This document shows positions 1 to 64,000 of a DNA stretch of 64,000 bases, piece after piece; position 1 is the first letter of the stretch, and each line of letters begins with the position of its first letter. The stretch covers positions 372,001 to 436,000 of the forward strand of contig JANJGN010000071.1 of NCBI GenBank assembly GCA_026770705.1, written 5' to 3'. The notes under the pieces were generated by a model. That model was given only the letters and a program-made list of their open reading frames with translations. It was not told the origin of the DNA and ran no database searches. This DNA is from Isurus oxyrinchus. Lineage: Eukaryota. The translations under genes were made by a program, and so were the position numbers.

Positions 1-1010
1 CTCGAGCCTGTTACACAGGAACAGGAGGAGGCCCATTCAGCCCCCTCGAGCTTGTTACACAGGAACAGGAGGAGGCCTATTCATTCCCTCAAGCCTGTTA
101 CACAGGAACAGGAGGAGGACCATTCAGCCACTCAAGCCTGTTACATGAGGACAGGAGAAAGCCCATCAGCCTCTTGAGCCTATTATACAGGAACAGGAAC
201 AGGAAAAGGACATTCAGTCCCTCAACACCCTTCCACAGGAACAGGAGAGAGTCTCAGCTCCTCGAGCCTGTTACCCAGGAACAGGAAGAGGACATTCAGT
301 CTCTCAACCCACTTACACAGGAATAGGAAACCCATTCAGTCCCTCGTGCCTGTTACACAGGAAAAGGAGGAGGCCCATTCTGTTCCCTCGAGCCTGTTAC
401 ACAGGAACAGGAGGAGGCCCATTCTGTCCCCTTGAGCCTGTTACACAGGTACAGGAGACCCATTCAGCCTCCACAAGCTTGTTACACAGGAACATTAGGG
501 GCTCCATTTAGCCCCATCAAGCCTGTTACACAGGAACAGGAGGAGGCCCATTCAGCCACTCAAGCCTGTTAGATAGGAACAGGTGGAGGCCCATTCAGCC
601 CCATGATGCTGTTACACAGGAACAGGAGGAGGCCCATTCTGTCCCCTTGAACCTGTTACACAGGAACAGGAGGTGGCCCATTCAGACCATCTAACCTGTA
701 AGACAGGAAAACAAGGAGATCCATTCAGCCTCTTGAGCCTGTTACACAGGAACAGGAGGAGGCCTATTCGGACACTCGAGCCTGTTACACAAGGACAGGG
801 GGAGGGCATTCAGCACCTGGAGCCTGTTACACAGGAACAGGAGGAGGCACATTCAGCCCTGCCAAAGACTGTTACACAGGAACAGGGGGAGGCTTAATCA
901 GCCACACAATCATGTCACACTGGAACAGGAGGAGGCCCATTTAGACCCCTCGAGCCTGTTACACAGGAACAGGAGGAGGCCCATTCAAACCCTCGAGCTT
1001 GTTGCATATG
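1..1010. repeat. ~43-bp minisatellite (CTCGAGCCTGTTACACAGGAACAGGAGGAGGCCCATTCAGCCC)
   Basis: Many degenerate tandem copies; same family at 45.0-47.5 kb. Confidence 0.95.
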
Positions 1011-1164
1011 AACAGTCAATGGCCCTTCAACCACATTATTGGCACGCAAAGGGTTAACAGTTTTCTAACAGTGCGAGGCAAAGAGTTGCTTTCTCACTTG
1101 GTACCAAGCACTTCCACATTTTGACTCACAGTGACACATGCACCCTTTTTAATTAAACACAAAT

Positions 1165-1249
1165 AGGGAGCAGCACAGGAAGAGGTCATTCAGCCCAAGC
1201 AGAGCGTGTGGGCAGTTCCTCCCCAGGCGAGCAGTCGGACAGGTCCTGG
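1165..1249 (+). other. Gene A 85-nt upstream (putative first/5'UTR) exon
   Basis: Conserved block ending TCCTGG|GTAAGT about 450 nt upstream of the leader ATG in every gene copy. Confidence 0.6.
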
Positions 1250-1699
1250 GTAAGTAACGGAACGATTGGAATTCACTTCCACGACCAACACTGTCCTTTG
1301 TTGATGTTGTGACTTTATAAAGACAGATTCCAATGATTGATGCCTTTGAAAGATTTTTACTGATTATTGAATTCTGGGTGTGAGACTCAAGTCTGTTGTA
1401 CAGAACATCTTTCTAGCTCAAGGGATGAGGGAACTGCAGAGACATGAGCTTTGGGATGTCCTGAGATAGTGAAAGGTGCTATAGAAATGCAAATCAATCA
1501 TTGTTTGTCTTACTTAAAGACTTGTAACTCTCTGCAGAGCACCTATCATCCCACAGAGAATCAAATTAGTCTGTGAAGACATTGTCTAAAAGCAGTTCTG
1601 ATCTCTCGAGAGCTGTCGGACAAGAGGTGAGGTCTCATTAACTCCTTTCTCTTTCACAGCTTGAGAGTGAGAAGTGGATGGAATATCTGGGAGTGGACG

Positions 1700-1739
1700 A
1701 TGGTCAGGAAATCTTACTTCCTCCTGTCACTTCTCCAAG
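1700..1739 (+). pseudogene. Gene A signal peptide exon (MVRKSYFLLSLLQ)
   Basis: ATG, hydrophobic leader, phase-1 donor G|GTAAT; five paralogous copies. Confidence 0.85.
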
Positions 1740-2441
1740 GTAATATCATCATCAGCTCGGACAGATTTATGGTTAATATTCTTTGTAAAAGATCATTCTT
1801 ATCTCTTTATCTCTGTAACCTCCTGCAACTCACCCAAACAACTTCCCAGATCTCTGTGTTACTCCAATTCCGGCCTCTTGACCATCCCCCGATTCCCATC
1901 ACTCCAATACTGGCGGCCGGGCCTTCAGCTGCCTGGGGCCTGAGCTCTGGAATTCACTCCCTAAACCTCGGGATGGAGGAGCTCAGAGGGTTTCATTTTA
2001 CTGAGAATCACCACGACCACATCACAGCTGCAGTGAGAATAGACAGAGAGTCCAGCCCTCACACTTCCTGCACAGTTTCACCATAGCAACCACAATATGG
2101 AAATTTAAAAATACTGAAAGTTAAACTGAAGCTCAAACCAGTCAGTGTAGAGAGATGAGATGTTTACACAGTTTCCCTGTGTGTCTTGTAGACACTGTGT
2201 TGGGTGGAAGACTGGCTTCACTAAACAGGGTCCTGAGGACCATGAGCCAATGTAGAATGAACTTGTCCACTCCTGTGTCCAGGATTCTCTTCCCTCCGTT
2301 GTGAAACCTTGGGGAATTCCATGTGTGTCCTGTAGATGGTCCACACTGCAGCCACTGTGCCCCAGTGATGGAGAGGGTGGATATCGAGTCTAGTGGATCT
2401 ACAAACCTTCCAGAGTTAAATATTGACATTTCTCTCCATAT

Positions 2442-2816
2442 TTGGACTGTCACAAGATTGAAAAGGCGACACTTCACGAGAGGTGACAGCGCAGGATGGT
2501 TCGTGTGTACAGATTCCATGTCATTACAGTTACTTATCAAATTTCATAGGGAGATCACGTGTCGGAATCTGCTTGAAAGGAATAGATGGGAACCCACAGC
2601 CGAAATGGTCTATAGCCTTTCATTCCGAAGGTCACAGTCACAGGGATCAAAGATTCCACCATCGGACCCGGCTGTCTGGAGACCTGAAAGATGGCGACTG
2701 TTCCCTGATTATAAACAACATCAGACGGGAAGATGCAGGACCTTATTTTTTCAGAATAGAATTTGACAGCAGGAATAGATACAACTATTATCCTGTAACC
2801 CAGCTTCACGTTTCTG
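2442..2816 (+). pseudogene. Gene A Siglec V-set exon, inactivated
   Basis: Acceptor CCCAG mutated to CATAT; in-frame TGA at 2459-2461 replacing Trp; C-strand Trp replaced by Cys; otherwise collinear with other V exons. Confidence 0.9.
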
Positions 2817-3195
2817 GTAAGTGCTGTGTTATAATTACTCAACAATTCACATTCAACACTCAATGGGAGATAACACAAACTGTGACGTTTACATATTAAC
2901 ACAAAACGCAGCTTATTATAACTTGCTATCTGATTCTCAATAACCTGGTGATAGCTTCCAGTTCAGTCCTAAAGCAACCTCTAATACTCACTTTAATATC
3001 AATGATTAAATGTATTCACTGTGTCCATCAATGTTATCAGGTTATCCACTCCCATTAGTCTACCTAATGCTTTTTAAATGTCTAACAATTTGACAAAAGA
3101 AGGATGTGCATTCCTATAGCGTCTTCCCATTAAGTATAAATTGTGGTTCACTTTCTGTTGGTAATCCTGCGAACGGGCTTCTTGATTCCTGCCCT

Positions 3196-3348
3196 GACAT
3201 CTTAATGTCCAAATGAACAGAACAAGTTCCAACAATGAGCTGTGGTTGGTGATTCCTCCCATTACATATCGGGACACTGGAGACTATCAGTGTGTGGCAG
3301 AGAATGAACATGGAGCAGTGGAGGGGTTCATAACCATCACTGTGGAAC
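3196..3348 (+). pseudogene. 5'-truncated Ig exon remnant (gene A)
   Basis: 3' half of the 282-nt Ig exon (MNRTSSNNELWL...TVE|GTGAGT) without its normal acceptor. Confidence 0.85.
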
Positions 3349-5019
3349 GTGAGTGTACACAGACATCAACATCTCTCTCACATTCAAACATTGCACAAAC
3401 ACACACAAATATACAGAACTAAATAGACACATGCAGACACACATGTATGAGCAATTACAAAGACACACTCACGAACAAACACACTAGCACACACTCCCCT
3501 GTGGTTTACCTGAGTACTGCACTGGAGAGTTGGCCTGGATTCTGGGATTTGTGTTCCCAATCATGTTTATGGAAGAATATGGAAATTACAAAGTCTATTA
3601 CAGACACTCAGATGCATAGAGACACTCACAGATACTCTCTGCCTCTCCAACTCTCTCTCTCCCTTTAAGAAGCTTCCTGAAAGCTAACCCTTCGAACAAT
3701 CACCGGCCCCAACTCCTCCTTATCTGATTCTGTGTGATTTTGTTTGTGTATCTGAGAGTAAGAGAGAGGTGGAGAGGTTTAGTTAGAGAATTCCTGCTGG
3801 TGAAAATCTTACATCATTTACTCACCTTTCCAGTGCACATATTTCCCAGTATGTCCAATGCCCCTGTTTATAATGATGACTGCCTATGTAAACGTCACGC
3901 TGTAGTTACAGTCTCCCACCAGTGGTGGCATTGTAGCACTTAATCCTTGTGTTTCCCAGCTTTTCAAGCAACTCCACTTCCCAGTTTGCTACACAAGCTG
4001 TGAGTTCATCAGAATTAAATTATTTCTCAAATGATAGATTTGATAATTCATTTTATTGAAAACTTCCTCAGTGCCTCCCTGAAGGGTTTACACTCTCTGG
4101 GAAGCAGGAATAGGCTGGATGTTGGGGAGTTCATCTTTTCCCAGAGAGTAGGGATCCTTGAGAATGTGCTGTCAGTGGGTGTGGTAGTTCCTGTTTCTCT
4201 GTCGCCTTCAAGAGGGATCTGGAATGGTTACTGACTGGGGGAGAGATCATGGAAGCGGAGAATGATACAGCACAGGAGGAGGCCATTCAGCCCACTGTGC
4301 CTGTGCCAGGTCTTTCAATGTTCTATCCAATCAGATCCACTAACCACCACTCCACTTTACCCCATCTTCCTCCTTCAAGTGTTTATCCAATTTCCCTTTT
4401 GAAAGTTCCTATTGAATCTGCTTCCACTGCCCTTTCAGGCAGCACCTTCCAGATCACAACAACTCGCTCTGTCAAAACAAATTCTCCTCAACTCCCCCTC
4501 CGGTTTGTCAATCTGTGTCCCTCTGGTTACCGACCCTCCTGCCCCTTAAATACATCGATACTGTTCACCTCAACCACTCCCTGTGGGAGTGAGTTCCACA
4601 TTCTCCCCTCTCTCTGGGTAAAGATTGGAACTGTTTATTAAGCGGGGGGTGTAAGTCCGTGGGGGAGTCCATCTCGATTCTGCCCGATTCGCAAACGCGT
4701 CCGAGATGGATTTCCACCCTGCACTAAACGTTTCCAGAATTTTCTACAGCACAATCCTGTACACAGCGATGGAGAGAAACATTGGACAGGGAGTCCAACA
4801 GCACAATGATCCATTCTCACCAATGTTCCACGCTAAGGGGAAAGTTCCGATTGTCCACTCTTAGAGTGTTTACAATGAAAACATTCGTTCCACATTGAAT
4901 CCCAGTGGATGGGTCAATATTACAGCAAATGTTGCAGTGATATGAAGCTTGATTGTTCAGCCAGAGTGAGAGATTGAAAGCGGAGAGTCAGTGATGATTT
5001 CTTTCTGTGTGTTCTCTAG

Positions 5020-5159
5020 ACAGTGGAGGAGAGATTCTGCATGTGATCCTGATCCTGGGAATACGAGCTGTGATATTCCTTGTGGCTGTGGTTATCACTA
5101 TCACTGGAGTCTGTGTCTGGGAGAGACAAACAGTGAAAGGAAGTCGACAGACTGTTTGA
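5020..5159 (+). pseudogene. Gene A activating-type TM/short-tail exon (Arg in TM)
   Basis: CTCTAG acceptor; SGGEILHVILILGIRAVIFLVAVVITITGVCVWERQTVKGSRQTV*. Confidence 0.8.
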
Positions 5160-5269
5160 AGCTTTGTACAGCAACAATCTGGTCAGTCAGTGCGGACAAA
5201 TAACGTGTGATGTTGTGTTAAGTTGTAATGAAACTGGTCAGTGTCCTGGTTAGAATCACCTTCGTATCA

Positions 5270-5880
5270 GAGAGGCATTCCAGCACAGTAGGAGACCATT
5301 CAGCCCATTAAGTCTATGCTGTCTCTGTGTAGAGCAATCCACTCAGTCCCATTCCCCCGCTCTATCCCCGTATCCCTGCATGTTTATTTCCAAGTGTCCA
5401 ACCAATTTCTGTTTGAAATCGTTCATCGTCTCCACTTCCACCATCCTCGCAGGCAGCGAGTTCCTGCTCATTACCACTCGCTGTGTAAAAAAGTTCCTCC
5501 TCACATCCCCCCACTGCCCACAACCTTCAATCTGTGTCCCCCAGTCCTTGTCCCATCAGCTAATGGCAACAGCTTCTCTTTGTCTACCGTATCTAAACCC
5601 ATCATCATCTTGTACACCTCGATCAGATCCCCCCTCAATCTCCTTTGCTCCAAGGAGAACAACCCCAGCTTCTCCAACCCAACCTTGTCGCTAAAATCCC
5701 TCATCCCTGGACCCATTCTGCTCAATCTCCTCCCCACCCTCTCAAGGACCCTCACTTCCTTCCCAAAGTGAGGAGACCAGAACTGGACACAATACTCTAG
5801 CTGTGACCTAACCAGAGCTTTATAAATGTTCAGCATAACCTCCCTGTGTTTGTACTCAATCCCTCGATTTATGAAAAGCT
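5270..5880 (-). mobile_element. CR1 LINE 3' fragment
   Basis: ORF 5501-5926 with LEYCVQFWSP and LEQRRLRGDLIEVYK, typical of the CR1 ORF2 C-terminus. Confidence 0.9.
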
Positions 5881-6594
5881 TATTCTTTCCATCAGCACAA
5901 ACAGCAATTTCCAAGCGGACTCCCATCAGCAGACAGAGTGCAATGAAACATCGGCATGCCTGCTTCTTAATGTACGGAGAGAAACCTGGAACGAGAGATT
6001 CTCCTTCTTCTCCTCAGCAAGCTGAAACTTTTCCTTATACCTGGTGCTCCCCAGTCCTGCTGTGTGGACACATCATAACCACGGCATTGTCTGGCTGTGT
6101 GCAGCCAACATGGTCAAATAGGAATGAACAGAAATGTGACATTGCTAAACTCTGTTCTCTGATTGGAATGTGCTTTCTGAATGCTGCACCTTTTTCATGC
6201 TGCGATAGATTGTAAGAAGCATTTGGGTTATGAATAAAATTACATTGATTAACACAAGTGATTAAAATGTTCAGCCTTTTCTGTAGATACTTATGGATTA
6301 AAATTCTTATTTTGCTGCCAGATTCTTGGCTCAAAGACATTATTTCATGTTGTCACTTTTTCCAGTCAGATGAATTCCTGTGGCCATCTTTATAATGGAA
6401 ATTTTCAATGTAAACACGTCACATTGCAGCTGCACACTCCTGCCAGTGGTGGTGCCATTCCAAAACTGTCTTGCTGCACCAACACAGTGAGAATTATTCT
6501 CGACATGTACATGATGTTGTTGTTACACAGACATCAGGCGGAATCTTGGGCTGTGCCTAGAATGCACTTAGGACATTGCAGACCACGCACAGAA

Positions 6595-7030
6595 TTGACA
6601 GTGCAGCGTTTCCTCAATCCTGACCCTCGGTCAGTGCAGCGCTCCCTCATTACTGTCCCTCTGACAGTGCTGCACTACCTCATTATTGACCCTTTTCAAG
6701 TGCAGCACCCTGTCAGAACTGACCTTCTGACAGTGCAGCACACCCTCATGGCTGACAATCTGACAGTGCAGCACTCCCTCAGTACTCATCCACCCACAGT
6801 GCAGCACTCCCTCAGTACTGATCCTCTGACACTGTATCCCTCCCTCACTACTGACCTTCCGACAGTTCAGCACTCCCACGGTACACACCTTCTGACAGTG
6901 CAGCACTCCCTCAGTACAGACTCTCTGACAGTGCAGCACTCCCTCAGTACTCACCCTCCCACAGCGCAGCCCTCTCTCAGTACTCACCCTCCCACAGTGC
7001 AGCACTCCCTCAGTACTCACCCTCCCACGG
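6595..7030. repeat. 30-bp minisatellite (ACAGTGCAGCACTCCCTCAGTACTGACCCT-like)
   Basis: Tandem 30-mers (TVQHSLSTDP in translation). Confidence 0.9.
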
Positions 7031-7244
7031 TGCTGTTCGAGTTGATTCAATCAAGACTGGTGCCCAAAGAGGGAGGTTTCAATGCTAAATCATTGAATCG
7101 GTGAAAATTATTTTTAGGCTTACGGGAACAAGACTTAGTTCCTCAAATCCTTTCTTTTGCAATAACACACAGTACAAGAATTCTGTTTAAATAAATTCCA
7201 GTTAAACTTTGCCATGAAAGGATATCTTCTCACACTCGGCTCTA

Positions 7245-7620
7245 CCTCAGTACTAACCCTCCCACAGTCCGGCACCCCCTCAATACTGACCCTCTGACTG
7301 TGCGGAACTCACTCAATACAGACCCGCCGACAGTTCAGCACTCCCACATTACTGACCCTCTGACAGTGCAGCACTCCCTCAGTACTGAACCTCTGACCGT
7401 GCAGCACTCCCTCATTACTGACCCTCTGACAGTGCAGCACTCCCACATTACTGACCCTCTGACAGTGCAGCACGCCCTCACTACTGACCCTCTGACAGTG
7501 CAGCACTCTCCCATTACTGACCCTCTGATAGTGCAGCACTCCCACATTACTGACCCTCCCACAGTGCAGCACTCCCACAGTAGAGTCCCGCTGACAGTGC
7601 AGCACTCCCTCCGTAATGAT
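7245..7620. repeat. 30-bp minisatellite
   Basis: Same unit as 6595-7030. Confidence 0.9.
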
Positions 7621-7837
7621 AACAGGGGTCGTTGAAATGTATCATACGGCCCGAGACCTGTATTGGGGACTCTATCGCCTGAGTTTCAGCCTCTGTGGTG
7701 AGGGGGAGGAGTCTAATCCCACGGAGCCAATGGAGAAGCTTCATGACTACAGCTGCCCAAATATGAGCTGACAGATCACACATGGTAAACGTTTTGCTGA
7801 GAGCACAAAACATCCTCGATCTTCTCACTGATTACCC

Positions 7838-7848
7838 ACTTCCTCATT
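7838..7848 (-). promoter_or_regulatory. Candidate PU.1/Spi ETS site (AAATGAGGAAGT-like on minus strand)
   Basis: ACTTCCTCATT about 55 nt upstream of the 85-nt exon; conserved at 31748, 47641, 56427. Confidence 0.45.
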
Positions 7849-7892
7849 TTGTCTCACAGTGACACATCCACCCTTTCTAATTAAACACACAG

Positions 7893-7977
7893 AGGGAGCA
7901 GCACAGGAAGAGGTCATTCAGCCCAAGCAGAGCGTGTGGGCAGTTCCTCCCCAGGCGAGCAGTCGGACAGGTCCTGG
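7893..7977 (+). other. Gene B 85-nt upstream exon
   Basis: Same conserved block with GTAAGT donor. Confidence 0.6.
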
Positions 7978-8427
7978 GTAAGTAACGGAACAATTGGAAT
8001 TCACTTCCACGACCAACACCGTCCTTTGTTGATGTTGTGACTTTATAAAGACAGATTCCAATGATTGATGCCTTTGAAAGATTTCTACTGGTTATTGAGA
8101 TCTGGGTGTGAGACTCAAGTCTGTTGTACAGAACATCTTTCTAGCTCAAGGGATGAGGGAAGTGCAGAGACATGAGCTTTGGGACGTCTTGAGGTGGTGA
8201 AAGGTGCTATAGAAATGCAAATCCTTTAATGTTTTTCTTTCTTAAAGCCTTGTAACTCTCTGCAGAGCACCTATCATCCCACAGAGAATCAAATTACTCT
8301 GTAAAGACATTGTCCAAAAACAGTTCTGATCTCTTGAGAGCTGTCGGACAAGAGGTGAGGTCTCATTAACTCCTTTCTCTTTCAGAGTTTGAGAGTCAGA
8401 AGCTTATGAAATATCTGGGAGTGGACA

Positions 8428-8467
8428 ATGATCGGGAAATCCTACTTCCTCCTGTCACTTCTCGAAG
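8428..8467 (+). CDS. Gene B Siglec-like signal peptide exon (MIGKSYFLLSLLE)
   Basis: ATG, leader, phase-1 donor. Confidence 0.85.
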
Positions 8468-9949
8468 GTAATAACGTCGTCAGCTCGGACAGCTTTATGG
8501 CTAATAGTCTTTGTAAAAGATCATTCTTATTGAGTGTGATTGGGAACCGATTCAGCAGTGAGCCAGTGTACAAACTGACACCAAGTCCCATTCATCCATC
8601 ACCCCTGTGCTCACTGATATACACTGACTCCCTGTCTGACAGCAGAATTGGAGGAGAGCAGAGATCTCAGAGGGTTTTAGGGTTGGAGGAGGTTACACAG
8701 ATAGAGAGTGTAGAGGGGCGATGGTGGGGTAAGAACTCGATGATGAGAATTTGAAATTTGAGTCATTGCTGGACTGGGAGTCAGTGTAGTTCAGCCAGTG
8801 ACTGGGAAGCAATCGGCTGAATAGAGAATCAGGAATACCAACTGGGGGTTGAGGTCTATCCTGATGCTGGGACTCGGATAACAATGCCCTGAAATTTTGT
8901 GTCTTTTGCTGATTTTGTCAGAAATTCCCATGAAGACAACACAGCAGCTCCTAGAATAGACAGGCTGTTCAGTGTCACTCTTCCTGTCCATTCTCACCTT
9001 GCTAGAAACTTCAATAAGGGAGCAAGATAACTGATAGAGAGAAGGAAGGTAAAGCTGTCCGTGTGTAAAGCTGTCAAATATTCTGAGTTATCATGATTGT
9101 CTCTGATCTGCTGCAGAGTTTAAAGTTCTCAGAACATTAGCACTTTGCAGCTCAGAGAGAGACCATTGACTCACTGCCTGAAAGGCCGGTGGAAGCAGAT
9201 TCAACAGGAACTTTCAGAAGGGGAACTAGATAAATACTTGAAGGGGACATTTTGCAGGGCTGTGGAGGAGAGAGCAGAGGTTAGAGTGGGACTAATTGGA
9301 CAGATCTTTCAAAGGCCCAGCACAGGCTCGATGGGCCAAATGGCATCCTTCATTTCCGGATCATTCTACAATCCGATAAATTAAGCCCCACATCAGTAAC
9401 TCTTCAGGCTCCTGCTGCAGGGATGGATCTTTGAGAAGGACAGGGAACAAGAGGTTCCTGGTATCATTTTCATATTTCTTGACAATTATATGTGTATAGA
9501 TCTGTTGAATATTTGAGTCTCTAAAGCGTAGAGGTAATCTGCTGTTATATCGAGATCTTGTGGTGACAAAATTGTCTGGAGGTTTCTTTAATTGCTCACA
9601 TTGATCTGTGGGATTGTCATTCTTCGATGTTGTCCCTGGTTTCAATTGACATTACACCCTTGATGCAACTGAGGAGGCTTTAAACTAATATGGTAGGGGA
9701 TCGGATCCCGAGAGGAGGTTCAACAGAGAGAGATGCACGGCCAAAATTAGAAGAGAGAGCAAATGAAACTGGAAGGCATAGAAATTATTGGCCATTTAAG
9801 GCTCAAGATAGCGTGGCAAAGTTGGATTGTATTAATTTTAATGCAAGGAGTCTGACAGACTTGCATTCTCCTGCAGGTGTAATGTTGCAGCTCCCTTGAA
9901 CCTGCCAATATTGTTGAATCTTTCTGCATATTTCAATGTTATGTCATGA

Positions 9950-11030
9950 ACTGAGCTGATGGGATAGTTTCTGAGACTGGGACAGACATAAATCCATTGG
10001 CTTTCGGCCGGACCGGACAATCATGGAAGTGGGTGGGGCCAGAAAATTCCCACCCCTATGGGAACATTTTCAGTTAATTTGATGTGCCCAGAGAGATCAC
10101 TAAAGACCACAATCCACAATTTATTGGCAAGCCACGTCAGGATATGTGTGAGAGGTGGAATATCGATCACCGCTCCTAGTCTCGTCGTGTACATCATCGC
10201 CATTTCCTGGTTTGTCAGTCACCACATGTATATGTTCCTGATGGGATAGCGGATGGTCATTCTTATTGCTTGAAGGTTCCCCGTTGTGCAGGGTTTGATT
10301 GGATCAGCGCACGGCTCTTTGTAGCTGCATCAGCCTTTGCTCTCGTGCCCTGCCGCTGTCAATGGCCCTTTCTGCCACAAGCCTTGCAGGATTGGTGGAA
10401 AGCTGGGCATTTCCTTGGTGCCTGCAGAAGGCCACACCTTCCACACGTCTCACTAGGTTTGGATGTTCTAGTGAGTGTGTCAACAATTGATGTTGTACTG
10501 AGGACCTGTAAGCTTCGTTGACCTGCGAGGATCACTTCGTATTTATGTCCATCCTTGAGTAGCTCTTCAATGCTATAGGTTTTGGTCTTATCTAGCAGAT
10601 CTTTCTGGAAGGCTTCCATGGGAGTGGATGTAATCACCAACTCAACAACTCTGTCTGCAGGCTCTGTGTTTGAAATCACAGTGCGTACCCTTTTCTCTAC
10701 ATCGGCTGATGAAGTGGTCTATGGATTGTGTAGGCTGATGAAATGACATAAACTCTAGTTGATGAATATGGAGTTTCACCTGATTCTGAACCTGTCTTCC
10801 AATATCGTCCGTATCTATTGGGGATCCTTTCGCTCTTCTGCTGTTAATCCTGATGTGTTCAGCCTGTGTAGACCTTCATTCCCAATCGCGAGGTGAATTT
10901 TTATGGCTTGCTCGTCTGGTTCAGTCATACCTGAATCAGGAAACCAGAGCTCTGTACACTGTTTAAACATTCTGAATTCAGATAGTCGGTCAGCTACATC
11001 CCAGTTTAAACTGGGGAATTTTGTGGACAT
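9950..11030 (-). mobile_element. Ty3/Gypsy LTR retrotransposon gag relic
   Basis: Broken ORFs 10815-11030 and 10359-10679 with gag-like N-terminus and Cys/His knuckles CGRCG...KCPAFHQSCKACGRKGH. Confidence 0.75.
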
Positions 11031-11262
11031 TCTGACAATATTCCTTTGACCTTCCTTCTCCTACAGGATCTGGGATGAGGTTAAAGCCACTGATACGGAA
11101 TTGGGTAAATACATTGTGGGTTCAGTTATTTAGAACAGGGACATGAGAACAGATATACAAGGATAGAAAGCTGGGAGACACCTGCAGCCAAACTGTGAGC
11201 TGTGTTCTGCTCACAGGCCAAAGTGAAACTTGGACTGGATGGTGTTATCATCCCAGCTGATG

Positions 11263-12480
11263 TTACTACTGGGCAAGTCAGATCCCAGGGTGGAGCTCAG
11301 CTTGATAGGTCCTAACTTTTATTTTTTATTTAGGAATGTGGAGTGCGGCTACTGAACAGTCACAGGAGTCATCTGATGAACTTCTAACAAAAGAATAAAA
11401 CATTTATTAAACTAGGAAAGACAAACTATATGACATTACTCCTTCACCCAGACCTATACCTTTACAGATACATAAGTAGAACACAAATTACGATAACTAT
11501 CTTATATTCTCATGTTCACACTAAGTACACAGTCCGTGTAAACCAATAGACGACCTGTGGTCAGGGACACAACATTCTGAAAGCAAGTGGCAGAGCCCAC
11601 TTGAAACAAATTCTATGTCTCATCTGTCCCCAGACGCTTGTTACACTGTGAGCCAACCAGTCTCACTGAAAAGCTTCTTTCATATGAGAGTTTCCAATCT
11701 CCACTCTCCAAGAACTCTCTTTGGAATCTTCTCCAACATGACACTTTCACTCAGACACCTTCCACAAGTGACCACTTTCACTATTTCAAACTCTCCTTCC
11801 CATGTTCCTGCCCCCTGGATTGCCACGTGCATTCAGCCTTCCTTCCACGCCCTGTCTCTCCAATGCTCAGCCGTGTCAATGGAACACCATGGCTTCACAT
11901 GGCCGTAGTAATGAGTCACCAACCTGTGGTGTCTCCTAGGATCTTCTGGCTTCTCACAAGCCTATTTTGCTTTAGGCCTGTGTCATGCTGCTTTCTCCCT
12001 TTATGCTTGAAGCCTTCTTCTGCTCCTCACTCTTAACTTCACTTAACAGGGCCTTTTCCAGATTTGACTAGAAGGTTTTCTTGGGCCCTTTCTCCTGTTC
12101 CACTCGATGGTTTTGGCTTCTTCTTTACTTTGGGACTGACTATCTGTCCCGCTCCTTTGCTGCTTCTCCTGGCAACTCCTTTCAACAGAACTGAAAGTAC
12201 TTTTCTGTTTTTCTCTGTCTCTGTGGGTCCTTCCCTCTGGATCATTGTTGCCAGGCAACAGCATAGTTTCTTACACCTTGTATTTGTTTTGACTTCCCTT
12301 CAACAGACATAAAACCTCAATGGAATGCTGGCTTCTTTTTACGTCAAGTTCCCCCTTTTCTAAACACCCAAATACAGAAATACAAACTAAACTTGAACTT
12401 AAAGATAGACCTTATGCCTAACGCACACAAATACACATCGAACTTACTTAAGCCAACTCCAGTTCCTAAAAATCACATGA
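11263..12480. mobile_element. Possible LTR-like/non-autonomous insertion
   Basis: Begins TGTTAC, ends ...ATGACA; absent from paralogous leader-V introns; boundaries approximate. Confidence 0.3.
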
Positions 12481-13157
12481 CACACTTCCCCTCGAGTGAT
12501 GTCATGCTGCTGTCCCTGAAAGGCATATTACAACAGTGTTATCACTTGGCAGGTGATGTGTGCCAGGCAGACCAAGTCCATGAGAGAAACTTGGTCACAC
12601 TATCATAATGATTTTGCAATTTGTATTTGTTATGATTGTGCACTGAATTCAGAAGCAATAACTCCATCAAGACATTTAGAGATTTAAAACAATAAATTAA
12701 AATATTTGTCATCAAAATAAAAGATTTCAAGCACATACATAAGACTACAATGACTGCTATAATAACTCCTAAAATTCCTAATTAACCTGACTCCCAGTTA
12801 CACTTCCTTTAAGGCAACAGACCAAAAATAGATGTTAGATTTAAAACAAACTTAGCAAGTTAACCCAATGCCCTGGACAGTGGAATTCCAAATGCATTGT
12901 CCCCAACTTCAGTTCTGTTGCAGAGCAGGTTTGTACACAAACAGGGTCCTGAGGACCATGAGCCAATGTAGCATGAATATTTCCGCTTTTGTGTCCAGGA
13001 TTCTCTTCTATCCATTGTGAAACATTGGGGAGATCCCTGTGTGTCCTGTAGATGGTCCACACTGCAGCCACCCTGACCCCGTGAAGGAGGGGGTGGATAT
13101 CAAGTCTAGTGGATCTACAAACCATCCAGAGTTAAATATTAATATTTCTCTCCCCAG

Positions 13158-13544
13158 TTGGACTGTCACAAGAGTGGAAAGGTGAAACTCCACGAGAGGT
13201 GACAGCGCAGGAAGGTTCGTGTGTACAGATTGCATGTAACTACAGTTATCCAGCACGTGTAGTAGGGAGAGCACGTGTCGGAATCTGGTACGTGAAATGG
13301 TACACATGGAATACATGGAATACAAGGTCTAGAGGGACCATAGCTTTTCACTCCAAGGATCACAATCGCGAGTTAGCACGGTTCCACCATCGGACACGGC
13401 TGTCTGGAGAACTGAAAGATGGCGACTGTTCCCTGATTATAAACAACATCAGACGGGAAGATGCAGGATATTATTATTTCAGAATAGAATTTGACAGCAG
13501 AAATACATACAGCTACTATCCTGCAACCCAGCTTCATGTTTCTG
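13158..13544 (+). CDS. Gene B Siglec V-set exon 1 (divergent C-C' loop)
   Basis: CCCCAG acceptor, G|GTAAGT donor, 387 nt open frame, EGSCVQIAC / GDCSLII / YYFRIE. Confidence 0.9.
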
Positions 13545-26510: not shown

Positions 26511-27769
26511 TTAACATGGTCCTTATTAACTGGCTTTGTTAACTCAGCTTTTTGTCACCTGTCCCTAATATCTCATTATGTGTCTCAGAGATGGATTTAT
26601 ATGTGGTTAACAATCCCCTGAAGAGCTTTGGGATAGTTTGCTACATTATGGGTGCTATATAAATGCAAGTTGTTGTAGTAATATTGATCTGCCTCGATTC
26701 AGAATGGAAACACGGAGGCTCCTTCGATAGGGCATGTGTGCAACAGGCTCGCAATAAATGCATTGCACAGCAACAACTAAGCATGTCCTTTGATGCTGAT
26801 GCATCCCAGTCCTGCTGTGTGGACACATCACAACCGAGGGACTGCCTGACTGCGTGCAGCCAACATGGCCGAATAGTCATTAGCAGAAATGTGACGTCAC
26901 TCAACCTTGTTAACATTTCAGAGTGTGCTTTCTGAATTCTGCAACTTGTTTATTCTGTGATAGATTACAAGAAGCCTTTGCATTTTCTATAATATTACAT
27001 TTATTGTCACAAGGGATTGAAATGCCCAGACAACTCTGTACAGATATATTTTTATTAAACATCTTACTCCAGGACAACCTTCCTGCTCCAATCTGTTATT
27101 TCATATCATTGCATTTCCCCACCAAATTATCAAAAATTCCTGTGTCCACATTTATCATGAAAATTTCCCATGTAAACATGTCACACTGTACTTACACTCT
27201 CTTGCCAGTGGTGGTGCTGTAGGTGCACCAAATTCTTTCTCAGAGACTGCAGGACATCTCCCAGTTGTCTTTACAATATTATTAAGATACAGGAAATGGG
27301 GACAATCTTCACCCTGTGTTTACGATATTGTTAAGACAGAGAGCTGGTGAAACCTCCCCCCCTCCACAGAGTTAAGGGCAGGGTCAGTTCTGGCTGTGAG
27401 ACCCCCACACTCATTCCACGCCCCCTGTTCATTTCCCCATCCCTGCTCTAACTTAGCGCTTTTACACATGAAGTGCGGGGCCCAGAGGAAAGTGTGGAAG
27501 GGCTGCCCATCGCAGCTAGAACAAAGTTCCTGGCGGGTCTCCCAGGATAGAATGGCGGAGTAGGGGAGGGGGAGCAGTGGGGTCAATGTCCACACCCTCC
27601 ACAACACCCCCATCACTGTCACTACCAAGAGGGAACATCAGTCTCAAGACAAAGGCCAGAGTGTGACCAACTGAGACTGAAACCAGCATCAACCAGTGTT
27701 CCAGCAAATAAGGTCAGAGTAGGGGAAATGGGGAAAAGACAGAAAGGTTCTTAAACTGAATGCATGCAA

Positions 27770-28500
27770 GAGAGAATCTAACCATCTCCCCTTGACATTA
27801 AATGGCAGCACCATCATTGGATCCCCCACTGTTAACAGCCTGGGGGTTACCATTGACGAGAATCTGAACTGGGTCAGCCACATAAACATTGTGGCTACAA
27901 GAGCAGCTCAGAGGCTGGGAATCCTGTGGTGAGTAAATCACCTCCTGACTCCTCAAATCCTGTCCATCATCGACATAGCACAAGGCAGGAGTGTGAATGG
28001 AATACTCTCCACTTGCCTGGATGAGTGCAGCTCCAACAACACTCAAGAAGCTCGACACCACCCTGGACAAAGCAGCCCCGTTTGATTGTCTCTCCGTCAA
28101 TCACAGCAACACTCACTCCCTCCATCGTCAATGCACAGTGGCAGCAGTGTGTCCCATCTACAACATGAACTTCAGCAACTCAGCAAGGTTCCTTCAACAG
28201 CACCTTCCAATCCCACAACCTCTACCATTGAGAAGGACAAGGGCAGCAGGCATAGGGGAACACCACCACCTGGAAGTTCCCCTCCAAGCCACACATCATC
28301 CTGATTTTCAAATATATCGCCGTCCCTTCACTGCCACTTGGTCAAAATCTTGGACTTCCTTCTCTAACTGCATTGTGGGTGTACCTACACCACATGGAGT
28401 GCAGAGGGTCAGGAAGGCAGCTCACCACCACCTTCTCAAGGTAATTAGGGATGGGCCATAAATGCTGGCCTAGCCAGTGATGCCCACTTCCCATGGAAGA
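27770..28500 (+). mobile_element. Non-LTR retrotransposon 3' fragment
   Basis: MEYSPLAWMSAAPTTLKKLDT RT C-terminal motif. Confidence 0.8.
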
Positions 28501-28519
28501 ATGAATATATAAAACATAA

Positions 28520-31400
28520 ATTTGGAACAAAATGATTGAAGTCATAGCACAAATAGAGATTAATGGGTACGATAAGATGGACACTGCAGAGAGTTGGTTG
28601 CAAGGTGACCAAGGTTGGAAATTGAAAATTGAAGGATATTTGGAATCTTTGAAAGGATAGGAAAAATGAAAAGGAGGTGGGGTCGCTCTGTTAATAAAAG
28701 ATGAGACCTGTAAAGTAGTGAGAAATGATCTTGGCTCAAATGTCAAAATGCACAGTCAGTTTGGGTGAATATAAGAAATTGCAAGGGAAAGAAATCTCTG
28801 ATGGGTTGGATTATACTCCCCCCTGACAGTAGTTACACTGCAGGGGTAGATTGTAAATCAATACATGAGGAGGTCTGTGCGAATGGCACCACAATAATCA
28901 TGGGAGTTTTCAATCATCATATCGATTAGACAAATCAGATTAGCAAATGTAGCTTTCAGCGAGATTATACAGATTGTATTCAGGACAGTATTTTCGAACA
29001 ATCCAACATGGAACCAACCAGGGAAGAGGCTGTTTTAGTCCTGGCAATGTTTAATGAGACAAGACTAATTAACATCTCATTGTAAAGGACCCTCAAGGGA
29101 AGAGTAATCATACGGTGTTGAAATTTAATATTCAGTTTAGAAACTTGGTTCTTAAGCTAGTGTCATAAACTTAATTAAAGGCAATTACAAGGGTTAAAAG
29201 TAGAGTCGGCCCAAGTAGAGTGGAACAGCAGGTTTAAGGGGGGGGTGTAGATGAGGAGTAATAGGCATCTAAAGAGATGTTTCATAAATGCCAATGAAGA
29301 TATTTTCCAGTAAGAAAGAAAGAATCTATAAAAAGGATGGAGCATCGGCGGCTAACTCAGGAAGCTAAGGACGGTATCCAATTGTGAGATAAAGATGGCA
29401 ATGTTGGGATGCTTAGTGATAGGCTGGAGATTGGGAATATTTGAGAAACCAGAAAAGTGAGGGGAGAAATATAAGGAGGCAGAAATGATAATATGAGAGT
29501 AAACTAGCAAGAACCATAAACAATGACAGTGAGATGTTGTACATTAAAATAAGAGAGAAGCTACAGTAATAATGGGACACATAGAAAATCAGACTGGGGA
29601 ATTAATAATGGGAAACAAGGAAATGACAGAGACTTTCAACAAGAATTTTGTGTCTGTCTTCACAGTAAAAATCTCTAAAACCATCCCAATAGCAGGAGAA
29701 AGTCACGGTGCAACAAGGAGGGAGGAACATAAAACAATCACTATCACCAGAGAAAAAGTATTAAGAAAACTAATGAGACAGATGCTGACAAGTCCCATGG
29801 AGCAGACGGCCTGAATGTGAGGGTCTGAAAGGAAATGGCTGCAGAGACGGTGGATGCATTGGTTGTAATCTTCCAGAATTCCTTAGATTATGGGAAGGTC
29901 CCAGCGGATTGGAAAAACATAAATGAAACACCTCTGTTCAATAAAGGGAGGAGGCAGAAAGCAAGAAACCACAGGTCAGGTAGTCTAATATCTGTCATTG
30001 GGAAAATACCAGAATTCATTATGAAGGAGGGAGCAGCAGGACATTTAGAAAACCATAATTCAATCAGACAGAGTCAACATGGGTTTGTGAAAGGGATATC
30101 ATGTTTGAAAAAATAATTAGATTTCCTCGAGGATGTAACAAGTGGATTGGATAAAGGAGAACCTGTAGATGTGGTGTATTAGGGACTATGACACAGCCAA
30201 GGGTAAAGGCTGAGTTGTTCAAATCCCAGAGGGAAAATTGAAACAACTGTCGTAACCCAATTTTGCTGTTTGTAATTTCGAGATGAAGACTTTGAATTCA
30301 GTAGGAATAAGACGACCGAGGATTGAGGGTTTTTTATATAAAATTAAATAAACCATTTATTAATTTAACACATACACATTGGCTACAAGTAACTACTATA
30401 ATAACTTTTTAACAAATCCCCCAATTAATCACCCCCACGTAAATCTCTACTAAGGCAACAATGAACCATTGACATAATACAGACACCAGGCAAAGCACAT
30501 TTGACATTACGAATTCTGAATGAGGTTCCTTTGCTAGTTGGTTGGAGGCTACAGGCTGGTTCGGTCTGAAATGCTCCTGCTTCACACACACAAACTCCTT
30601 CCTTTATATAGCTAGCTTTCCCTTTGAATGTAAATTTTCCATTGTATCACTCGGTCTTCTGAACTCCACCTCTTCGAACAATAAAACCCCCTTTCATAGC
30701 ACCAATTTCATTAGTAAGTTCAAGAAAAAACACATCTTTTGGCTCCTTCTAACTAGGTGCAAGATTTTACCCCCAGTCTGGAATGGTTTATTCAACAATT
30801 GCAAATGAACAATTTACTGTTCTCCTCACAATTCACCTAATTAACATCTCAAAACTACTAAACATCAAAGCACACAGACCAGTTGGCTTTAATCCAATTA
30901 AGACACACCCAGACACACACCTATACATGGACCACCACTAGAATTCTATTTTATTAATAATTTCCAAGCACATTTTACACACAAATATCTCTTCGTGACA
31001 TTGGATTTCCAAAAGGCATTCATTAATGTGCCACATCAAAGGATACAGCACAGGGTGAAATTGGATGGTGTTGGGGGTGATATATTAATACGGATAGAGG
31101 ACTGGCTAACTGACAGGAAACAGAGAGCCAGGATAAATGGGTGATTTTCAGCTTGGTAAACTGTAACTAGTGGAGAGCAACAGGGATCAGTGCTGAGGCC
31201 TCAACTATTCACTATCTACATTAGTGACTTGGATGAAGGGACTGACTGTACTGTAGGCAGATTTTCTGACTGTATGGTGAAGATAGGTAGGAAATATATA
31301 ACCTGGGCAGGAAAGCTAGTTCTGAGGAGGACACAAAGAGGCTGTAGAGGGAGATAAATAGTTTCCGTGAGTGGATAAAATAATGAGCGGATGGAATATA
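28520..31400 (+). mobile_element. Degenerate CR1 LINE ORF2 (EN-RT), interrupted
   Basis: IFQNSLDYGKVPADWK, SQHGFVKG and DVVY/LDFQKAF motifs; split by the 30185-31000 insertion. Confidence 0.85.
30185..31000. mobile_element. Solo-LTR-like insertion inside CR1
   Basis: Homologous to 21818-22575; splits the CR1 DVVY|LDFQKAF motif; ends GTGACA. Confidence 0.6.
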
Positions 31401-31420
31401 AGGAGTGAAAATATCAGGGT

Positions 31421-31635
31421 TAAAACAAAAAAACTGCGGATGCTGGAAATCCAAAACAAAAACAGAATTACCTGGAAAAACTCAGCAGGTCTGGCAGCAT
31501 TGGCGGAGAAGAAAAGAGTTGACGTTTCGAGTCCTCATGACAAAAGGACTCAAGGACTCGAAAACGTCAACTCTTTTCTTCTCCGCCAATGCTGCCAGAC
31601 CTGCTGAGTTTTTCCAGGTAATTCTGTTTTTGTTT
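31421..31635. mobile_element. Penelope-derived palindromic insertion with ~15-bp TSD
   Basis: ~80-bp near-perfect inverted arms; TGAAAATATCAGGGT at 31406-31420 and 31636-31650. Confidence 0.75.
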
Positions 31636-31802
31636 TGAAAATATCAGGGTGTCCAGCTGATCCTACTTGTTCTGTTCTTATATTCTTATACAGACACAGG
31701 GTTTACTGACAGTGCACAGCAAAGTGCTGTTCACTCACTTTGTTCCAACTTCCTCATTTTGACTCACAGAGACACATCAGCTCTTTCTAATTAAACACAC
31801 AG

Positions 31803-31887
31803 AGGGAGCAGCACAGGAAGAGGTCATTCAGCCCAAGCAGAGCGTGTGGGCAGTTCCTCCCCAGGCGAGCAGTCGGACAGGTCCTGG
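31803..31887 (+). other. Gene D 85-nt upstream exon
   Basis: Conserved block; upstream ETS site (31748) and AP-1 TGACTCA (31760). Confidence 0.6.
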
Positions 31888-32320
31888 GTAAGTAACGGAA
31901 CGATTGGAATTCACTTCCACCACCAACACCGTCCTTTGTTGATGTTGTGACTTTATAAAGACAGATTCCAATGATCGATGCCTTTGAAAGATTTCTACTG
32001 ATTATTGAGATCTGGGTGTGAGGCTCAAGTCTGTTGTACAGAACATCTTTCTAGCTCAAGGGACATGAGCTTGGGGACATCCTGAGGTGGTGAAAGCGGC
32101 TATAGAAATGCAAGACCTTCATTGTATTTCTTTCTGAATGCCTTGTAACTCTCTGCAGAGCACCTATCATCCCACAAAGAATCAAATTAGTCTGTGAAGA
32201 TATTGTCGAAAAGCAGTTCTGATCTCTCGAGAGCTGTCAGACAAGAGGTGAAGTCTCATTAACTCCTTTCTCTTTCAGAACTTCAGAGCTAGAAGCTGAG
32301 GAAATATCTGTGAGTGGACA

Positions 32321-32360
32321 ATGATCGGTAAATCATACTTCCTCCTGTCACTTCTCCAAG
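32321..32360 (+). CDS. Gene D signal peptide exon (MIGKSYFLLSLLQ)
   Basis: ATG, phase-1 donor. Confidence 0.85.
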
Positions 32361-35304
32361 GTAATATCATCATCAGCTCGGACAGACTTACGGTTAATAG
32401 TCTTTGTAAAAGATCATTTTTATTGACCTCTAATTGGGAACTGATTTAGCAGTGACCCAGTGTACAAACTCACACCAAGTCCCATTCATCCATCACCCCT
32501 GTGCTCACTGATATACACTGACTCCCTGTCTGACAGCAGAATTGGAGGAGAGCAGAGGCCTTGGAGGGTTGTAGGGGCTGGAGGAGTGTACAGGGATAGG
32601 CAGGTTTGTAGCAGCGAGAGCAGAATCTTAAAATTCAGGTGCTATCGGACGTTGGTCAGTGAGCGATGGGGATTGATGGGTTGAGTAGAGAAGCAGGGAT
32701 AAAACCTGGTGGGTGAAGCCTATCCTAATGAGAGTTATCCGATAGCAATAACCTGAAATTTGTGTCCTTTGCTGCCTTTATTCAAAACTTCCCATGAAGA
32801 CAACACAGCAGCTCCTAGAATAGACAGGTTGTTCAGAGTCACACTCCTGTCCATTCTCACCATGCTAGATACTTCAATAAGGGAGCAAGATAACTGAAAG
32901 AGAGAAGGGAGGCAAAGCTGTCTGTGTGTAAAGCTGTCAAATATTCTGAGTTCTCATGAGTGTCTCTGATCTGCTGCAGAGTTTAAATTTCACAGAATCT
33001 GAGCACTTTGCAGCTCAGAGAGAGACCATTGACTCACTGCCTGAAAGGCCGGTGGAAGCAGATTCAACAGGAACTTTCAGAAGGGGAACTGGATAAATAC
33101 TTGAAGGGAAATTTGCAGGGCTGTGTGAAAGGTGCTGGAGAGGAATTGGGAAAGAGCCAGCACATGCACAATGGATCAAACAAGCTCCTCCTGTGTTGTA
33201 TCAATCAACGATCAGACAATTTAAGAACCTTGTCAGCAAATCTTCAGAATCCTGCTGAATCACAGATGTTTCAGAAGGACAGGGAACACGAGGTTTCTGG
33301 TATCAACACTTCATGTGGGGCCCAGTTCAGTTGGAACAAAAAAAATGACAATAGCGTCTTTGAAAGTCATGAAACCACCACAGCGGCACCTCCGACATAT
33401 GCAGAGCTCAGGCTAGAGGCACTTTGTTAGTGTGTTTCACAGGGTCTGCTGGAGTAGGGTCAGTGCTGAGCTTGGGGACAAGTCAGTCTACAATGCTGCA
33501 TCGGAATCAACAATACAACAATATGGGGTTTGGATCAGAAATAATCCCCTAGACAATGAGGATCCAAAGAGATTCCTTAGACAATGAGGATCCAAAGAGA
33601 TTCCTTATTCCATCGGTTGTCTAACTGGGGTCCATGATTTTCCAAGGGGTCCTTGGCAGAATCAAATTATCGAGCAATAGTGTGTAAAATACCGGACAGA
33701 ACGGGAAAGGTGGGATCAATGGAAAACTGTTCACTCTGTTTACACTAATGGGAGTTAGTCTCAGTAATGGAGACCAGGAAACTATCATCGATTGTCATAC
33801 ACACCCATCTGGTTCACTAATGGCCTTTAGGGAAGGAAATCTGCCGTCTATATCTGGTCTGGCCTACATGTGACTCCAGACTCATAGCAACGTGGTTCCT
33901 CTGAAATGTCCGAGCAAACCATCCAGTTCTCACCATGCTAGAAACTTCAATAAGGGAGTAAGATAACTGAAAGAGAGAAGGAAGGTAAAGCTGTTCATGT
34001 GGATAGATGTCAAATATCCTGAGTGATCATGATTGTCTCTACTCTGCTACAGAGATTATGTCACGGGACATTAGAGATGGGCAGCAAATGCTGGCCTTGG
34101 CAGCGACGCCCACATCCCATGAATGAATACATTTACAAAATCTTATTACTTGGAAGGTGCAAGTGCAGGTTGTTATGATCCTTGAGCAGACCCTCTCAGC
34201 ACTGACCCTACTCCAGCAGACCCTGAGAAACACACTAACAAAGCGCCTCTCGCCTGAGCTCTGCATGTGTCGGAGGTGCCGCTGTGGTGGGTTCATGACT
34301 TTCAAAGATGGTGTTGTTTATTTGTTCAAACTGAACTGGGCCCCACACAAAACGCTGATACCAGAAACCTCTTGTTCCCTGTCCTTCTGAAATATCCGTG
34401 ACTTCAGCAGGATTCTGAAGAGTTGCTGATGGAGGAACAGACATCCAATTTTTTTTCGTAATTTACAGTTAGGAACCAATAATATTTTGTTTCAAGTAGA
34501 CGAGGTTTGAGATTTAAGATGCTTGCGAAGAGAATAAAGCTACAAGATTCCATGGCTTTCAAACAAACAAAAATAAACTTTACTGCACCAGCTCAGATAG
34601 ATAAAATAATTCACAATATCCACCTTATACCCTAACATTCTGGATTAATATGAGCTCATGTGAATTAACAGGCAAACTGTGGTCTCACAGCCACATTACT
34701 CATTAAATTGTAAACGCGACCAAGATAGAGCCCATGGATTTCACAACAACCCACCCGGACATCAGTGAACACTGTCAGTCAACCAATCTCACTGAAATTC
34801 TATTTCTCTCATGAGGGATTCCAGTCCTCAACTTCGAAGATCTTGCCTTGGAATTCTCTCCAAAAGTCGCTTCAACTCGGATGGCCTCAGTGACGTTCCA
34901 CCTCATAGGGTTTCCATCTCTTCTCCGGAGGCTCCATTGCCCTGGATTCCCGACTATATACTCAAGCACCTCTAGGATTAGATGAAAGGTTTTGATTGAC
35001 TGGGTAGAGAGAGAATGTTCCCTCTTGTGGGCAGGAGAATAACTAGAGGCCGAGTGATTGGTGATTCCTTAAACATTGAAGAGGGAATGAACACCAATCA
35101 GATTGAATCAGATTAGCCAATCAGCTGTGTTGAAGAGCAGATAGGAATGTTAGGCTAATTAGTGATTCATGACGGTAATAATGGGGGGAGTTCTGAGGGC
35201 TCCTAATCCATTGTCCTGTCTTGTAAATCAGCACTGAATGGATTTCAATTGGTGGGTCTTGTAGACACTGTGTTGGGTGGAAGACTGGCTTCACTAAGGG
35301 GAAG

Positions 35305-35560
35305 CGGTAGCAGAGAGGTATTTTCACTGGGCTAGTATTCCAGAGGCCCAGGGTGATGCTCTGGGGCCCTGGGTGTGAATCCCATCACAGCAGATGAATG
35401 GGATTAAAAAGCCTGGTTCACTGATCACCTATAGGGAAGGAAATCTGCCAGCCTTACCCAGTCTGGCCTACATGTCACTCCAAACCCACAGCAATGTGGT
35501 TGACTCTTAAATACCTCTGATGGACATGGGATGGGCAAAAAGTCCCATGAATGAATAATT
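35305..35560 (+). mobile_element. tRNA-derived SINE-like element
   Basis: Degenerate box-B-like GGGTGTGAATCCC; inserted relative to the paralogous introns (between CACTAA and AACAG..CCTGAGGACC). Confidence 0.55.
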
Positions 35561-35791
35561 TGAAAAAATTCTAAACAGAATCCTGAGGACCATGAGCCAA
35601 TGTAGAATGAACTTGTCCACTCCTGCATCCAGGATTCTCTTCCATCCATTGTGAAACCTTGAGGAGTTCCTTGTGTGTCCTGTAGATGGTCCACACTGTA
35701 GCCAATGTGCCCCAGTGATGGAGGGGGTGGATATCAAGTCTAGTGGATCGAAAAAACATCCAGAATTAAGTATTGATATTTCTCTCCACAG

Positions 35792-36157
35792 TTGGACTGT
35801 CACAAGAATGGAAAGGTGACACTCCACGAGAGGTGACAGCGCAGGAATGTTTCTGTGTACAGATTCCATGTCATTACAGTTATCCATCACATTTGGAAAA
35901 GCAACCACGAGTTGGAATCTGGTTTAATAATGAGGAATGGAGAACATCGTCTATAGCCTTTCACTCCAAGGATCACAGTCACGAGTTACCACGGTTCCAC
36001 CATCGGACCCGGCTGTCTGGAGACCTGAAAGATGGTGACTGTTCCCTGATTATAAACAACATCAGACAGGAAGATGCAGGACCTTATTTTTTCAGAATAG
36101 AATTTGACAGCAGAAATAAATACAGCTACTATCCTGTAACCCAGCTTCACGTTTCTG
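35792..36157 (+). CDS. Gene D Siglec V-set exon
   Basis: 366 nt open frame; PYFFRIEFDSRNKYSYY resembles the CD33 F-G strands. Confidence 0.9.
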
Positions 36158-36632
36158 GTAAGTGCTGTGTTATAATTACTCAACAATTCACATTCAACAC
36201 TCAATGGGAAATAACACAATCTGTGACGTTTACACATTAACACAAAACACAGCTTATTATAACACACTGTCTGATTCTCAATAACCTGCTGATAGCTTCC
36301 AGTTCAGTCCGAAAGCAACCTCTAATACTCACTTTAATATCAATGATGAAAAGCATTAACTGTATTATCAGGTTATCCACTCCCATCAATCTCTCCTGTC
36401 CTGTTTAAAAGTCTGACTTATCAATAAAAGAAAGATGTGCATTTCTGCAGCGCAATTTACCACCTCAGGAGGATCCAAATCCCTTCACAGCCAACAAAAT
36501 TATTCCTGAATTGTAGTCACAGATGTTAAACACAGCAGGCAGTTTGTGCACAGCAAGATCCAACAAACCACAAGGTGCTAAATCACCCAGATCACTGAGG
36601 AAATGAGAAGCCAGTGAACTCAAACCTCTGGT

Positions 36633-36765
36633 CTGATGAAGAGTCATACGGACTCGAAACGTTAACCCTGTCTTCCTCTCCACTGATACTGTCAGACCTG
36701 CTGAGTCTTTCCAGCAATTTTTGTTTTTGTTTCAGATTTCCAGCATCCGCAGTATTCTGCTTTTA
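36633..36765 (+). mobile_element. Short Penelope-derived insertion with minimal hammerhead ribozyme core
   Basis: CTGATGA-A-GAGTC-ATACG-GACTC-GAAACGTT; imperfect ~19-bp flanking duplication; empty site at ~17677. Confidence 0.65.
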
Positions 36766-37016
36766 ACTCCAATCTCTGGTCTGAGCCTCTTCTCTCATCC
36801 AGTGTTCTCAATTCACATGTCTCGGAGTGAACGTGTATTAAGCTGAGAGACAGAAACACTACTGCCAAAGAGCAAGAAAATCTTTCCTGATCATTGTAAC
36901 CTCTCAGTTCTGATATCATCCTTGTAAAAGTGCTTTCTCTTGTGGGACTGTGATTTCTATTTGAACTGATGCTTCACATTATATTTCTCTAAAAGAATCC
37001 ATTCTCTGTGTGTTAG

Positions 37017-37314
37017 ATTTCACAGATAAACCCACGATATTCCCTGCTGAAATTATCGCAGGAAAGCGCTGTGGATGTAAGCTGCACCTTCAACACAACG
37101 TGCAATGGAACAGCAGCACCTGTCTTAACCTGGGACACTCCCACTGACGTACCTGGATCAGTCTCAAACACTGTAACTCAGCATGGTGTCACTCTGACCC
37201 ATACTTCTGTTCTGACCCTGATCCCATCACTCAAACACCACGGACACACACTCAGCTGCAGAGTGAGATATCCATCTGTTTCATCGGAGCGGACCCTCAT
37301 ACTAACTGTGCAAC
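37017..37314 (+). pseudogene. Gene D C2-set exon with +1 frameshift
   Basis: 298 nt versus 297 in paralogues; AAGCGCTGTG versus AAGCGTGTG/AAGCCTGTG at ~37069. Confidence 0.8.
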
Positions 37315-37533
37315 GTAAGAACGGACACCCTTCATTCTGCATTAGCTAGAAAGCTGTACATAGTACATTGCAAGATCCCACAACTGCATTGTGTTTAGCA
37401 ACAAATCAATAGTCTTTAACTGATACAAATTCACCTCTGACACTGCAGCAATCCCTGAATACTGATTCTCCAACACTGCAGCACTCCCTCAGTACTGAGT
37501 CTTGTTCACAATGAAATCTTTAATTGTTCTTAG

Positions 37534-37626
37534 ATGCACCACAGAATATCTCATTTACTACGCTTGATATGATTAATGTTTCATCGATCAATATAATTGA
37601 GGGGTTCATAACCATCACTGTGGAAT
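37534..37626 (+). CDS. Gene D 93-nt mini-exon (internally deleted Ig exon)
   Basis: APQNISFTTLDMINVSSINIIEG-FITITVE, intact splice sites, phase 1-1. Confidence 0.7.
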
Positions 37627-37660
37627 GTGAGTTAATGCAAACTTCAACATCACTCACACA

Positions 37661-37702
<42 letters not shown>

Positions 37703-37765
37703 CAGAAACATACACAATCTCAACTCACACAAGCACACACACACACATGCATAGACAGACACACG

Positions 37766-37799
<34 letters not shown>

Positions 37800-38313
37800 T
37801 GAGTGCGTGCACACACACAGATCCTTATTTTACAGAAACATACACACATAAGCCAGCACACACATACACACACACAAAACATGTGGGTTCCCTCTCCTCT
37901 CCCAGTGCTGCACTGGAGTCTCAGTATCAGCTCCGAATCTGTGTTGAAGGAAGGTAAACTCCAGATCATCAAGACACTGAACTGCATGGAGCAAACTCCT
38001 GAACAGTGAATTGTAGTTTTACCCCTCAGTGCTCCATTGGTCAAATACAATTCATTGCCTTTGAAGCCTTTGCGGACATCCTGAGGATCTGAAAGGGAGT
38101 TTCCTTCATTCTAGATGGACACCTCCACTGGTGGGAGAATGTAACTGCAGTGTGACAGTTTACATAGGCAGTGCCCATTGTAAATGTGAAATAAGTTCTT
38201 ATCCTGAGGGAATGTACCTGGAAATGCATTCAGACATCAGATACAGAGACATGATGCATGGAGTCTTGCTGTGCACTATATTTGCTCATATTAAAATCTT
38301 TCTACGTTTATAG

Positions 38314-38595
38314 ATGCACCACGGAATCTCTCAATTACTTCTCTTGGTGTGATTAACGCTTTATCGATCGATGTAATTGAGGGGAATTCTGCAGTGATAA
38401 TCTGCTCTGTCGAGAGCTTCCCAGCTTCTAACCTGACGTGGCGACATCTTAATGTCCCAATGAACAGAACAAGTTCAAACAATGAGCTGTGGTTGGTGAT
38501 TCCTCACGTTACATCCAGGGACACTGGAGACTATCAGTGTGTGGCAGAGAATGAACATGGAGCAGTGGAGGGGTTCATAACCATCACTGTGGAAC
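38314..38595 (+). CDS. Gene D tandem Ig (C2/I-set) exon 1
   Basis: 282 nt; VIICSVESFPASNLTW...DTGDYQCVAENEHG. Confidence 0.9.
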
Positions 38596-39256
38596 GTAAG
38601 TTACTGCAAACTTCAACATCACTCACACACACACACACACATACACACACGTGCACACACATACTCATAAACATACACACACATTCACTCATGCACAGAA
38701 ATATACACAAAGACACACTCACATATGCGCAGACACATACACACACGCACACACAGACACATGCGTGCATACTCACACAAACACACTCACTTGTGCAGAA
38801 ACACAAACACAAACACATACACACACATGAGTTCCCTCTCCTCTCTCAGTGCCGCACTGGAGTCTTGGTATCAGCACTGATTCTGTGTTGAAGGAATGTA
38901 AACTCCAGATCAGCAAGACCCTGAATTGGATGGAGCAACCTCCTGAACAGAGAATTGTAGACTTACCCCTCAGTGCTCCATCGATCAAATACAATTCATT
39001 GCCTGTAAATCCCTTGGCAAAATCCTGAGGATGTGAAAGTTTCTTTCATTCTAGGTGGACAGCACCTCTACTGGTGGGAGAATGTAACTGTAGTTTGACT
39101 GTTTACATAGGCAGTGCCCATTATAAATTTGACAGTGGAAGTTATATGGAGGGAAGGTACCCGGAATTGCATACAGACATCAGATACAGAGAGATGATGC
39201 GTGGAGTCTTGCTGTAAATTGAGCTTGCTCACATTAAACACTTGATTTGTTTTTAG

Positions 39257-39538
39257 ATTCACCACAGGATCTCTCATTTACTTCGCTTGAAATGATTAAT
39301 GCTTCATCGATCAATATAATTGAGGGGAATTCTGCAGTGATAATCTGCTCTGTCGAGAGCTTCCCAGCTTCTAACCTGACGTGGCGACATCTTAATGTCC
39401 CAATGAACAGAACAAGTTCCAACAATGAGCTGTGGTTGGTGATTCCTCACCTTACATCCAGGGACACTGGAGACTATCAGTGTGTGGCAGAGAATGAACA
39501 TGGAGCAGTGGAGGGATTCATAACCATCACTGTGGAAT
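39257..39538 (+). CDS. Gene D tandem Ig exon 2
   Basis: 282 nt, intact. Confidence 0.9.
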
Positions 39539-40280
39539 GTGAGTGCACACACACATCTACATCACACACACACACTCACACATGCAAAAACACTCATGTG
39601 TAGACACAAACATGCACGTTTACACACAAACATACGTTCAAACACATACACAGAAACACACACAAACTCAACTCACACGTACAATCATTCATGCGCACAC
39701 GTAGACACACGTATACACACACACTCATTCAAGCACAGATGTACACACAAGACCCACATACACACGCGTGCCCACACATGCGCAGACAGACACGCGCATA
39801 CACACAAATACAAACTCACTTGTGCAGAAATACACACACACACACAAGTGTGAGATCCCTCCCCTCTCTCAGTGCTGCACTGGAGTCTCGGTATCAGCTC
39901 TGATTCTGTGTTGAAGGAAGGTAAACTCCAGATCAGCAAGACCCTGAATTGGATGAGCAACTTCCTGAACGGAGAATTGTAGATTTACTCCTCAGTGCTC
40001 CATCAATCAAATACAATTCACGGGCTTTCAATCCCTTGGGGGCATCTTGAGAGTGTTAAAGGATGTTTGTTTCATTCTAGGTGGACAGCAACTCTGTTGG
40101 TGGGAGAATGCAACTGCAGTGTGACAGTTTACATAGGAAGTGCCCATTATAAATGTGACAGTATTTTTTCCTGAGGGAAGGTACCTGGAAATGCATTCCA
40201 ATATCAGATACAGAGAGATGATGCATGGAGTCTTGCTGTGCACTGTGCTTGCTCACATTAAAATCTTTATTTGTTTTTAG

Positions 40281-40562
40281 ATGCTCCACGGAATCTCTCA
40301 GTTACTTCTCTTGATATGATTAACGCTTCATCGATCAATATAATTGAGGGGAATTCTGCAGTGATAATCTGCTCTGTCGAGAGCTTCCCAGCTTCTAACC
40401 TGACGTGGCGACATCTTAATGTCCCAATGAACAGAACAAGTTCCAACAATGAGCTGTGGTTGGTGATTCCTCACGTTACATCCAGGGACACTGGAGACTA
40501 TCAGTGTGTGACAGAGAATGAACATGGAGCAGTGGAGGGATTTATAACCATCTCTGTGGAAC
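40281..40562 (+). CDS. Gene D tandem Ig exon 3
   Basis: 282 nt, intact. Confidence 0.9.
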
Positions 40563-40599
40563 GTGAGTTACACAGAATTGAACGTTCTCGTGTTATTAG

Positions 40600-41640
40600 C
40601 TCATGGGATGTGGGCATTGTTGACAAGACCAGAAATTATTGCCCATCTGTAACTGCCCCTTGAGAAGGTGGTGGTGAGCTGCCTTCTTTAACCACTGCAG
40701 TCCATGTGGTGTAGGCGCACCCACAGTGCTGTTAGGGAGGGAGTTCCAGGATTTTGTCCCAGTGATGGTGAAGGAACGGCCGATATAGTTCCAAGTCCCA
40801 GGGCAGACCACCACCTCAAGTTCACTTCCAAATCACACACCACACTGAGTTGGAACTGTCTTGGTGGAAGAGGTTAAGAGTTTGGAAGGTGCTGTCGAAG
40901 GAGCCTTGGTGAGTTGCTGCAGTGCATCTTGTAGATGGTGCACACACTGCTGCCATTGTGTGCCAGTGGTGGAGGGTATGAATGTTCATGCTGGTGGATG
41001 GGCTGTCGATCAAACAAGCTGCTCCTGGATGGTGTTGATGTTCTTGAGTGTTGTTGGAGCTGCACTCATCCAGCCAAGTGGAGATTATTCCATCACACTC
41101 CTGACTTGTGCCTTGTCGATGGTGGACAGGCATTGGAGAGTCAGGAGTTGAATGACTCACCACAGAGTTCGCAGCCTCTTACCCGCATTTGTAGCCACAT
41201 TATTTCCTGTTGCCGGGCTGTTGCCAGGGCCAATAGCCTTTGCTGTATCCAGTATCATCAGCTGATTCCTGATGTCACGTGGAGTCAATCGAATTGTCTG
41301 AAAGCTGACATCTGTGATGCTGGGACCCTCTGGAGGAGGCCGAGATGGAGCATCCACTCAGCACTTCTGGCTGAACATGGTTGCCAATGCTTCAGCCTTG
41401 TCGTTTGCACTGATGTGCTGAGCTCCCCCATCATTAAGGATGGGGATATTTGTGGAACATCCTCCTCCTGTTAGATCTTTAATTGTCCATCACCATTCAT
41501 GACTGGATGTGGCAGGACTGCAGAGCTTAGATCTGACCCGTTGGTTGTGGGATCGCTTTGCTCTGTCTATAGCATGTTGTTTCCGCTGTTTGGTGTGTAT
41601 GTAGTCCTGTGTGTCACCTCAGCAGCTTGGCACCTGTTAT
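40600..41640 (-). mobile_element. Non-LTR retrotransposon fragments
   Basis: Same family as 27770-28500; LDTAKAIGPGN RT-upstream motif. Confidence 0.75.
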
Positions 41641-41826
41641 ATGTGAATCCTCCTTATAGAAACCTGCATGTACATGGATATTATCAATAAATATTACATA
41701 GATAAATGTTATTTGTATAGACCTTTCATGCATAGACAATATCACTTCACAAGTTCAGAATTACTACATGTACATAGGGAACCATTCTCAAACTGTACCG
41801 GAGTCATTCATTGGCTGATTTTACAG

Positions 41827-41923
41827 GGCGAGATTCCAATGAATGGAAAGCAGGATTGCTTGGAGCTGGAATCTGTTTGAGTGTTGGACTGAGTGGATTC
41901 TTCATCTTCAAGTGTGTGAGAAA
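41827..41923 (+). CDS. Gene D transmembrane exon
   Basis: RDSNEWKAGLLGAGICLSVGLSGFFIFKCVRK|GTAAGT; 97-nt paralogue of 20528-20624. Confidence 0.85.
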
Positions 41924-42631
41924 GTAAGTGCGAAGGTTTAATTGGTTGTCTTTGAACATGTTTTCTTCAACCTTCTCTCCTTTTCGAAAGAACTTGCGTT
42001 TCTATAGCAACTTTCACAACCCAAAACCCTTCACAGCCCCTGAAGAGCTTTGATGTTCACTCACTGTTTACCATCTCATCCAACACTCACTGTTTCACAA
42101 CTCAGTCCTGTAACTGGCAGTGTTGACCTGGACCATAAAATACATTGTGACTTCCTGATGATGCGAAATGTGCTATATAAATGAAAACCTTTCTTTTGTT
42201 AGTGAATGCAATCTCTTTCCATTTTCCCTGTCGCATTCACTCTCTCTCTTATCTCCACTAATGCACGCCTTCTCATTCTCTCTCTCATTCACTCTCTCTC
42301 CAATCTCCACTAATGCTCTCCTTCTCATTCTCTCTCTCTCGTCCTCTTACACGTTGTTCAGTCTCTCACATTTTTAAGGAGCGCTGAGCAACATCTGCTC
42401 CTTCAGAAGATCCACCTCAACACCTGGAATGAGCAGTGAAATGAAACTTGCTCAACGACTGCTCAGCTTTACACAGGAATCACGTCACAGAGTCAGGACA
42501 CAAAGGGTTAACGGTTTGCTTACAACACAACACTAAGACCCTACGTTTCAATGAAAGGGTTTTCACAATTGTTCCCCAATTCATGATTTGACTCACAGAG
42601 ACACATCAACCCTTTCTCATTAAATACACAG

Positions 42632-42716
42632 AGGGAGCAGCACAGGAAGAGGTCATTCAGCCCAAGCAGAGCGTGTGGGCAGTTCCTCCCCAGGCGAGCA
42701 GTCGGACAGGTCCTGG
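42632..42716 (+). CDS. Gene D putative cytoplasmic exon 1 (copy of the 85-nt upstream exon)
   Basis: CAG acceptor, GTAAGT donor, phase 2-0, open frame GSSTGRGHSAQAERVGSSSPGEQSDRSW. Confidence 0.55.
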
Positions 42717-43226
42717 GTAAGTAACGGAACGATTGGAATTCACTTCCACCACCAACACCGTCCTTTGTTGATGTTGTGACTTTATAAAGACAGATTCCAA
42801 TGATTGATGCCTTTGAAAGATTTCTACTGATTATTGAGATCAGGGTGTGAGGCTCAAGTCTGTTGTACAGAACATCTTTCTGGTTAAATTATGCAGACAG
42901 GTTACACACAGTCTACGATTATATCCCCTCAGGTCTAGAAGATTAAGGAGTGATCTATCTGAGGGGTTCAAACTGATTAAACACTCAATAGGTCGATAGA
43001 GAGAAGCTATTCCCTCGGGTGGGGGTGGGTGGTGGGGGTCGGGTGGAGTCCAGAACAAGGGGGCCGGAACTTCAGATTGGAGCCAGGCCGTTCAGGGGTG
43101 ATGTCAGGAAGCACTTCTTCACACAAAGGGGAGTGGAAATCTGGAACTCTCTCCCCAATAATCAAACCCAACACCGAATACACATCATGTTGATTGTCAC
43201 TCTGTCCATTTCCATCTCTATTACAG

Positions 43227-43331
43227 AAGAGAGGCGAGGGGAAAGCAGGAATCAAATCGAACCACCGTGTTGATGAATATCGAGGTCCTGTTTATGAAAA
43301 CTGTGAGCGTGGTTGGGCTTTGAGGAATCAG
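43227..43331 (+). CDS. Gene D putative cytoplasmic exon 2 (VYENC)
   Basis: TTACAG|KRGEGKAGIKSNHRVDEYRGPVYENCERGWALRNQ|GTGAGT, phase 0-0. Confidence 0.55.
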
Positions 43332-43463
43332 GTGAGTCACACACCACAGGATCCCCAGCCTCTCAGCTGCTCCAGTAGCCTGGTTATTGATATGGCTGCT
43401 CCAGTCCTGTATCTGCAATGTTTTATACAGTCACTCCCAAACCCAACCAAATTCACACCCAAC

Positions 43464-43698
43464 ACCGTTCAGAATCAATAATCAAACCCCGTTCAGTATC
43501 AATAATCAAACCCCGTTCAGAATCAATAATCAAACCCCGTTCAGAATCAATAATCAAACCCTGTTCAGTATCAATAATCAAACCCTCTTCAGAATCAATA
43601 ATCAAACCCCGTTCAGTATCAATAATCAAACCCCGTTCAGAATCAATAATCAAACCCCGTTCAGTATCAATAATCAAACCCTGTTCAGTATCAATAAT
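43464..43698. repeat. 24-bp minisatellite (CCGTTCAGAATCAATAATCAAACC), ~10 copies
   Basis: Direct inspection. Confidence 0.95.
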
Positions 43699-43796
43699 TA
43701 ATGTATCTATTATGGGTGGAATTTTCGATTTGGATCAATAATACTAAACACTGATCACTCTGATTGTCACTCTGATCATTTCTGTTTCTATTACAG

Positions 43797-43913
43797 AAGA
43801 AAGATGAGAAGGATCTGGAAATGAAATCTAACCGCGGAGTCAGTCCTGATACAGATGATGATCTTTACGCAAACTGTGAATTTGCCAAGGATTCTGTTTA
43901 TGGGAATTTATAA
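43797..43913 (+). CDS. Gene D terminal cytoplasmic exon (DLYANC, ITIM SVYGNL)
   Basis: TTACAG|KKDEKDLEMKSNRGVSPDTDDDLYANCEFAKDSVYGNL*. Confidence 0.7.
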   Translation, partial: KKDEKDLEMKSNRGVSPDTDDDLYANCEFAKDSVYGNL

Positions 43914-44969
43914 ACTGAGCAAGAATGAGACACACACAGTGTGGGGAGAATACAGAATGGGAGAATCATTCAAAACTCCAATTTACCTTCCTAATATCCA
44001 CAGGAACTCATTCCCAGGAAATAGATTTAAACCTCTTGTTACAATCTGATGGAATTTCTTCGGAATGATCTATCCAGGATGATTGTCTGTGGGTTTCAAT
44101 TCGAACATCCTCCTTCAGAATTGTCCCTCACTGTTGGAAACATCCTTCTCTCCATTCTGATTGTAAATGTCTTTAGATATCGTTCGATGATGTACCAGGA
44201 CAGAACGGACAAATTCAATCCCGTGTCCGTGATTATGAGTTAATTTTCATTCTGTTATTCACCTTTCTGTCTGTCAGTGTTTACAGAATATTCATCAGCC
44301 AGTGCAGACTTCAGGAAATGCAGGATCGGTGGATAATTGGAGCAGAGGAGATTGGTAAAATTTACTCACCGTTTTGTAGTCAAATGTATTTTCAGAAATA
44401 TATTTGGATTTTACACTTCATCGTTAAACAGCGAAACAAACAAGAATCTGGGAAACAGGGAAACAATTTGATTGGAGATTTGAGAAATTCTCTGCAGCTC
44501 AGAGGATAACAGATGTGCTACAGTGCCACCACTGGTGGCAGGACATCATTTCAGCGTGACATGTTTACATTCATGTTGCCAATGAACATTGAAAACAATG
44601 ATGTGAAAAATTGTTTGCAGGTTTATCTTCTTCAATATGTCATGGATGGATGAGACAGCTTTGATAACAGAATGAGATAGAGCTGCAATAAACCACCATT
44701 TTAGTCTTTCACACTTGGAGAGTACAATTAGCATCCATCCTGAAGGCTGAGTGGATGGGTGGACTGTGCGATGTGTTACAGATTACAGAGACCAACATCC
44801 TTGATCCTGGTTCTGCTCTGTGTTTGATGAGATACTTGATTCAAAGATTGGGAAAATAAATAATCCTCCTGCATTGATCTGTAACTGGTCATTTTCTCTG
44901 TTAATGAGGTGAGGACAGATTTGGGTTCGAGGTCCCAAATCAGACACATGCTTTGACTGCCCATTGACT

Positions 44970-47530
44970 CGGAACAGGAGGTGGCCATTCAGCCCCCTCG
45001 AGCCTGCTACACAGGAACAAGAGGGCACCTGAAATAAAAACAGAAAATGCTGGAGAAACTGAATAGGTCTGGCAGCATCTGTGCAGAGATAAACAGAAAT
45101 AACATTTTGAGTCTGTATGACCCTTCTTCAGAGTCTCAAAGCAAAAACTCTGTTTCTCTCTCCACAGCTGCTGCCAGACCTGCTGAGTTAATGCAGCATT
45201 TTCTGTTTTTATTTCAGATTTACAGCATCTGCAGTATTTATTTTTAATGAGAGGAGGACATTCAGCCCCTCGAGCCTGTTACACAGGAACAGGAGGAGGC
45301 CCATTCTGTCCCCTTGAGCCTGTTACACAGGAACAGGAGGAGGCCCATTCTGTCCCCTTGAACCTGTTACACAGGAACAGGAGGAGGCCCATTCACCCTC
45401 CTTGAGCCTGTTACACAGGAACAGGAGGAGGCCCATTCTGTCCGCTTGAGCCTGTTACACAGGTACAGGAGACCCATTCAGCCTCCACAAGCTTGTTACA
45501 CAGGAACAATTGGGGTTCCATTCAGCCGCTCAAGCCTGTTCCACAAGAACAGGAGCAAAAACAAAAATAGCTGGAAAAACTCAGCAGGTCTGACAGGATC
45601 TGCGGAGAGGAACACACTTGACGTTTTGGGTCTGTATGACTCTTCATCAGAACTAAGGGAATCGAGAAATGAGGTGACGTTTTAGCTGGTAGAGGGGGTG
45701 GGGCAGGTAGAGCTGGATTGTGGGCCAGTGATAGGTGGAGGTAAAGAAGAGGTTGCCAAAGATGTGATAGACAAAAGGACAAAGGGGTGTTGACGGTGGT
45801 GATATTATCTGAGGAATGTGCTAATGGGGACATTAAGGGTAGAAAGCAGGACGAGCAAGAGACAGATAGTCCTAGTGGGGGTGGGGTGGGGGGAAAAGAT
45901 TGAAATAGGCTAAAAGGTAGAGATACAACAACAGATGTGAAACATTTAAAAATAATGGAAATAGGTGGGAAAAGAAAAATATATCAATAAAATAAATATT
46001 AAAAATGATAAATTATTGGAAAAAGGGAGATTGGAAAGGGGGTGGGGATGGAGGAGAGAGTTCATGATCTGAAAGTGTTGAACTCAATATTCAGTCCGGA
46101 AGTCTGTAAAGTGCCAGGTCGGAAGATGAGGTGCTGTTCCTCCAGTTTGTGTTGGGCTTCACTGGAACAATGCAGCAGGCCAAGGACGGACATGTGGGCA
46201 TGAGAGCAGGGTGGGGTGTTAAAATGGCAAGCGACAGGGAGGTCTGGGTCATGCTTGTGGACAGACCGAAGGTGTTCATCAGAGCGATCACCCAGTCTGT
46301 GTTTGGTCTGTCCCATGTAGAGGAGACCACATTGGGAGCAGTGAATGCAGTAGATTAAATTGAGGGAAGTGCAAGTGAAATGCTGCTTCCAATGATGCTC
46401 CTAATGTACTCGAGCCTGGTACACAGGAACTGGGGAAGGCCAATTCAGCCCCTTTAGCCTTTTACACAGGAACAGGAGGAGGCCCACTCAGCCCCATGAG
46501 CCTGGTACACAGTGAGAGAAGGAGGCCATTCAGCCCCCCTGAGCCTGTTGCACAGGAAAAGGAGACCCATTCAGCCCCTCGAGCTTGTTACACAGGAACA
46601 GGAGGAGGTCCTATCAGCCCCTCAAGCCTGTTACACAGGAACAGGAGGAGGCCCATTCAGCCCCCTCAAGCCTGTTACACAGGAACAGGAAGAGGCCCAT
46701 TCAGCCCCCTCGAGCCTGTTACACAGGAACAAGAGGAGGCCCACTCAGCCCCATGAGCCTGGTACACAGAGAGAAGGAGGCCATTCAGCCCCCCTGAGCC
46801 TGTTGCACAGGAAAAGGAGACCCATTCAGCCCCTCGAGCTTGTTACACAGGAACAGGAGGAGGCCCATTCAGCCCCTCGAGCCTGTTACACAGGAACAGG
46901 AGGAGGTCCATTCAGCCCCTCGAGCCTGTTACACAGGAACAGGAGGAAGTCATTCAGCCCCCTTGAACCTATAACACAGGAACAGGAGGAGGCCCACTCA
47001 GCCCCCTCAAGACAGTTACACAGGAACAGGAGAAGGCCATTCAGCCCTCTCAAGCCTGTTACACAGGAACAGGGGGAGGCCCATTCAGCCTCCTCAGACA
47101 TGTTACATAGGAACAGTAAGAGGACATTCAATTCCTCAACCCTCTTTACTGGAGCAGTAAACACATTCAGCCTCCTTGAGCCTGTTACACAAGAACAGGA
47201 GGAGGTCCATTCAGCCCCTCAAGTCAGTGACATAGGAACAGGAGAAGTCTCATTCAGCCACATAAGCATCTTATATAAGAACATGAGGGGGCCCAAACAG
47301 CCCCTCAAGCCTCTTACACAAGAAGAGGAGGAGGAGGTTTATTCAGTCCCTCGAGGCTGTTACACAGGGACAGGAGGAGGCCCATTCAGCCACATGAGCC
47401 TGTTACACAGGGACTGGAGGAGGCCCATTCAGCTCCCTAATATATGTTACTCTTGAACACGAGGAGGTGCATACAGTCCCTCAAGCCTGTTACACTGGAA
47501 CAGGAGGAGGCCCAGTCAACCCCTCGAGCC
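44970..47530. repeat. ~43-bp minisatellite array interrupted by Penelope-type inserts
   Basis: Same unit as 1-1010. Confidence 0.9.
45556..46390 (-). mobile_element. Penelope-like element 3' fragment (GIY-YIG endonuclease plus terminal repeat)
   Basis: CSQCGLLYMGQTKHRLGDRSDEHLRSV..PVACHFN..LEEQHLIF..GLN; degenerate hammerhead core at ~45620-45652 on minus strand. Confidence 0.85.
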
Positions 47531-47695
47531 TCTTGCATGTGAACAGTCGATGGCCCTTCAACCACATTCTTGGTACGCAAAGGGTTAACAGTTTTCTAAC
47601 TGTGTGAGGCAAAGAATTGCTTTCTAACTTGGTACCAAGCACTTCCTCATTTTGTCTCACAGTGACACATCCACCCTTTCTTATTAAACACACAG

Positions 47696-47780
47696 AGGGA
47701 GCAGCACAGGAAGAGGTCATTCTGCCCAAGCAGAGCATGTGGGCAGTTCCTCCCCAGGCGAGCAGTCGGACAGGTCCTGG
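47696..47780 (+). other. Gene E 85-nt upstream exon
   Basis: Conserved block, ETS site at 47641. Confidence 0.6.
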
Positions 47781-48230
47781 GTAAGTAACGGAACGATTGG
47801 AATTCACTTCCACCACCAACACCGTCCTTTGTTGATGTTGTGACTTTATAAAGACAGATTCCAATGATTGATGCCTTTGAAAGATTTCTACTGATTATTG
47901 AGATCTGGGTGTGAGGCTCAAGTCTGTTGTACAGAACATCTTTCTAGCTCAAGGGATGAGGGAAGAGCAGGGACATGAGCTTTGGGACATCCTGAGGTGG
48001 TGAAAGGTGCTATGGAAATGCAAGTCCTTCAATGTTTTTCTTTCTTAAAGCCTTGTAACTCTCTGCAGAGCACCTATCATCCCACAGAGAATCAAATTAG
48101 TCTGTGAAGACATTGTGTAAAAGCAGTTCTGATCTCTCGAGAGCTGTCGGACAAGAGGTGAGGTCTCATTAACTCCTGTCTCTTTCACAGCTTGAGAGTG
48201 AGAAGTGGATGGAATATCTGGGAGTGGACG

Positions 48231-48270
48231 ATGGTCGGGAAATCTTACTTTCTCTTGTCACTTCTCCAAG
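48231..48270 (+). CDS. Gene E signal peptide exon (MVGKSYFLLSLLQ)
   Basis: ACGATGG Kozak context, phase-1 donor. Confidence 0.88.
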
Positions 48271-48973
48271 GTAATATCATCATCAGCTCGGATAGATTTA
48301 TGTTTAACAATCTTTGTAAAAGATCATTCATATCTCTTTATCTCTGTAACCTCCTGCAACTCACCCAAACAACTTCCCAGATCTCTGTGTTACACCAATT
48401 CCGGCCTCTTGACCATCCCCCGATACCCATCACTCCAATACTGGCGGCCGGGCCTTCAGCTGCCTGGGGCCTGAGCTCTGGAATTCACTCCCTAAACCTC
48501 GGGGATGGAGGAGATCAGAGGGTTTCATTTTACTGAGAATCACCACGACCACATCACAGCTGCAGTCAGAATAGACAGAGAGTCCAGCCCTCACACTTCC
48601 TGCACAGTTTCACCATAGCAACCACAATATGGAAATTTAAAAATACTGAAAGTTAAACTGAAGCTCAAACCAGTCAGTGTAGAGAGATGAGATGTTTACA
48701 CAGTTTCCCTGTGTGTCTTGTAGACACTGTGTTGGGTGGAAGACTGGCTTCACTAAACAGGGTCCTGAGGACCATGAGCCAATGTAGAATGAACTTGTCC
48801 ACTCCTATGTCCAGGATTCTCTTCCCTCCATTGTGAAACCTTGGGGAATTCCTTGTGTGTCCTGTAGATGGTCCACACTGCAGCCACTGTGCCCCAGTGA
48901 TGGAGGGGGTGGATATCGAGTCTAGTGGATCTACAAACTATCCAGAGTTAAATATTGATATTTCTCTCCCCAG

Positions 48974-49342
48974 TTGGACTGTCACAAGAGTGGAAAGGTG
49001 ACACTCCACGAGAGGTTGCAGCACAGGAAGGCTCGTGTGTACAGATTCCATGTCATTACAGTTATCCATCGTGTCTGGAAAACCAACCGCGAGGTGGAGT
49101 CTGGTTTAATAATGAGAAACAGATTCCCTGGGCTCCCATTGCCTTTCACTCCAAGGATCACAGTCACGAGTTACCACGGTTCCACCATCGGACCCGGCTG
49201 TCTGGAGACCTGAAAGATGGCGACTGTTCCCTGATTATAAACAACATCAGACGGGAAGATGCAGGACCTTATTTTTTCAGAATAGAATTTGACAATGGTC
49301 CGAGCCATAACTATTACCCTGTAACCCAGCTTCTCGTTTCTG
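48974..49342 (+). CDS. Gene E Siglec V-set exon
   Basis: 369 nt, intact, essential Arg present. Confidence 0.92.
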
Positions 49343-50201
49343 GTAAGTGCTGTGTTATAATTACTCAACAATTCACATTCAACACTCAATGGGAAATAAC
49401 ACAAACTGTGATGTTTACATATTAACACAAAACACAGCTTATTATAACACACTGTCTGATTCTCAATAACCTGGTAATGGCTTCCAGTTCAGTCCTAAAG
49501 CAACCTCTAATACTCAGTTTAATATCAATGATGAAAAGCATTAACTGTATTATCAGGTTATCCACTCCCATCAATCTCTCCTGTCCTGTTTAAAAGTCTG
49601 ACTTATCGATCAAAGAAAGATGTGCATTTCTGCAGCGCAATTTACCACCTCAGGAGGATCCAAATCCCTTCACAGCCATTGAAATTATTCCTGAATTGTA
49701 GTCACAGATGTAAAACACAGCAGGCAGTTTGTGCACAGCAAGATCCAACAAACCACAAGGTGCTAAATCACCTAGATCACTGAGGAAATGAAAAGCCAGT
49801 GAACAGAAACCTCTGGTCTGATGAAGAGTCATACGGACTCGAAACTTTAACCCTGGCTTCCTCTCCACTGATACTGTCAGACCTGCTGAGTCTTTCCAGC
49901 AATTTTTGTTTTTGTTTCAGATTTCCAGCATCCGCAGTATTCTGCTTTTAACTCCAATCTCTGGTCTGAGCCTCTTCTCTCATCCAGTGTTCTCAATTTA
50001 CATGTCTCGGAGTGAACGTGTATTAAGCTGAGAGACAGAAACACCAAAGTCTCAAAGCAGGAAATTCTCTCCTGATCATTGTAACCTCTCAGATCTGATA
50101 TCATCCTTGTAAAAGTGCTTTCTCTTGTGGGACTGTGATTTCTATTTGAACTGATGCTTCACGTTATATTTCTCTAAAAGGATCCATTTTCTGTCTGTTA
50201 G

Positions 50202-50498
50202 ATTTCACAGATAAACCCACGATTTTCCCTGCTGAAATTATTGCAGGAAAGCCTGTGGATGTAAGCTGCACCTTCAACACAATGTGCAATGGAACAGCAG
50301 CACCTGTCTTAACCTGGGACACTCCCACTGACGTACCTGGATCAGTCTCAAACACTGTAACTCAGCATGGTGTCACTCTGACCTATACTTCTGTTCTGAC
50401 CCTGACCCCATCACTCAAACACCACGGACACACTCTCAGCTGCAGAGTGAGATATCCATCTGTTTCATCGGAGCGGACCCTCGTACTAACTGTGCAAG
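50202..50498 (+). CDS. Gene E C2-set exon
   Basis: 297 nt intact, G|GTTAGT donor. Confidence 0.9.
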
Positions 50499-50821
50499 GT
50501 TAGTATGGACACCCTTCATTCTACATCAGCACTCCCTCAGCGCTGACCCTCTGACAGTGCAGCTCATTCTCAGTATCCACATTCTCAGACCTCTCAAAGT
50601 GCTTCACAGTCGATAGAAGTTAATTGATCTTTATTTGATTATTGCTGAATGAAGAGACAAGCTGTCTAAAGTTTACATCTCGCACACACCATTCTCCATG
50701 GCAACACCTCCACCTATCAGAGACCACTTGCCAACCAATCAGCACTCTCCTCCCATTAAGTATAAATTGTTGTTCACTTTCTGTTGGTAATCCTGCGAAC
50801 GTGCTTCTTGATTCCTGCCCT

Positions 50822-50974
50822 GACATCTTAATGTCCAAATGAATAGAACAAGTTCCAACAATGAGCTGTGGTTGGTGATTCCTCACGTTACATCCAGGGA
50901 CACTGGAGACTATCAGTGTGTGGCAGAAAATGAACATGGAGCAGTGGAGGGGTTCATAACCGTCACTGTGGAAC
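50822..50974 (+). pseudogene. 5'-truncated Ig exon remnant (gene E intron)
   Basis: Same breakpoint as 3196-3348. Confidence 0.8.
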
Positions 50975-52646
50975 GTGAGTGTACACAGACTTCAACATCT
51001 GTCTCAGATTCAAACATTACACAAACACCCTCAAATATACAGAACTAAATAGACACGTGCAGACACACATGTATGAGCAATTACAAAGACACACTCACGA
51101 ACAAACACACTAGCACACACTCCCCTGTGGTTTACCTGAGTACTGCACTGGAGAGTTGGCCAGGATTCTGGGATTTGTGTTCCCATTCATATTTATGGAA
51201 GAATATGGAAATTGCAAAGTCTATTACAGACACTCAGATGCATAGAGGCACTCACAGATACTCTCTGCCTCTCCAACTCTCTCTCTCCCTTTAAGAAGCT
51301 TCCTGAAAGCTAACCCTTCGAACAATCACCGGTCCCAACTCCTCCTTATCTGATTCTGTGTGATTTTGTTTGTGTATCTGAGAGTAAGAGAGAGGTGGAG
51401 AGGTTTAGTTAGAGAATTCCTGCTGGTGAAAAGCTTACATCATTTACTCACCTTTCCAGTGCACATATTTCCCAGTATGTCCAATGCCCCTGTTTATAAT
51501 GATGACTGCCTATGTAAACGTCATGCTGTAGTTACATTCTCCCACCAGTGGTGGCATTGTAGCACTTAATCCTTGTGTTTCCCAGCTTTTCAAGCAACTC
51601 CACTTCCCAGTTTGCTACACAAGCTGTGAGTTCATCAGAATTAAATTATTTCTCAAATGATAGATTTGATAATTCATTTTATTGAAAACTTCCTCAGTGC
51701 CTCCTTGAAGGGTTCACACTCTCTGGGAAGCAGGAATAGGCTGGATGTTGGGGAGGTCATCTTTTCCCAGAGAGTAGGGATCCTTGAGAATGTGCTGTCA
51801 GTGGGTGTGGTAGTTCCTGTTTCTCTGTCGCCTTCAAGAGGGATCTGGAGTGGTTACTGACTGGGGGAGAGATCATGGAAGCGGAGAATGATACAGCACA
51901 GGAGGAGGCCATTCAGCCCATTGTGCCTGTGCCAGGTCTTTCAATGTTCTATCCAATCAGATCCACTAACCACCACTCCACTTTGCCACCATCATCCTCC
52001 TTCAAGTGTTTATCCAATTTCCCTTTTGAAAGTTCCTATTGAATCTGCTTCCAGCGCCCTTTCAGGCAGCACCTTCCAGATCACAACAACTCGCTCTGTC
52101 AAAACAAATTCTCCTCATCTCCCCCTCCAGTTGGTCAATTTGTGTCCCTCTGGTTACCGACCCTCCTGCCCCTTAAATACATCGATACTGTTCACTTGAA
52201 CCACTCCCTGTGGGAGCGAGTTCCACATTCTCCCCTCTCTCTGGGTAAAGATTGGAACTGTTTATTAAGCGGGTGGTGTAAGTCCGTGGGGGAGTCCATC
52301 TCGATCCTGCCCGATTCGCACACACGTCCGAGATGGATTTCCACCCTGCACTAAACGTTTCCAGAATTTTCTACAGCACAATCCTGTACACAGCGATGGA
52401 GAGAAACATTGGACAGGGAGTCCAACAGCACAATGATCCATTCTCACCAATGTTCCACTCTAAGGGGAAAGTTCCGATTGTCCACTCTTAGAGTGTTTCC
52501 AATGAAAACATTCATTCCACATTGAATCCCAGTGGATGGGTCAATATTCCAGCAAATGTTGCAGTGATATGAAGCTTGATTGTTCAGCCAGAGTGAGAGA
52601 TTGAAAGCGGAGAGTCAGTGATGATTTCTTTCTGTGTGTTCTCTAG

Positions 52647-52786
52647 ACAGTGGAGGAGAGATTCTGCACGTGATCCTGATCCTGGGAATACGAGCTGTGA
52701 TATTCCTTGTGGCTGTGGTTATCACTATCGCTGGAGTCTGTGTCTGGGAGAGACAAACAGTGAAAGGAAGTCGACAGACTGTTTGA
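52647..52786 (+). CDS. Gene E activating-type TM and short tail exon (Arg in TM)
   Basis: SGGEILHVILILGIRAVIFLVAVVITIAGVCVWERQTVKGSRQTV*; phase 1, joins C2 in frame. Confidence 0.85.
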
Positions 52787-52894
52787 AGCTTTGTACAGCA
52801 ACAATCTGGTCAGTCAGTGCGGACAAATAACGTGTGATGTTGGGTTAAGTGTAATGAAACTGGTCAGTGTCCTGGTTAGAATCACCTTCGTATC

Positions 52895-53510
52895 AGAGAG
52901 GCATTCCAGCACAGTGGGAGCCCATTCAGCCCATTGAGTCCATGCTGTCTCTCTGTAGAGCAATCCAGTCAGTCCCATTCCCCTGCTCTATCCCCGTATC
53001 CCTGTGAGTTTATTTCCCCTCAAGTGTCCATCCAATTTCCTTTTGAAATCGTTCATCGTCTCCACATCCACCATCCTCGTAGGCAGCGAGTTCCAGCTCA
53101 TTACCACTCGCTGTGTAAAAAAGTTCCTCCTCACATCAACCCCTGTCCAAATCCTTCAATCTGTGTCCCCCAGTCCTTGTACCATCAGCTAATGGCAACA
53201 GCTTCTCTTTGTCTACCTGATCTAAACCCATCATCATCTTGTACACCTCGATCAGATCCCCCCTCAATCTCCTTTGCTCCAAGGAGAACAACCCCAGCTT
53301 CTCCAACCCAACCTTGTAGCTAAAATCCCTCATCCCTGGACCCATTCTGCTCAATCTCCTCCCCACCCTCTCAAGGACCCTCACTTCCTTCCCAAAGTGA
53401 GGAGACCAGAACTGGACACAATACTCTAGTTGTGACCTAACCAGAGCTTTATAAATGTTCAGCATAACCTCCCTGTGTTTGTACTCAATTCCTCGATTTA
53501 TGAAAAGCTT
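52895..53510 (-). mobile_element. CR1 LINE 3' fragment (duplicate of 5270-5880)
   Basis: ORF 53136-53555. Confidence 0.9.
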
Positions 53511-54219
53511 ATTCTTTCCATCAGCACAAACAGCAATTTCCAAGCGGACTCCCATCAGCAGACAGAGTGCAATGAAACATCGGCATGCCTGCTTCTTAAT
53601 GTACGGAGAGAAACCTGCAACGAGAGATTCTCCTTCTTCTCCTCAGCAAGCTGAAACTTTTCCTTATACCTGGTGCTCCCCAGTCCTGCTGTGTGGACAC
53701 ATCATAACCACGGCATTGTCTGGCTGTGTGCAGCCAACATGGTCGAATAGAAATGAACAGAAATGTGACGTTGCTAAACTCTGTTCTCTGATTGGAATGT
53801 GCTTTCTGAATGCTGCACCTTTTTCATGCTGCGATAGATTGTAAGAAGCATTTGGGTTATGAATAAAATTACATTGATTAACACAAGTGATTAAAATGCT
53901 CAGGCTGTTCTGTAGATATTTATAGATTAAAATACTTATTTTGCTGCCAAATTCTTGCCTCAAAGAAAAGCTTCTTGTTGTCACATTTTCTCTATTATAT
54001 AAATTCCTGTGCCCATCCTTATAATAGAAATTTCCAATGTAAACATGTCACATTGTAGTTTCACACTCCTGCCAGTAGTGGTGCCATTCCAAAGCTGTCC
54101 TGCTGCACAGACACAGTGAGAAATATTCTCGATGTGTACATGATGTTGTTGTTACACAGACATCAGGCGGAACCTTGGGCAGTGCCTAGAATGCACTTAG
54201 GACAGTGCAGACCATGCTC

Positions 54220-56205
54220 AGAACTGACAGTGCAGCGTTTCCTCAGTGCTGACCCTCCGTCAGTGCAGCGCTCCCTCATTACTGTCTCTCTGACAGTGCT
54301 GCACTACCTCATTATTGACCCTTTTCAAGTGCTTCACCCCGTCAGCATTGACCTTCTGACCGTGCAGGATTCCCTCATGGCTGACACTCTGACAGTGCAA
54401 CACTCCCTGAATACTGACCCTCTGATACTGTACCCCTCCATCACTAATGACTTTCCAACAGTTCAGCACTCCCTCGGTACAGACCCTCTGACAGGGCAGC
54501 ATTCCCTCAGTATTCAAACTCCCACTATGCAGCTGTCCCTCAGTATTCTCACCCCCACAGTGCAGCACTCCCTCAGTACTCTCCCTCCCACAGTGCAGTA
54601 CTCCCTCAGTACTCACCCTCCCACAGTGCAGCACTCCCTCAGTACTCACCCTCCCACAGTGCAGCACTCCCTCAGTACTCACCCTCCCACAGTGCAGTAC
54701 TCCCTCAGTACTCACCCTCCCACAGTGCAGCACTCCCTCAGTTCTCTCACTCCCACAGTGCAGCACTCCCTCAGTTCTCTCACTCCCACAGTGCAGCACT
54801 CCCTCAGTACTCACCCTCCCACAGTGCAGCACACCCTCAGTACTCACCCACCCACAGTGCAGCACTCCCTCAGTACTCACCCACCCACAGTGCAGCACTC
54901 CCTCAGTACTCACCCTCCCACAGTGCAGCACTCCCTCAGTTCTCTCACTCCCACAGTGCAGCACTCCCTCAGTTCTCTCACTCCCACAGTGCAGTACTCC
55001 CTCAGTACTCACCCTCCCACAGTGCAGCACTCCCTCAGTACTCACCCTCCCACAGTGCAGCACTCCCTCAGTACTCACCCTCCCACAGTGCAGCACTCCC
55101 TCAGTACTCACCCTCCCACAGTGCAGCACTCCCTCAGTACTCACCCTCCCACAGTGCAGAACTCCATCAGTACTCACCCTCCCACAGTGCAGCACTCCCT
55201 CAGTACTCATCCTCCCAAAGTGCAGCACTCCCTCAGTACTCACCCTCCCACAGTGCAGCACTCCCTCAGTACTCACCCTCCCACAGTGCAGCACACCCTC
55301 AGTACTCACCCTCCCCCAGTGCAGCACTCCCTCAGTACTCACCCTCCCACAGTGCAGTACTCCCTCAGTACTCACCCTCCCACAGTGCAGCACACCCTCA
55401 GTACTCACCCTCCCACAGTGCTGTGTGAGTTGTTTCAATCAAGACTGGTGCACAAAGAGGGAGGTTTCATTGCTAAATCATTGAACTCGGTGAAAATTAT
55501 TTTTAGGCTTACGGGAACAAGAATTAGTTCGTCATATCCTTTCTTTAGCAATAACACACAGTACTAGAATCTCTGTTTAAATAAATTCCAGTTAAACTTT
55601 GCCATGAAAGGATATCTTCTCACACTCCGCTCTACCTCAGTACTAACCCTCCCACAGTCCGGCACCCCCTCAATACTGACCCTCCAACTGTGCGGAACTC
55701 ACTCAGTGCAGACCCGCCGACAGTGCAGCACTCCCTCATTACTGACCCTCCGACATTGCAGCATTCCTTCACTACTGGCCCTCTGACAGTGCAGCACTCC
55801 CACATTACTGACCCTCTGATAGTGCAGCAGACCCTCAGTACTGACCCCACTAACAGTGCAGCACTCGCTCAGTACTGACCCTCCCACAGTGCAGCACTCT
55901 CTCAGTACTACACTCCTGACAGTGAAGCACTCCCTTATTAATGACCCTCTTCCAGTGCAGAACTCCCACATTACTGACACTCTGACAGTGCAGCACTCCC
56001 ACATTACTGTCCCTCTGACAGTGCAGCACTCCCTCAGTACTGACCCTCCGACATTGCAGCAATCCTTCACTACTGGCCCTCTGACAGTGCAGCAATCCCA
56101 CATTACTGACCTTCTGATAGTGCAGCACTCACTCAGTACTGACCCTCACACAGTGCAGCACTCCCTCAGTACTATACCCCTGACAGTGCAGCACTCCTTC
56201 AGTAA
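54220..56205. repeat. 30-bp minisatellite arrays (expanded)
   Basis: CACAGTGCAGCACTCCCTCAGTACTCACCCTCC-type units; much longer than the paralogous 6.6-7.6 kb arrays. Confidence 0.95.
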
Positions 56206-56481
56206 TGATATCAGGGATTGTCAACATGTATCATACGGCCAGAGACCTGTATTGGGAACTCTATCGCCTGCACTTCAGCCTCTGAGATGAGGGGGAGGGG
56301 TCTAATCCCACGGAGCCAATGGAGAAGCTTGAAGACTACAGCTGCCCAAATATGAGCTGACAGATCACACATGGTAAACGTTTTGCTGAGAGCACAAAAC
56401 ATCCTCGAACTTCTCACTGATTACCCACTTCCTCATTTTGTCTCACAGTGACACATCCACCCTTTCTATTTAAACACACAG

Positions 56482-56566
56482 AGGGAGCAGCACAGGAAAA
56501 GGTCATTCAGCCCAAGCAGAGTGTGTGGGCAGTTCCTCCCCAGGCGAGCAGTCGGACAGGTCCTGG
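56482..56566 (+). other. Gene F 85-nt upstream exon
   Basis: Conserved block, ETS site at 56427. Confidence 0.6.
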
Positions 56567-57016
56567 GTAAGTAACGAAACGATTGGAATTCACTTCCACC
56601 ACCAACACCGTCCTTTGTTGATGTTGTGACTTTATAAAGACAGATTCCAATGATTGATGCCTTTGAAAGATTTCTACTGATTATTGAGATCTGGGTGTGA
56701 GACTCAAGTCTGTTGTACAGAACATCTTTCTAGCTCAAGGGATGAGGGAAGTGCAGAGACATGAGCTTTGGGACATCCTGAGGTGGTGAAAGGTGCTATA
56801 GAAATGCAAGTCCTTCCTTGTTTTTCCTTCTTAAAGCCTTGTAACTCTCTGCAGAGCACCTATCATCCCACAGAGAATCAAATTAATCTGTGAAGACATT
56901 GTCTAAAAGCAGTTCTGATCTCTCGAGAGCTGTCAGACAAGAGGTGAGGTCTCATTAACTCCTTTCTCTTTCAGAACTTCAGAGTTAGAAGCTGAGGAAA
57001 TATCTGGGAGTGGACA

Positions 57017-57056
57017 ATGATCGGGAAATCTTACTTCCTCCTGTCACTTCTCCAAG
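57017..57056 (+). CDS. Gene F signal peptide exon
   Basis: MIGKSYFLLSLLQ G|GTAAT. Confidence 0.88.
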
Positions 57057-57917
57057 GTAATATCATCGTCAGCTCGGACAGATTTATGGTTAATATTCTT
57101 TGTAAAAGATCATTCTTATTGAGCTGTGATTAGGAACCGATTCAGCAGTGAGCCAGTGCACAAACTCACACCAAGTCCCATTCACCCATCACCCCTAAAC
57201 TATCTGACTCCTGGTCCTACAACATCTCAAACTTAAAATACACATCTCTTTGTTCAAATGCATCCATTGCCTCACACTGCGTCCTTATCTCTGTCACCTC
57301 CTGCAACTCTCCCAACCAACGTCCCAGATCTCTGTGTTACTCCAATTCCGGCCTCTTGACCATCCCTCGATTCCCATCACTCCAATACTGGTGGCCGGGC
57401 CTTCAGCTGCCTGGGGCCTGAGCTCTGGAATTCATTCCCTAAACCTCGGGGATGGAGGAGCTCAGAGGGTTTCATTTTACTGAAAACCTCCACAACTACA
57501 TCACAGCTGCAGTGAGAATAGACAGAGAGTCCAGCCCTCGCACTTCCTGCACAGTTTCACCATAGCAACCACAATAAGGAAGTAAAATAACTGAAAGTTA
57601 AACCGAAGGCAAAGCAGTCAGTGTAGAGAGATGAGATATTTACACAGTTTCCCTGTGTATCTTGTAGACACTGTGTTGGGTAGAAGACTGGCTTCACTAA
57701 ACAGGGTCCTGAGGACCATGAGCCAATGTAGAATGAACTTGTCCACTCCTGTGTCCAGGATTCTCTTCCATCCATTATGAAACCCTGGGGAGTTCCATGT
57801 GTGTCCTGTAGATGGGCCTCACTGCAGCCACTGTGCTCCAGAGATGGAGGGGGTGGATATCGAGTCTAGTGGATCTACAAACCATCCAGAGTTAAATATT
57901 GATATTTCTCTCCCCAG

Positions 57918-58286
57918 TTGGACTGTCACAAGAGTGGAAAGGTGACACTCCACGAGATGTGACAGCGCAGGAAGGTTCATGTGTACAGATTCCATGTCAT
58001 TACAGTTATCCAGCACATTTGGAAAACCAACCGCGAGGTGGAGTCTGGTTTAATAATGAGAAACAGATTCCCTGGGCTCCCATTGCCTTTCACTCCAAGG
58101 ATCACAGTCACGAGTTACCACGGTTCCGCCATCGGACCCGGCTGTCTGGAGACCTGAAAGATGACGACTGTTCCCTGATTATTAACAACATCAGACGGGA
58201 AGATGCAGGACCTTATTTTTTCAGAATACAATTTGACAATGGTCTGAGCCATAACTATTACCCTGTAACCCGGCTTCATGTTTCTG
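57918..58286 (+). CDS. Gene F Siglec V-set exon
   Basis: 369 nt intact; PYFFRIQ. Confidence 0.92.
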
Positions 58287-58760
58287 GTAAGTGCTGTGTT
58301 ATAATTACTCAACAATTCACATTCAACACTCAATGGGAAATAACACTAACTGTGACGTTTACATATTAACACAAAACACAGCTTATTATAACACACTGTC
58401 TGATTCTCAATAACCTGGTGATAGCTTCCAGTTCAGTCCTAAAGCAACCTCTAATACTCACTTTAATATCAATGATGAAAAGCATTAACTGTATTCTCAG
58501 GTTACCACTCCCATCAATCTCTCCTGTCCTGTTTAAAAGTCTGACTTATCGATAAAAGAAAGATGTGCATTTCTGCAGCGCAATTTACCACCTCAGGAGG
58601 ATCCAAATCCCTTCACAGCCAATGAAATTATTCCTGAATTGTGGTCACAGATGTTAAACACAGCAGGCAGTTTGTGCACAGCAAGATCCAACAAACCACA
58701 AGGTGATAAATCACCCAGATCACTGAGGAAATGAGAAGCCAGTGAACTCAAACCTCTGGT

Positions 58761-58893
58761 CTGATGAAGAGTCATACGGACTCGAAACGTTAACCCTGTC
58801 TTCCTCTCCACTGATACTGTCAGACCTGCTGAGTCTTTCCAGCAATTTTTGTTTTGGTTTCAGATTTCCAGCATCCGCAGTATTCTGCTTTTA
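58761..58893 (+). mobile_element. Penelope-derived insertion with hammerhead core (also at 49818)
   Basis: Paralogous copy of the insertion at 36633. Confidence 0.65.
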
Positions 58894-59144
58894 ACTCCAA
58901 TCTCTGGTCTGAGCCTCTTCTCTCATCCAGTATTCTCAATTCACATGTCTCGGAGTGAACGTGTATTAAGCTGAGAGACAGAAACACTACTGCCAAAGAG
59001 CAAGAAAATCTTTCCTGATCATTGTAACCTCTCAGTTCTGATATCATCCTTGTAAAAGTGCTTTCTCTTGTGGGACTGTGATTTCTATTTGAACTGATGC
59101 TTCACATTATATTTCTCTAAAAGGATCCATTTTCTTTCTGTTAG

Positions 59145-59441
59145 ATTTCACAGATAAACCCACGATATTCCCTGCTGAAATTATTGCAGGAAAGCGTGTG
59201 GATGTAAGCTGCACCTTCAACACAACGTGCAATGGAACAGCAGCACCTGTCTTAACCTGGGACACTCCCACTGACGTACCTGGATCAGTCTCAAACACTG
59301 TAACTCAGCATGGTGTCACTCTGACCTATACTTCTGTTCTGACCCTCATCCCATCACTCAAACACCACGGACACACACTCAGCTGCAGAGTGAGATATCC
59401 ATCTGTTTCATCGGAGCGGACCCTCATACTAACTGTGCAAG
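59145..59441 (+). CDS. Gene F C2-set exon
   Basis: 297 nt intact. Confidence 0.92.
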
Positions 59442-59660
59442 GTAAGAATGGACACCCTTCATTCTACATTAGCTAGAAAGCTCTACATAGTACATTGCAA
59501 GATCCCACAACTGCATTGTGTTTAGCAACAAATCAATAGTCTTTAACTGATACAAATTCACCTCTGACACTGCAGCAGTCCCTGAATACTGATTCTCCAA
59601 CACTGCAGCACTCCCTCAGTACTGAGTCTTGTTCACAATGAAATCTTTAATTGTTCTTAG

Positions 59661-59753
59661 ATGCACCACAGAATCTCTCATTTACTTCGCTTGATATGAT
59701 TAATGCTTCATCGATCAATATAATTGAGGGGTTCATAACCATCACTGTGGAAT
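59661..59753 (+). CDS. Gene F 93-nt mini-exon
   Basis: APQNLSFTSLDMINASSINIIEG-FITITVE, splice sites intact. Confidence 0.7.
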
Positions 59754-60443
59754 GTGAGTTAATNNNNNNNNNNNNNNNNNNNNNNNNNNNNNNNNNNNNN
59801 NNNNNNNNNNNNNNNNNNNNNNNNNNNNNNNNNNNNNNNNNNNNNNNNNNNNNNNNNNNNNNNNNNNNNNNNNNNNNNNNNNNNNNNNNNNNNNNNNNNN
59901 NNNNNNNNNNNNNNNNNNNNNNNNNNNNNNNNNNNNNNNNNNNNNACACAGATCCTTATTTTACAGAAACATACACACACAAGCCAACACACACATACAC
60001 ACACAAAAACATGTGGGTTCCTTCTCCTCTCCCAGTGCTGCACTGGAGTCTCAGTATCAGCTCCGAATCTGTGTTGATGAAAGGTAAACTCCAGATCATC
60101 AAGACACTGAACTGCATGGAGCAACCTCCTGAACAGTGAATTGTAGATTTACCCCTCAGTGCTCCATCGATCAAATACAATTCATTGCCTTTGAAGCCCT
60201 TGCGGACATCCTGAGGATCTGAAAGGGAGTTTCCTGCATTCTAGATGGACACCTCCACTGGTGGGAGAATGTAACTGCAGTGTGACAGTTTACATAGGCA
60301 GTGCCCGTTGTAAATGTGAAATAAGTTCTTATCCTGAGGGAATGTACCTGGAAATGCATTCAGACATCAGATACAGAGACATGATGCATGGAGTCTTACT
60401 GTGCACTATATTTGCTCATATTAAAATCTTTCTGTGTTTATAG

Positions 60444-60725
60444 ATGCACCACGGAATCTCTCAATTACTTCTCTTGGTGTGATTAACGCTTTATCGATTG
60501 ATGTAATTGAGGGGAATTCTGCAGTGATAATCTGCTCTGTCGAGAGCTTCCCAGCTTCTAACCTGACGTGGCGACATCTTAATGTCCCAATGAACAGAAC
60601 AAGTTCCAACAATGAGCTGTGGTTGGTGATTCCTCACGTGACATCCAGGGACACTGGAGACTATCAGTGTGTGGCAGAGAATGAACATGGAGCAGTGGAG
60701 GGGTTCATAACCATCACTGTGGAAT
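60444..60725 (+). CDS. Gene F tandem Ig exon 1
   Basis: 282 nt intact. Confidence 0.9.
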
Positions 60726-60748
60726 GTGAGTTACTGCAAACTTCAACA

Positions 60749-60786
<38 letters not shown>

Positions 60787-61384
60787 ACACACATACTCAT
60801 AAACATACACACACATTCACTCATGCACAGAAATATACACAAAGACACACTCACATATGCGCAAACACACACACACGCACACACAGACGCATGCGTGCAT
60901 ACTCACACAAACACACTCACTTGTGCAGAAACACAAACACAAACACATACACACACATGAGGTCCCTCTCCTCTCTCAGTGCCGCACTGGAGTCTTGGTA
61001 TCAGCTCTGATTCTGTGTTGAAGGAAGGTAAACTCCAGATCAGCAAGACCCTGAATTGGATGAGCAACTTCCTGAACAGAGAATTGTAGATTTACTCCTC
61101 AGTACTCCATCGATCAAATACAATTCATTCCCGTAAATCCCTTGGCAAAATCCTGAGGATGTGAAAGTTTCTTTCATTCTAGGTGAACAGCACCTCTACT
61201 GGTGGGAGAATGTAACTGCAGTTTGACTGTTTACATAGGCAGTGTCCATTATAAATTTGACAGTGGAAGTTATAAGGAGGGAAGGTACCCGGAATTGCAT
61301 ACAGACATCAGTTACAGAGAGATGATGCATGGAGTCTTGCTGTAAATTGAGCTTGCTCACATTAAACACTTGATTTGTTTTTAG

Positions 61385-61666
61385 ATGCACCACAGGATCT
61401 CACATTTACTTCGCTTGAAATGATTAATGCTTCATCGATCAATATAATTGAGGGGAATTCTGCAGTGATAATCTGCTCTGTCGAGAGCTTCCCATCTTCT
61501 AACCTGACGTGGCGACATCTTAATGTCCCAATGAACAGAACAAGTTCCAACAATGAGCTGTGGTTGGTGATTCCTCACGTTACATCCAGGGACACTGGAG
61601 ACTATCTGTGTGTGGCAGAGAATGAACATGGAGCAGTGGAGGGATTCATAACCATCACTGTGGAAT
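61385..61666 (+). CDS. Gene F tandem Ig exon 2
   Basis: 282 nt intact. Confidence 0.9.
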
Positions 61667-62413
61667 GTGAGTGCACACAGACTTCAACATCACACACACA
61701 AACACAGACACACATGCAAAAACACTCATGTGTAGACACAAACATGCACGCTTACACACAAACATACGTTCAAACACATACACAGAAACACACACAAACT
61801 CAACTCACACGTACAATCATTCATGCGCACACGTAGACACACGTATACACACACACTCACTCAAGCACAGATATACACACAAGACCCACATACACACGCG
61901 TGCCCACACATGCGCAGACAAACACGCGCATACACACAAATACAAACTCACTTGTGCAGAAATACACACACACACACAAGTGTGAGCTCCCTCTCCTCTC
62001 TCAGTGCTGCACTGGAGTCTTGGTATCAGCTCTGATTCTGTGTTGAAGGAAGGTAAACTCCAGATCAGCAAGACCCTGAATTGGATGGAGCAACCTCCTG
62101 AACAGTGAATTGTAGATTTACCCCTCAGTGCTCCATCGATCAAATACAATTCACGGGCTTTCAATCCCTTGGGGGCATCTTGAGAGTGTTAAAGGATGTT
62201 TGTTTCATTCTAGGTGGACAGCAACTCTGCTGGTGGGAGAATGCAACTGCAGTGTGACAGTTTACATAGGAAGTGCCCATTATAAATGTGACAGTATTTT
62301 TTCCTGAGGGAAGGTACCTGGAAATGCATTCCAACATCAGATACAGAGAGATGATGCATGGAGTCTTGCTGTGCATGCTGCTTGCTCACATTAAAATCTT
62401 TATTTGTTTTTAG

Positions 62414-62695
62414 ATGCCCCACAGAATCTCTCAATTACTTCTCTTGATATGATTAACGCTTCATCGATCAATATAATTGAGGAGAATTCTGCAGTGATAA
62501 TCTGCTCTGTCGAGAGCTTCCCAGCTTCTAACCTGACGTGGCGACATCTTAATGTCCCAATGAACAGAACAAGTTCCAACAATGAGCTGTGGTTGGTGAT
62601 TCCTCACGTTACATCCAGGGACACTGGAGACTATCAGTGTGTGGCAGAGAATGAACATGGAGCAGTGGAGGGGTTCATAACCATCACTGTGGAAT
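62414..62695 (+). CDS. Gene F tandem Ig exon 3
   Basis: 282 nt intact. Confidence 0.9.
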
Positions 62696-63534
62696 GTGAG
62701 TTAACGNNNNNNNNNNNNNNNNNNNNNNNNNNNNNNNNNNNNNNNNNNNNNNNNNNNNNNNNNNNNNNNNNNNNNNNNNNNNNNNNNNNNNNNNNNNNNN
62801 NNNNNNNNNNNNNNNNNNNNNNNNNNNNNNNNNNNNNNNNNNNNNCACATTTACACACACAGTCATACACGTGCAAAAACATACACAGAAACACACATAC
62901 ACTCAACTCACACGCACACACTCACACAGGCACACATATAGACATACACATGCACTCACGTTCACTCATGCACAGACGTATACACAAAGACACACAAACA
63001 TATGCAAAACACATACACACACGCACACACAGACACATGCGTGCATACACACACAAACACACTCACTTGTGCAGAAACACAAACACACACATACGCACGC
63101 ATGAGGTCCCTCTCCTCTCTCAGGGCTGCACTGGAGTCTTGGTATCAGCTCCGATTCTGTCTTGAAGGAAGGTAAACTCCAGATCAACAAGATCCTGAAT
63201 TGGATGGAGCAACCTTCTGAACAGAGAATTGTAGGTTTGCCCCTCAGAGCTCCATCGATCAAATGCAATTCATTGCCTGTCAAGCCCTTGGCAAAATCCT
63301 GAGGATGTGCAAGGAAGTTTCTTTCATTCTAGGTGGACAGCGCCTCTACTGGTGGGAGAATGTAACTGTAGTTTGACTGTTTACATAGGCAGTGCCCATT
63401 ATAAATTTGACAGTGGAAGTTATATGGAGGGAAGGTATCTGGAAATGCATACAGACATCAGATACAGAGAGATGATGCATGGAGTCTTGCTGTGCACGCT
63501 GCTTGCTCACATTAAAATCTTTATTTGTTTTTAG

Positions 63535-63816
63535 ATGCTCCACAGAATCTCTCAATTAATTCTCTTGATATGATTAATGCTTCATCGATCAATATAATTG
63601 AGCGGAATTCTGCAGAGATAATCTGCTCTGTCGAGAGCTTCCCAGCTTCTAACCTGACGTGGCGACATCTTAATGTCCCAATGAACAGAACAGGTTCCAA
63701 CAATGAGCTGTGGTTGGTGATTCCTCACGTTACATCCAGGGACACTGGAGACTATCAGTGTGTGGCAGAGAATGAACATGGAGCAGTGGAGGGGTTCCTA
63801 ACCATCACTGTGGAAC
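63535..63816 (+). CDS. Gene F tandem Ig exon 4 (gene continues beyond window)
   Basis: 282 nt open frame, TTAG acceptor, C|GTGAGT donor. Confidence 0.88.
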
Positions 63817-64000
63817 GTGAGTTAACACAAACTTCAACATTACTCTCACATACACACACACACACACACACACACATACACACACACACACAGACACGTG
63901 CACACAAACAAGCATTCATGTGCAATCCCACATGTGCACAGGTGTGTACACCTGCATGCTCACACACACAGAAGGAAACATACACAGAATCACACGTGTG

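What the first reader, a model, noticed from the sequence alone, without database searches (positions are those of the whole stretch)
1165..63816. Tandem cluster of Siglec-like receptors with both activating and inhibitory forms (paired-receptor system)
Seen: six V exons with Siglec hallmarks (extra Cys in EGSCVQIPC, E-strand Cys in GDCSLII, F-strand Arg in FFRIE, A-strand Trp), CD33-like C2 exons carrying a partner Cys (CTFNTTC), and three different C-terminal modules: Arg-TM with a short tail (A, E), neutral TM with YANP/TEYAQI (B), and neutral TM with YEN/YAN/SVYGNL (D). Established: rapidly evolving clusters with paired activating and inhibitory members are known for mammalian CD33-related Siglecs (Siglec-5/14, Siglec-11/16). 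Inference: this is an independently expanded or ancient equivalent in a probable cartilaginous fish. I cannot say whether it has already been described.
Basis: partly seen in the sequence, partly recalled or inferred. Interest (0 to 1): 0.9.

Follow-up and report, generated by a model that had tools for sequence, protein, structure and literature searches.

The report
Shark Siglec gene cluster, activating and inhibitory
This stretch of a shark genome holds five tandem genes for Siglec-type (sialic-acid-lectin-like) immune receptors, including an expressed "activating" form and "inhibitory-type" forms with almost the same outer domains, a design known from mammals but said in the literature to be missing from fish.

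Summary
All features lie on the + strand. There are five leader exons and six Siglec-type V exons, so five genes, with gene B carrying two V exons.

- **E** is intact: V, C2, then a transmembrane exon with a buried Arg and a 13-residue tail. Spliced contigs from four runs (recorded only as probable RNA) confirm every intron.
- **A** is a dead copy of E. Its V exon has lost the splice acceptor, has TGA in place of the A-strand Trp, and the C2 exon is deleted.
- **B** is V-V-C2, an assembly gap, a neutral TM and a tail. Its proximal motif LLYANP no longer fits the ITIM consensus; only TEYAQI remains.
- **D** has a different YxN/SVYGNL tail, but a 1-nt insertion frameshifts its C2 exon.
- **F** runs off the window.

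All four N runs are intronic, though the gap in B could hide exons.

V-domain sequence and fold match Siglecs first. The nearest proteins are automatic RefSeq "Siglec/CD33-like/MAG-like" models from about 20 shark and ray species. In trees the family is an elasmobranch-only clade.

E and B2 share 96% of V residues and 93% of C2 residues, which fits a paired-receptor design. Sialic-acid binding and adaptor coupling are inferred, not shown. Other notes of this scan report similar genes elsewhere in the same genome. Verdict: a new member of a known kind, of moderate interest.

The parts
1165..1249 (+). Gene A: upstream 85-nt block, homologous to the 5'UTR exon of gene E
   Evidence: 95-98% identical block upstream of all five genes. 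Coordinates.
1700..1739 (+). Gene A leader exon (MVRKSYFLLSLLQ, donor GTAATA, phase 1)
2442..2816 (+). Gene A V exon, broken: acceptor AT instead of AG, and TGA in place of the A-strand Trp
3198..3347 (+). Gene A: 3' half of a C2b (I-set-like) exon without an acceptor; a remnant
5020..5159 (+). Gene A terminal exon: TM with a buried Arg, 13-residue tail, stop
8428..8467 (+). Gene B leader exon
13158..13544 (+). Gene B first V exon (B1), with a Trp-rich, extended C-C' loop
   Evidence: V1 of the Cetorhinus V-V model P0002 has the same loop.
16833..17201 (+). Gene B second V exon (B2). It begins 'AEPSQEW', as internal V domains of multi-V shark models do
17926..18222 (+). Gene B C2a exon (C2-set, CTFNTTC)
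18390..18868 (.). Two N runs, with 31 read bases between them, in B's intron between C2a and TM; may hide exons
20528..20624 (+). Gene B TM exon (neutral TM; ends in phase 2)
21601..21682 (+). Gene B cytoplasmic exon 2
23113..23361 (+). Gene B terminal exon: LLYANP, TEYAQI, stop. A possible internal donor AG|GT lies near 23343-23346
24514..24595 (+). Tandem duplicate of B cytoplasmic exon 2
25877..26125 (+). Tandem duplicate of B terminal exon (LLYANP, TEYAQI, stop)
32321..32360 (+). Gene D leader exon
35792..36157 (+). Gene D V exon ('ECFC' variant; Arg kept)
37017..37314 (+). Gene D C2a exon with a 1-nt insertion (C, about 37069), giving a frameshift and a stop
37534..37626 (+). Gene D 93-nt mini-exon: a C2b exon with an internal in-frame deletion
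38314..40562 (+). Gene D: three C2b exons (38314-38595, 39257-39538, 40281-40562), phase 1-1
41827..41923 (+). Gene D TM exon (neutral)
42632..42716 (+). Gene D cytoplasmic exon 2: the 85-nt block also found upstream of every gene
   Evidence: Loose ends.
43227..43331 (+). Gene D cytoplasmic exon 3 (VYENC)
   Evidence: Cetorhinus P0177
43797..43913 (+). Gene D terminal exon (LYANC, SVYGNL, stop)
47696..47780 (+). Gene E 5'UTR exon (its 5' limit is not determined), spliced to the leader exon
   Evidence: Joint 47780>48191 in three runs
48191..48270 (+). Gene E leader exon (ATG at 48231)
48974..49342 (+). Gene E V exon
   Evidence: Joints 48270>48974 and 49342>50202. Fold.
50202..50498 (+). Gene E C2a exon (CTFNTMC)
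   Evidence: Joints in all four runs; CD33 domain-2 alignment
50824..50973 (+). Gene E half-C2b remnant, skipped by the C2a>TM splice
52647..52786 (+). Gene E terminal exon: TM with a buried Arg (..LILGIRAVIF..), 13-residue tail, stop
   Evidence: Joint 50498>52647 in all four runs.
57017..57056 (+). Gene F leader exon
57918..58286 (+). Gene F V exon ('FFRIQ' variant)
59145..59441 (+). Gene F C2a exon
59661..59753 (+). Gene F mini-exon, followed by the intronic gap 59764-59945
60444..63816 (+). Gene F: four C2b exons (60444-60725, 61385-61666, 62414-62695, 63535-63816). Intronic gap at 62707-62845. The gene runs off the window.

Best explanation
The window holds part of an elasmobranch-specific, birth-and-death multigene cluster of Siglec-family receptors in a lamniform-type shark. 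There are five head-to-tail genes built from phase-1 Ig exons that can be shuffled freely.

**Lectin domain.** The N-terminal V domains have the full Siglec signature: the F-strand Arg, a B-E intrasheet Cys pair, and a spare Cys paired with a C2-domain Cys. They most likely bind sialylated glycans through the Arg (inferred). Specificity is probably tuned by the hypervariable C-C' and F-G loops.

**Three output modules.** The same kind of ectodomain is wired to three different C-termini.
1. A transmembrane helix with a buried Arg and almost no tail (E is intact and expressed; A is dead). It would need an ITAM adaptor of the DAP12/FcR-gamma type to signal, so it is activating (inferred).
2. A neutral TM with a tail of the ancient MAG/CD33 type (gene B). 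Other sharks carry a true ITIM (LLYANI/LLYASI) plus TEYAQI. Here and in great white shark only TEYAQI, an ITSM or ITIM-like motif, still fits. Output is therefore probably inhibitory or switch-like, through SH2 phosphatases (inferred).
3. A neutral TM with a tail of YxN motifs ending in SVYGNL, which fits both ITIM and Grb2 consensus (gene D, probably F).

**Pairing.** E and B have near-identical V and C2 domains but opposite modules. That is the definition of a paired receptor.

**Origin.** The cluster arose by unequal crossing-over. E combines an F/D-like 5' half with an A-like 3' half.
For: **Shown**
- Exon maps with canonical splice sites and compatible phases.
- GT..AG joints for all four introns of E. 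V>C2a and C2a>TM are seen in four runs from four studies; the 5'UTR and leader joints are seen in fewer runs.
- The V exon is closest to Siglecs by sequence and by predicted fold (pLDDT 79.5; Foldseek top hits sialoadhesin, Siglec-7, CD33, Siglec-8, MAG, Siglec-10 and Siglec-5).
- The Arg aligns with the YFFRVE motif of Siglec-5.
- C2a aligns with CD33 domain 2, including C-x5-C.
- E and B2 share 96% of V residues, with dN/dS 0.23, and 93% of C2a residues.
- Variation is concentrated in the BC/C-C' region (27 of 36 columns) and the F-G loop, against 10 of 48 columns in the framework.
- All three tail types recur in many shark species.
- In great white shark models an Arg-TM form is 91% identical over 300 ectodomain residues to a long-tail form.
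- The segmental mosaic is visible in self-comparison.
- The family forms an elasmobranch-only clade.

**Lead only, not tested here**
- Another note of this scan reports an FcR-gamma-like adaptor gene in the same genome.
Against: - No binding or signalling data exist.
- In this species B's proximal motif is LLYANP, with Pro at +3, so it is not an ITIM.
- D's C2a exon is frameshifted as assembled. The insertion is not in a homopolymer, so it is probably real.
- A is dead, and F's tail is outside the window. Within the window only one inhibitory-type gene (B) is intact as far as it can be read, and it is interrupted by a gap.
- The runs used are only guessed to be RNA. They are contigs, and close paralogs (95%) can map on E.
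- Whether B uses both V exons in one transcript rests on gene models from other species.
- Tree anchors are automatically named models, not curated Siglecs. Deep branches are weak (79-86).
Confidence: 0.75

Rival explanations
1. The genes are Siglec-derived by descent but no longer act as sialic-acid lectins. The V domains would recognise other ligands (proteins, or pathogen decoys), and the Arg would be kept for structural or other reasons.
For: - The ligand-facing loops are hypervariable and differ by insertions between copies.
- Some copies alter neighbouring motif residues: F has FFRIQ, D has ECFC.
- PILR, a protein-plus-sialic-acid receptor, comes right after the Siglecs among fold matches.
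Against: - The Arg is invariant in all six exons and in eight aligned shark sequences.
- The A-strand Trp is kept in every intact copy, along with the Siglec-specific Cys pattern.
- V-exon dN/dS of 0.2-0.7 indicates constraint.
- In mammals, loss of binding usually goes with loss of the Arg (established knowledge of Siglec-6, Siglec-11 and Siglec-12).
Confidence: 0.12
2. In this species the cluster is mostly decaying. Only the activating gene E, and perhaps B, works, so there is no functional activating/inhibitory pairing here. The 'inhibitory' members are relics or have switched to other signalling.
For: - A is dead.
- D is frameshifted.
- B has lost the ITIM consensus in both tail copies, as in great white shark.
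- A and E carry a dead half-exon.
Against: - B's exons are all open with good splice sites.
- TEYAQI is conserved across sharks.
- Loose ends in the contigs show D-type tail splicing (TM>85-nt exon>cyt3) and a C2a>'YKPE' C2 splice typical of B-type genes, so such transcripts exist in this organism.
- All Ig exons are phase 1-1, so D could skip its damaged exon in frame.
- Other family members lie elsewhere in the genome, according to leads from this scan.
Confidence: 0.15
3. Part of the apparent gene number is an assembly artefact: haplotypes or collapsed and expanded repeats placed in tandem.
For: - There are four assembly gaps.
- The roughly 1-kb C2b units are 81-97% alike.
- Large blocks are repeated: A~E and D~F.
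Against: - The duplicates differ by 3-14% and by structure: a 1.1-kb deletion, different V-exon lineages, and different 3' halves. That is far beyond allelic difference.
- RefSeq assemblies of many other sharks carry comparable multi-copy families.
Confidence: 0.05

Closest known systems
Human Siglec-5 / Siglec-14 (and Siglec-11/-16): CD33-related paired receptors
   Same: - The architecture is the same: a V-set domain with the canonical Arg, a C2 domain with an interdomain Cys, then a TM.
- One partner has a Tyr-motif tail. The other has a basic TM residue and a short tail.
- The ectodomains are near-identical.
- The genes sit in tandem in a fast-evolving cluster with pseudogenes.
   Different: - This family is a separate, elasmobranch-only clade.
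- The E/B2 similarity (97% nt in the exon, dS 0.08, against about 10% divergence in the flanking intron) needs no gene conversion.
- B carries two V exons.
- B's proximal ITIM is degenerate here.
- A third tail type (YxN...SVYGNL) exists.
- Adaptor use is untested.
Siglec-12 (Siglec-XII), the mammalian Siglec with two V-set domains
   Same: Tandem V-set domains in one receptor. This is why NCBI names many shark models 'Siglec-12'.
   Different: Shark models carry 2-4 V domains, each with the Arg. An unchecked note of this scan reports up to seven elsewhere in this genome. No orthology is shown.
MAG/SMP (Siglec-4) and holostean 'CD33-like' genes
   Same: The tail plan 'x-Y-A-x-I-[DN]-F ... [TQ]-x-Y-A-[EQ]-I' is shared with the shark SMP-like protein and with Amia CD33-like. 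V and C2 domains score MAG almost as high as CD33-related Siglecs.
   Different: A distinct SMP/MAG-like gene exists in sharks (P0149) and falls outside this clade. This family is multi-copy and variable, and it has activating members.
[quoted passage not shown]
   Same: They share the same exons at 88-98% identity, the same three tail types and the same Arg-TM exon.
   Different: They are unreviewed predictions with inconsistent names. I found no paper that describes them as a paired system.

Membership tests
Siglec family (I-type lectins) | N-terminal V-set Ig domain most similar to known Siglec V domains | tested here: met
   - PDB phmmer: Siglec-5/7/8, MAG, CD33, Siglec-10, sialoadhesin and Siglec-15 rank first.
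- Pfam V-set and Ig_CD22 are above cut-off.
- Foldseek top ~40 hits are all Siglecs.
Siglec family (I-type lectins) | Canonical sialic-acid-contacting Arg on strand F | tested here: met
   YFFRIE aligns with YFFRVE of Siglec-5 and YFFRME of Siglec-7. The Arg is invariant in all six exons and in alignment A2.
Siglec family (I-type lectins) | Intrasheet B-E disulfide instead of the usual B-F pair, plus a spare B-strand Cys paired with a C2-domain Cys | tested here: met
   - By alignment only.
- C21/C26 and C84 are present, and there is no F-strand Cys.
- The C2a C-x5-C aligns with the CD33 domain-2 C-x5-C.
- Disulfide geometry was not measured.
Siglec family (I-type lectins) | Arg-dependent binding of sialylated glycans | not testable with these tools
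   Needs recombinant protein and glycan arrays.
CD33-related Siglec subgroup | Membrane-proximal ITIM plus membrane-distal ITIM-like motif in the inhibitory members | tested here: inconclusive
   - The family in other sharks has LLYANI/LLYASI plus TEYAQI.
- In the window's gene B the proximal motif is LLYANP, which does not fit the consensus.
- The same tail plan also occurs in shark SMP/MAG-like and Amia genes, so it does not discriminate.
CD33-related Siglec subgroup | Common descent with the tetrapod CD33-related clade, to the exclusion of MAG, CD22, sialoadhesin and Siglec-15 | tested here: inconclusive
   - The elasmobranch clade (99*) groups weakly (79-86) with a set that holds the tetrapod clade, the Amia clade and the shark SMP-like protein.
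- No curated human anchor sequences could be fetched.
- Synteny cannot be seen from this window.
CD33-related Siglec subgroup | Tandem, rapidly evolving, species-specific cluster with pseudogenes and exon shuffling | tested here: met
   - Five genes lie in 64 kb.
- One is a clear pseudogene and one is frameshifted.
- The duplications are mosaic.
Paired activating/inhibitory receptors | Neighbouring genes with near-identical ectodomains but opposite signalling modules (charged TM with a short tail, against a Tyr-motif tail) | tested here: met
   - E against B2: 96% V and 93% C2a identity.
- E has the Arg-TM, and B has a neutral TM plus TEYAQI.
- The same pairing is seen in great white shark models.
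Paired activating/inhibitory receptors | Physical coupling of the charged-TM member to an ITAM adaptor, and of the Tyr tail to SH2 phosphatases | not testable with these tools
There is only an unchecked lead to an FcR-gamma-like gene elsewhere in the genome.

The most novel reading that the evidence does not exclude
Sharks and rays have a complete, functioning counterpart of the mammalian CD33-related Siglec system. It would comprise sialic-acid-binding V domains (often in tandem arrays), adaptor-coupled activating members and phosphatase-coupled inhibitory members that track each other's ectodomains, plus a third Grb2/ITIM tail. Paired Siglec immunoregulation would then either date back to the first jawed vertebrates or have evolved twice. 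Either way this contradicts the published view that fish genomes lack CD33-related Siglecs.
Probability: 0.45. Interest if true: 0.65.

Novelty: new member of a known kind. Interest (0 to 1): 0.5.

Why it matters
The open literature I could search states that fish have only Siglec-1, CD22, MAG and Siglec-15, and that they lack the inhibitory CD33-related group (PMC7226832, which deals with teleosts). This window, together with the RefSeq models of about 20 elasmobranchs, shows a large, fast-evolving Siglec family in cartilaginous fish. It has the same activating/inhibitory design as mammalian paired Siglecs. That gives a concrete, expressed gene pair (E and B) for asking whether 'self-sialic-acid' checkpoints and their pathogen-driven activating decoys are as old as jawed vertebrates or arose convergently. 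It also flags that automatic names such as 'Siglec-8/10/12/13/14' in sharks do not denote orthology. The practical value is mainly for comparative immunology and for annotating shark genomes.

Tried and rejected
1. **Joined model not used.** All searches were exon by exon by reference, so no full-length homology or TM/signal-peptide predictor result is given.
2. **No mammalian anchors from the word-indexed search.** The search for homologous proteins with a shark V domain returned only elasmobranch proteins. The trees therefore rest on automatically named models, labelled through three cluster look-ups. The careful tree and the AU test were not run.
3. **Literature.** Six searches found no paper on shark Siglec clusters. 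One search was badly designed and uninformative. Subscription journals are not covered.
4. **Gene conversion between B2 and E rejected as unnecessary.** The exon differs by 3.3% with dS 0.078, and the flanking intron by about 10%. Simple duplication plus purifying selection is enough.
5. **Assembly duplication considered and rejected.** The copies diverge by 3-14% and differ in structure.
6. **Pfam on TM and cytoplasmic exons** gave nothing. One search failed on a frame slip and was corrected.
8. **The gap in gene B was not filled or looked up.** I report only that a C2a-like exon is joined in some contigs to an exon beginning YKPEISQQSE. That exon is absent from the read letters of the window.

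Full report
**1. What is in the window**

Self-comparison and protein-guided mapping resolve the region into five head-to-tail genes. Each gene starts with a leader exon of the form M..KSYFLLSLL(Q/E) with donor GTAATA in phase 1. The leaders begin at 1700 (A), 8428 (B), 32321 (D), 48231 (E) and 57017 (F).

There are six V exons, because gene B has two (13158-13544 and 16833-17201). All Ig exons are phase 1-1 with canonical splice sites. They can therefore be added, lost or skipped without breaking the frame.

No spliced (joined) protein was given to any search or fold tool. All searches were exon by exon by reference.

**2. Gaps**

None of the four N runs touches an exon or a reading frame.

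- **18390-18577 and 18609-18868** lie in B's intron, 168 nt after the C2a donor (18222) and about 1.66 kb before the TM acceptor (20528). The left flank is collinear with D and F. The right flank has no paralogous counterpart. Continuity is therefore unknown, and one or more exons may be hidden.
- **59764-59945** begins 10 nt after F's mini-exon donor. Both flanks are collinear with D, where the interval is 178 nt.
- **62707-62845** begins 11 nt after a C2b donor, inside the CA-rich intron repeat, again with collinear flanks.

**3. Gene by gene**

*Gene E* is intact. Its parts are:
- a 5'UTR exon ending at 47780;
- the leader exon, 48191-48270;
- the V exon, 48974-49342;
- the C2a exon, 50202-50498;
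- a terminal exon, 52647-52786, which encodes a TM helix with a buried Arg (..LILGIRAVIF..), a 13-residue tail and a stop.

Contigs from four small runs in four studies are recorded only as 'RNA?'. Each run holds 70-155 million letters, far too little to cover a shark genome as DNA. They carry GT..AG joints at the predicted borders:
- 47780>48191, seen in three runs;
- 48270>48974, seen in one run;
- 49342>50202, seen in all four runs;
- 50498>52647, seen in all four runs.

E is thus expressed and spliced as V-C2-TM(Arg). It skips the dead half-C2b remnant at 50824-50973.

*Gene A* is a pseudogene of the E type.
- Its V-exon acceptor is AT.
- The A-strand Trp codon is TGA.
- A 1.1-kb deletion relative to E removed C2a.
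- Its Arg-TM exon (5020-5159) is still open.

*Gene B* has, in order:
- the leader;
- V1, which has a Trp-rich, extended C-C' loop;
- V2;
- C2a;
- the gap;
- a neutral TM exon (20528-20624);
- a juxtamembrane exon (21601-21682);
- a terminal exon (23113-23361).

The terminal exon encodes LLYANP, then TEYAQI, then a stop. The last two exons are tandemly duplicated (24514-24595 and 25877-26125).

V2 starts with 'AEPSQEW', which is the linker seen at internal V domains of multi-V shark models. A basking shark model (P0002) is V1-like, then V2-like, then TM, then the same tail. So B most likely encodes a V-V receptor; this is inferred. A great white shark model (P0168) reads through both tail copies. 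The window has a phase-compatible AG|GT inside the first terminal exon, so a doubled tail is possible; this too is inferred.

*Gene D* has, in order:
- a V exon;
- C2a;
- a 93-nt mini-exon, which is a C2b exon with an internal in-frame deletion and is shared with F;
- three C2b exons;
- a neutral TM exon;
- four cytoplasmic exons carrying VYENC, LYANC and a C-terminal SVYGNL.

Its C2a exon has a 1-nt insertion (C, about 37069) that gives a frameshift and a stop. The context is not a homopolymer, so I think the insertion is more likely real than an error. D is then either a pseudogene or must skip that exon.

*Gene F* has a V exon, C2a, the mini-exon and at least four C2b exons. It then leaves the window.

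**4. Are they Siglecs?**

- **Sequence.** A V exon searched against PDB sequences finds Siglec-5, -7 and -8, MAG, CD33, Siglec-10 and sialoadhesin at E 1e-15 to 3e-12, and Siglec-15 at 2e-8. The best non-Siglec, pIgR, is at 7e-8. The alignment puts YFFRIE on the YFFRVE/YFFRME motif of Siglec-5 and Siglec-7, which carries the essential Arg. It also reproduces the two B-strand Cys and the E-strand Cys, with no F-strand Cys.
- **Fold.** An AlphaFold model of E's V exon (pLDDT 79.5) retrieves only Siglec V domains in roughly the first 40 Foldseek ranks.
- **C2 domain.** C2a matches CD33 domain 2, Siglec-10, MAG and Siglec-5. Its C-x5-C lies on the CD33 C-x5-C that contains the interdomain Cys.
- **Membrane-proximal domains.** The C2b exons are generic I-set domains; MAG and Siglec-8 membrane-proximal domains are among many hits.

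The structural membership tests for the Siglec family are therefore met. Binding itself cannot be tested here.

**5. Relatives and placement**

The exhaustive HMMER search found 1,413 relatives, 32 of them below 1e-30. The closest are Gnomon models from sharks and rays, named 'Siglec-8/10/12/13/14', 'CD33-like' or 'MAG-like'. The genera include Scyliorhinus, Mustelus, Cetorhinus, Carcharodon, Chiloscyllium, Hemiscyllium, Rhincodon, Stegostoma, Heterodontus, Pristiophorus, Heptranchias, Pristis, Mobula, Hypanus, Hemitrygon and Rhinoraja.

Great white shark models are 88-98% identical exon by exon, never 100%. The window therefore comes from a closely related shark, or from paralogues of those models.

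Many models have 2-4 tandem V domains.

In V-domain trees all window copies fall in an elasmobranch-only clade (97-99% support). The B2/E/F subtype clusters with basking shark and catshark sequences (97%). The tetrapod CD33-related clade (amphibians, reptiles, mammals), an Amia clade and a shark SMP/MAG-like gene are separate neighbours, joined only weakly at 79-86%.

The tail plan is 'Y-A-x-I-[ND]-F ... x-Y-A-[EQ]-I'. It is shared with shark SMP-like and Amia CD33-like proteins. It is therefore ancient and does not discriminate subgroups.

My reading is a lineage-specific expansion within the MAG/CD33-related part of the family. Orthology to mammalian CD33-related Siglecs is unresolved.

**6. 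Paired-receptor logic**

- E (Arg-TM) and B2 (long tail) differ at 5 of 122 V residues, with dN/dS 0.23 and dS 0.078. Their C2a exons are 93% identical.
- The exon is more conserved than its flanks: 96.7% in the exon, about 90% downstream, and no homology further upstream. The synonymous divergence is close to the intron divergence, so gene conversion need not be invoked.
- Among the five intact V exons, variable columns concentrate in the BC/C-C' region (27 of 36) and the F-G loop, against 10 of 48 in the framework. This is the pattern expected for ligand-facing diversification.
- The three C-terminal modules are conserved across sharks. The Arg-TM exon occurs in Scyliorhinus torazame, Chiloscyllium and Carcharodon. 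The ITIM+TEYAQI tail and the YxN...[SV]-[VI]-Y-[GA]-N-[VIL] tail occur in many species.
- A great white shark Arg-TM model is 91% identical over 300 ectodomain residues to a long-tail model.

In this window, and in great white shark, B's proximal motif is LLYANP. It does not fit the ITIM consensus, whereas other sharks have LLYANI, LLYASI or LLYINV.

**7. History**

The cluster is a mosaic.
- E's 5' half (48335-50530) is 95% identical to F's.
- E's 3' half (50748-54662) is 94.6% identical to A's.
- D and F share 95-97% from the V exon through the C2b array.
- A's V exon belongs to a different lineage from E's (84% in the exon), although its upstream flank is 97% E-like.
- The half-C2b remnant has the same breakpoint in A and E. 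It therefore predates their duplication.

This is typical birth-and-death evolution by unequal crossing-over.

**8. Further observations from the contigs**

- A contig that matches E's C2a continues into an exon beginning YKPEISQQSE. That is the extra C2 domain of the great white shark V-V-C2a-C2-TM model P0163. The exon is not among the read letters of the window.
- Loose ends at 47696 and 47780 match the end of a D-type TM exon and the start of D's cytoplasmic exon 3. The 85-nt block is therefore used both as a 5'UTR exon (in E) and as a coding cytoplasmic exon (D-type tails).

**9. Known or new**

The only relevant paper I found states that fish regularly have four Siglecs and that fish genomes lack CD33-related Siglecs (PMC7226832; it concerns teleosts). 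The whale shark genome paper merely lists Siglecs among gene families that arose in jawed vertebrates (PMC8455134). I found no description of shark Siglec clusters or of paired forms.

Automatic annotation, however, already names these genes as Siglecs in many elasmobranchs. Other notes of this scan report similar genes elsewhere in this genome; I treat these as leads, not as evidence.

**10. Verdict**

This is a real Siglec-family cluster with activating-type and inhibitory-type members in a shark. Lectin activity and signalling partners remain inferred. I class it as a new member of a known kind, of moderate interest.

Noticed in passing
window 47696-47780 and 42632-42716 (also 1165-1249, about 7893-7977, 31803-31887, about 56482-56566): One 85-nt exon inside a ~300-bp block that is 95-98% identical across copies sits upstream of all five genes and also inside gene D. 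In the contigs it is spliced to E's leader exon as a 5'UTR exon (joint 47780>48191). Loose ends show the same sequence flanked by a D-type TM exon end and by D's cytoplasmic exon 3, so it also serves as a coding exon.
   Followed up: partly
window 50497 (loose end in run X15): A C2a-like exon is joined in some contigs to an exon beginning YKPEISQQSE. This is the extra C2 domain of great white shark model P0163. That exon is absent from the read letters of the window. Gene B's assembly gap lies exactly where it would be expected. The gap was not filled.
   Followed up: no
window 23113-23361 and 24514-26125: The last two exons of gene B are tandemly duplicated in a 2.9-kb unit that is 86-90% identical. 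A great white shark gene model (P0168) reads through both copies, doubling the YA(S/N)P...TEYAQI tail. The window has a phase-compatible internal AG|GT in the first terminal exon.
   Followed up: partly
window 37534-37626 and 59661-59753: A 93-nt mini-exon in D and F is a C2b Ig exon with an internal in-frame deletion (..IIEG|FITITVE). It keeps good splice sites and would encode a 31-residue linker if used.
   Followed up: partly
window 1-1015, 45251-45555, 46409-47531: 43-nt satellite arrays (with higher-order periods of 87, 130 and 255 nt) lie just upstream of genes A and E.
   Followed up: no
window 6596-7619, 54226-56208; inverted copies at 22733-22970 and 25598-25730: 33-nt minisatellite arrays lie downstream of A and E. 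Short arrays of the reverse complement sit in gene B's duplicated tail introns.
   Followed up: no
window 13765-14196: A reverse-transcriptase fragment (Pfam RVT_1, E 2e-8) lies in the intron between B's two V exons. Further retroelement-like ORFs at 27.7-31.4 kb gave no Pfam match.
   Followed up: partly
joint 50975>47696 ('goes back') in run X19: A contig joins the end of a C2b-type exon directly to the 85-nt exon. By paralogy this would be a transcript that skips the TM exon, with incompatible phases. It could be a soluble or truncated isoform of a D/F-type gene, or a mapping artefact.
   Followed up: no

Follow-up and report, generated by a model that had tools for sequence, protein, structure and literature searches.

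An 85-nt exon sequence ahead of leader exons and behind a transmembrane exon in a Siglec-like gene cluster of the shark Isurus oxyrinchus

A stretch of 64,000 nt from Isurus oxyrinchus (contig JANJGN010000071.1, positions 372,001 to 436,000; the whole stretch is referred to as the window) contains six near-identical copies of an 85-nt sequence. Five lie ahead of leader exons and one lies between the transmembrane (TM) exon and the tyrosine-motif exons of a single gene, gene D. This raises the question of whether one exon sequence can be both the start of a gene and part of its protein-coding tail, how old the two uses are, what keeps the copies alike and which use came first.

The gene cluster and its six copies of one block

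The cluster was a tandem array of Ig-superfamily receptor genes, all on the + strand (as are all features below), with six V-set, five leader, two TM and many C2 exons in the window. The window also held N gaps and many near-identical repeats. Judging from the sequence, these are putative sialic-acid-receptor (Siglec-like) genes. The V exon of gene D had Siglec-5 as its best PDB match (E 3e-15), with the F-strand Arg and the YFFR stretch aligned to it, and Siglecs were the best 17 of 33 PDB matches. Gene D possessed V-set, C2, TM and tail exons. Its leader exon (32279..32360, ATG at 32321) was followed by the Siglec-like V-set exon (35791..36156, approximate ends), a first C2 exon (37016..37315) and three further C2 exons (38313-38594, 39256-39537 and 40280-40561). 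The TM exon (41827..41923) ended in phase 2, as placed by RNA-run joints and frame, and its peptide was identical to the TM in Carcharodon carcharias proteins. Cytoplasmic exon 2 (43227..43331, phase 0-0, one YxN motif) was a paralog of the last coding exon (43797..43913, to the stop), which had two YxN tyrosines and an ITIM-like SxYxxL at the C terminus. These two tyrosine exons were tandem duplicates, acceptor regions included (p=0.001), and the first of them was missing from several relatives (P0008, P0011, P0013 and P0016).

In this assembly the first C2 exon of gene D had one extra base near 37069 compared with three paralogs, a 1-nt frameshift with which it reads into a stop, whereas relatives were full length. 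The extra base may be an assembly error or a null allele, or the C2 exon may be skipped by necessity. Internally deleted C2 mini-exons of about 30 codons with splice-like ends were observed in gene D (37533-37622) and in the gene behind 56482 (59660-59749). The sister genes at 1165-3350 and 47696-50976 had a V and a partial C2 exon and no TM exon, with a stop at the V-exon frame start in the former. They are probably pseudogenes or secreted forms.

The homogenised tail block of gene D (42587..42881, 295 bp) consisted of 45 nt of upstream sequence, the 85-nt exon (42632..42716) and 165 nt of intron. Five other copies of this 295-311-bp block matched it at 94.9-98.0%. Their exons were located at 1165..1249, 7893..7977, 31803..31887 (gene D's own 5′ copy, a probable first or 5′UTR exon), 47696..47780 (the 5′ copy of the gene next downstream of D) and 56482..56566. 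The exon is present twice in gene D, at 31803 and 42632, 10.8 kb apart. Exon 42632 did not differ from copies 1165, 7893 and 31803 (0/85 nt) and differed from 47696 and 56482 at 2/85 nt. The initial annotation had reported a block about 450 nt ahead of every leader ATG and a sixth copy between the TM and tyrosine exons of gene D with no leader behind it. Both statements held, the leader ATGs (1700, 8428, 32321, 48231 and 57017) standing 434-451 nt past the five upstream exon copies. It had also noted that the tail copy lacks an ETS site, and we found the same: an upstream PU.1/ETS-like core at -55 was present in four of the five upstream copies, was reduced to TTCC in copy 1165 and was absent at 42.6 kb. 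A search of 42300-43300 against Rfam gave no match at E<=1, and thus no known RNA there. Directly upstream of copies 1165 and 47696 there was a 43-44-bp tandem array (arrays in 1-1030, 45251-45555 and 46409-47531), and upstream of 7893 and 56482 a 33-bp array.

Coding use behind the transmembrane exon

Exon 42632 had CAG/GTAAGT ends and a length of 3n+1. Entered from the phase-2 end of the TM exon it contained no stop, and it ran in frame into 43227-43331 and 43797-43913, as a phase 2-to-0 linker should and as initially annotated. By a simple donor plus pyrimidine score it ranked first among the 78 stop-free 3n+1 AG..GT candidates in the intron. Contigs of four runs from four studies (X1, X5, X6 and X7), whose RNA status was guessed, were aligned to 41700-44300. 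As these are contigs aligned at 88% likeness, the joints may stem from paralogs or related species, and they are evidence at the level of the family. Seven of the 11 joint rows were non-canonical and were set aside, six of them lying near a repeat at 43.0-43.15 kb. The joint 41923-42632 (GT..AG) was found in three of the four runs (X5, X6 and X7). The joint 42716-43227 was found in X6, with matching loose ends in X1, and 43331-43797 in X6 and X7. Splicing of the TM exon near 42379, which the initial annotation had named as the outcome that would overturn its reading, was not represented among the 11 joint rows. One X5 contig was unspliced across the acceptor into non-D sequence. It fits a 5′ copy transcribed from upstream, or DNA, and was given no weight.

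RefSeq models of Carcharodon and Cetorhinus showed the same exon chain, and further Carcharodon loci had it with 0-3 residues changed. A homologous peptide (9-26/29 residues identical, 15-29 residues long) stood directly after the TM in all 11 aligned tails, which are predicted proteins whose exon borders are not visible. These were 11 of 16 matches, two isoforms and three read-through models having been omitted. The peptide was present in seven species of three orders (Carcharodon, Cetorhinus, Mustelus, Rhincodon, Stegostoma, Chiloscyllium and Hemiscyllium), and the three orders split about 200 million years ago. As the peptide recurs in annotated proteins from seven galeomorph species, we regard the coding use as old and as shared by the three orders. 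Sizeable deletions mark the linker in carpet sharks and Mustelus (15-29 residues). Because such deletions are tolerated, keeping the frame seems more important than which residues are encoded. With contig joints and the proteins of seven sharks in agreement, the proposal that 42632 is a coding cytoplasmic exon of gene D, linking the TM to 43227/43797, stands, and we hold it with high confidence. In contigs of related alleles or paralogs the exon is spliced in behind the TM exon, where it encodes a 29-residue Ser/Gly-rich linker and sets the frame.

The computed frame gives the exon a second effect. When it is included, the tail after the TM exon has 102 residues and four tyrosines. When it is skipped, the frame shifts and the tail has 32 residues and no tyrosine. 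Because the stop then falls 8 nt ahead of the last junction, the skipped transcript would escape decay under the 50-nt rule. The skip joint 41923-43227 was found in X1 alone (1/4 runs), in one contig, and may come from a paralog without the exon.

Probable use ahead of the leader and likeness of the copies

At the start of each leader exon, about 42 nt ahead of the ATG, lies a pyrimidine-rich acceptor, which requires an upstream donor. The GTAAGT of the block was the top-scoring upstream donor for all five leaders, tied once. The acceptor was proper in four of the five upstream copies. At copy 1165 AAT replaces the CAG, so that the acceptor AG is lost and the donor kept, as a first exon may have it. 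The exon was joined to the leader exon in RefSeq models P0001, P0003 and P0005. In P0003 and P0005 the order was TM, exon, second exon copy, leader. These read-through models may be artefacts of the near-identical copies; they also hint that the 5′ copies can be internal exons as well. In a length-limited set of 161 candidates, seven proteins were read-through models in which the exon was read in a different frame. No carpet-shark or ray protein was among these seven, which is weak as evidence of absence given the length limit. The annotation model P0136 (Scyliorhinus canicula) continued past the other tail type to take in the leader of the next gene, and in P0006 (Carcharodon) two exon copies in succession preceded a V exon. 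In clusters like these, read-through splicing or faulty annotation appears to be frequent.

The first seven residues of the partial catshark model P0172 (Scyliorhinus torazame) lay ahead of the leader and matched the exon end in register, four of them being identical and three one base off (chance about 0.0004-0.001). On these seven residues, the sequence suggests that the 5′ copy is older than the lamniform-carcharhiniform split. On this indirect evidence, use of the 5′ copies as a first exon is likely, if held less firmly than the coding use. The exon ahead of the leader would be first and non-coding, would lie in a PU.1/ETS-type promoter and would provide the leader exon with its donor. Late in intron 1, behind all five 5′ copies (1610, 8338, 32231, 48141 and 56927), there was a 13-nt sequence resembling the exon 3′ end, and it was not significant on shuffling (p=0.02-0.27). 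An out-of-frame upstream ATG was present in the leader exons behind 1165, 7893 and 47696 and missing from those with ATGs at 32321 and 57017. Models from Rhincodon and Stegostoma had their upstream ATG in frame. Exon copy 47696 itself contains an ATG.

Divergence among the five upstream copies was uneven along their length. The mean was highest in the upstream flank (36%), fell to 1.9% in the exon and 2.7% over the 165 nt that follow, and rose again to 7% across the remainder of intron 1 and 12% in the leader exon. Between the tail copy and the upstream copies it was 0.9% in the exon and 2.2% in the intron part. The flanks paired 1165 with 47696 and 7893 with 56482, and 1165 and 47696 were sisters by leader also. 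Inside the block, 47696 was nearest to its neighbours 42632 and 31803, and in the 165-nt intron part it differed by 1 nt from the tail copy and by 6 nt from 1165. Divergence in exon plus intron tracked physical distance (rho 0.66, 6/720 permutations, for six copies of one haplotype), whereas flank divergence did not rise with it (rho -0.34 and -0.41). The distance test was weak when restricted to the intron part of the five 5′ copies (11/120). Tract similarity was thus discordant with flank ancestry, as under concerted evolution, in these six copies of one haplotype. Since likeness within the block follows physical distance and not flank ancestry, gene conversion is indicated. Some homogenisation is needed if both uses are old, because the exon shows 0/85 differences.

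Near-identity is best explained by gene conversion, which accounts for it better than a single recent co-option would; strong selection could alternatively keep the block alike. We consider it probable that conversion keeps the copies alike. It would act in short tracts between neighbouring copies, and both uses would reach back at least to early galeomorph sharks. The tail copies of other lamniforms were up to 6 residues off the 5′ type, as expected if some escape conversion. A stronger form, in which conversion has locked promoter exon and tail exon together since early galeomorphs, with transcription-factor, splicing and coding constraints all on one 85-nt sequence, is put forward tentatively.

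Origin of the tail copy and relation to known systems

A paralogous TM exon at 20528-20624 was identical to that of gene D at 73/97 nt. It was followed by an 82-nt phase 2-to-0 linker (21601-21682) in which no likeness to the 85-nt exon could be detected, and the tail ended in TEYAQI. At the DNA level there was no significant homology between the exon and this linker (p=0.84; 0.26 with flanks), between the last exon of gene D and the ITIM exon of the paralog (p=0.07), or between the intron behind the tail block and intron 1 (p=0.57 and 0.15). Descent of the tail exons from decayed leaders was considered and dropped (cytoplasmic exons against the leader exon, p=0.62 and 0.07). The region of this second TM type (20528-26110) contained duplicated tail exons, with linkers at 21601 and 24514 and TEYAQI ends in about 23100-23346 and 25870-26110. 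It lay far behind a V-C2 unit (16841-18224) that is without a leader or block of its own.

Stegostoma and two rays, Pristis and Hemitrygon, also had a related TM followed by another linker and a TEYAxI end. Behind a different TM, the D-type last exon recurred in Hemitrygon, Hypanus, Rhinoraja, Scyliorhinus and Chiloscyllium (13-37 bits, p=0.003). The profile search had 150 of 10,978 matches listed, mostly Ig domains, and 10 named, with thin sampling of rays and squalomorphs. In P0029, P0031, P0051 and P0070 the TM lies beyond the 110 residues scored for linker likeness, and the TM matches were found separately. From these comparisons the gene D tail looks like a chimera, with the TM of one subfamily and the last exon of another, linked by promoter-exon-like sequence. 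The intron upstream of the tail copy (42472..42570, -160 to -62) had weak, older homology to the upstream flanks of four of the five 5′ copies (p=0.002 each) and none to the 31803 flank. This weak homology to promoter flanks therefore marks an old duplication.

Because the tail looks chimeric, capture of a downstream gene's first exon is favoured. A downstream sister gene would have collapsed, losing its leader, Ig and TM exons. The TM exon of the upstream gene would then have captured the first exon of the collapsed gene and, via that exon, its tyrosine exons. The direction from promoter exon to tail, by such a capture, is somewhat favoured over the alternatives. To the combined account, with two jobs for the exon, old uses, conversion and an origin by capture, we give a probability of roughly 0.55.

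The reverse direction, which we think unlikely though worth serious weighing, would start from an ancient cytoplasmic linker. A piece of tail (intron-exon-intron) would have been copied to a place ahead of a leader, have turned into promoter and first exon there by acquiring an ETS site, and have spread through the family, with conversion since. Coding homologues do span three shark orders and the 5′ evidence two; however, protein searches are blind to 5′ copies, and the narrower 5′ range is hence a sampling effect. The upstream copies keep an intact acceptor in four of five cases and a 3n+1 stop-free length, neither of which a first exon needs, and the part of PMC11797052 consulted reports hybrid exons arising from internal exons that gained promoter elements. 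Two linkers behind other TMs were faintly like the exon (P0165, p=0.02; P0106, p=0.086), but among 15 tails tested this likeness is not significant. The large linker deletions in carpet sharks and Mustelus also speak against an origin in the tail, which would require in addition a separate TM swap and a family-wide promoter replacement.

If the tail copy were the sole exon, the other five would be promoter-proximal enhancers or passive leftovers without regular splicing to the leader. The alignment, which spanned 41700-44300 with the leaders outside it and had 264 loose-end rows beyond those listed, displayed no joint from exon to leader, and several of the genes behind the upstream copies look incomplete or broken (the V-frame stop and partial C2 at 1165, the missing TM at 47696). 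Yet the leader acceptors need a donor, for which the block is the best candidate in all five cases, and three RefSeq models and one catshark model make the join; we consider a tail-only exon improbable. It is more improbable still, by a wide margin, that the tail copy was inserted recently, or arose through mis-assembly, and fits the frame by chance. The 98% identity to copy 31803 and the gaps and near-identical repeats of the window would suit such an origin, but splice joints came from three studies, the homologous peptide is present in seven species, more Carcharodon loci carry the chain nearly unchanged, and the flanks are unique, with homology that is old and not recent.

One exon sequence seems to be both gene start and protein-coding linker in the same gene, apparently for very long and tied by conversion. 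On the stronger form put forward above, if it is true, the direct repeats that bracket the leader-Ig-TM cassette would let unequal crossover duplicate, delete or swap ectodomain cassettes with the junction still working. Were the TM exon spliced to the first exon of the gene next in line, the tail would be switched off as well. The arrangement is a possible route to new signalling tails in tandem immune-receptor clusters. It is also a warning that short-read annotation of such loci will lead to false or ambiguous read-through models.

Members of the Siglec family (Siglec-5, Siglec-8, CD33, MAG and sialoadhesin) have the order V, C2, TM and tyrosine tail. The exons of gene D stand in this order, with the frameshift near 37069 in the first C2 exon. 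CD33-related inhibitory Siglecs have a membrane-proximal ITIM and a distal ITIM-like TxYxxI. The neighbouring TM paralogs carried such a pair of ITIM and TxYxxI, whereas the tail of gene D had YxN motifs and one C-terminal ITIM-like motif. D-type tails had YxN and no TxYxxI, and the C-terminal ITIM-like motif was found in 3/11 aligned tails and also in gene D. Hybrid first-internal exons have reportedly been treated by Fiszbein et al. (10.1101/2021.05.27.446076). In such exons, where promoter elements coincide with a 3′ splice site, a single sequence is used both to begin transcripts and internally, and evolution in both directions is reported for human, according to the portion of the source available (Mick et al. 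2024, PMC11797052). The shark 85-nt exon may be alike in having a first use besides its internal use. As described in that portion (PMC11797052), hybrid exons have one genomic copy with two uses, whereas the shark has two near-identical copies, one non-coding and one coding. The RNA-run joints show the internal use, and this use and the probable first use map to different copies.

Conversion has made the Siglec paralogs SIGLEC11 and SIGLEC16 alike, in tracts that take in upstream sequence and 5′UTR, and the shark block appears similar in this (PMC5701461, in part). Conversion there joins equivalent positions (upstream region and ectodomain exons), whereas in the shark it apparently joins a promoter exon and a cytoplasmic coding exon (PMC5701461, same part). 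In CEACAM1, exon 7 is a short exon behind the TM exon whose absence strips all tail tyrosine sites, as computed for gene D (PMC11646291, in part). The sections of PMC11646291 consulted mention no second exon 7 copy at the 5′ end, such as gene D has. According to those sections (PMC11646291), regulated skipping is established in CEACAM1, whereas skipping in gene D is represented by one contig. Searches of the open-access literature, with subscription papers and supplements outside their scope, turned up no account of how shark Siglec-like genes are built or of the present arrangement. We regard the arrangement as a variant, apparently undescribed, of hybrid exons, Siglec conversion and the CEACAM1-type tail switch, each of which is already known.

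What the first reader, a model, noticed from the sequence alone, without database searches (positions are those of the whole stretch)
48231..52786. Intact two-Ig activating Siglec-like gene with a transmembrane arginine
Leader (40) + V (369) + C2 (297) + TM exon (140) = 846 nt, a clean 281-aa frame. The TM reads ILILGIRAVIFLVAVVITIAGVCVW with Arg near its outer end, followed by a 12-residue tail without tyrosine. Established: such basic TM residues recruit ITAM adaptors (FcR-gamma for LILRA/GPVI-type Arg, DAP12 for Siglec-14/15/16). The ORF track reads this exon in the wrong frame.
Basis: partly seen in the sequence, partly recalled or inferred. Interest (0 to 1): 0.8.

Follow-up and report, generated by a model that had tools for sequence, protein, structure and literature searches.

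The report
Shark activating-type Siglec-like receptor gene
This is a real, open and spliced shark gene for a small sialic-acid-lectin-type immune receptor with an arginine in its membrane anchor and almost no tail. That is the usual build of an 'activating' partner to the long-tailed inhibitory receptor genes beside it, and the same build already sits unremarked in automatic annotation of other sharks.

Summary
Four exons (48231-48270, 48974-49342, 50202-50498, 52647-52786) have canonical GT..AG borders and phase-1 introns. They sum to 846 nt, which is 281 codons plus a stop.

- **Domains:** the V exon is a Siglec V-set domain with the sialic-acid arginine kept. The second exon is a Siglec-type C2 domain.
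- **Last exon:** it encodes a transmembrane (TM) helix with one Arg and a 12-residue tail without tyrosine.
- **RNA:** contigs of four RNA-like runs from four studies join 49342|50202 and 50498|52647. One run also joins 48270|48974. They are about 98% like the window and carry paralogue letters in the C2 exon, so this exact copy is not proven to be expressed.
- **Public models:** six gene models from great white shark and two catsharks have the same V-C2-TM(Arg) build, and both arginines are invariant.
- **Neighbours:** these carry uncharged TM exons, and gene C also a long TEYAQI tail. A roughly 440-bp tract over the V exon is about 98% identical to one of them, inside flanks that differ by 18-31%. 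This resembles the conversion seen between SIGLEC5 and SIGLEC14.
- **Twin copy:** the copy at 1700-5159 is dead.

Adaptor coupling is inferred, not shown. The scan noted this exon type at least six times elsewhere in this genome. Verdict: a new member of a known kind.

The parts
48231..48270 (+). Exon 1: start codon and signal-peptide leader (MVGKSYFLLSLLQ plus the first base of the next codon)
   Evidence: Sequence and translation. The leader is 11-12/13 identical to the leaders of seven of the eight public shark Siglec-like models first compared; P0006 lacks it. The joint 48270|48974 is seen in one contig of run X5.
48974..49342 (+). Exon 2: Siglec V-set domain. The sialic-acid arginine is codon AGA 49279-49281 (residue 116). 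The cysteines follow the Siglec pattern C-x4-C ... C.
   Evidence: PDB matches: Siglec-5 9e-15, Siglec-8, Siglec-7, MAG and CD33. Pfam V-set 7e-11 and Ig_CD22 5e-9. The joint 49342|50202 is seen in all four runs.
48982..49420 (+). Conversion-like tract shared with the V exon of the ITIM-type neighbour C (16841-17279)
   Evidence: E and C differ at 9/439 positions inside the tract, against 23/74 and 67/376 in the flanks. Inside, E=C≠F at 13 sites and E=F≠C at 1 site; outside, the flanks show about 100 against 2.
50202..50498 (+). Exon 3: C2-set Ig domain with three cysteines, like Siglec domain 2
   Evidence: Pfam C2-set_2 1e-8. PDB domain 2 of CD33, Siglec-10, MAG and Siglec-5. It is 97.3-97.6% identical to the C2 exons of neighbours C, D and F.
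50824..50974 (+). Dead remnant: the C-terminal half of a third Ig (I-set) exon with its donor GTGAGT kept. It is skipped in the mRNA.
   Evidence: Pfam I-set 1.7e-7, matching profile positions 49-90 of 90 only. It is 95-97% identical to the 3' halves of the repeated Ig exons of D and F. A TGA lies at 50821-50823. No upstream AG gives an open, frame-keeping exon that covers the remnant. RNA contigs join 50498 directly to 52647.
52647..52786 (+). Exon 4: stalk SGGE, a TM helix with Arg251 (CGA 52691-52693), the 12-residue tail ERQTVKGSRQTV, and the stop at 52784-52786
   Evidence: Translation. The joint 50498|52647 (GT..AG) is seen in X1, X5, X6 and X7. Identity is 41-43/45 to three great white shark models and 31/38-38/45 to three catshark models, with the Arg invariant. 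Neither Pfam nor PDB gives a match.
1700..5159 (+). Twin copy A of the same gene type, a pseudogene. The leader is at 1700-1739. The V exon at 2442-2816 has lost its acceptor (AT at 2440-2441) and has TGG changed to TGA at 2459-2461. The C2 exon is deleted. The Ig remnant is at 3198-3348 and an intact TM(Arg) exon at 5020-5159.
   Evidence: Self-BLAST: 47500-49628 matches 969-3112, and 50748-54662 matches 3122-7033, so the equivalent of 49629-50747 is missing. Sequence. The TM exon differs at 2 of 140 bases.
16833..23358 (+). Inhibitory-type partner (gene C). The V exon is at 16833-17201, the C2 exon at 17926-18222, an uncharged TM exon near 20504-20640 (GLFTAGIMLSVFLAGIFIFICVRK), and a cytoplasmic exon at 23113-23358 with LLYANP and TEYAQI.
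   Evidence: ORF and hydropathy scans and exon BLAST. The same TM and tail type with LLYANI/TEYAQI occurs in many public shark models.

Best explanation
The region 48231-52786 is an intact gene for a 281-residue type I membrane protein. It has a signal peptide, a Siglec V-set domain that keeps the sialic-acid-binding arginine (Arg116), one C2-set domain, a short stalk, a transmembrane helix with a single buried arginine (Arg251), and a 12-residue tail without any tyrosine motif.

It is the activating-type member of a tandem Siglec-like cluster. The other members carry uncharged TM exons, several extra Ig domains (D, F), and, in gene C, a long ITIM/ITSM-type tail.

Proposed origin: a multi-Ig ancestor lost half of its third Ig exon, whose remnant lies at 50824-50974. 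It now splices the C2 exon to a separate Arg-TM cassette exon. Its ligand-binding V exon has been homogenised with that of an inhibitory neighbour by a conversion-like event.

Proposed working: the ectodomain binds the same sialylated ligands as the inhibitory paralogues. Arg251 pairs in the membrane with the aspartate of a dimeric ITAM adaptor (a DAP12-like or FcR-gamma/zeta-like chain). Ligand binding then triggers Syk-type activation instead of phosphatase recruitment.

Shown: the exons, frames, splice junctions in RNA, domain homology, conservation of both arginines, the cluster context and the mosaic V exon.

Inferred: sialic-acid binding, adaptor pairing, the sign of signalling, and expression of this exact copy.
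For: - Exons and frames.
- Siglec homology with the essential Arg and the cysteine pattern aligned.
- Spliced contigs with GT..AG joints at 49342|50202 and 50498|52647 in four runs from four studies, and 48270|48974 in one. Depth is high on exons and near zero on unique intron sequence.
- Six public models in three species of two shark orders share V-C2-TM(Arg). The TM and tail are 82-96% identical to this exon, and both arginines are invariant. This matches or exceeds V-domain conservation with the catsharks (66-83%).
- Neighbours C and D have uncharged TM exons that are unrelated to this one at the DNA level. C also has a TEYAQI tail exon.
- Mosaic V exon.
- Established knowledge: basic TM residues pair with Asp of DAP12 or FcR-gamma (PMC8102735). 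Siglec-14 shares its first two domains with Siglec-5 through gene conversion and uses DAP12 (PMC4042635). Siglec-14, -15 and -16 lack an ITIM and use DAP10/DAP12 (PMC7226832).
Against: - No adaptor was tested, and no adaptor gene is in the window.
- A 2014 survey found no FcR-gamma in cartilaginous fish (PMC4016189). An unchecked note of this scan says otherwise.
- All contigs over the C2 exon carry G at 50253 and T at 50406. These are the letters of paralogues C and F, not of this copy. The TM-exon contigs differ from the window at about 3 of 150 bases. The RNA may therefore come from sister copies or alleles.
- This copy has private replacements: Ala15, His70 and Leu120 of the V exon peptide, and Pro17, Met27 (which destroys an NTT sequon) and Thr68 of the C2 exon peptide.
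- Its twin copy A is dead.
- Within the window, the TM exon is not significantly better conserved than its flanks between A and E (2/140 against 3.7%, P=0.11).
Confidence: 0.68

Rival explanations
1. The gene type is real and expressed, but this particular copy is a young, silent or decaying duplicate. The RNA seen would then come from sister copies elsewhere in the genome.
For: C2-exon contigs in all four runs carry the paralogue letters at 50253 and 50406, and none carries this copy's letters. The copy has six private amino-acid replacements, including loss of one N-glycosylation sequon. The twin copy A, only about 3.7% diverged, is already dead. Unchecked scan notes list several more copies of this exon in the genome, one of them dead.
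Against: All four exons are open and all six splice sites are canonical. The start context is good. In this window, only this copy has both a C2 exon and an Arg-TM exon, and the C2|TM joint is seen in four runs. Logan contigs drop rare variants, and the runs may come from other individuals or a sister species, so absence of the private letters proves little.
Confidence: 0.22
2. It is a membrane protein with a short tail that does not signal through an ITAM adaptor. It could be a decoy or competitor that soaks up ligands of the inhibitory paralogues. Alternatively, the Arg could serve ER retention, assembly with another partner, or shedding.
For: No adaptor is shown. The tail ERQ.VKGSRQTV is itself nearly invariant between lamnid and catshark models (11/12 identical), which hints at a role of its own. 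Batoid relatives have short-tailed forms with uncharged TM helices (P0064, P0074, P0080, P0089), so short tails exist in this family without a buried charge.
Against: A single buried Arg kept invariant in all seven copies seen (this exon, copy A and six public models; three named species plus this genome) is costly unless it is paired in the membrane. In every well-studied Ig-superfamily case of this build, the partner is a DAP12-, DAP10-, FcR-gamma- or zeta-family chain (PMC8102735, PMC7226832).
Confidence: 0.1

Closest known systems
Human Siglec-14, the activating partner of Siglec-5
   Same: It is an activating-type Siglec with a TM arginine and a short tail. It lies next to an inhibitory Siglec gene. 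The exons for the first two Ig domains are kept nearly identical to that neighbour by gene conversion (PMC4042635). NCBI's pipeline names two catshark models with this V-C2 core 'Siglec-14' (P0003, which carries the Arg cassette, and P0004, which does not).
   Different: It is not an orthologue. I did not type the subfamily, and teleost genomes are reported to lack CD33-related Siglecs (PMC7226832). It has two Ig domains rather than three. The TM exon has no detectable similarity outside sharks. The adaptor is unknown.
Siglec-15, the activating Siglec conserved from fish to mammals
   Same: It has two Ig domains (V plus C2), a basic TM residue, a short tail, and DAP12/DAP10 coupling (PMC7226832).
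   Different: Siglec-15 uses a lysine. Its V domain is a much weaker match (E 7e-8, against 9e-15 for Siglec-5). Siglec-15 is a single conserved gene, not a member of a fast-evolving tandem cluster.
Automatic gene models in sharks: P0006, P0009 and P0010 (Carcharodon carcharias), P0003 and P0008 (Scyliorhinus canicula), P0050 (S. torazame)
   Same: They share the V-C2-TM(Arg)-short tail build. Identity to P0006 is 92% in the V exon, 95% in the C2 exon and 91% in the TM exon. The TM exon is 96% identical to P0009 and P0010.
   Different: No model is identical to this copy, and no 281-aa product of this locus turned up in the protein collection. The models have generic names (CD33-like, Siglec-12/13/14). 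I found no paper that discusses them.
Macaque activating KIR and KIR2DL4-type receptors
   Same: An activating receptor was made by recombining an inhibitory-type ectodomain with a foreign TM and tail segment that carries an arginine (PMC8102735).
   Different: The Ig family is different. In those receptors the Arg sits at TM position 4 and pairs with FcR-gamma. Here it sits at about position 7-11.

Membership tests
Siglec family (I-type lectins) | An N-terminal V-set Ig domain with the conserved F-strand arginine that binds the sialic-acid carboxylate | tested here: met
   YFFRIE aligns with YFFRVE of Siglec-5 in the phmmer alignment. The Arg is invariant in five aligned public relatives and nearly invariant in 122.
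Siglec family (I-type lectins) | The unusual cysteine pattern: C-x4-C in strand B plus a Cys in strand E of domain 1, and three Cys in domain 2 (intra-sheet and inter-domain disulfides) | tested here: met
   The V exon has SCVQIPC...GDCSL, aligned to the Siglec-5 cysteines. The C2 exon has SCTFNTMC...LSC. There is one extra Cys (PSCLEN) in the V domain.
Siglec family (I-type lectins) | Actual binding of sialylated glycans | not testable with these tools
   This needs a glycan array or cell binding with an ectodomain-Fc fusion, with and without sialidase and with an Arg116 mutant.
Adaptor-coupled (activating) Siglecs: Siglec-14, -15, -16 and -H type | One basic residue inside the TM helix | tested here: met
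   Arg251 (CGA 52691-52693) is the only charged residue in the 26-29-residue hydrophobic run. It is invariant in six public models.
Adaptor-coupled (activating) Siglecs: Siglec-14, -15, -16 and -H type | A short cytoplasmic tail without ITIM or ITSM | tested here: met
   The tail is ERQTVKGSRQTV, 12 residues with no Tyr.
Adaptor-coupled (activating) Siglecs: Siglec-14, -15, -16 and -H type | Physical and functional association with DAP12, DAP10 or FcR-gamma through the basic residue | not testable with these tools
   No adaptor gene lies in the window. The only lead is an unchecked scan note of an FcR-gamma gene elsewhere in this genome.
Adaptor-coupled (activating) Siglecs: Siglec-14, -15, -16 and -H type | Orthology to a named mammalian activating Siglec | tested here: not met
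   The TM exon has no match in Pfam or PDB. The Siglec-15 V domain is a far weaker match than CD33-related Siglecs or MAG. The cassette was seen only in shark models. It works like these receptors but is not a member by descent.
Paired activating/inhibitory receptors | Closely linked genes with near-identical ligand-binding domains | tested here: met
   All lie in the same 64-kb window. The V domain is 117/122 identical to neighbour C, and the C2 domain is 93/98 identical to C and 94/98 to F. A conversion-like tract covers the V exon.
Paired activating/inhibitory receptors | Opposite signalling modules | tested here: inconclusive
   The modules differ as expected: an Arg-TM with a short tail, against an uncharged TM with a tail containing TEYAQI. 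Neither signal was measured. In this window the proximal motif reads LLYANP, which is not a canonical ITIM.
Paired activating/inhibitory receptors | Co-expression on the same cells | not tested
   The runs are coded and kept as contigs, so neither tissue nor cell type can be read from them.

The most novel reading that the evidence does not exclude
Elasmobranch Siglec-like clusters evolved true paired receptors independently of mammals. An inhibitory multi-Ig gene captured a separate Arg-TM cassette exon. The ligand-binding exon is kept matched to its inhibitory neighbour by gene conversion. This would make it the oldest known activating/inhibitory Siglec pair, shared at least by lamniform and carcharhiniform sharks. 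It would be a natural test of the 'counter-decoy against sialic-acid-mimicking pathogens' idea outside mammals.
Probability: 0.5. Interest if true: 0.55.

Novelty: new member of a known kind. Interest (0 to 1): 0.38.

Why it matters
Reviews of fish Siglecs list only Siglec-1, CD22, MAG and Siglec-15, and state that fish lack CD33-related Siglecs (PMC7226832). Paired Siglecs are discussed only for primates (PMC4042635, PMC5701461). A shark cluster that combines ITIM-type and Arg-TM-type genes with a shared, conversion-homogenised binding domain would change that picture. It would show that the paired-receptor solution arose, or arose again, at the base of jawed vertebrates. It also offers a compact two-domain receptor for asking which ITAM adaptor cartilaginous fish use.

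There is a practical point too. Several public models stop right after the C2 exon (P0012, P0016, P0017). The short Arg-TM exon is therefore probably often missed by annotation pipelines.

Tried and rejected
1. **Selection on the TM exon inside the window.** Copy A and copy E differ at 2 of 140 bases, against 3.7% in the flanks. P=0.11, which is not significant. The argument for constraint rests on the cross-species models instead.
2. **Inclusion of the Ig remnant 50824-50974 as a third domain.** This is rejected. A stop lies at 50821-50823. No frame-keeping open exon starts from any upstream AG. The RNA joins 50498 directly to 52647.
3. **The multi-Ig gene D using this TM exon as its own 3' end.** This is rejected. 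D has its own uncharged TM exon at 41802-41939, 78% identical to that of gene C.
4. **Descent of the Arg-TM exon from the inhibitory TM exon.** No DNA similarity was found at word size 7, and the peptides do not resemble each other.
5. **TM exon against PDB and Pfam.** There was no match.
6. **Word search with the TM region of P0006.** It returned only three great white shark models. The catshark cassettes were found through whole-protein searches.
7. **The look-up of encoding contigs for P0006 and P0008.** I could therefore not compare exon structures or compute dN/dS on orthologous DNA.
8. **The large all-against-all HMMER search.** I did not use it. The word search and family scans settled the family, and a 45-residue hydrophobic query would not reach beyond close relatives.
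9. **Literature searches for shark Siglecs or shark DAP12/FcR-gamma.** No paper on this gene type was found.
10. **Joined protein.** I made no joined (spliced) sequence and searched with none. All searches were exon by exon or used public full-length models.
Full report
**What is there**

| Exon | Coordinates | Length | Borders |
|---|---|---|---|
| Leader | 48231-48270 | 40 nt | donor GTAATA |
| V | 48974-49342 | 369 nt | acceptor CCCCAG, donor GTAAGT |
| C2 | 50202-50498 | 297 nt | acceptor TGTTAG, donor GTTAGT |
| TM and tail | 52647-52786 | 140 nt | acceptor TCTCTAG, TGA at 52784-52786 |

- All introns are phase 1. The junction codons are G|TT, G|AT and G|AC.
- Each exon translates without a stop in its frame: 13+1+122+1+98+1+45 = 281 residues.
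- The frame was checked by arithmetic and exon by exon. Full-length comparisons used public proteins returned by the tools.

**What the domains are**

- The V exon is a Siglec V-set domain. Its best solved relatives are Siglec-5 (9e-15), Siglec-8, Siglec-7, MAG, CD33, Siglec-10 and sialoadhesin. Siglec-15 (7e-8) and CD22 (5e-5) are much weaker.
- In the alignment to Siglec-5, three features line up: the C-x4-C motif, the strand-E cysteine, and the sialic-acid arginine (YFFRIE against YFFRVE).
- Pfam gives V-set and Ig_CD22 for this exon, and C2-set_2 for the next. The C2 exon matches domain 2 of CD33, Siglec-10, MAG and Siglec-5.
- The last exon has no Pfam or PDB match. It reads SGGEILHVILILGIRAVIFLVAVVITIAGVCVWERQTVKGSRQTV. 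Arg251 is its only charged residue within the hydrophobic run. The tail has 12 residues and no tyrosine.

**Is the junction used?**

- I laid Logan contigs of four runs on 48100-53000. The runs come from four studies and two coded organisms, and their kind was only guessed as RNA.
- All four runs have contigs that skip exactly 49343-50201 and 50499-52646, with GT..AG ends. One run skips 48271-48973.
- In X5 and X6 the bridging records are continuous across the C2|TM joint. Record 22 of X6 has 56 letters of C2 followed by 164 letters of the last exon and 3' UTR.
- Depth is high on exons and close to zero on unique intron sequence. The contigs therefore behave as cDNA.
- There are two cautions. 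Every contig over the C2 exon carries G at 50253 and T at 50406, which are the letters of paralogues C and F. The TM-exon contigs differ from the window at about 3 of 150 bases. The RNA may therefore come from an allele, another individual or species, or a sister copy. Contigs cannot tell which.

**Context: a tandem Siglec-like cluster**

Six-frame, hydropathy and self-BLAST scans show six gene units on the + strand.

| Unit | Main features |
|---|---|
| A | leader 1700, V 2442, TM 5020 |
| B/C | leader 8428, V exons at 13158 and 16833, C2 17926, uncharged TM exon near 20504-20640, cytoplasmic exon 23113-23358 (LLYANP and TEYAQI), duplicated at 25877 |
| D | leader 32321, V 35792, C2 37017, four more Ig exons, own uncharged TM exon 41802-41939 |
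| E | the finding |
| F | leader 17017+40000 = 57017, V 57918, C2 59145, five or more Ig exons running off the window |

- Only A and E carry the Arg-TM exon.
- The remnant 50824-50974, between E's C2 and TM exons, is the C-terminal half of the repeated Ig exon of D and F (95-97% identical). Its donor is kept, but it is preceded by a stop and has no usable in-frame acceptor.
- E therefore descends from a multi-Ig gene that lost this exon and now ends in a different TM exon.

**The twin is dead**

- Copy A is E's recent duplicate. The flanks are 96.3% identical.
- Its V-exon acceptor reads AT, and codon 2459-2461 is TGA where E has TGG. About 1.1 kb including the C2 exon is missing.
- Its TM exon is still open, with one replacement. 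However, 2 mismatches in 140 bases is not significantly fewer than in the flanks (P=0.11).

**Conservation elsewhere**

- Word searches returned automatic NCBI models with the same V-C2-TM(Arg) build. These are P0006, P0009 and P0010 of Carcharodon carcharias, P0003 and P0008 of Scyliorhinus canicula, and P0050 of S. torazame.
- E's TM exon is 41-43/45 identical to the great white models. It is 38/45 identical to P0050, including 11 of 12 tail residues.
- By comparison, E's V domain is 66-83% identical to the catshark models that cover it.
- The TM Arg and the V-set Arg are invariant.
- Among 122 elasmobranch Siglec-like models, only these six carry the cassette. Most full-length ones have uncharged TM helices and LLYANI/TEYAQI-type tails.
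- Several models end right after the C2 exon, so the cassette is probably under-annotated. No batoid model had it.
- From general knowledge, lamniform and carcharhiniform sharks separated well over 100 million years ago. Retention of the buried Arg over that span is the best computational argument that it matters.

**Paired-receptor signature**

- E and F share a whole-segment duplication from leader to C2. Their introns are 1-3% diverged.
- Within 48982-49420, which covers the V exon and the first 78 nt of the next intron, E groups with C instead. E=C≠F at 13 sites, against E=F≠C at 1 site.
- In the flanks the count is about 100 to 2 the other way.
- E-C divergence is 9/439 inside the tract, against 23/74 and 67/376 outside.
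- Because intron sequence is homogenised as well, this is conversion-like and not only purifying selection. The direction is unknown.
- The result is an activating-type gene whose V domain is 117/122 identical to that of an ITIM-type neighbour. The same pattern is described for SIGLEC5/14 and SIGLEC11/16 (PMC4042635, PMC5701461).

**Mechanism and its limits**

- The build has one buried basic residue and a short inert tail. In known cases this is the build of receptors that dock onto the TM aspartate of DAP12, DAP10, FcR-gamma or zeta (PMC8102735, PMC7226832).
- The KIR rule of thumb places Lys at TM position 9 with DAP12, and Arg at position 4 with FcR-gamma (PMC8102735). Here the Arg is at position 7-11, depending on where the helix is taken to start. 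That is closer to the DAP12 geometry, but it is not decisive.
- A 2014 survey found no FcR-gamma in cartilaginous fish (PMC4016189). An unchecked follow-up note of this scan reports an FcR-gamma gene in this genome, 99% identical to a great white shark protein. I could not test either claim. The adaptor is therefore open.

**Novelty**

- The gene type already exists as unremarked automatic models under borrowed names (CD33-like, Siglec-12/13/14).
- This scan has flagged the same exon type at least six times on other DNA of this genome.
- I found no paper on it in the library. Fish Siglec reviews say fish lack CD33-related Siglecs (PMC7226832).
- This locus is an intact new member. What it adds is the local picture: a dead twin, an Ig-exon remnant that records the origin of the gene, and a conversion tract shared with an inhibitory neighbour.

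**Tools**

- The large HMMER search was not used.

Noticed in passing
window 1700-5159: The twin of the finding (copy A) is a pseudogene. The V-exon acceptor AG is changed to AT at 2440-2441. TGG is changed to TGA at 2459-2461. About 1.1 kb holding the C2 exon is deleted. The Arg-TM exon at 5020-5159 is still open (ITIAG to ITITG).
   Followed up: yes
window 49000-49200 vs 2470-2680: Between the recent duplicates A and E, the introns are 95-100% identical. The first half of the V exon, around the C-C' loop, drops to 65-73% identity. So the ligand-contact part has been replaced or diversified in one of the two copies.
   Followed up: partly
window 20504-20640 and 41802-41939: These are the uncharged TM exons of the inhibitory-type genes C and D, 78% identical to each other. 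They show no detectable similarity to the Arg-TM exon.
   Followed up: partly
window 23113-23358 and 25877-26117: The cytoplasmic exon with LLYANP and TEYAQI is present twice, at 94.6% identity. In this window the proximal motif has Pro at Y+3, which is not a canonical ITIM. Many public relatives read LLYANI instead.
   Followed up: no
window 49072-49074 (V exon peptide Cys33, PSCLEN): There is a fourth, presumably unpaired, cysteine in the V domain. It is shared by E, C and the great white shark models, but not by F (PAHLEN) or D (PSHLEK).
   Followed up: no
window 50282-50284: This copy reads NTM where paralogues C and F, and four of the five aligned public models, read NTT. One N-glycosylation sequon of the C2 domain is therefore lost (P0006 also has NTM).
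   Followed up: no
window 54224-56204, 6596-7615, 22716-22970: There are long arrays of a roughly 33-bp tandem repeat that give long meaningless ORFs in several frames. They lie just downstream of both Arg-TM genes, and in reverse orientation near gene C's tail.
   Followed up: no
window 53139-53642 (- strand) and 5504-6013 (- strand): A fragment like the C-terminal part of a LINE reverse transcriptase lies 0.35 kb downstream of the stop codon in both A and E. The first canonical AATAAA after the stop is only at 53862. RNA contigs cover at least 52790-52983.
   Followed up: no
window 52789: Contigs of the three organism-B runs have an extra T after 52789, in the 3' UTR three bases past the stop. 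The organism-A run does not.
   Followed up: no
public models P0064, P0074, P0080, P0083, P0089 (sawfish and skates): Batoid Siglec-like models have short tails of 6-10 residues but no charge inside the TM helix. The skate models (P0074, P0080, P0083, P0089) have a Lys at the outer TM border; the sawfish model P0064 does not. This is a different kind of short-tailed receptor from the shark Arg cassette.
   Followed up: no
public models P0012, P0016, P0017 (Cetorhinus, Carcharodon, Mustelus): These models stop at or just after the end of the C2 exon (…LTVQ). This suggests that annotation pipelines often miss the short Arg-TM exon.
   Followed up: no
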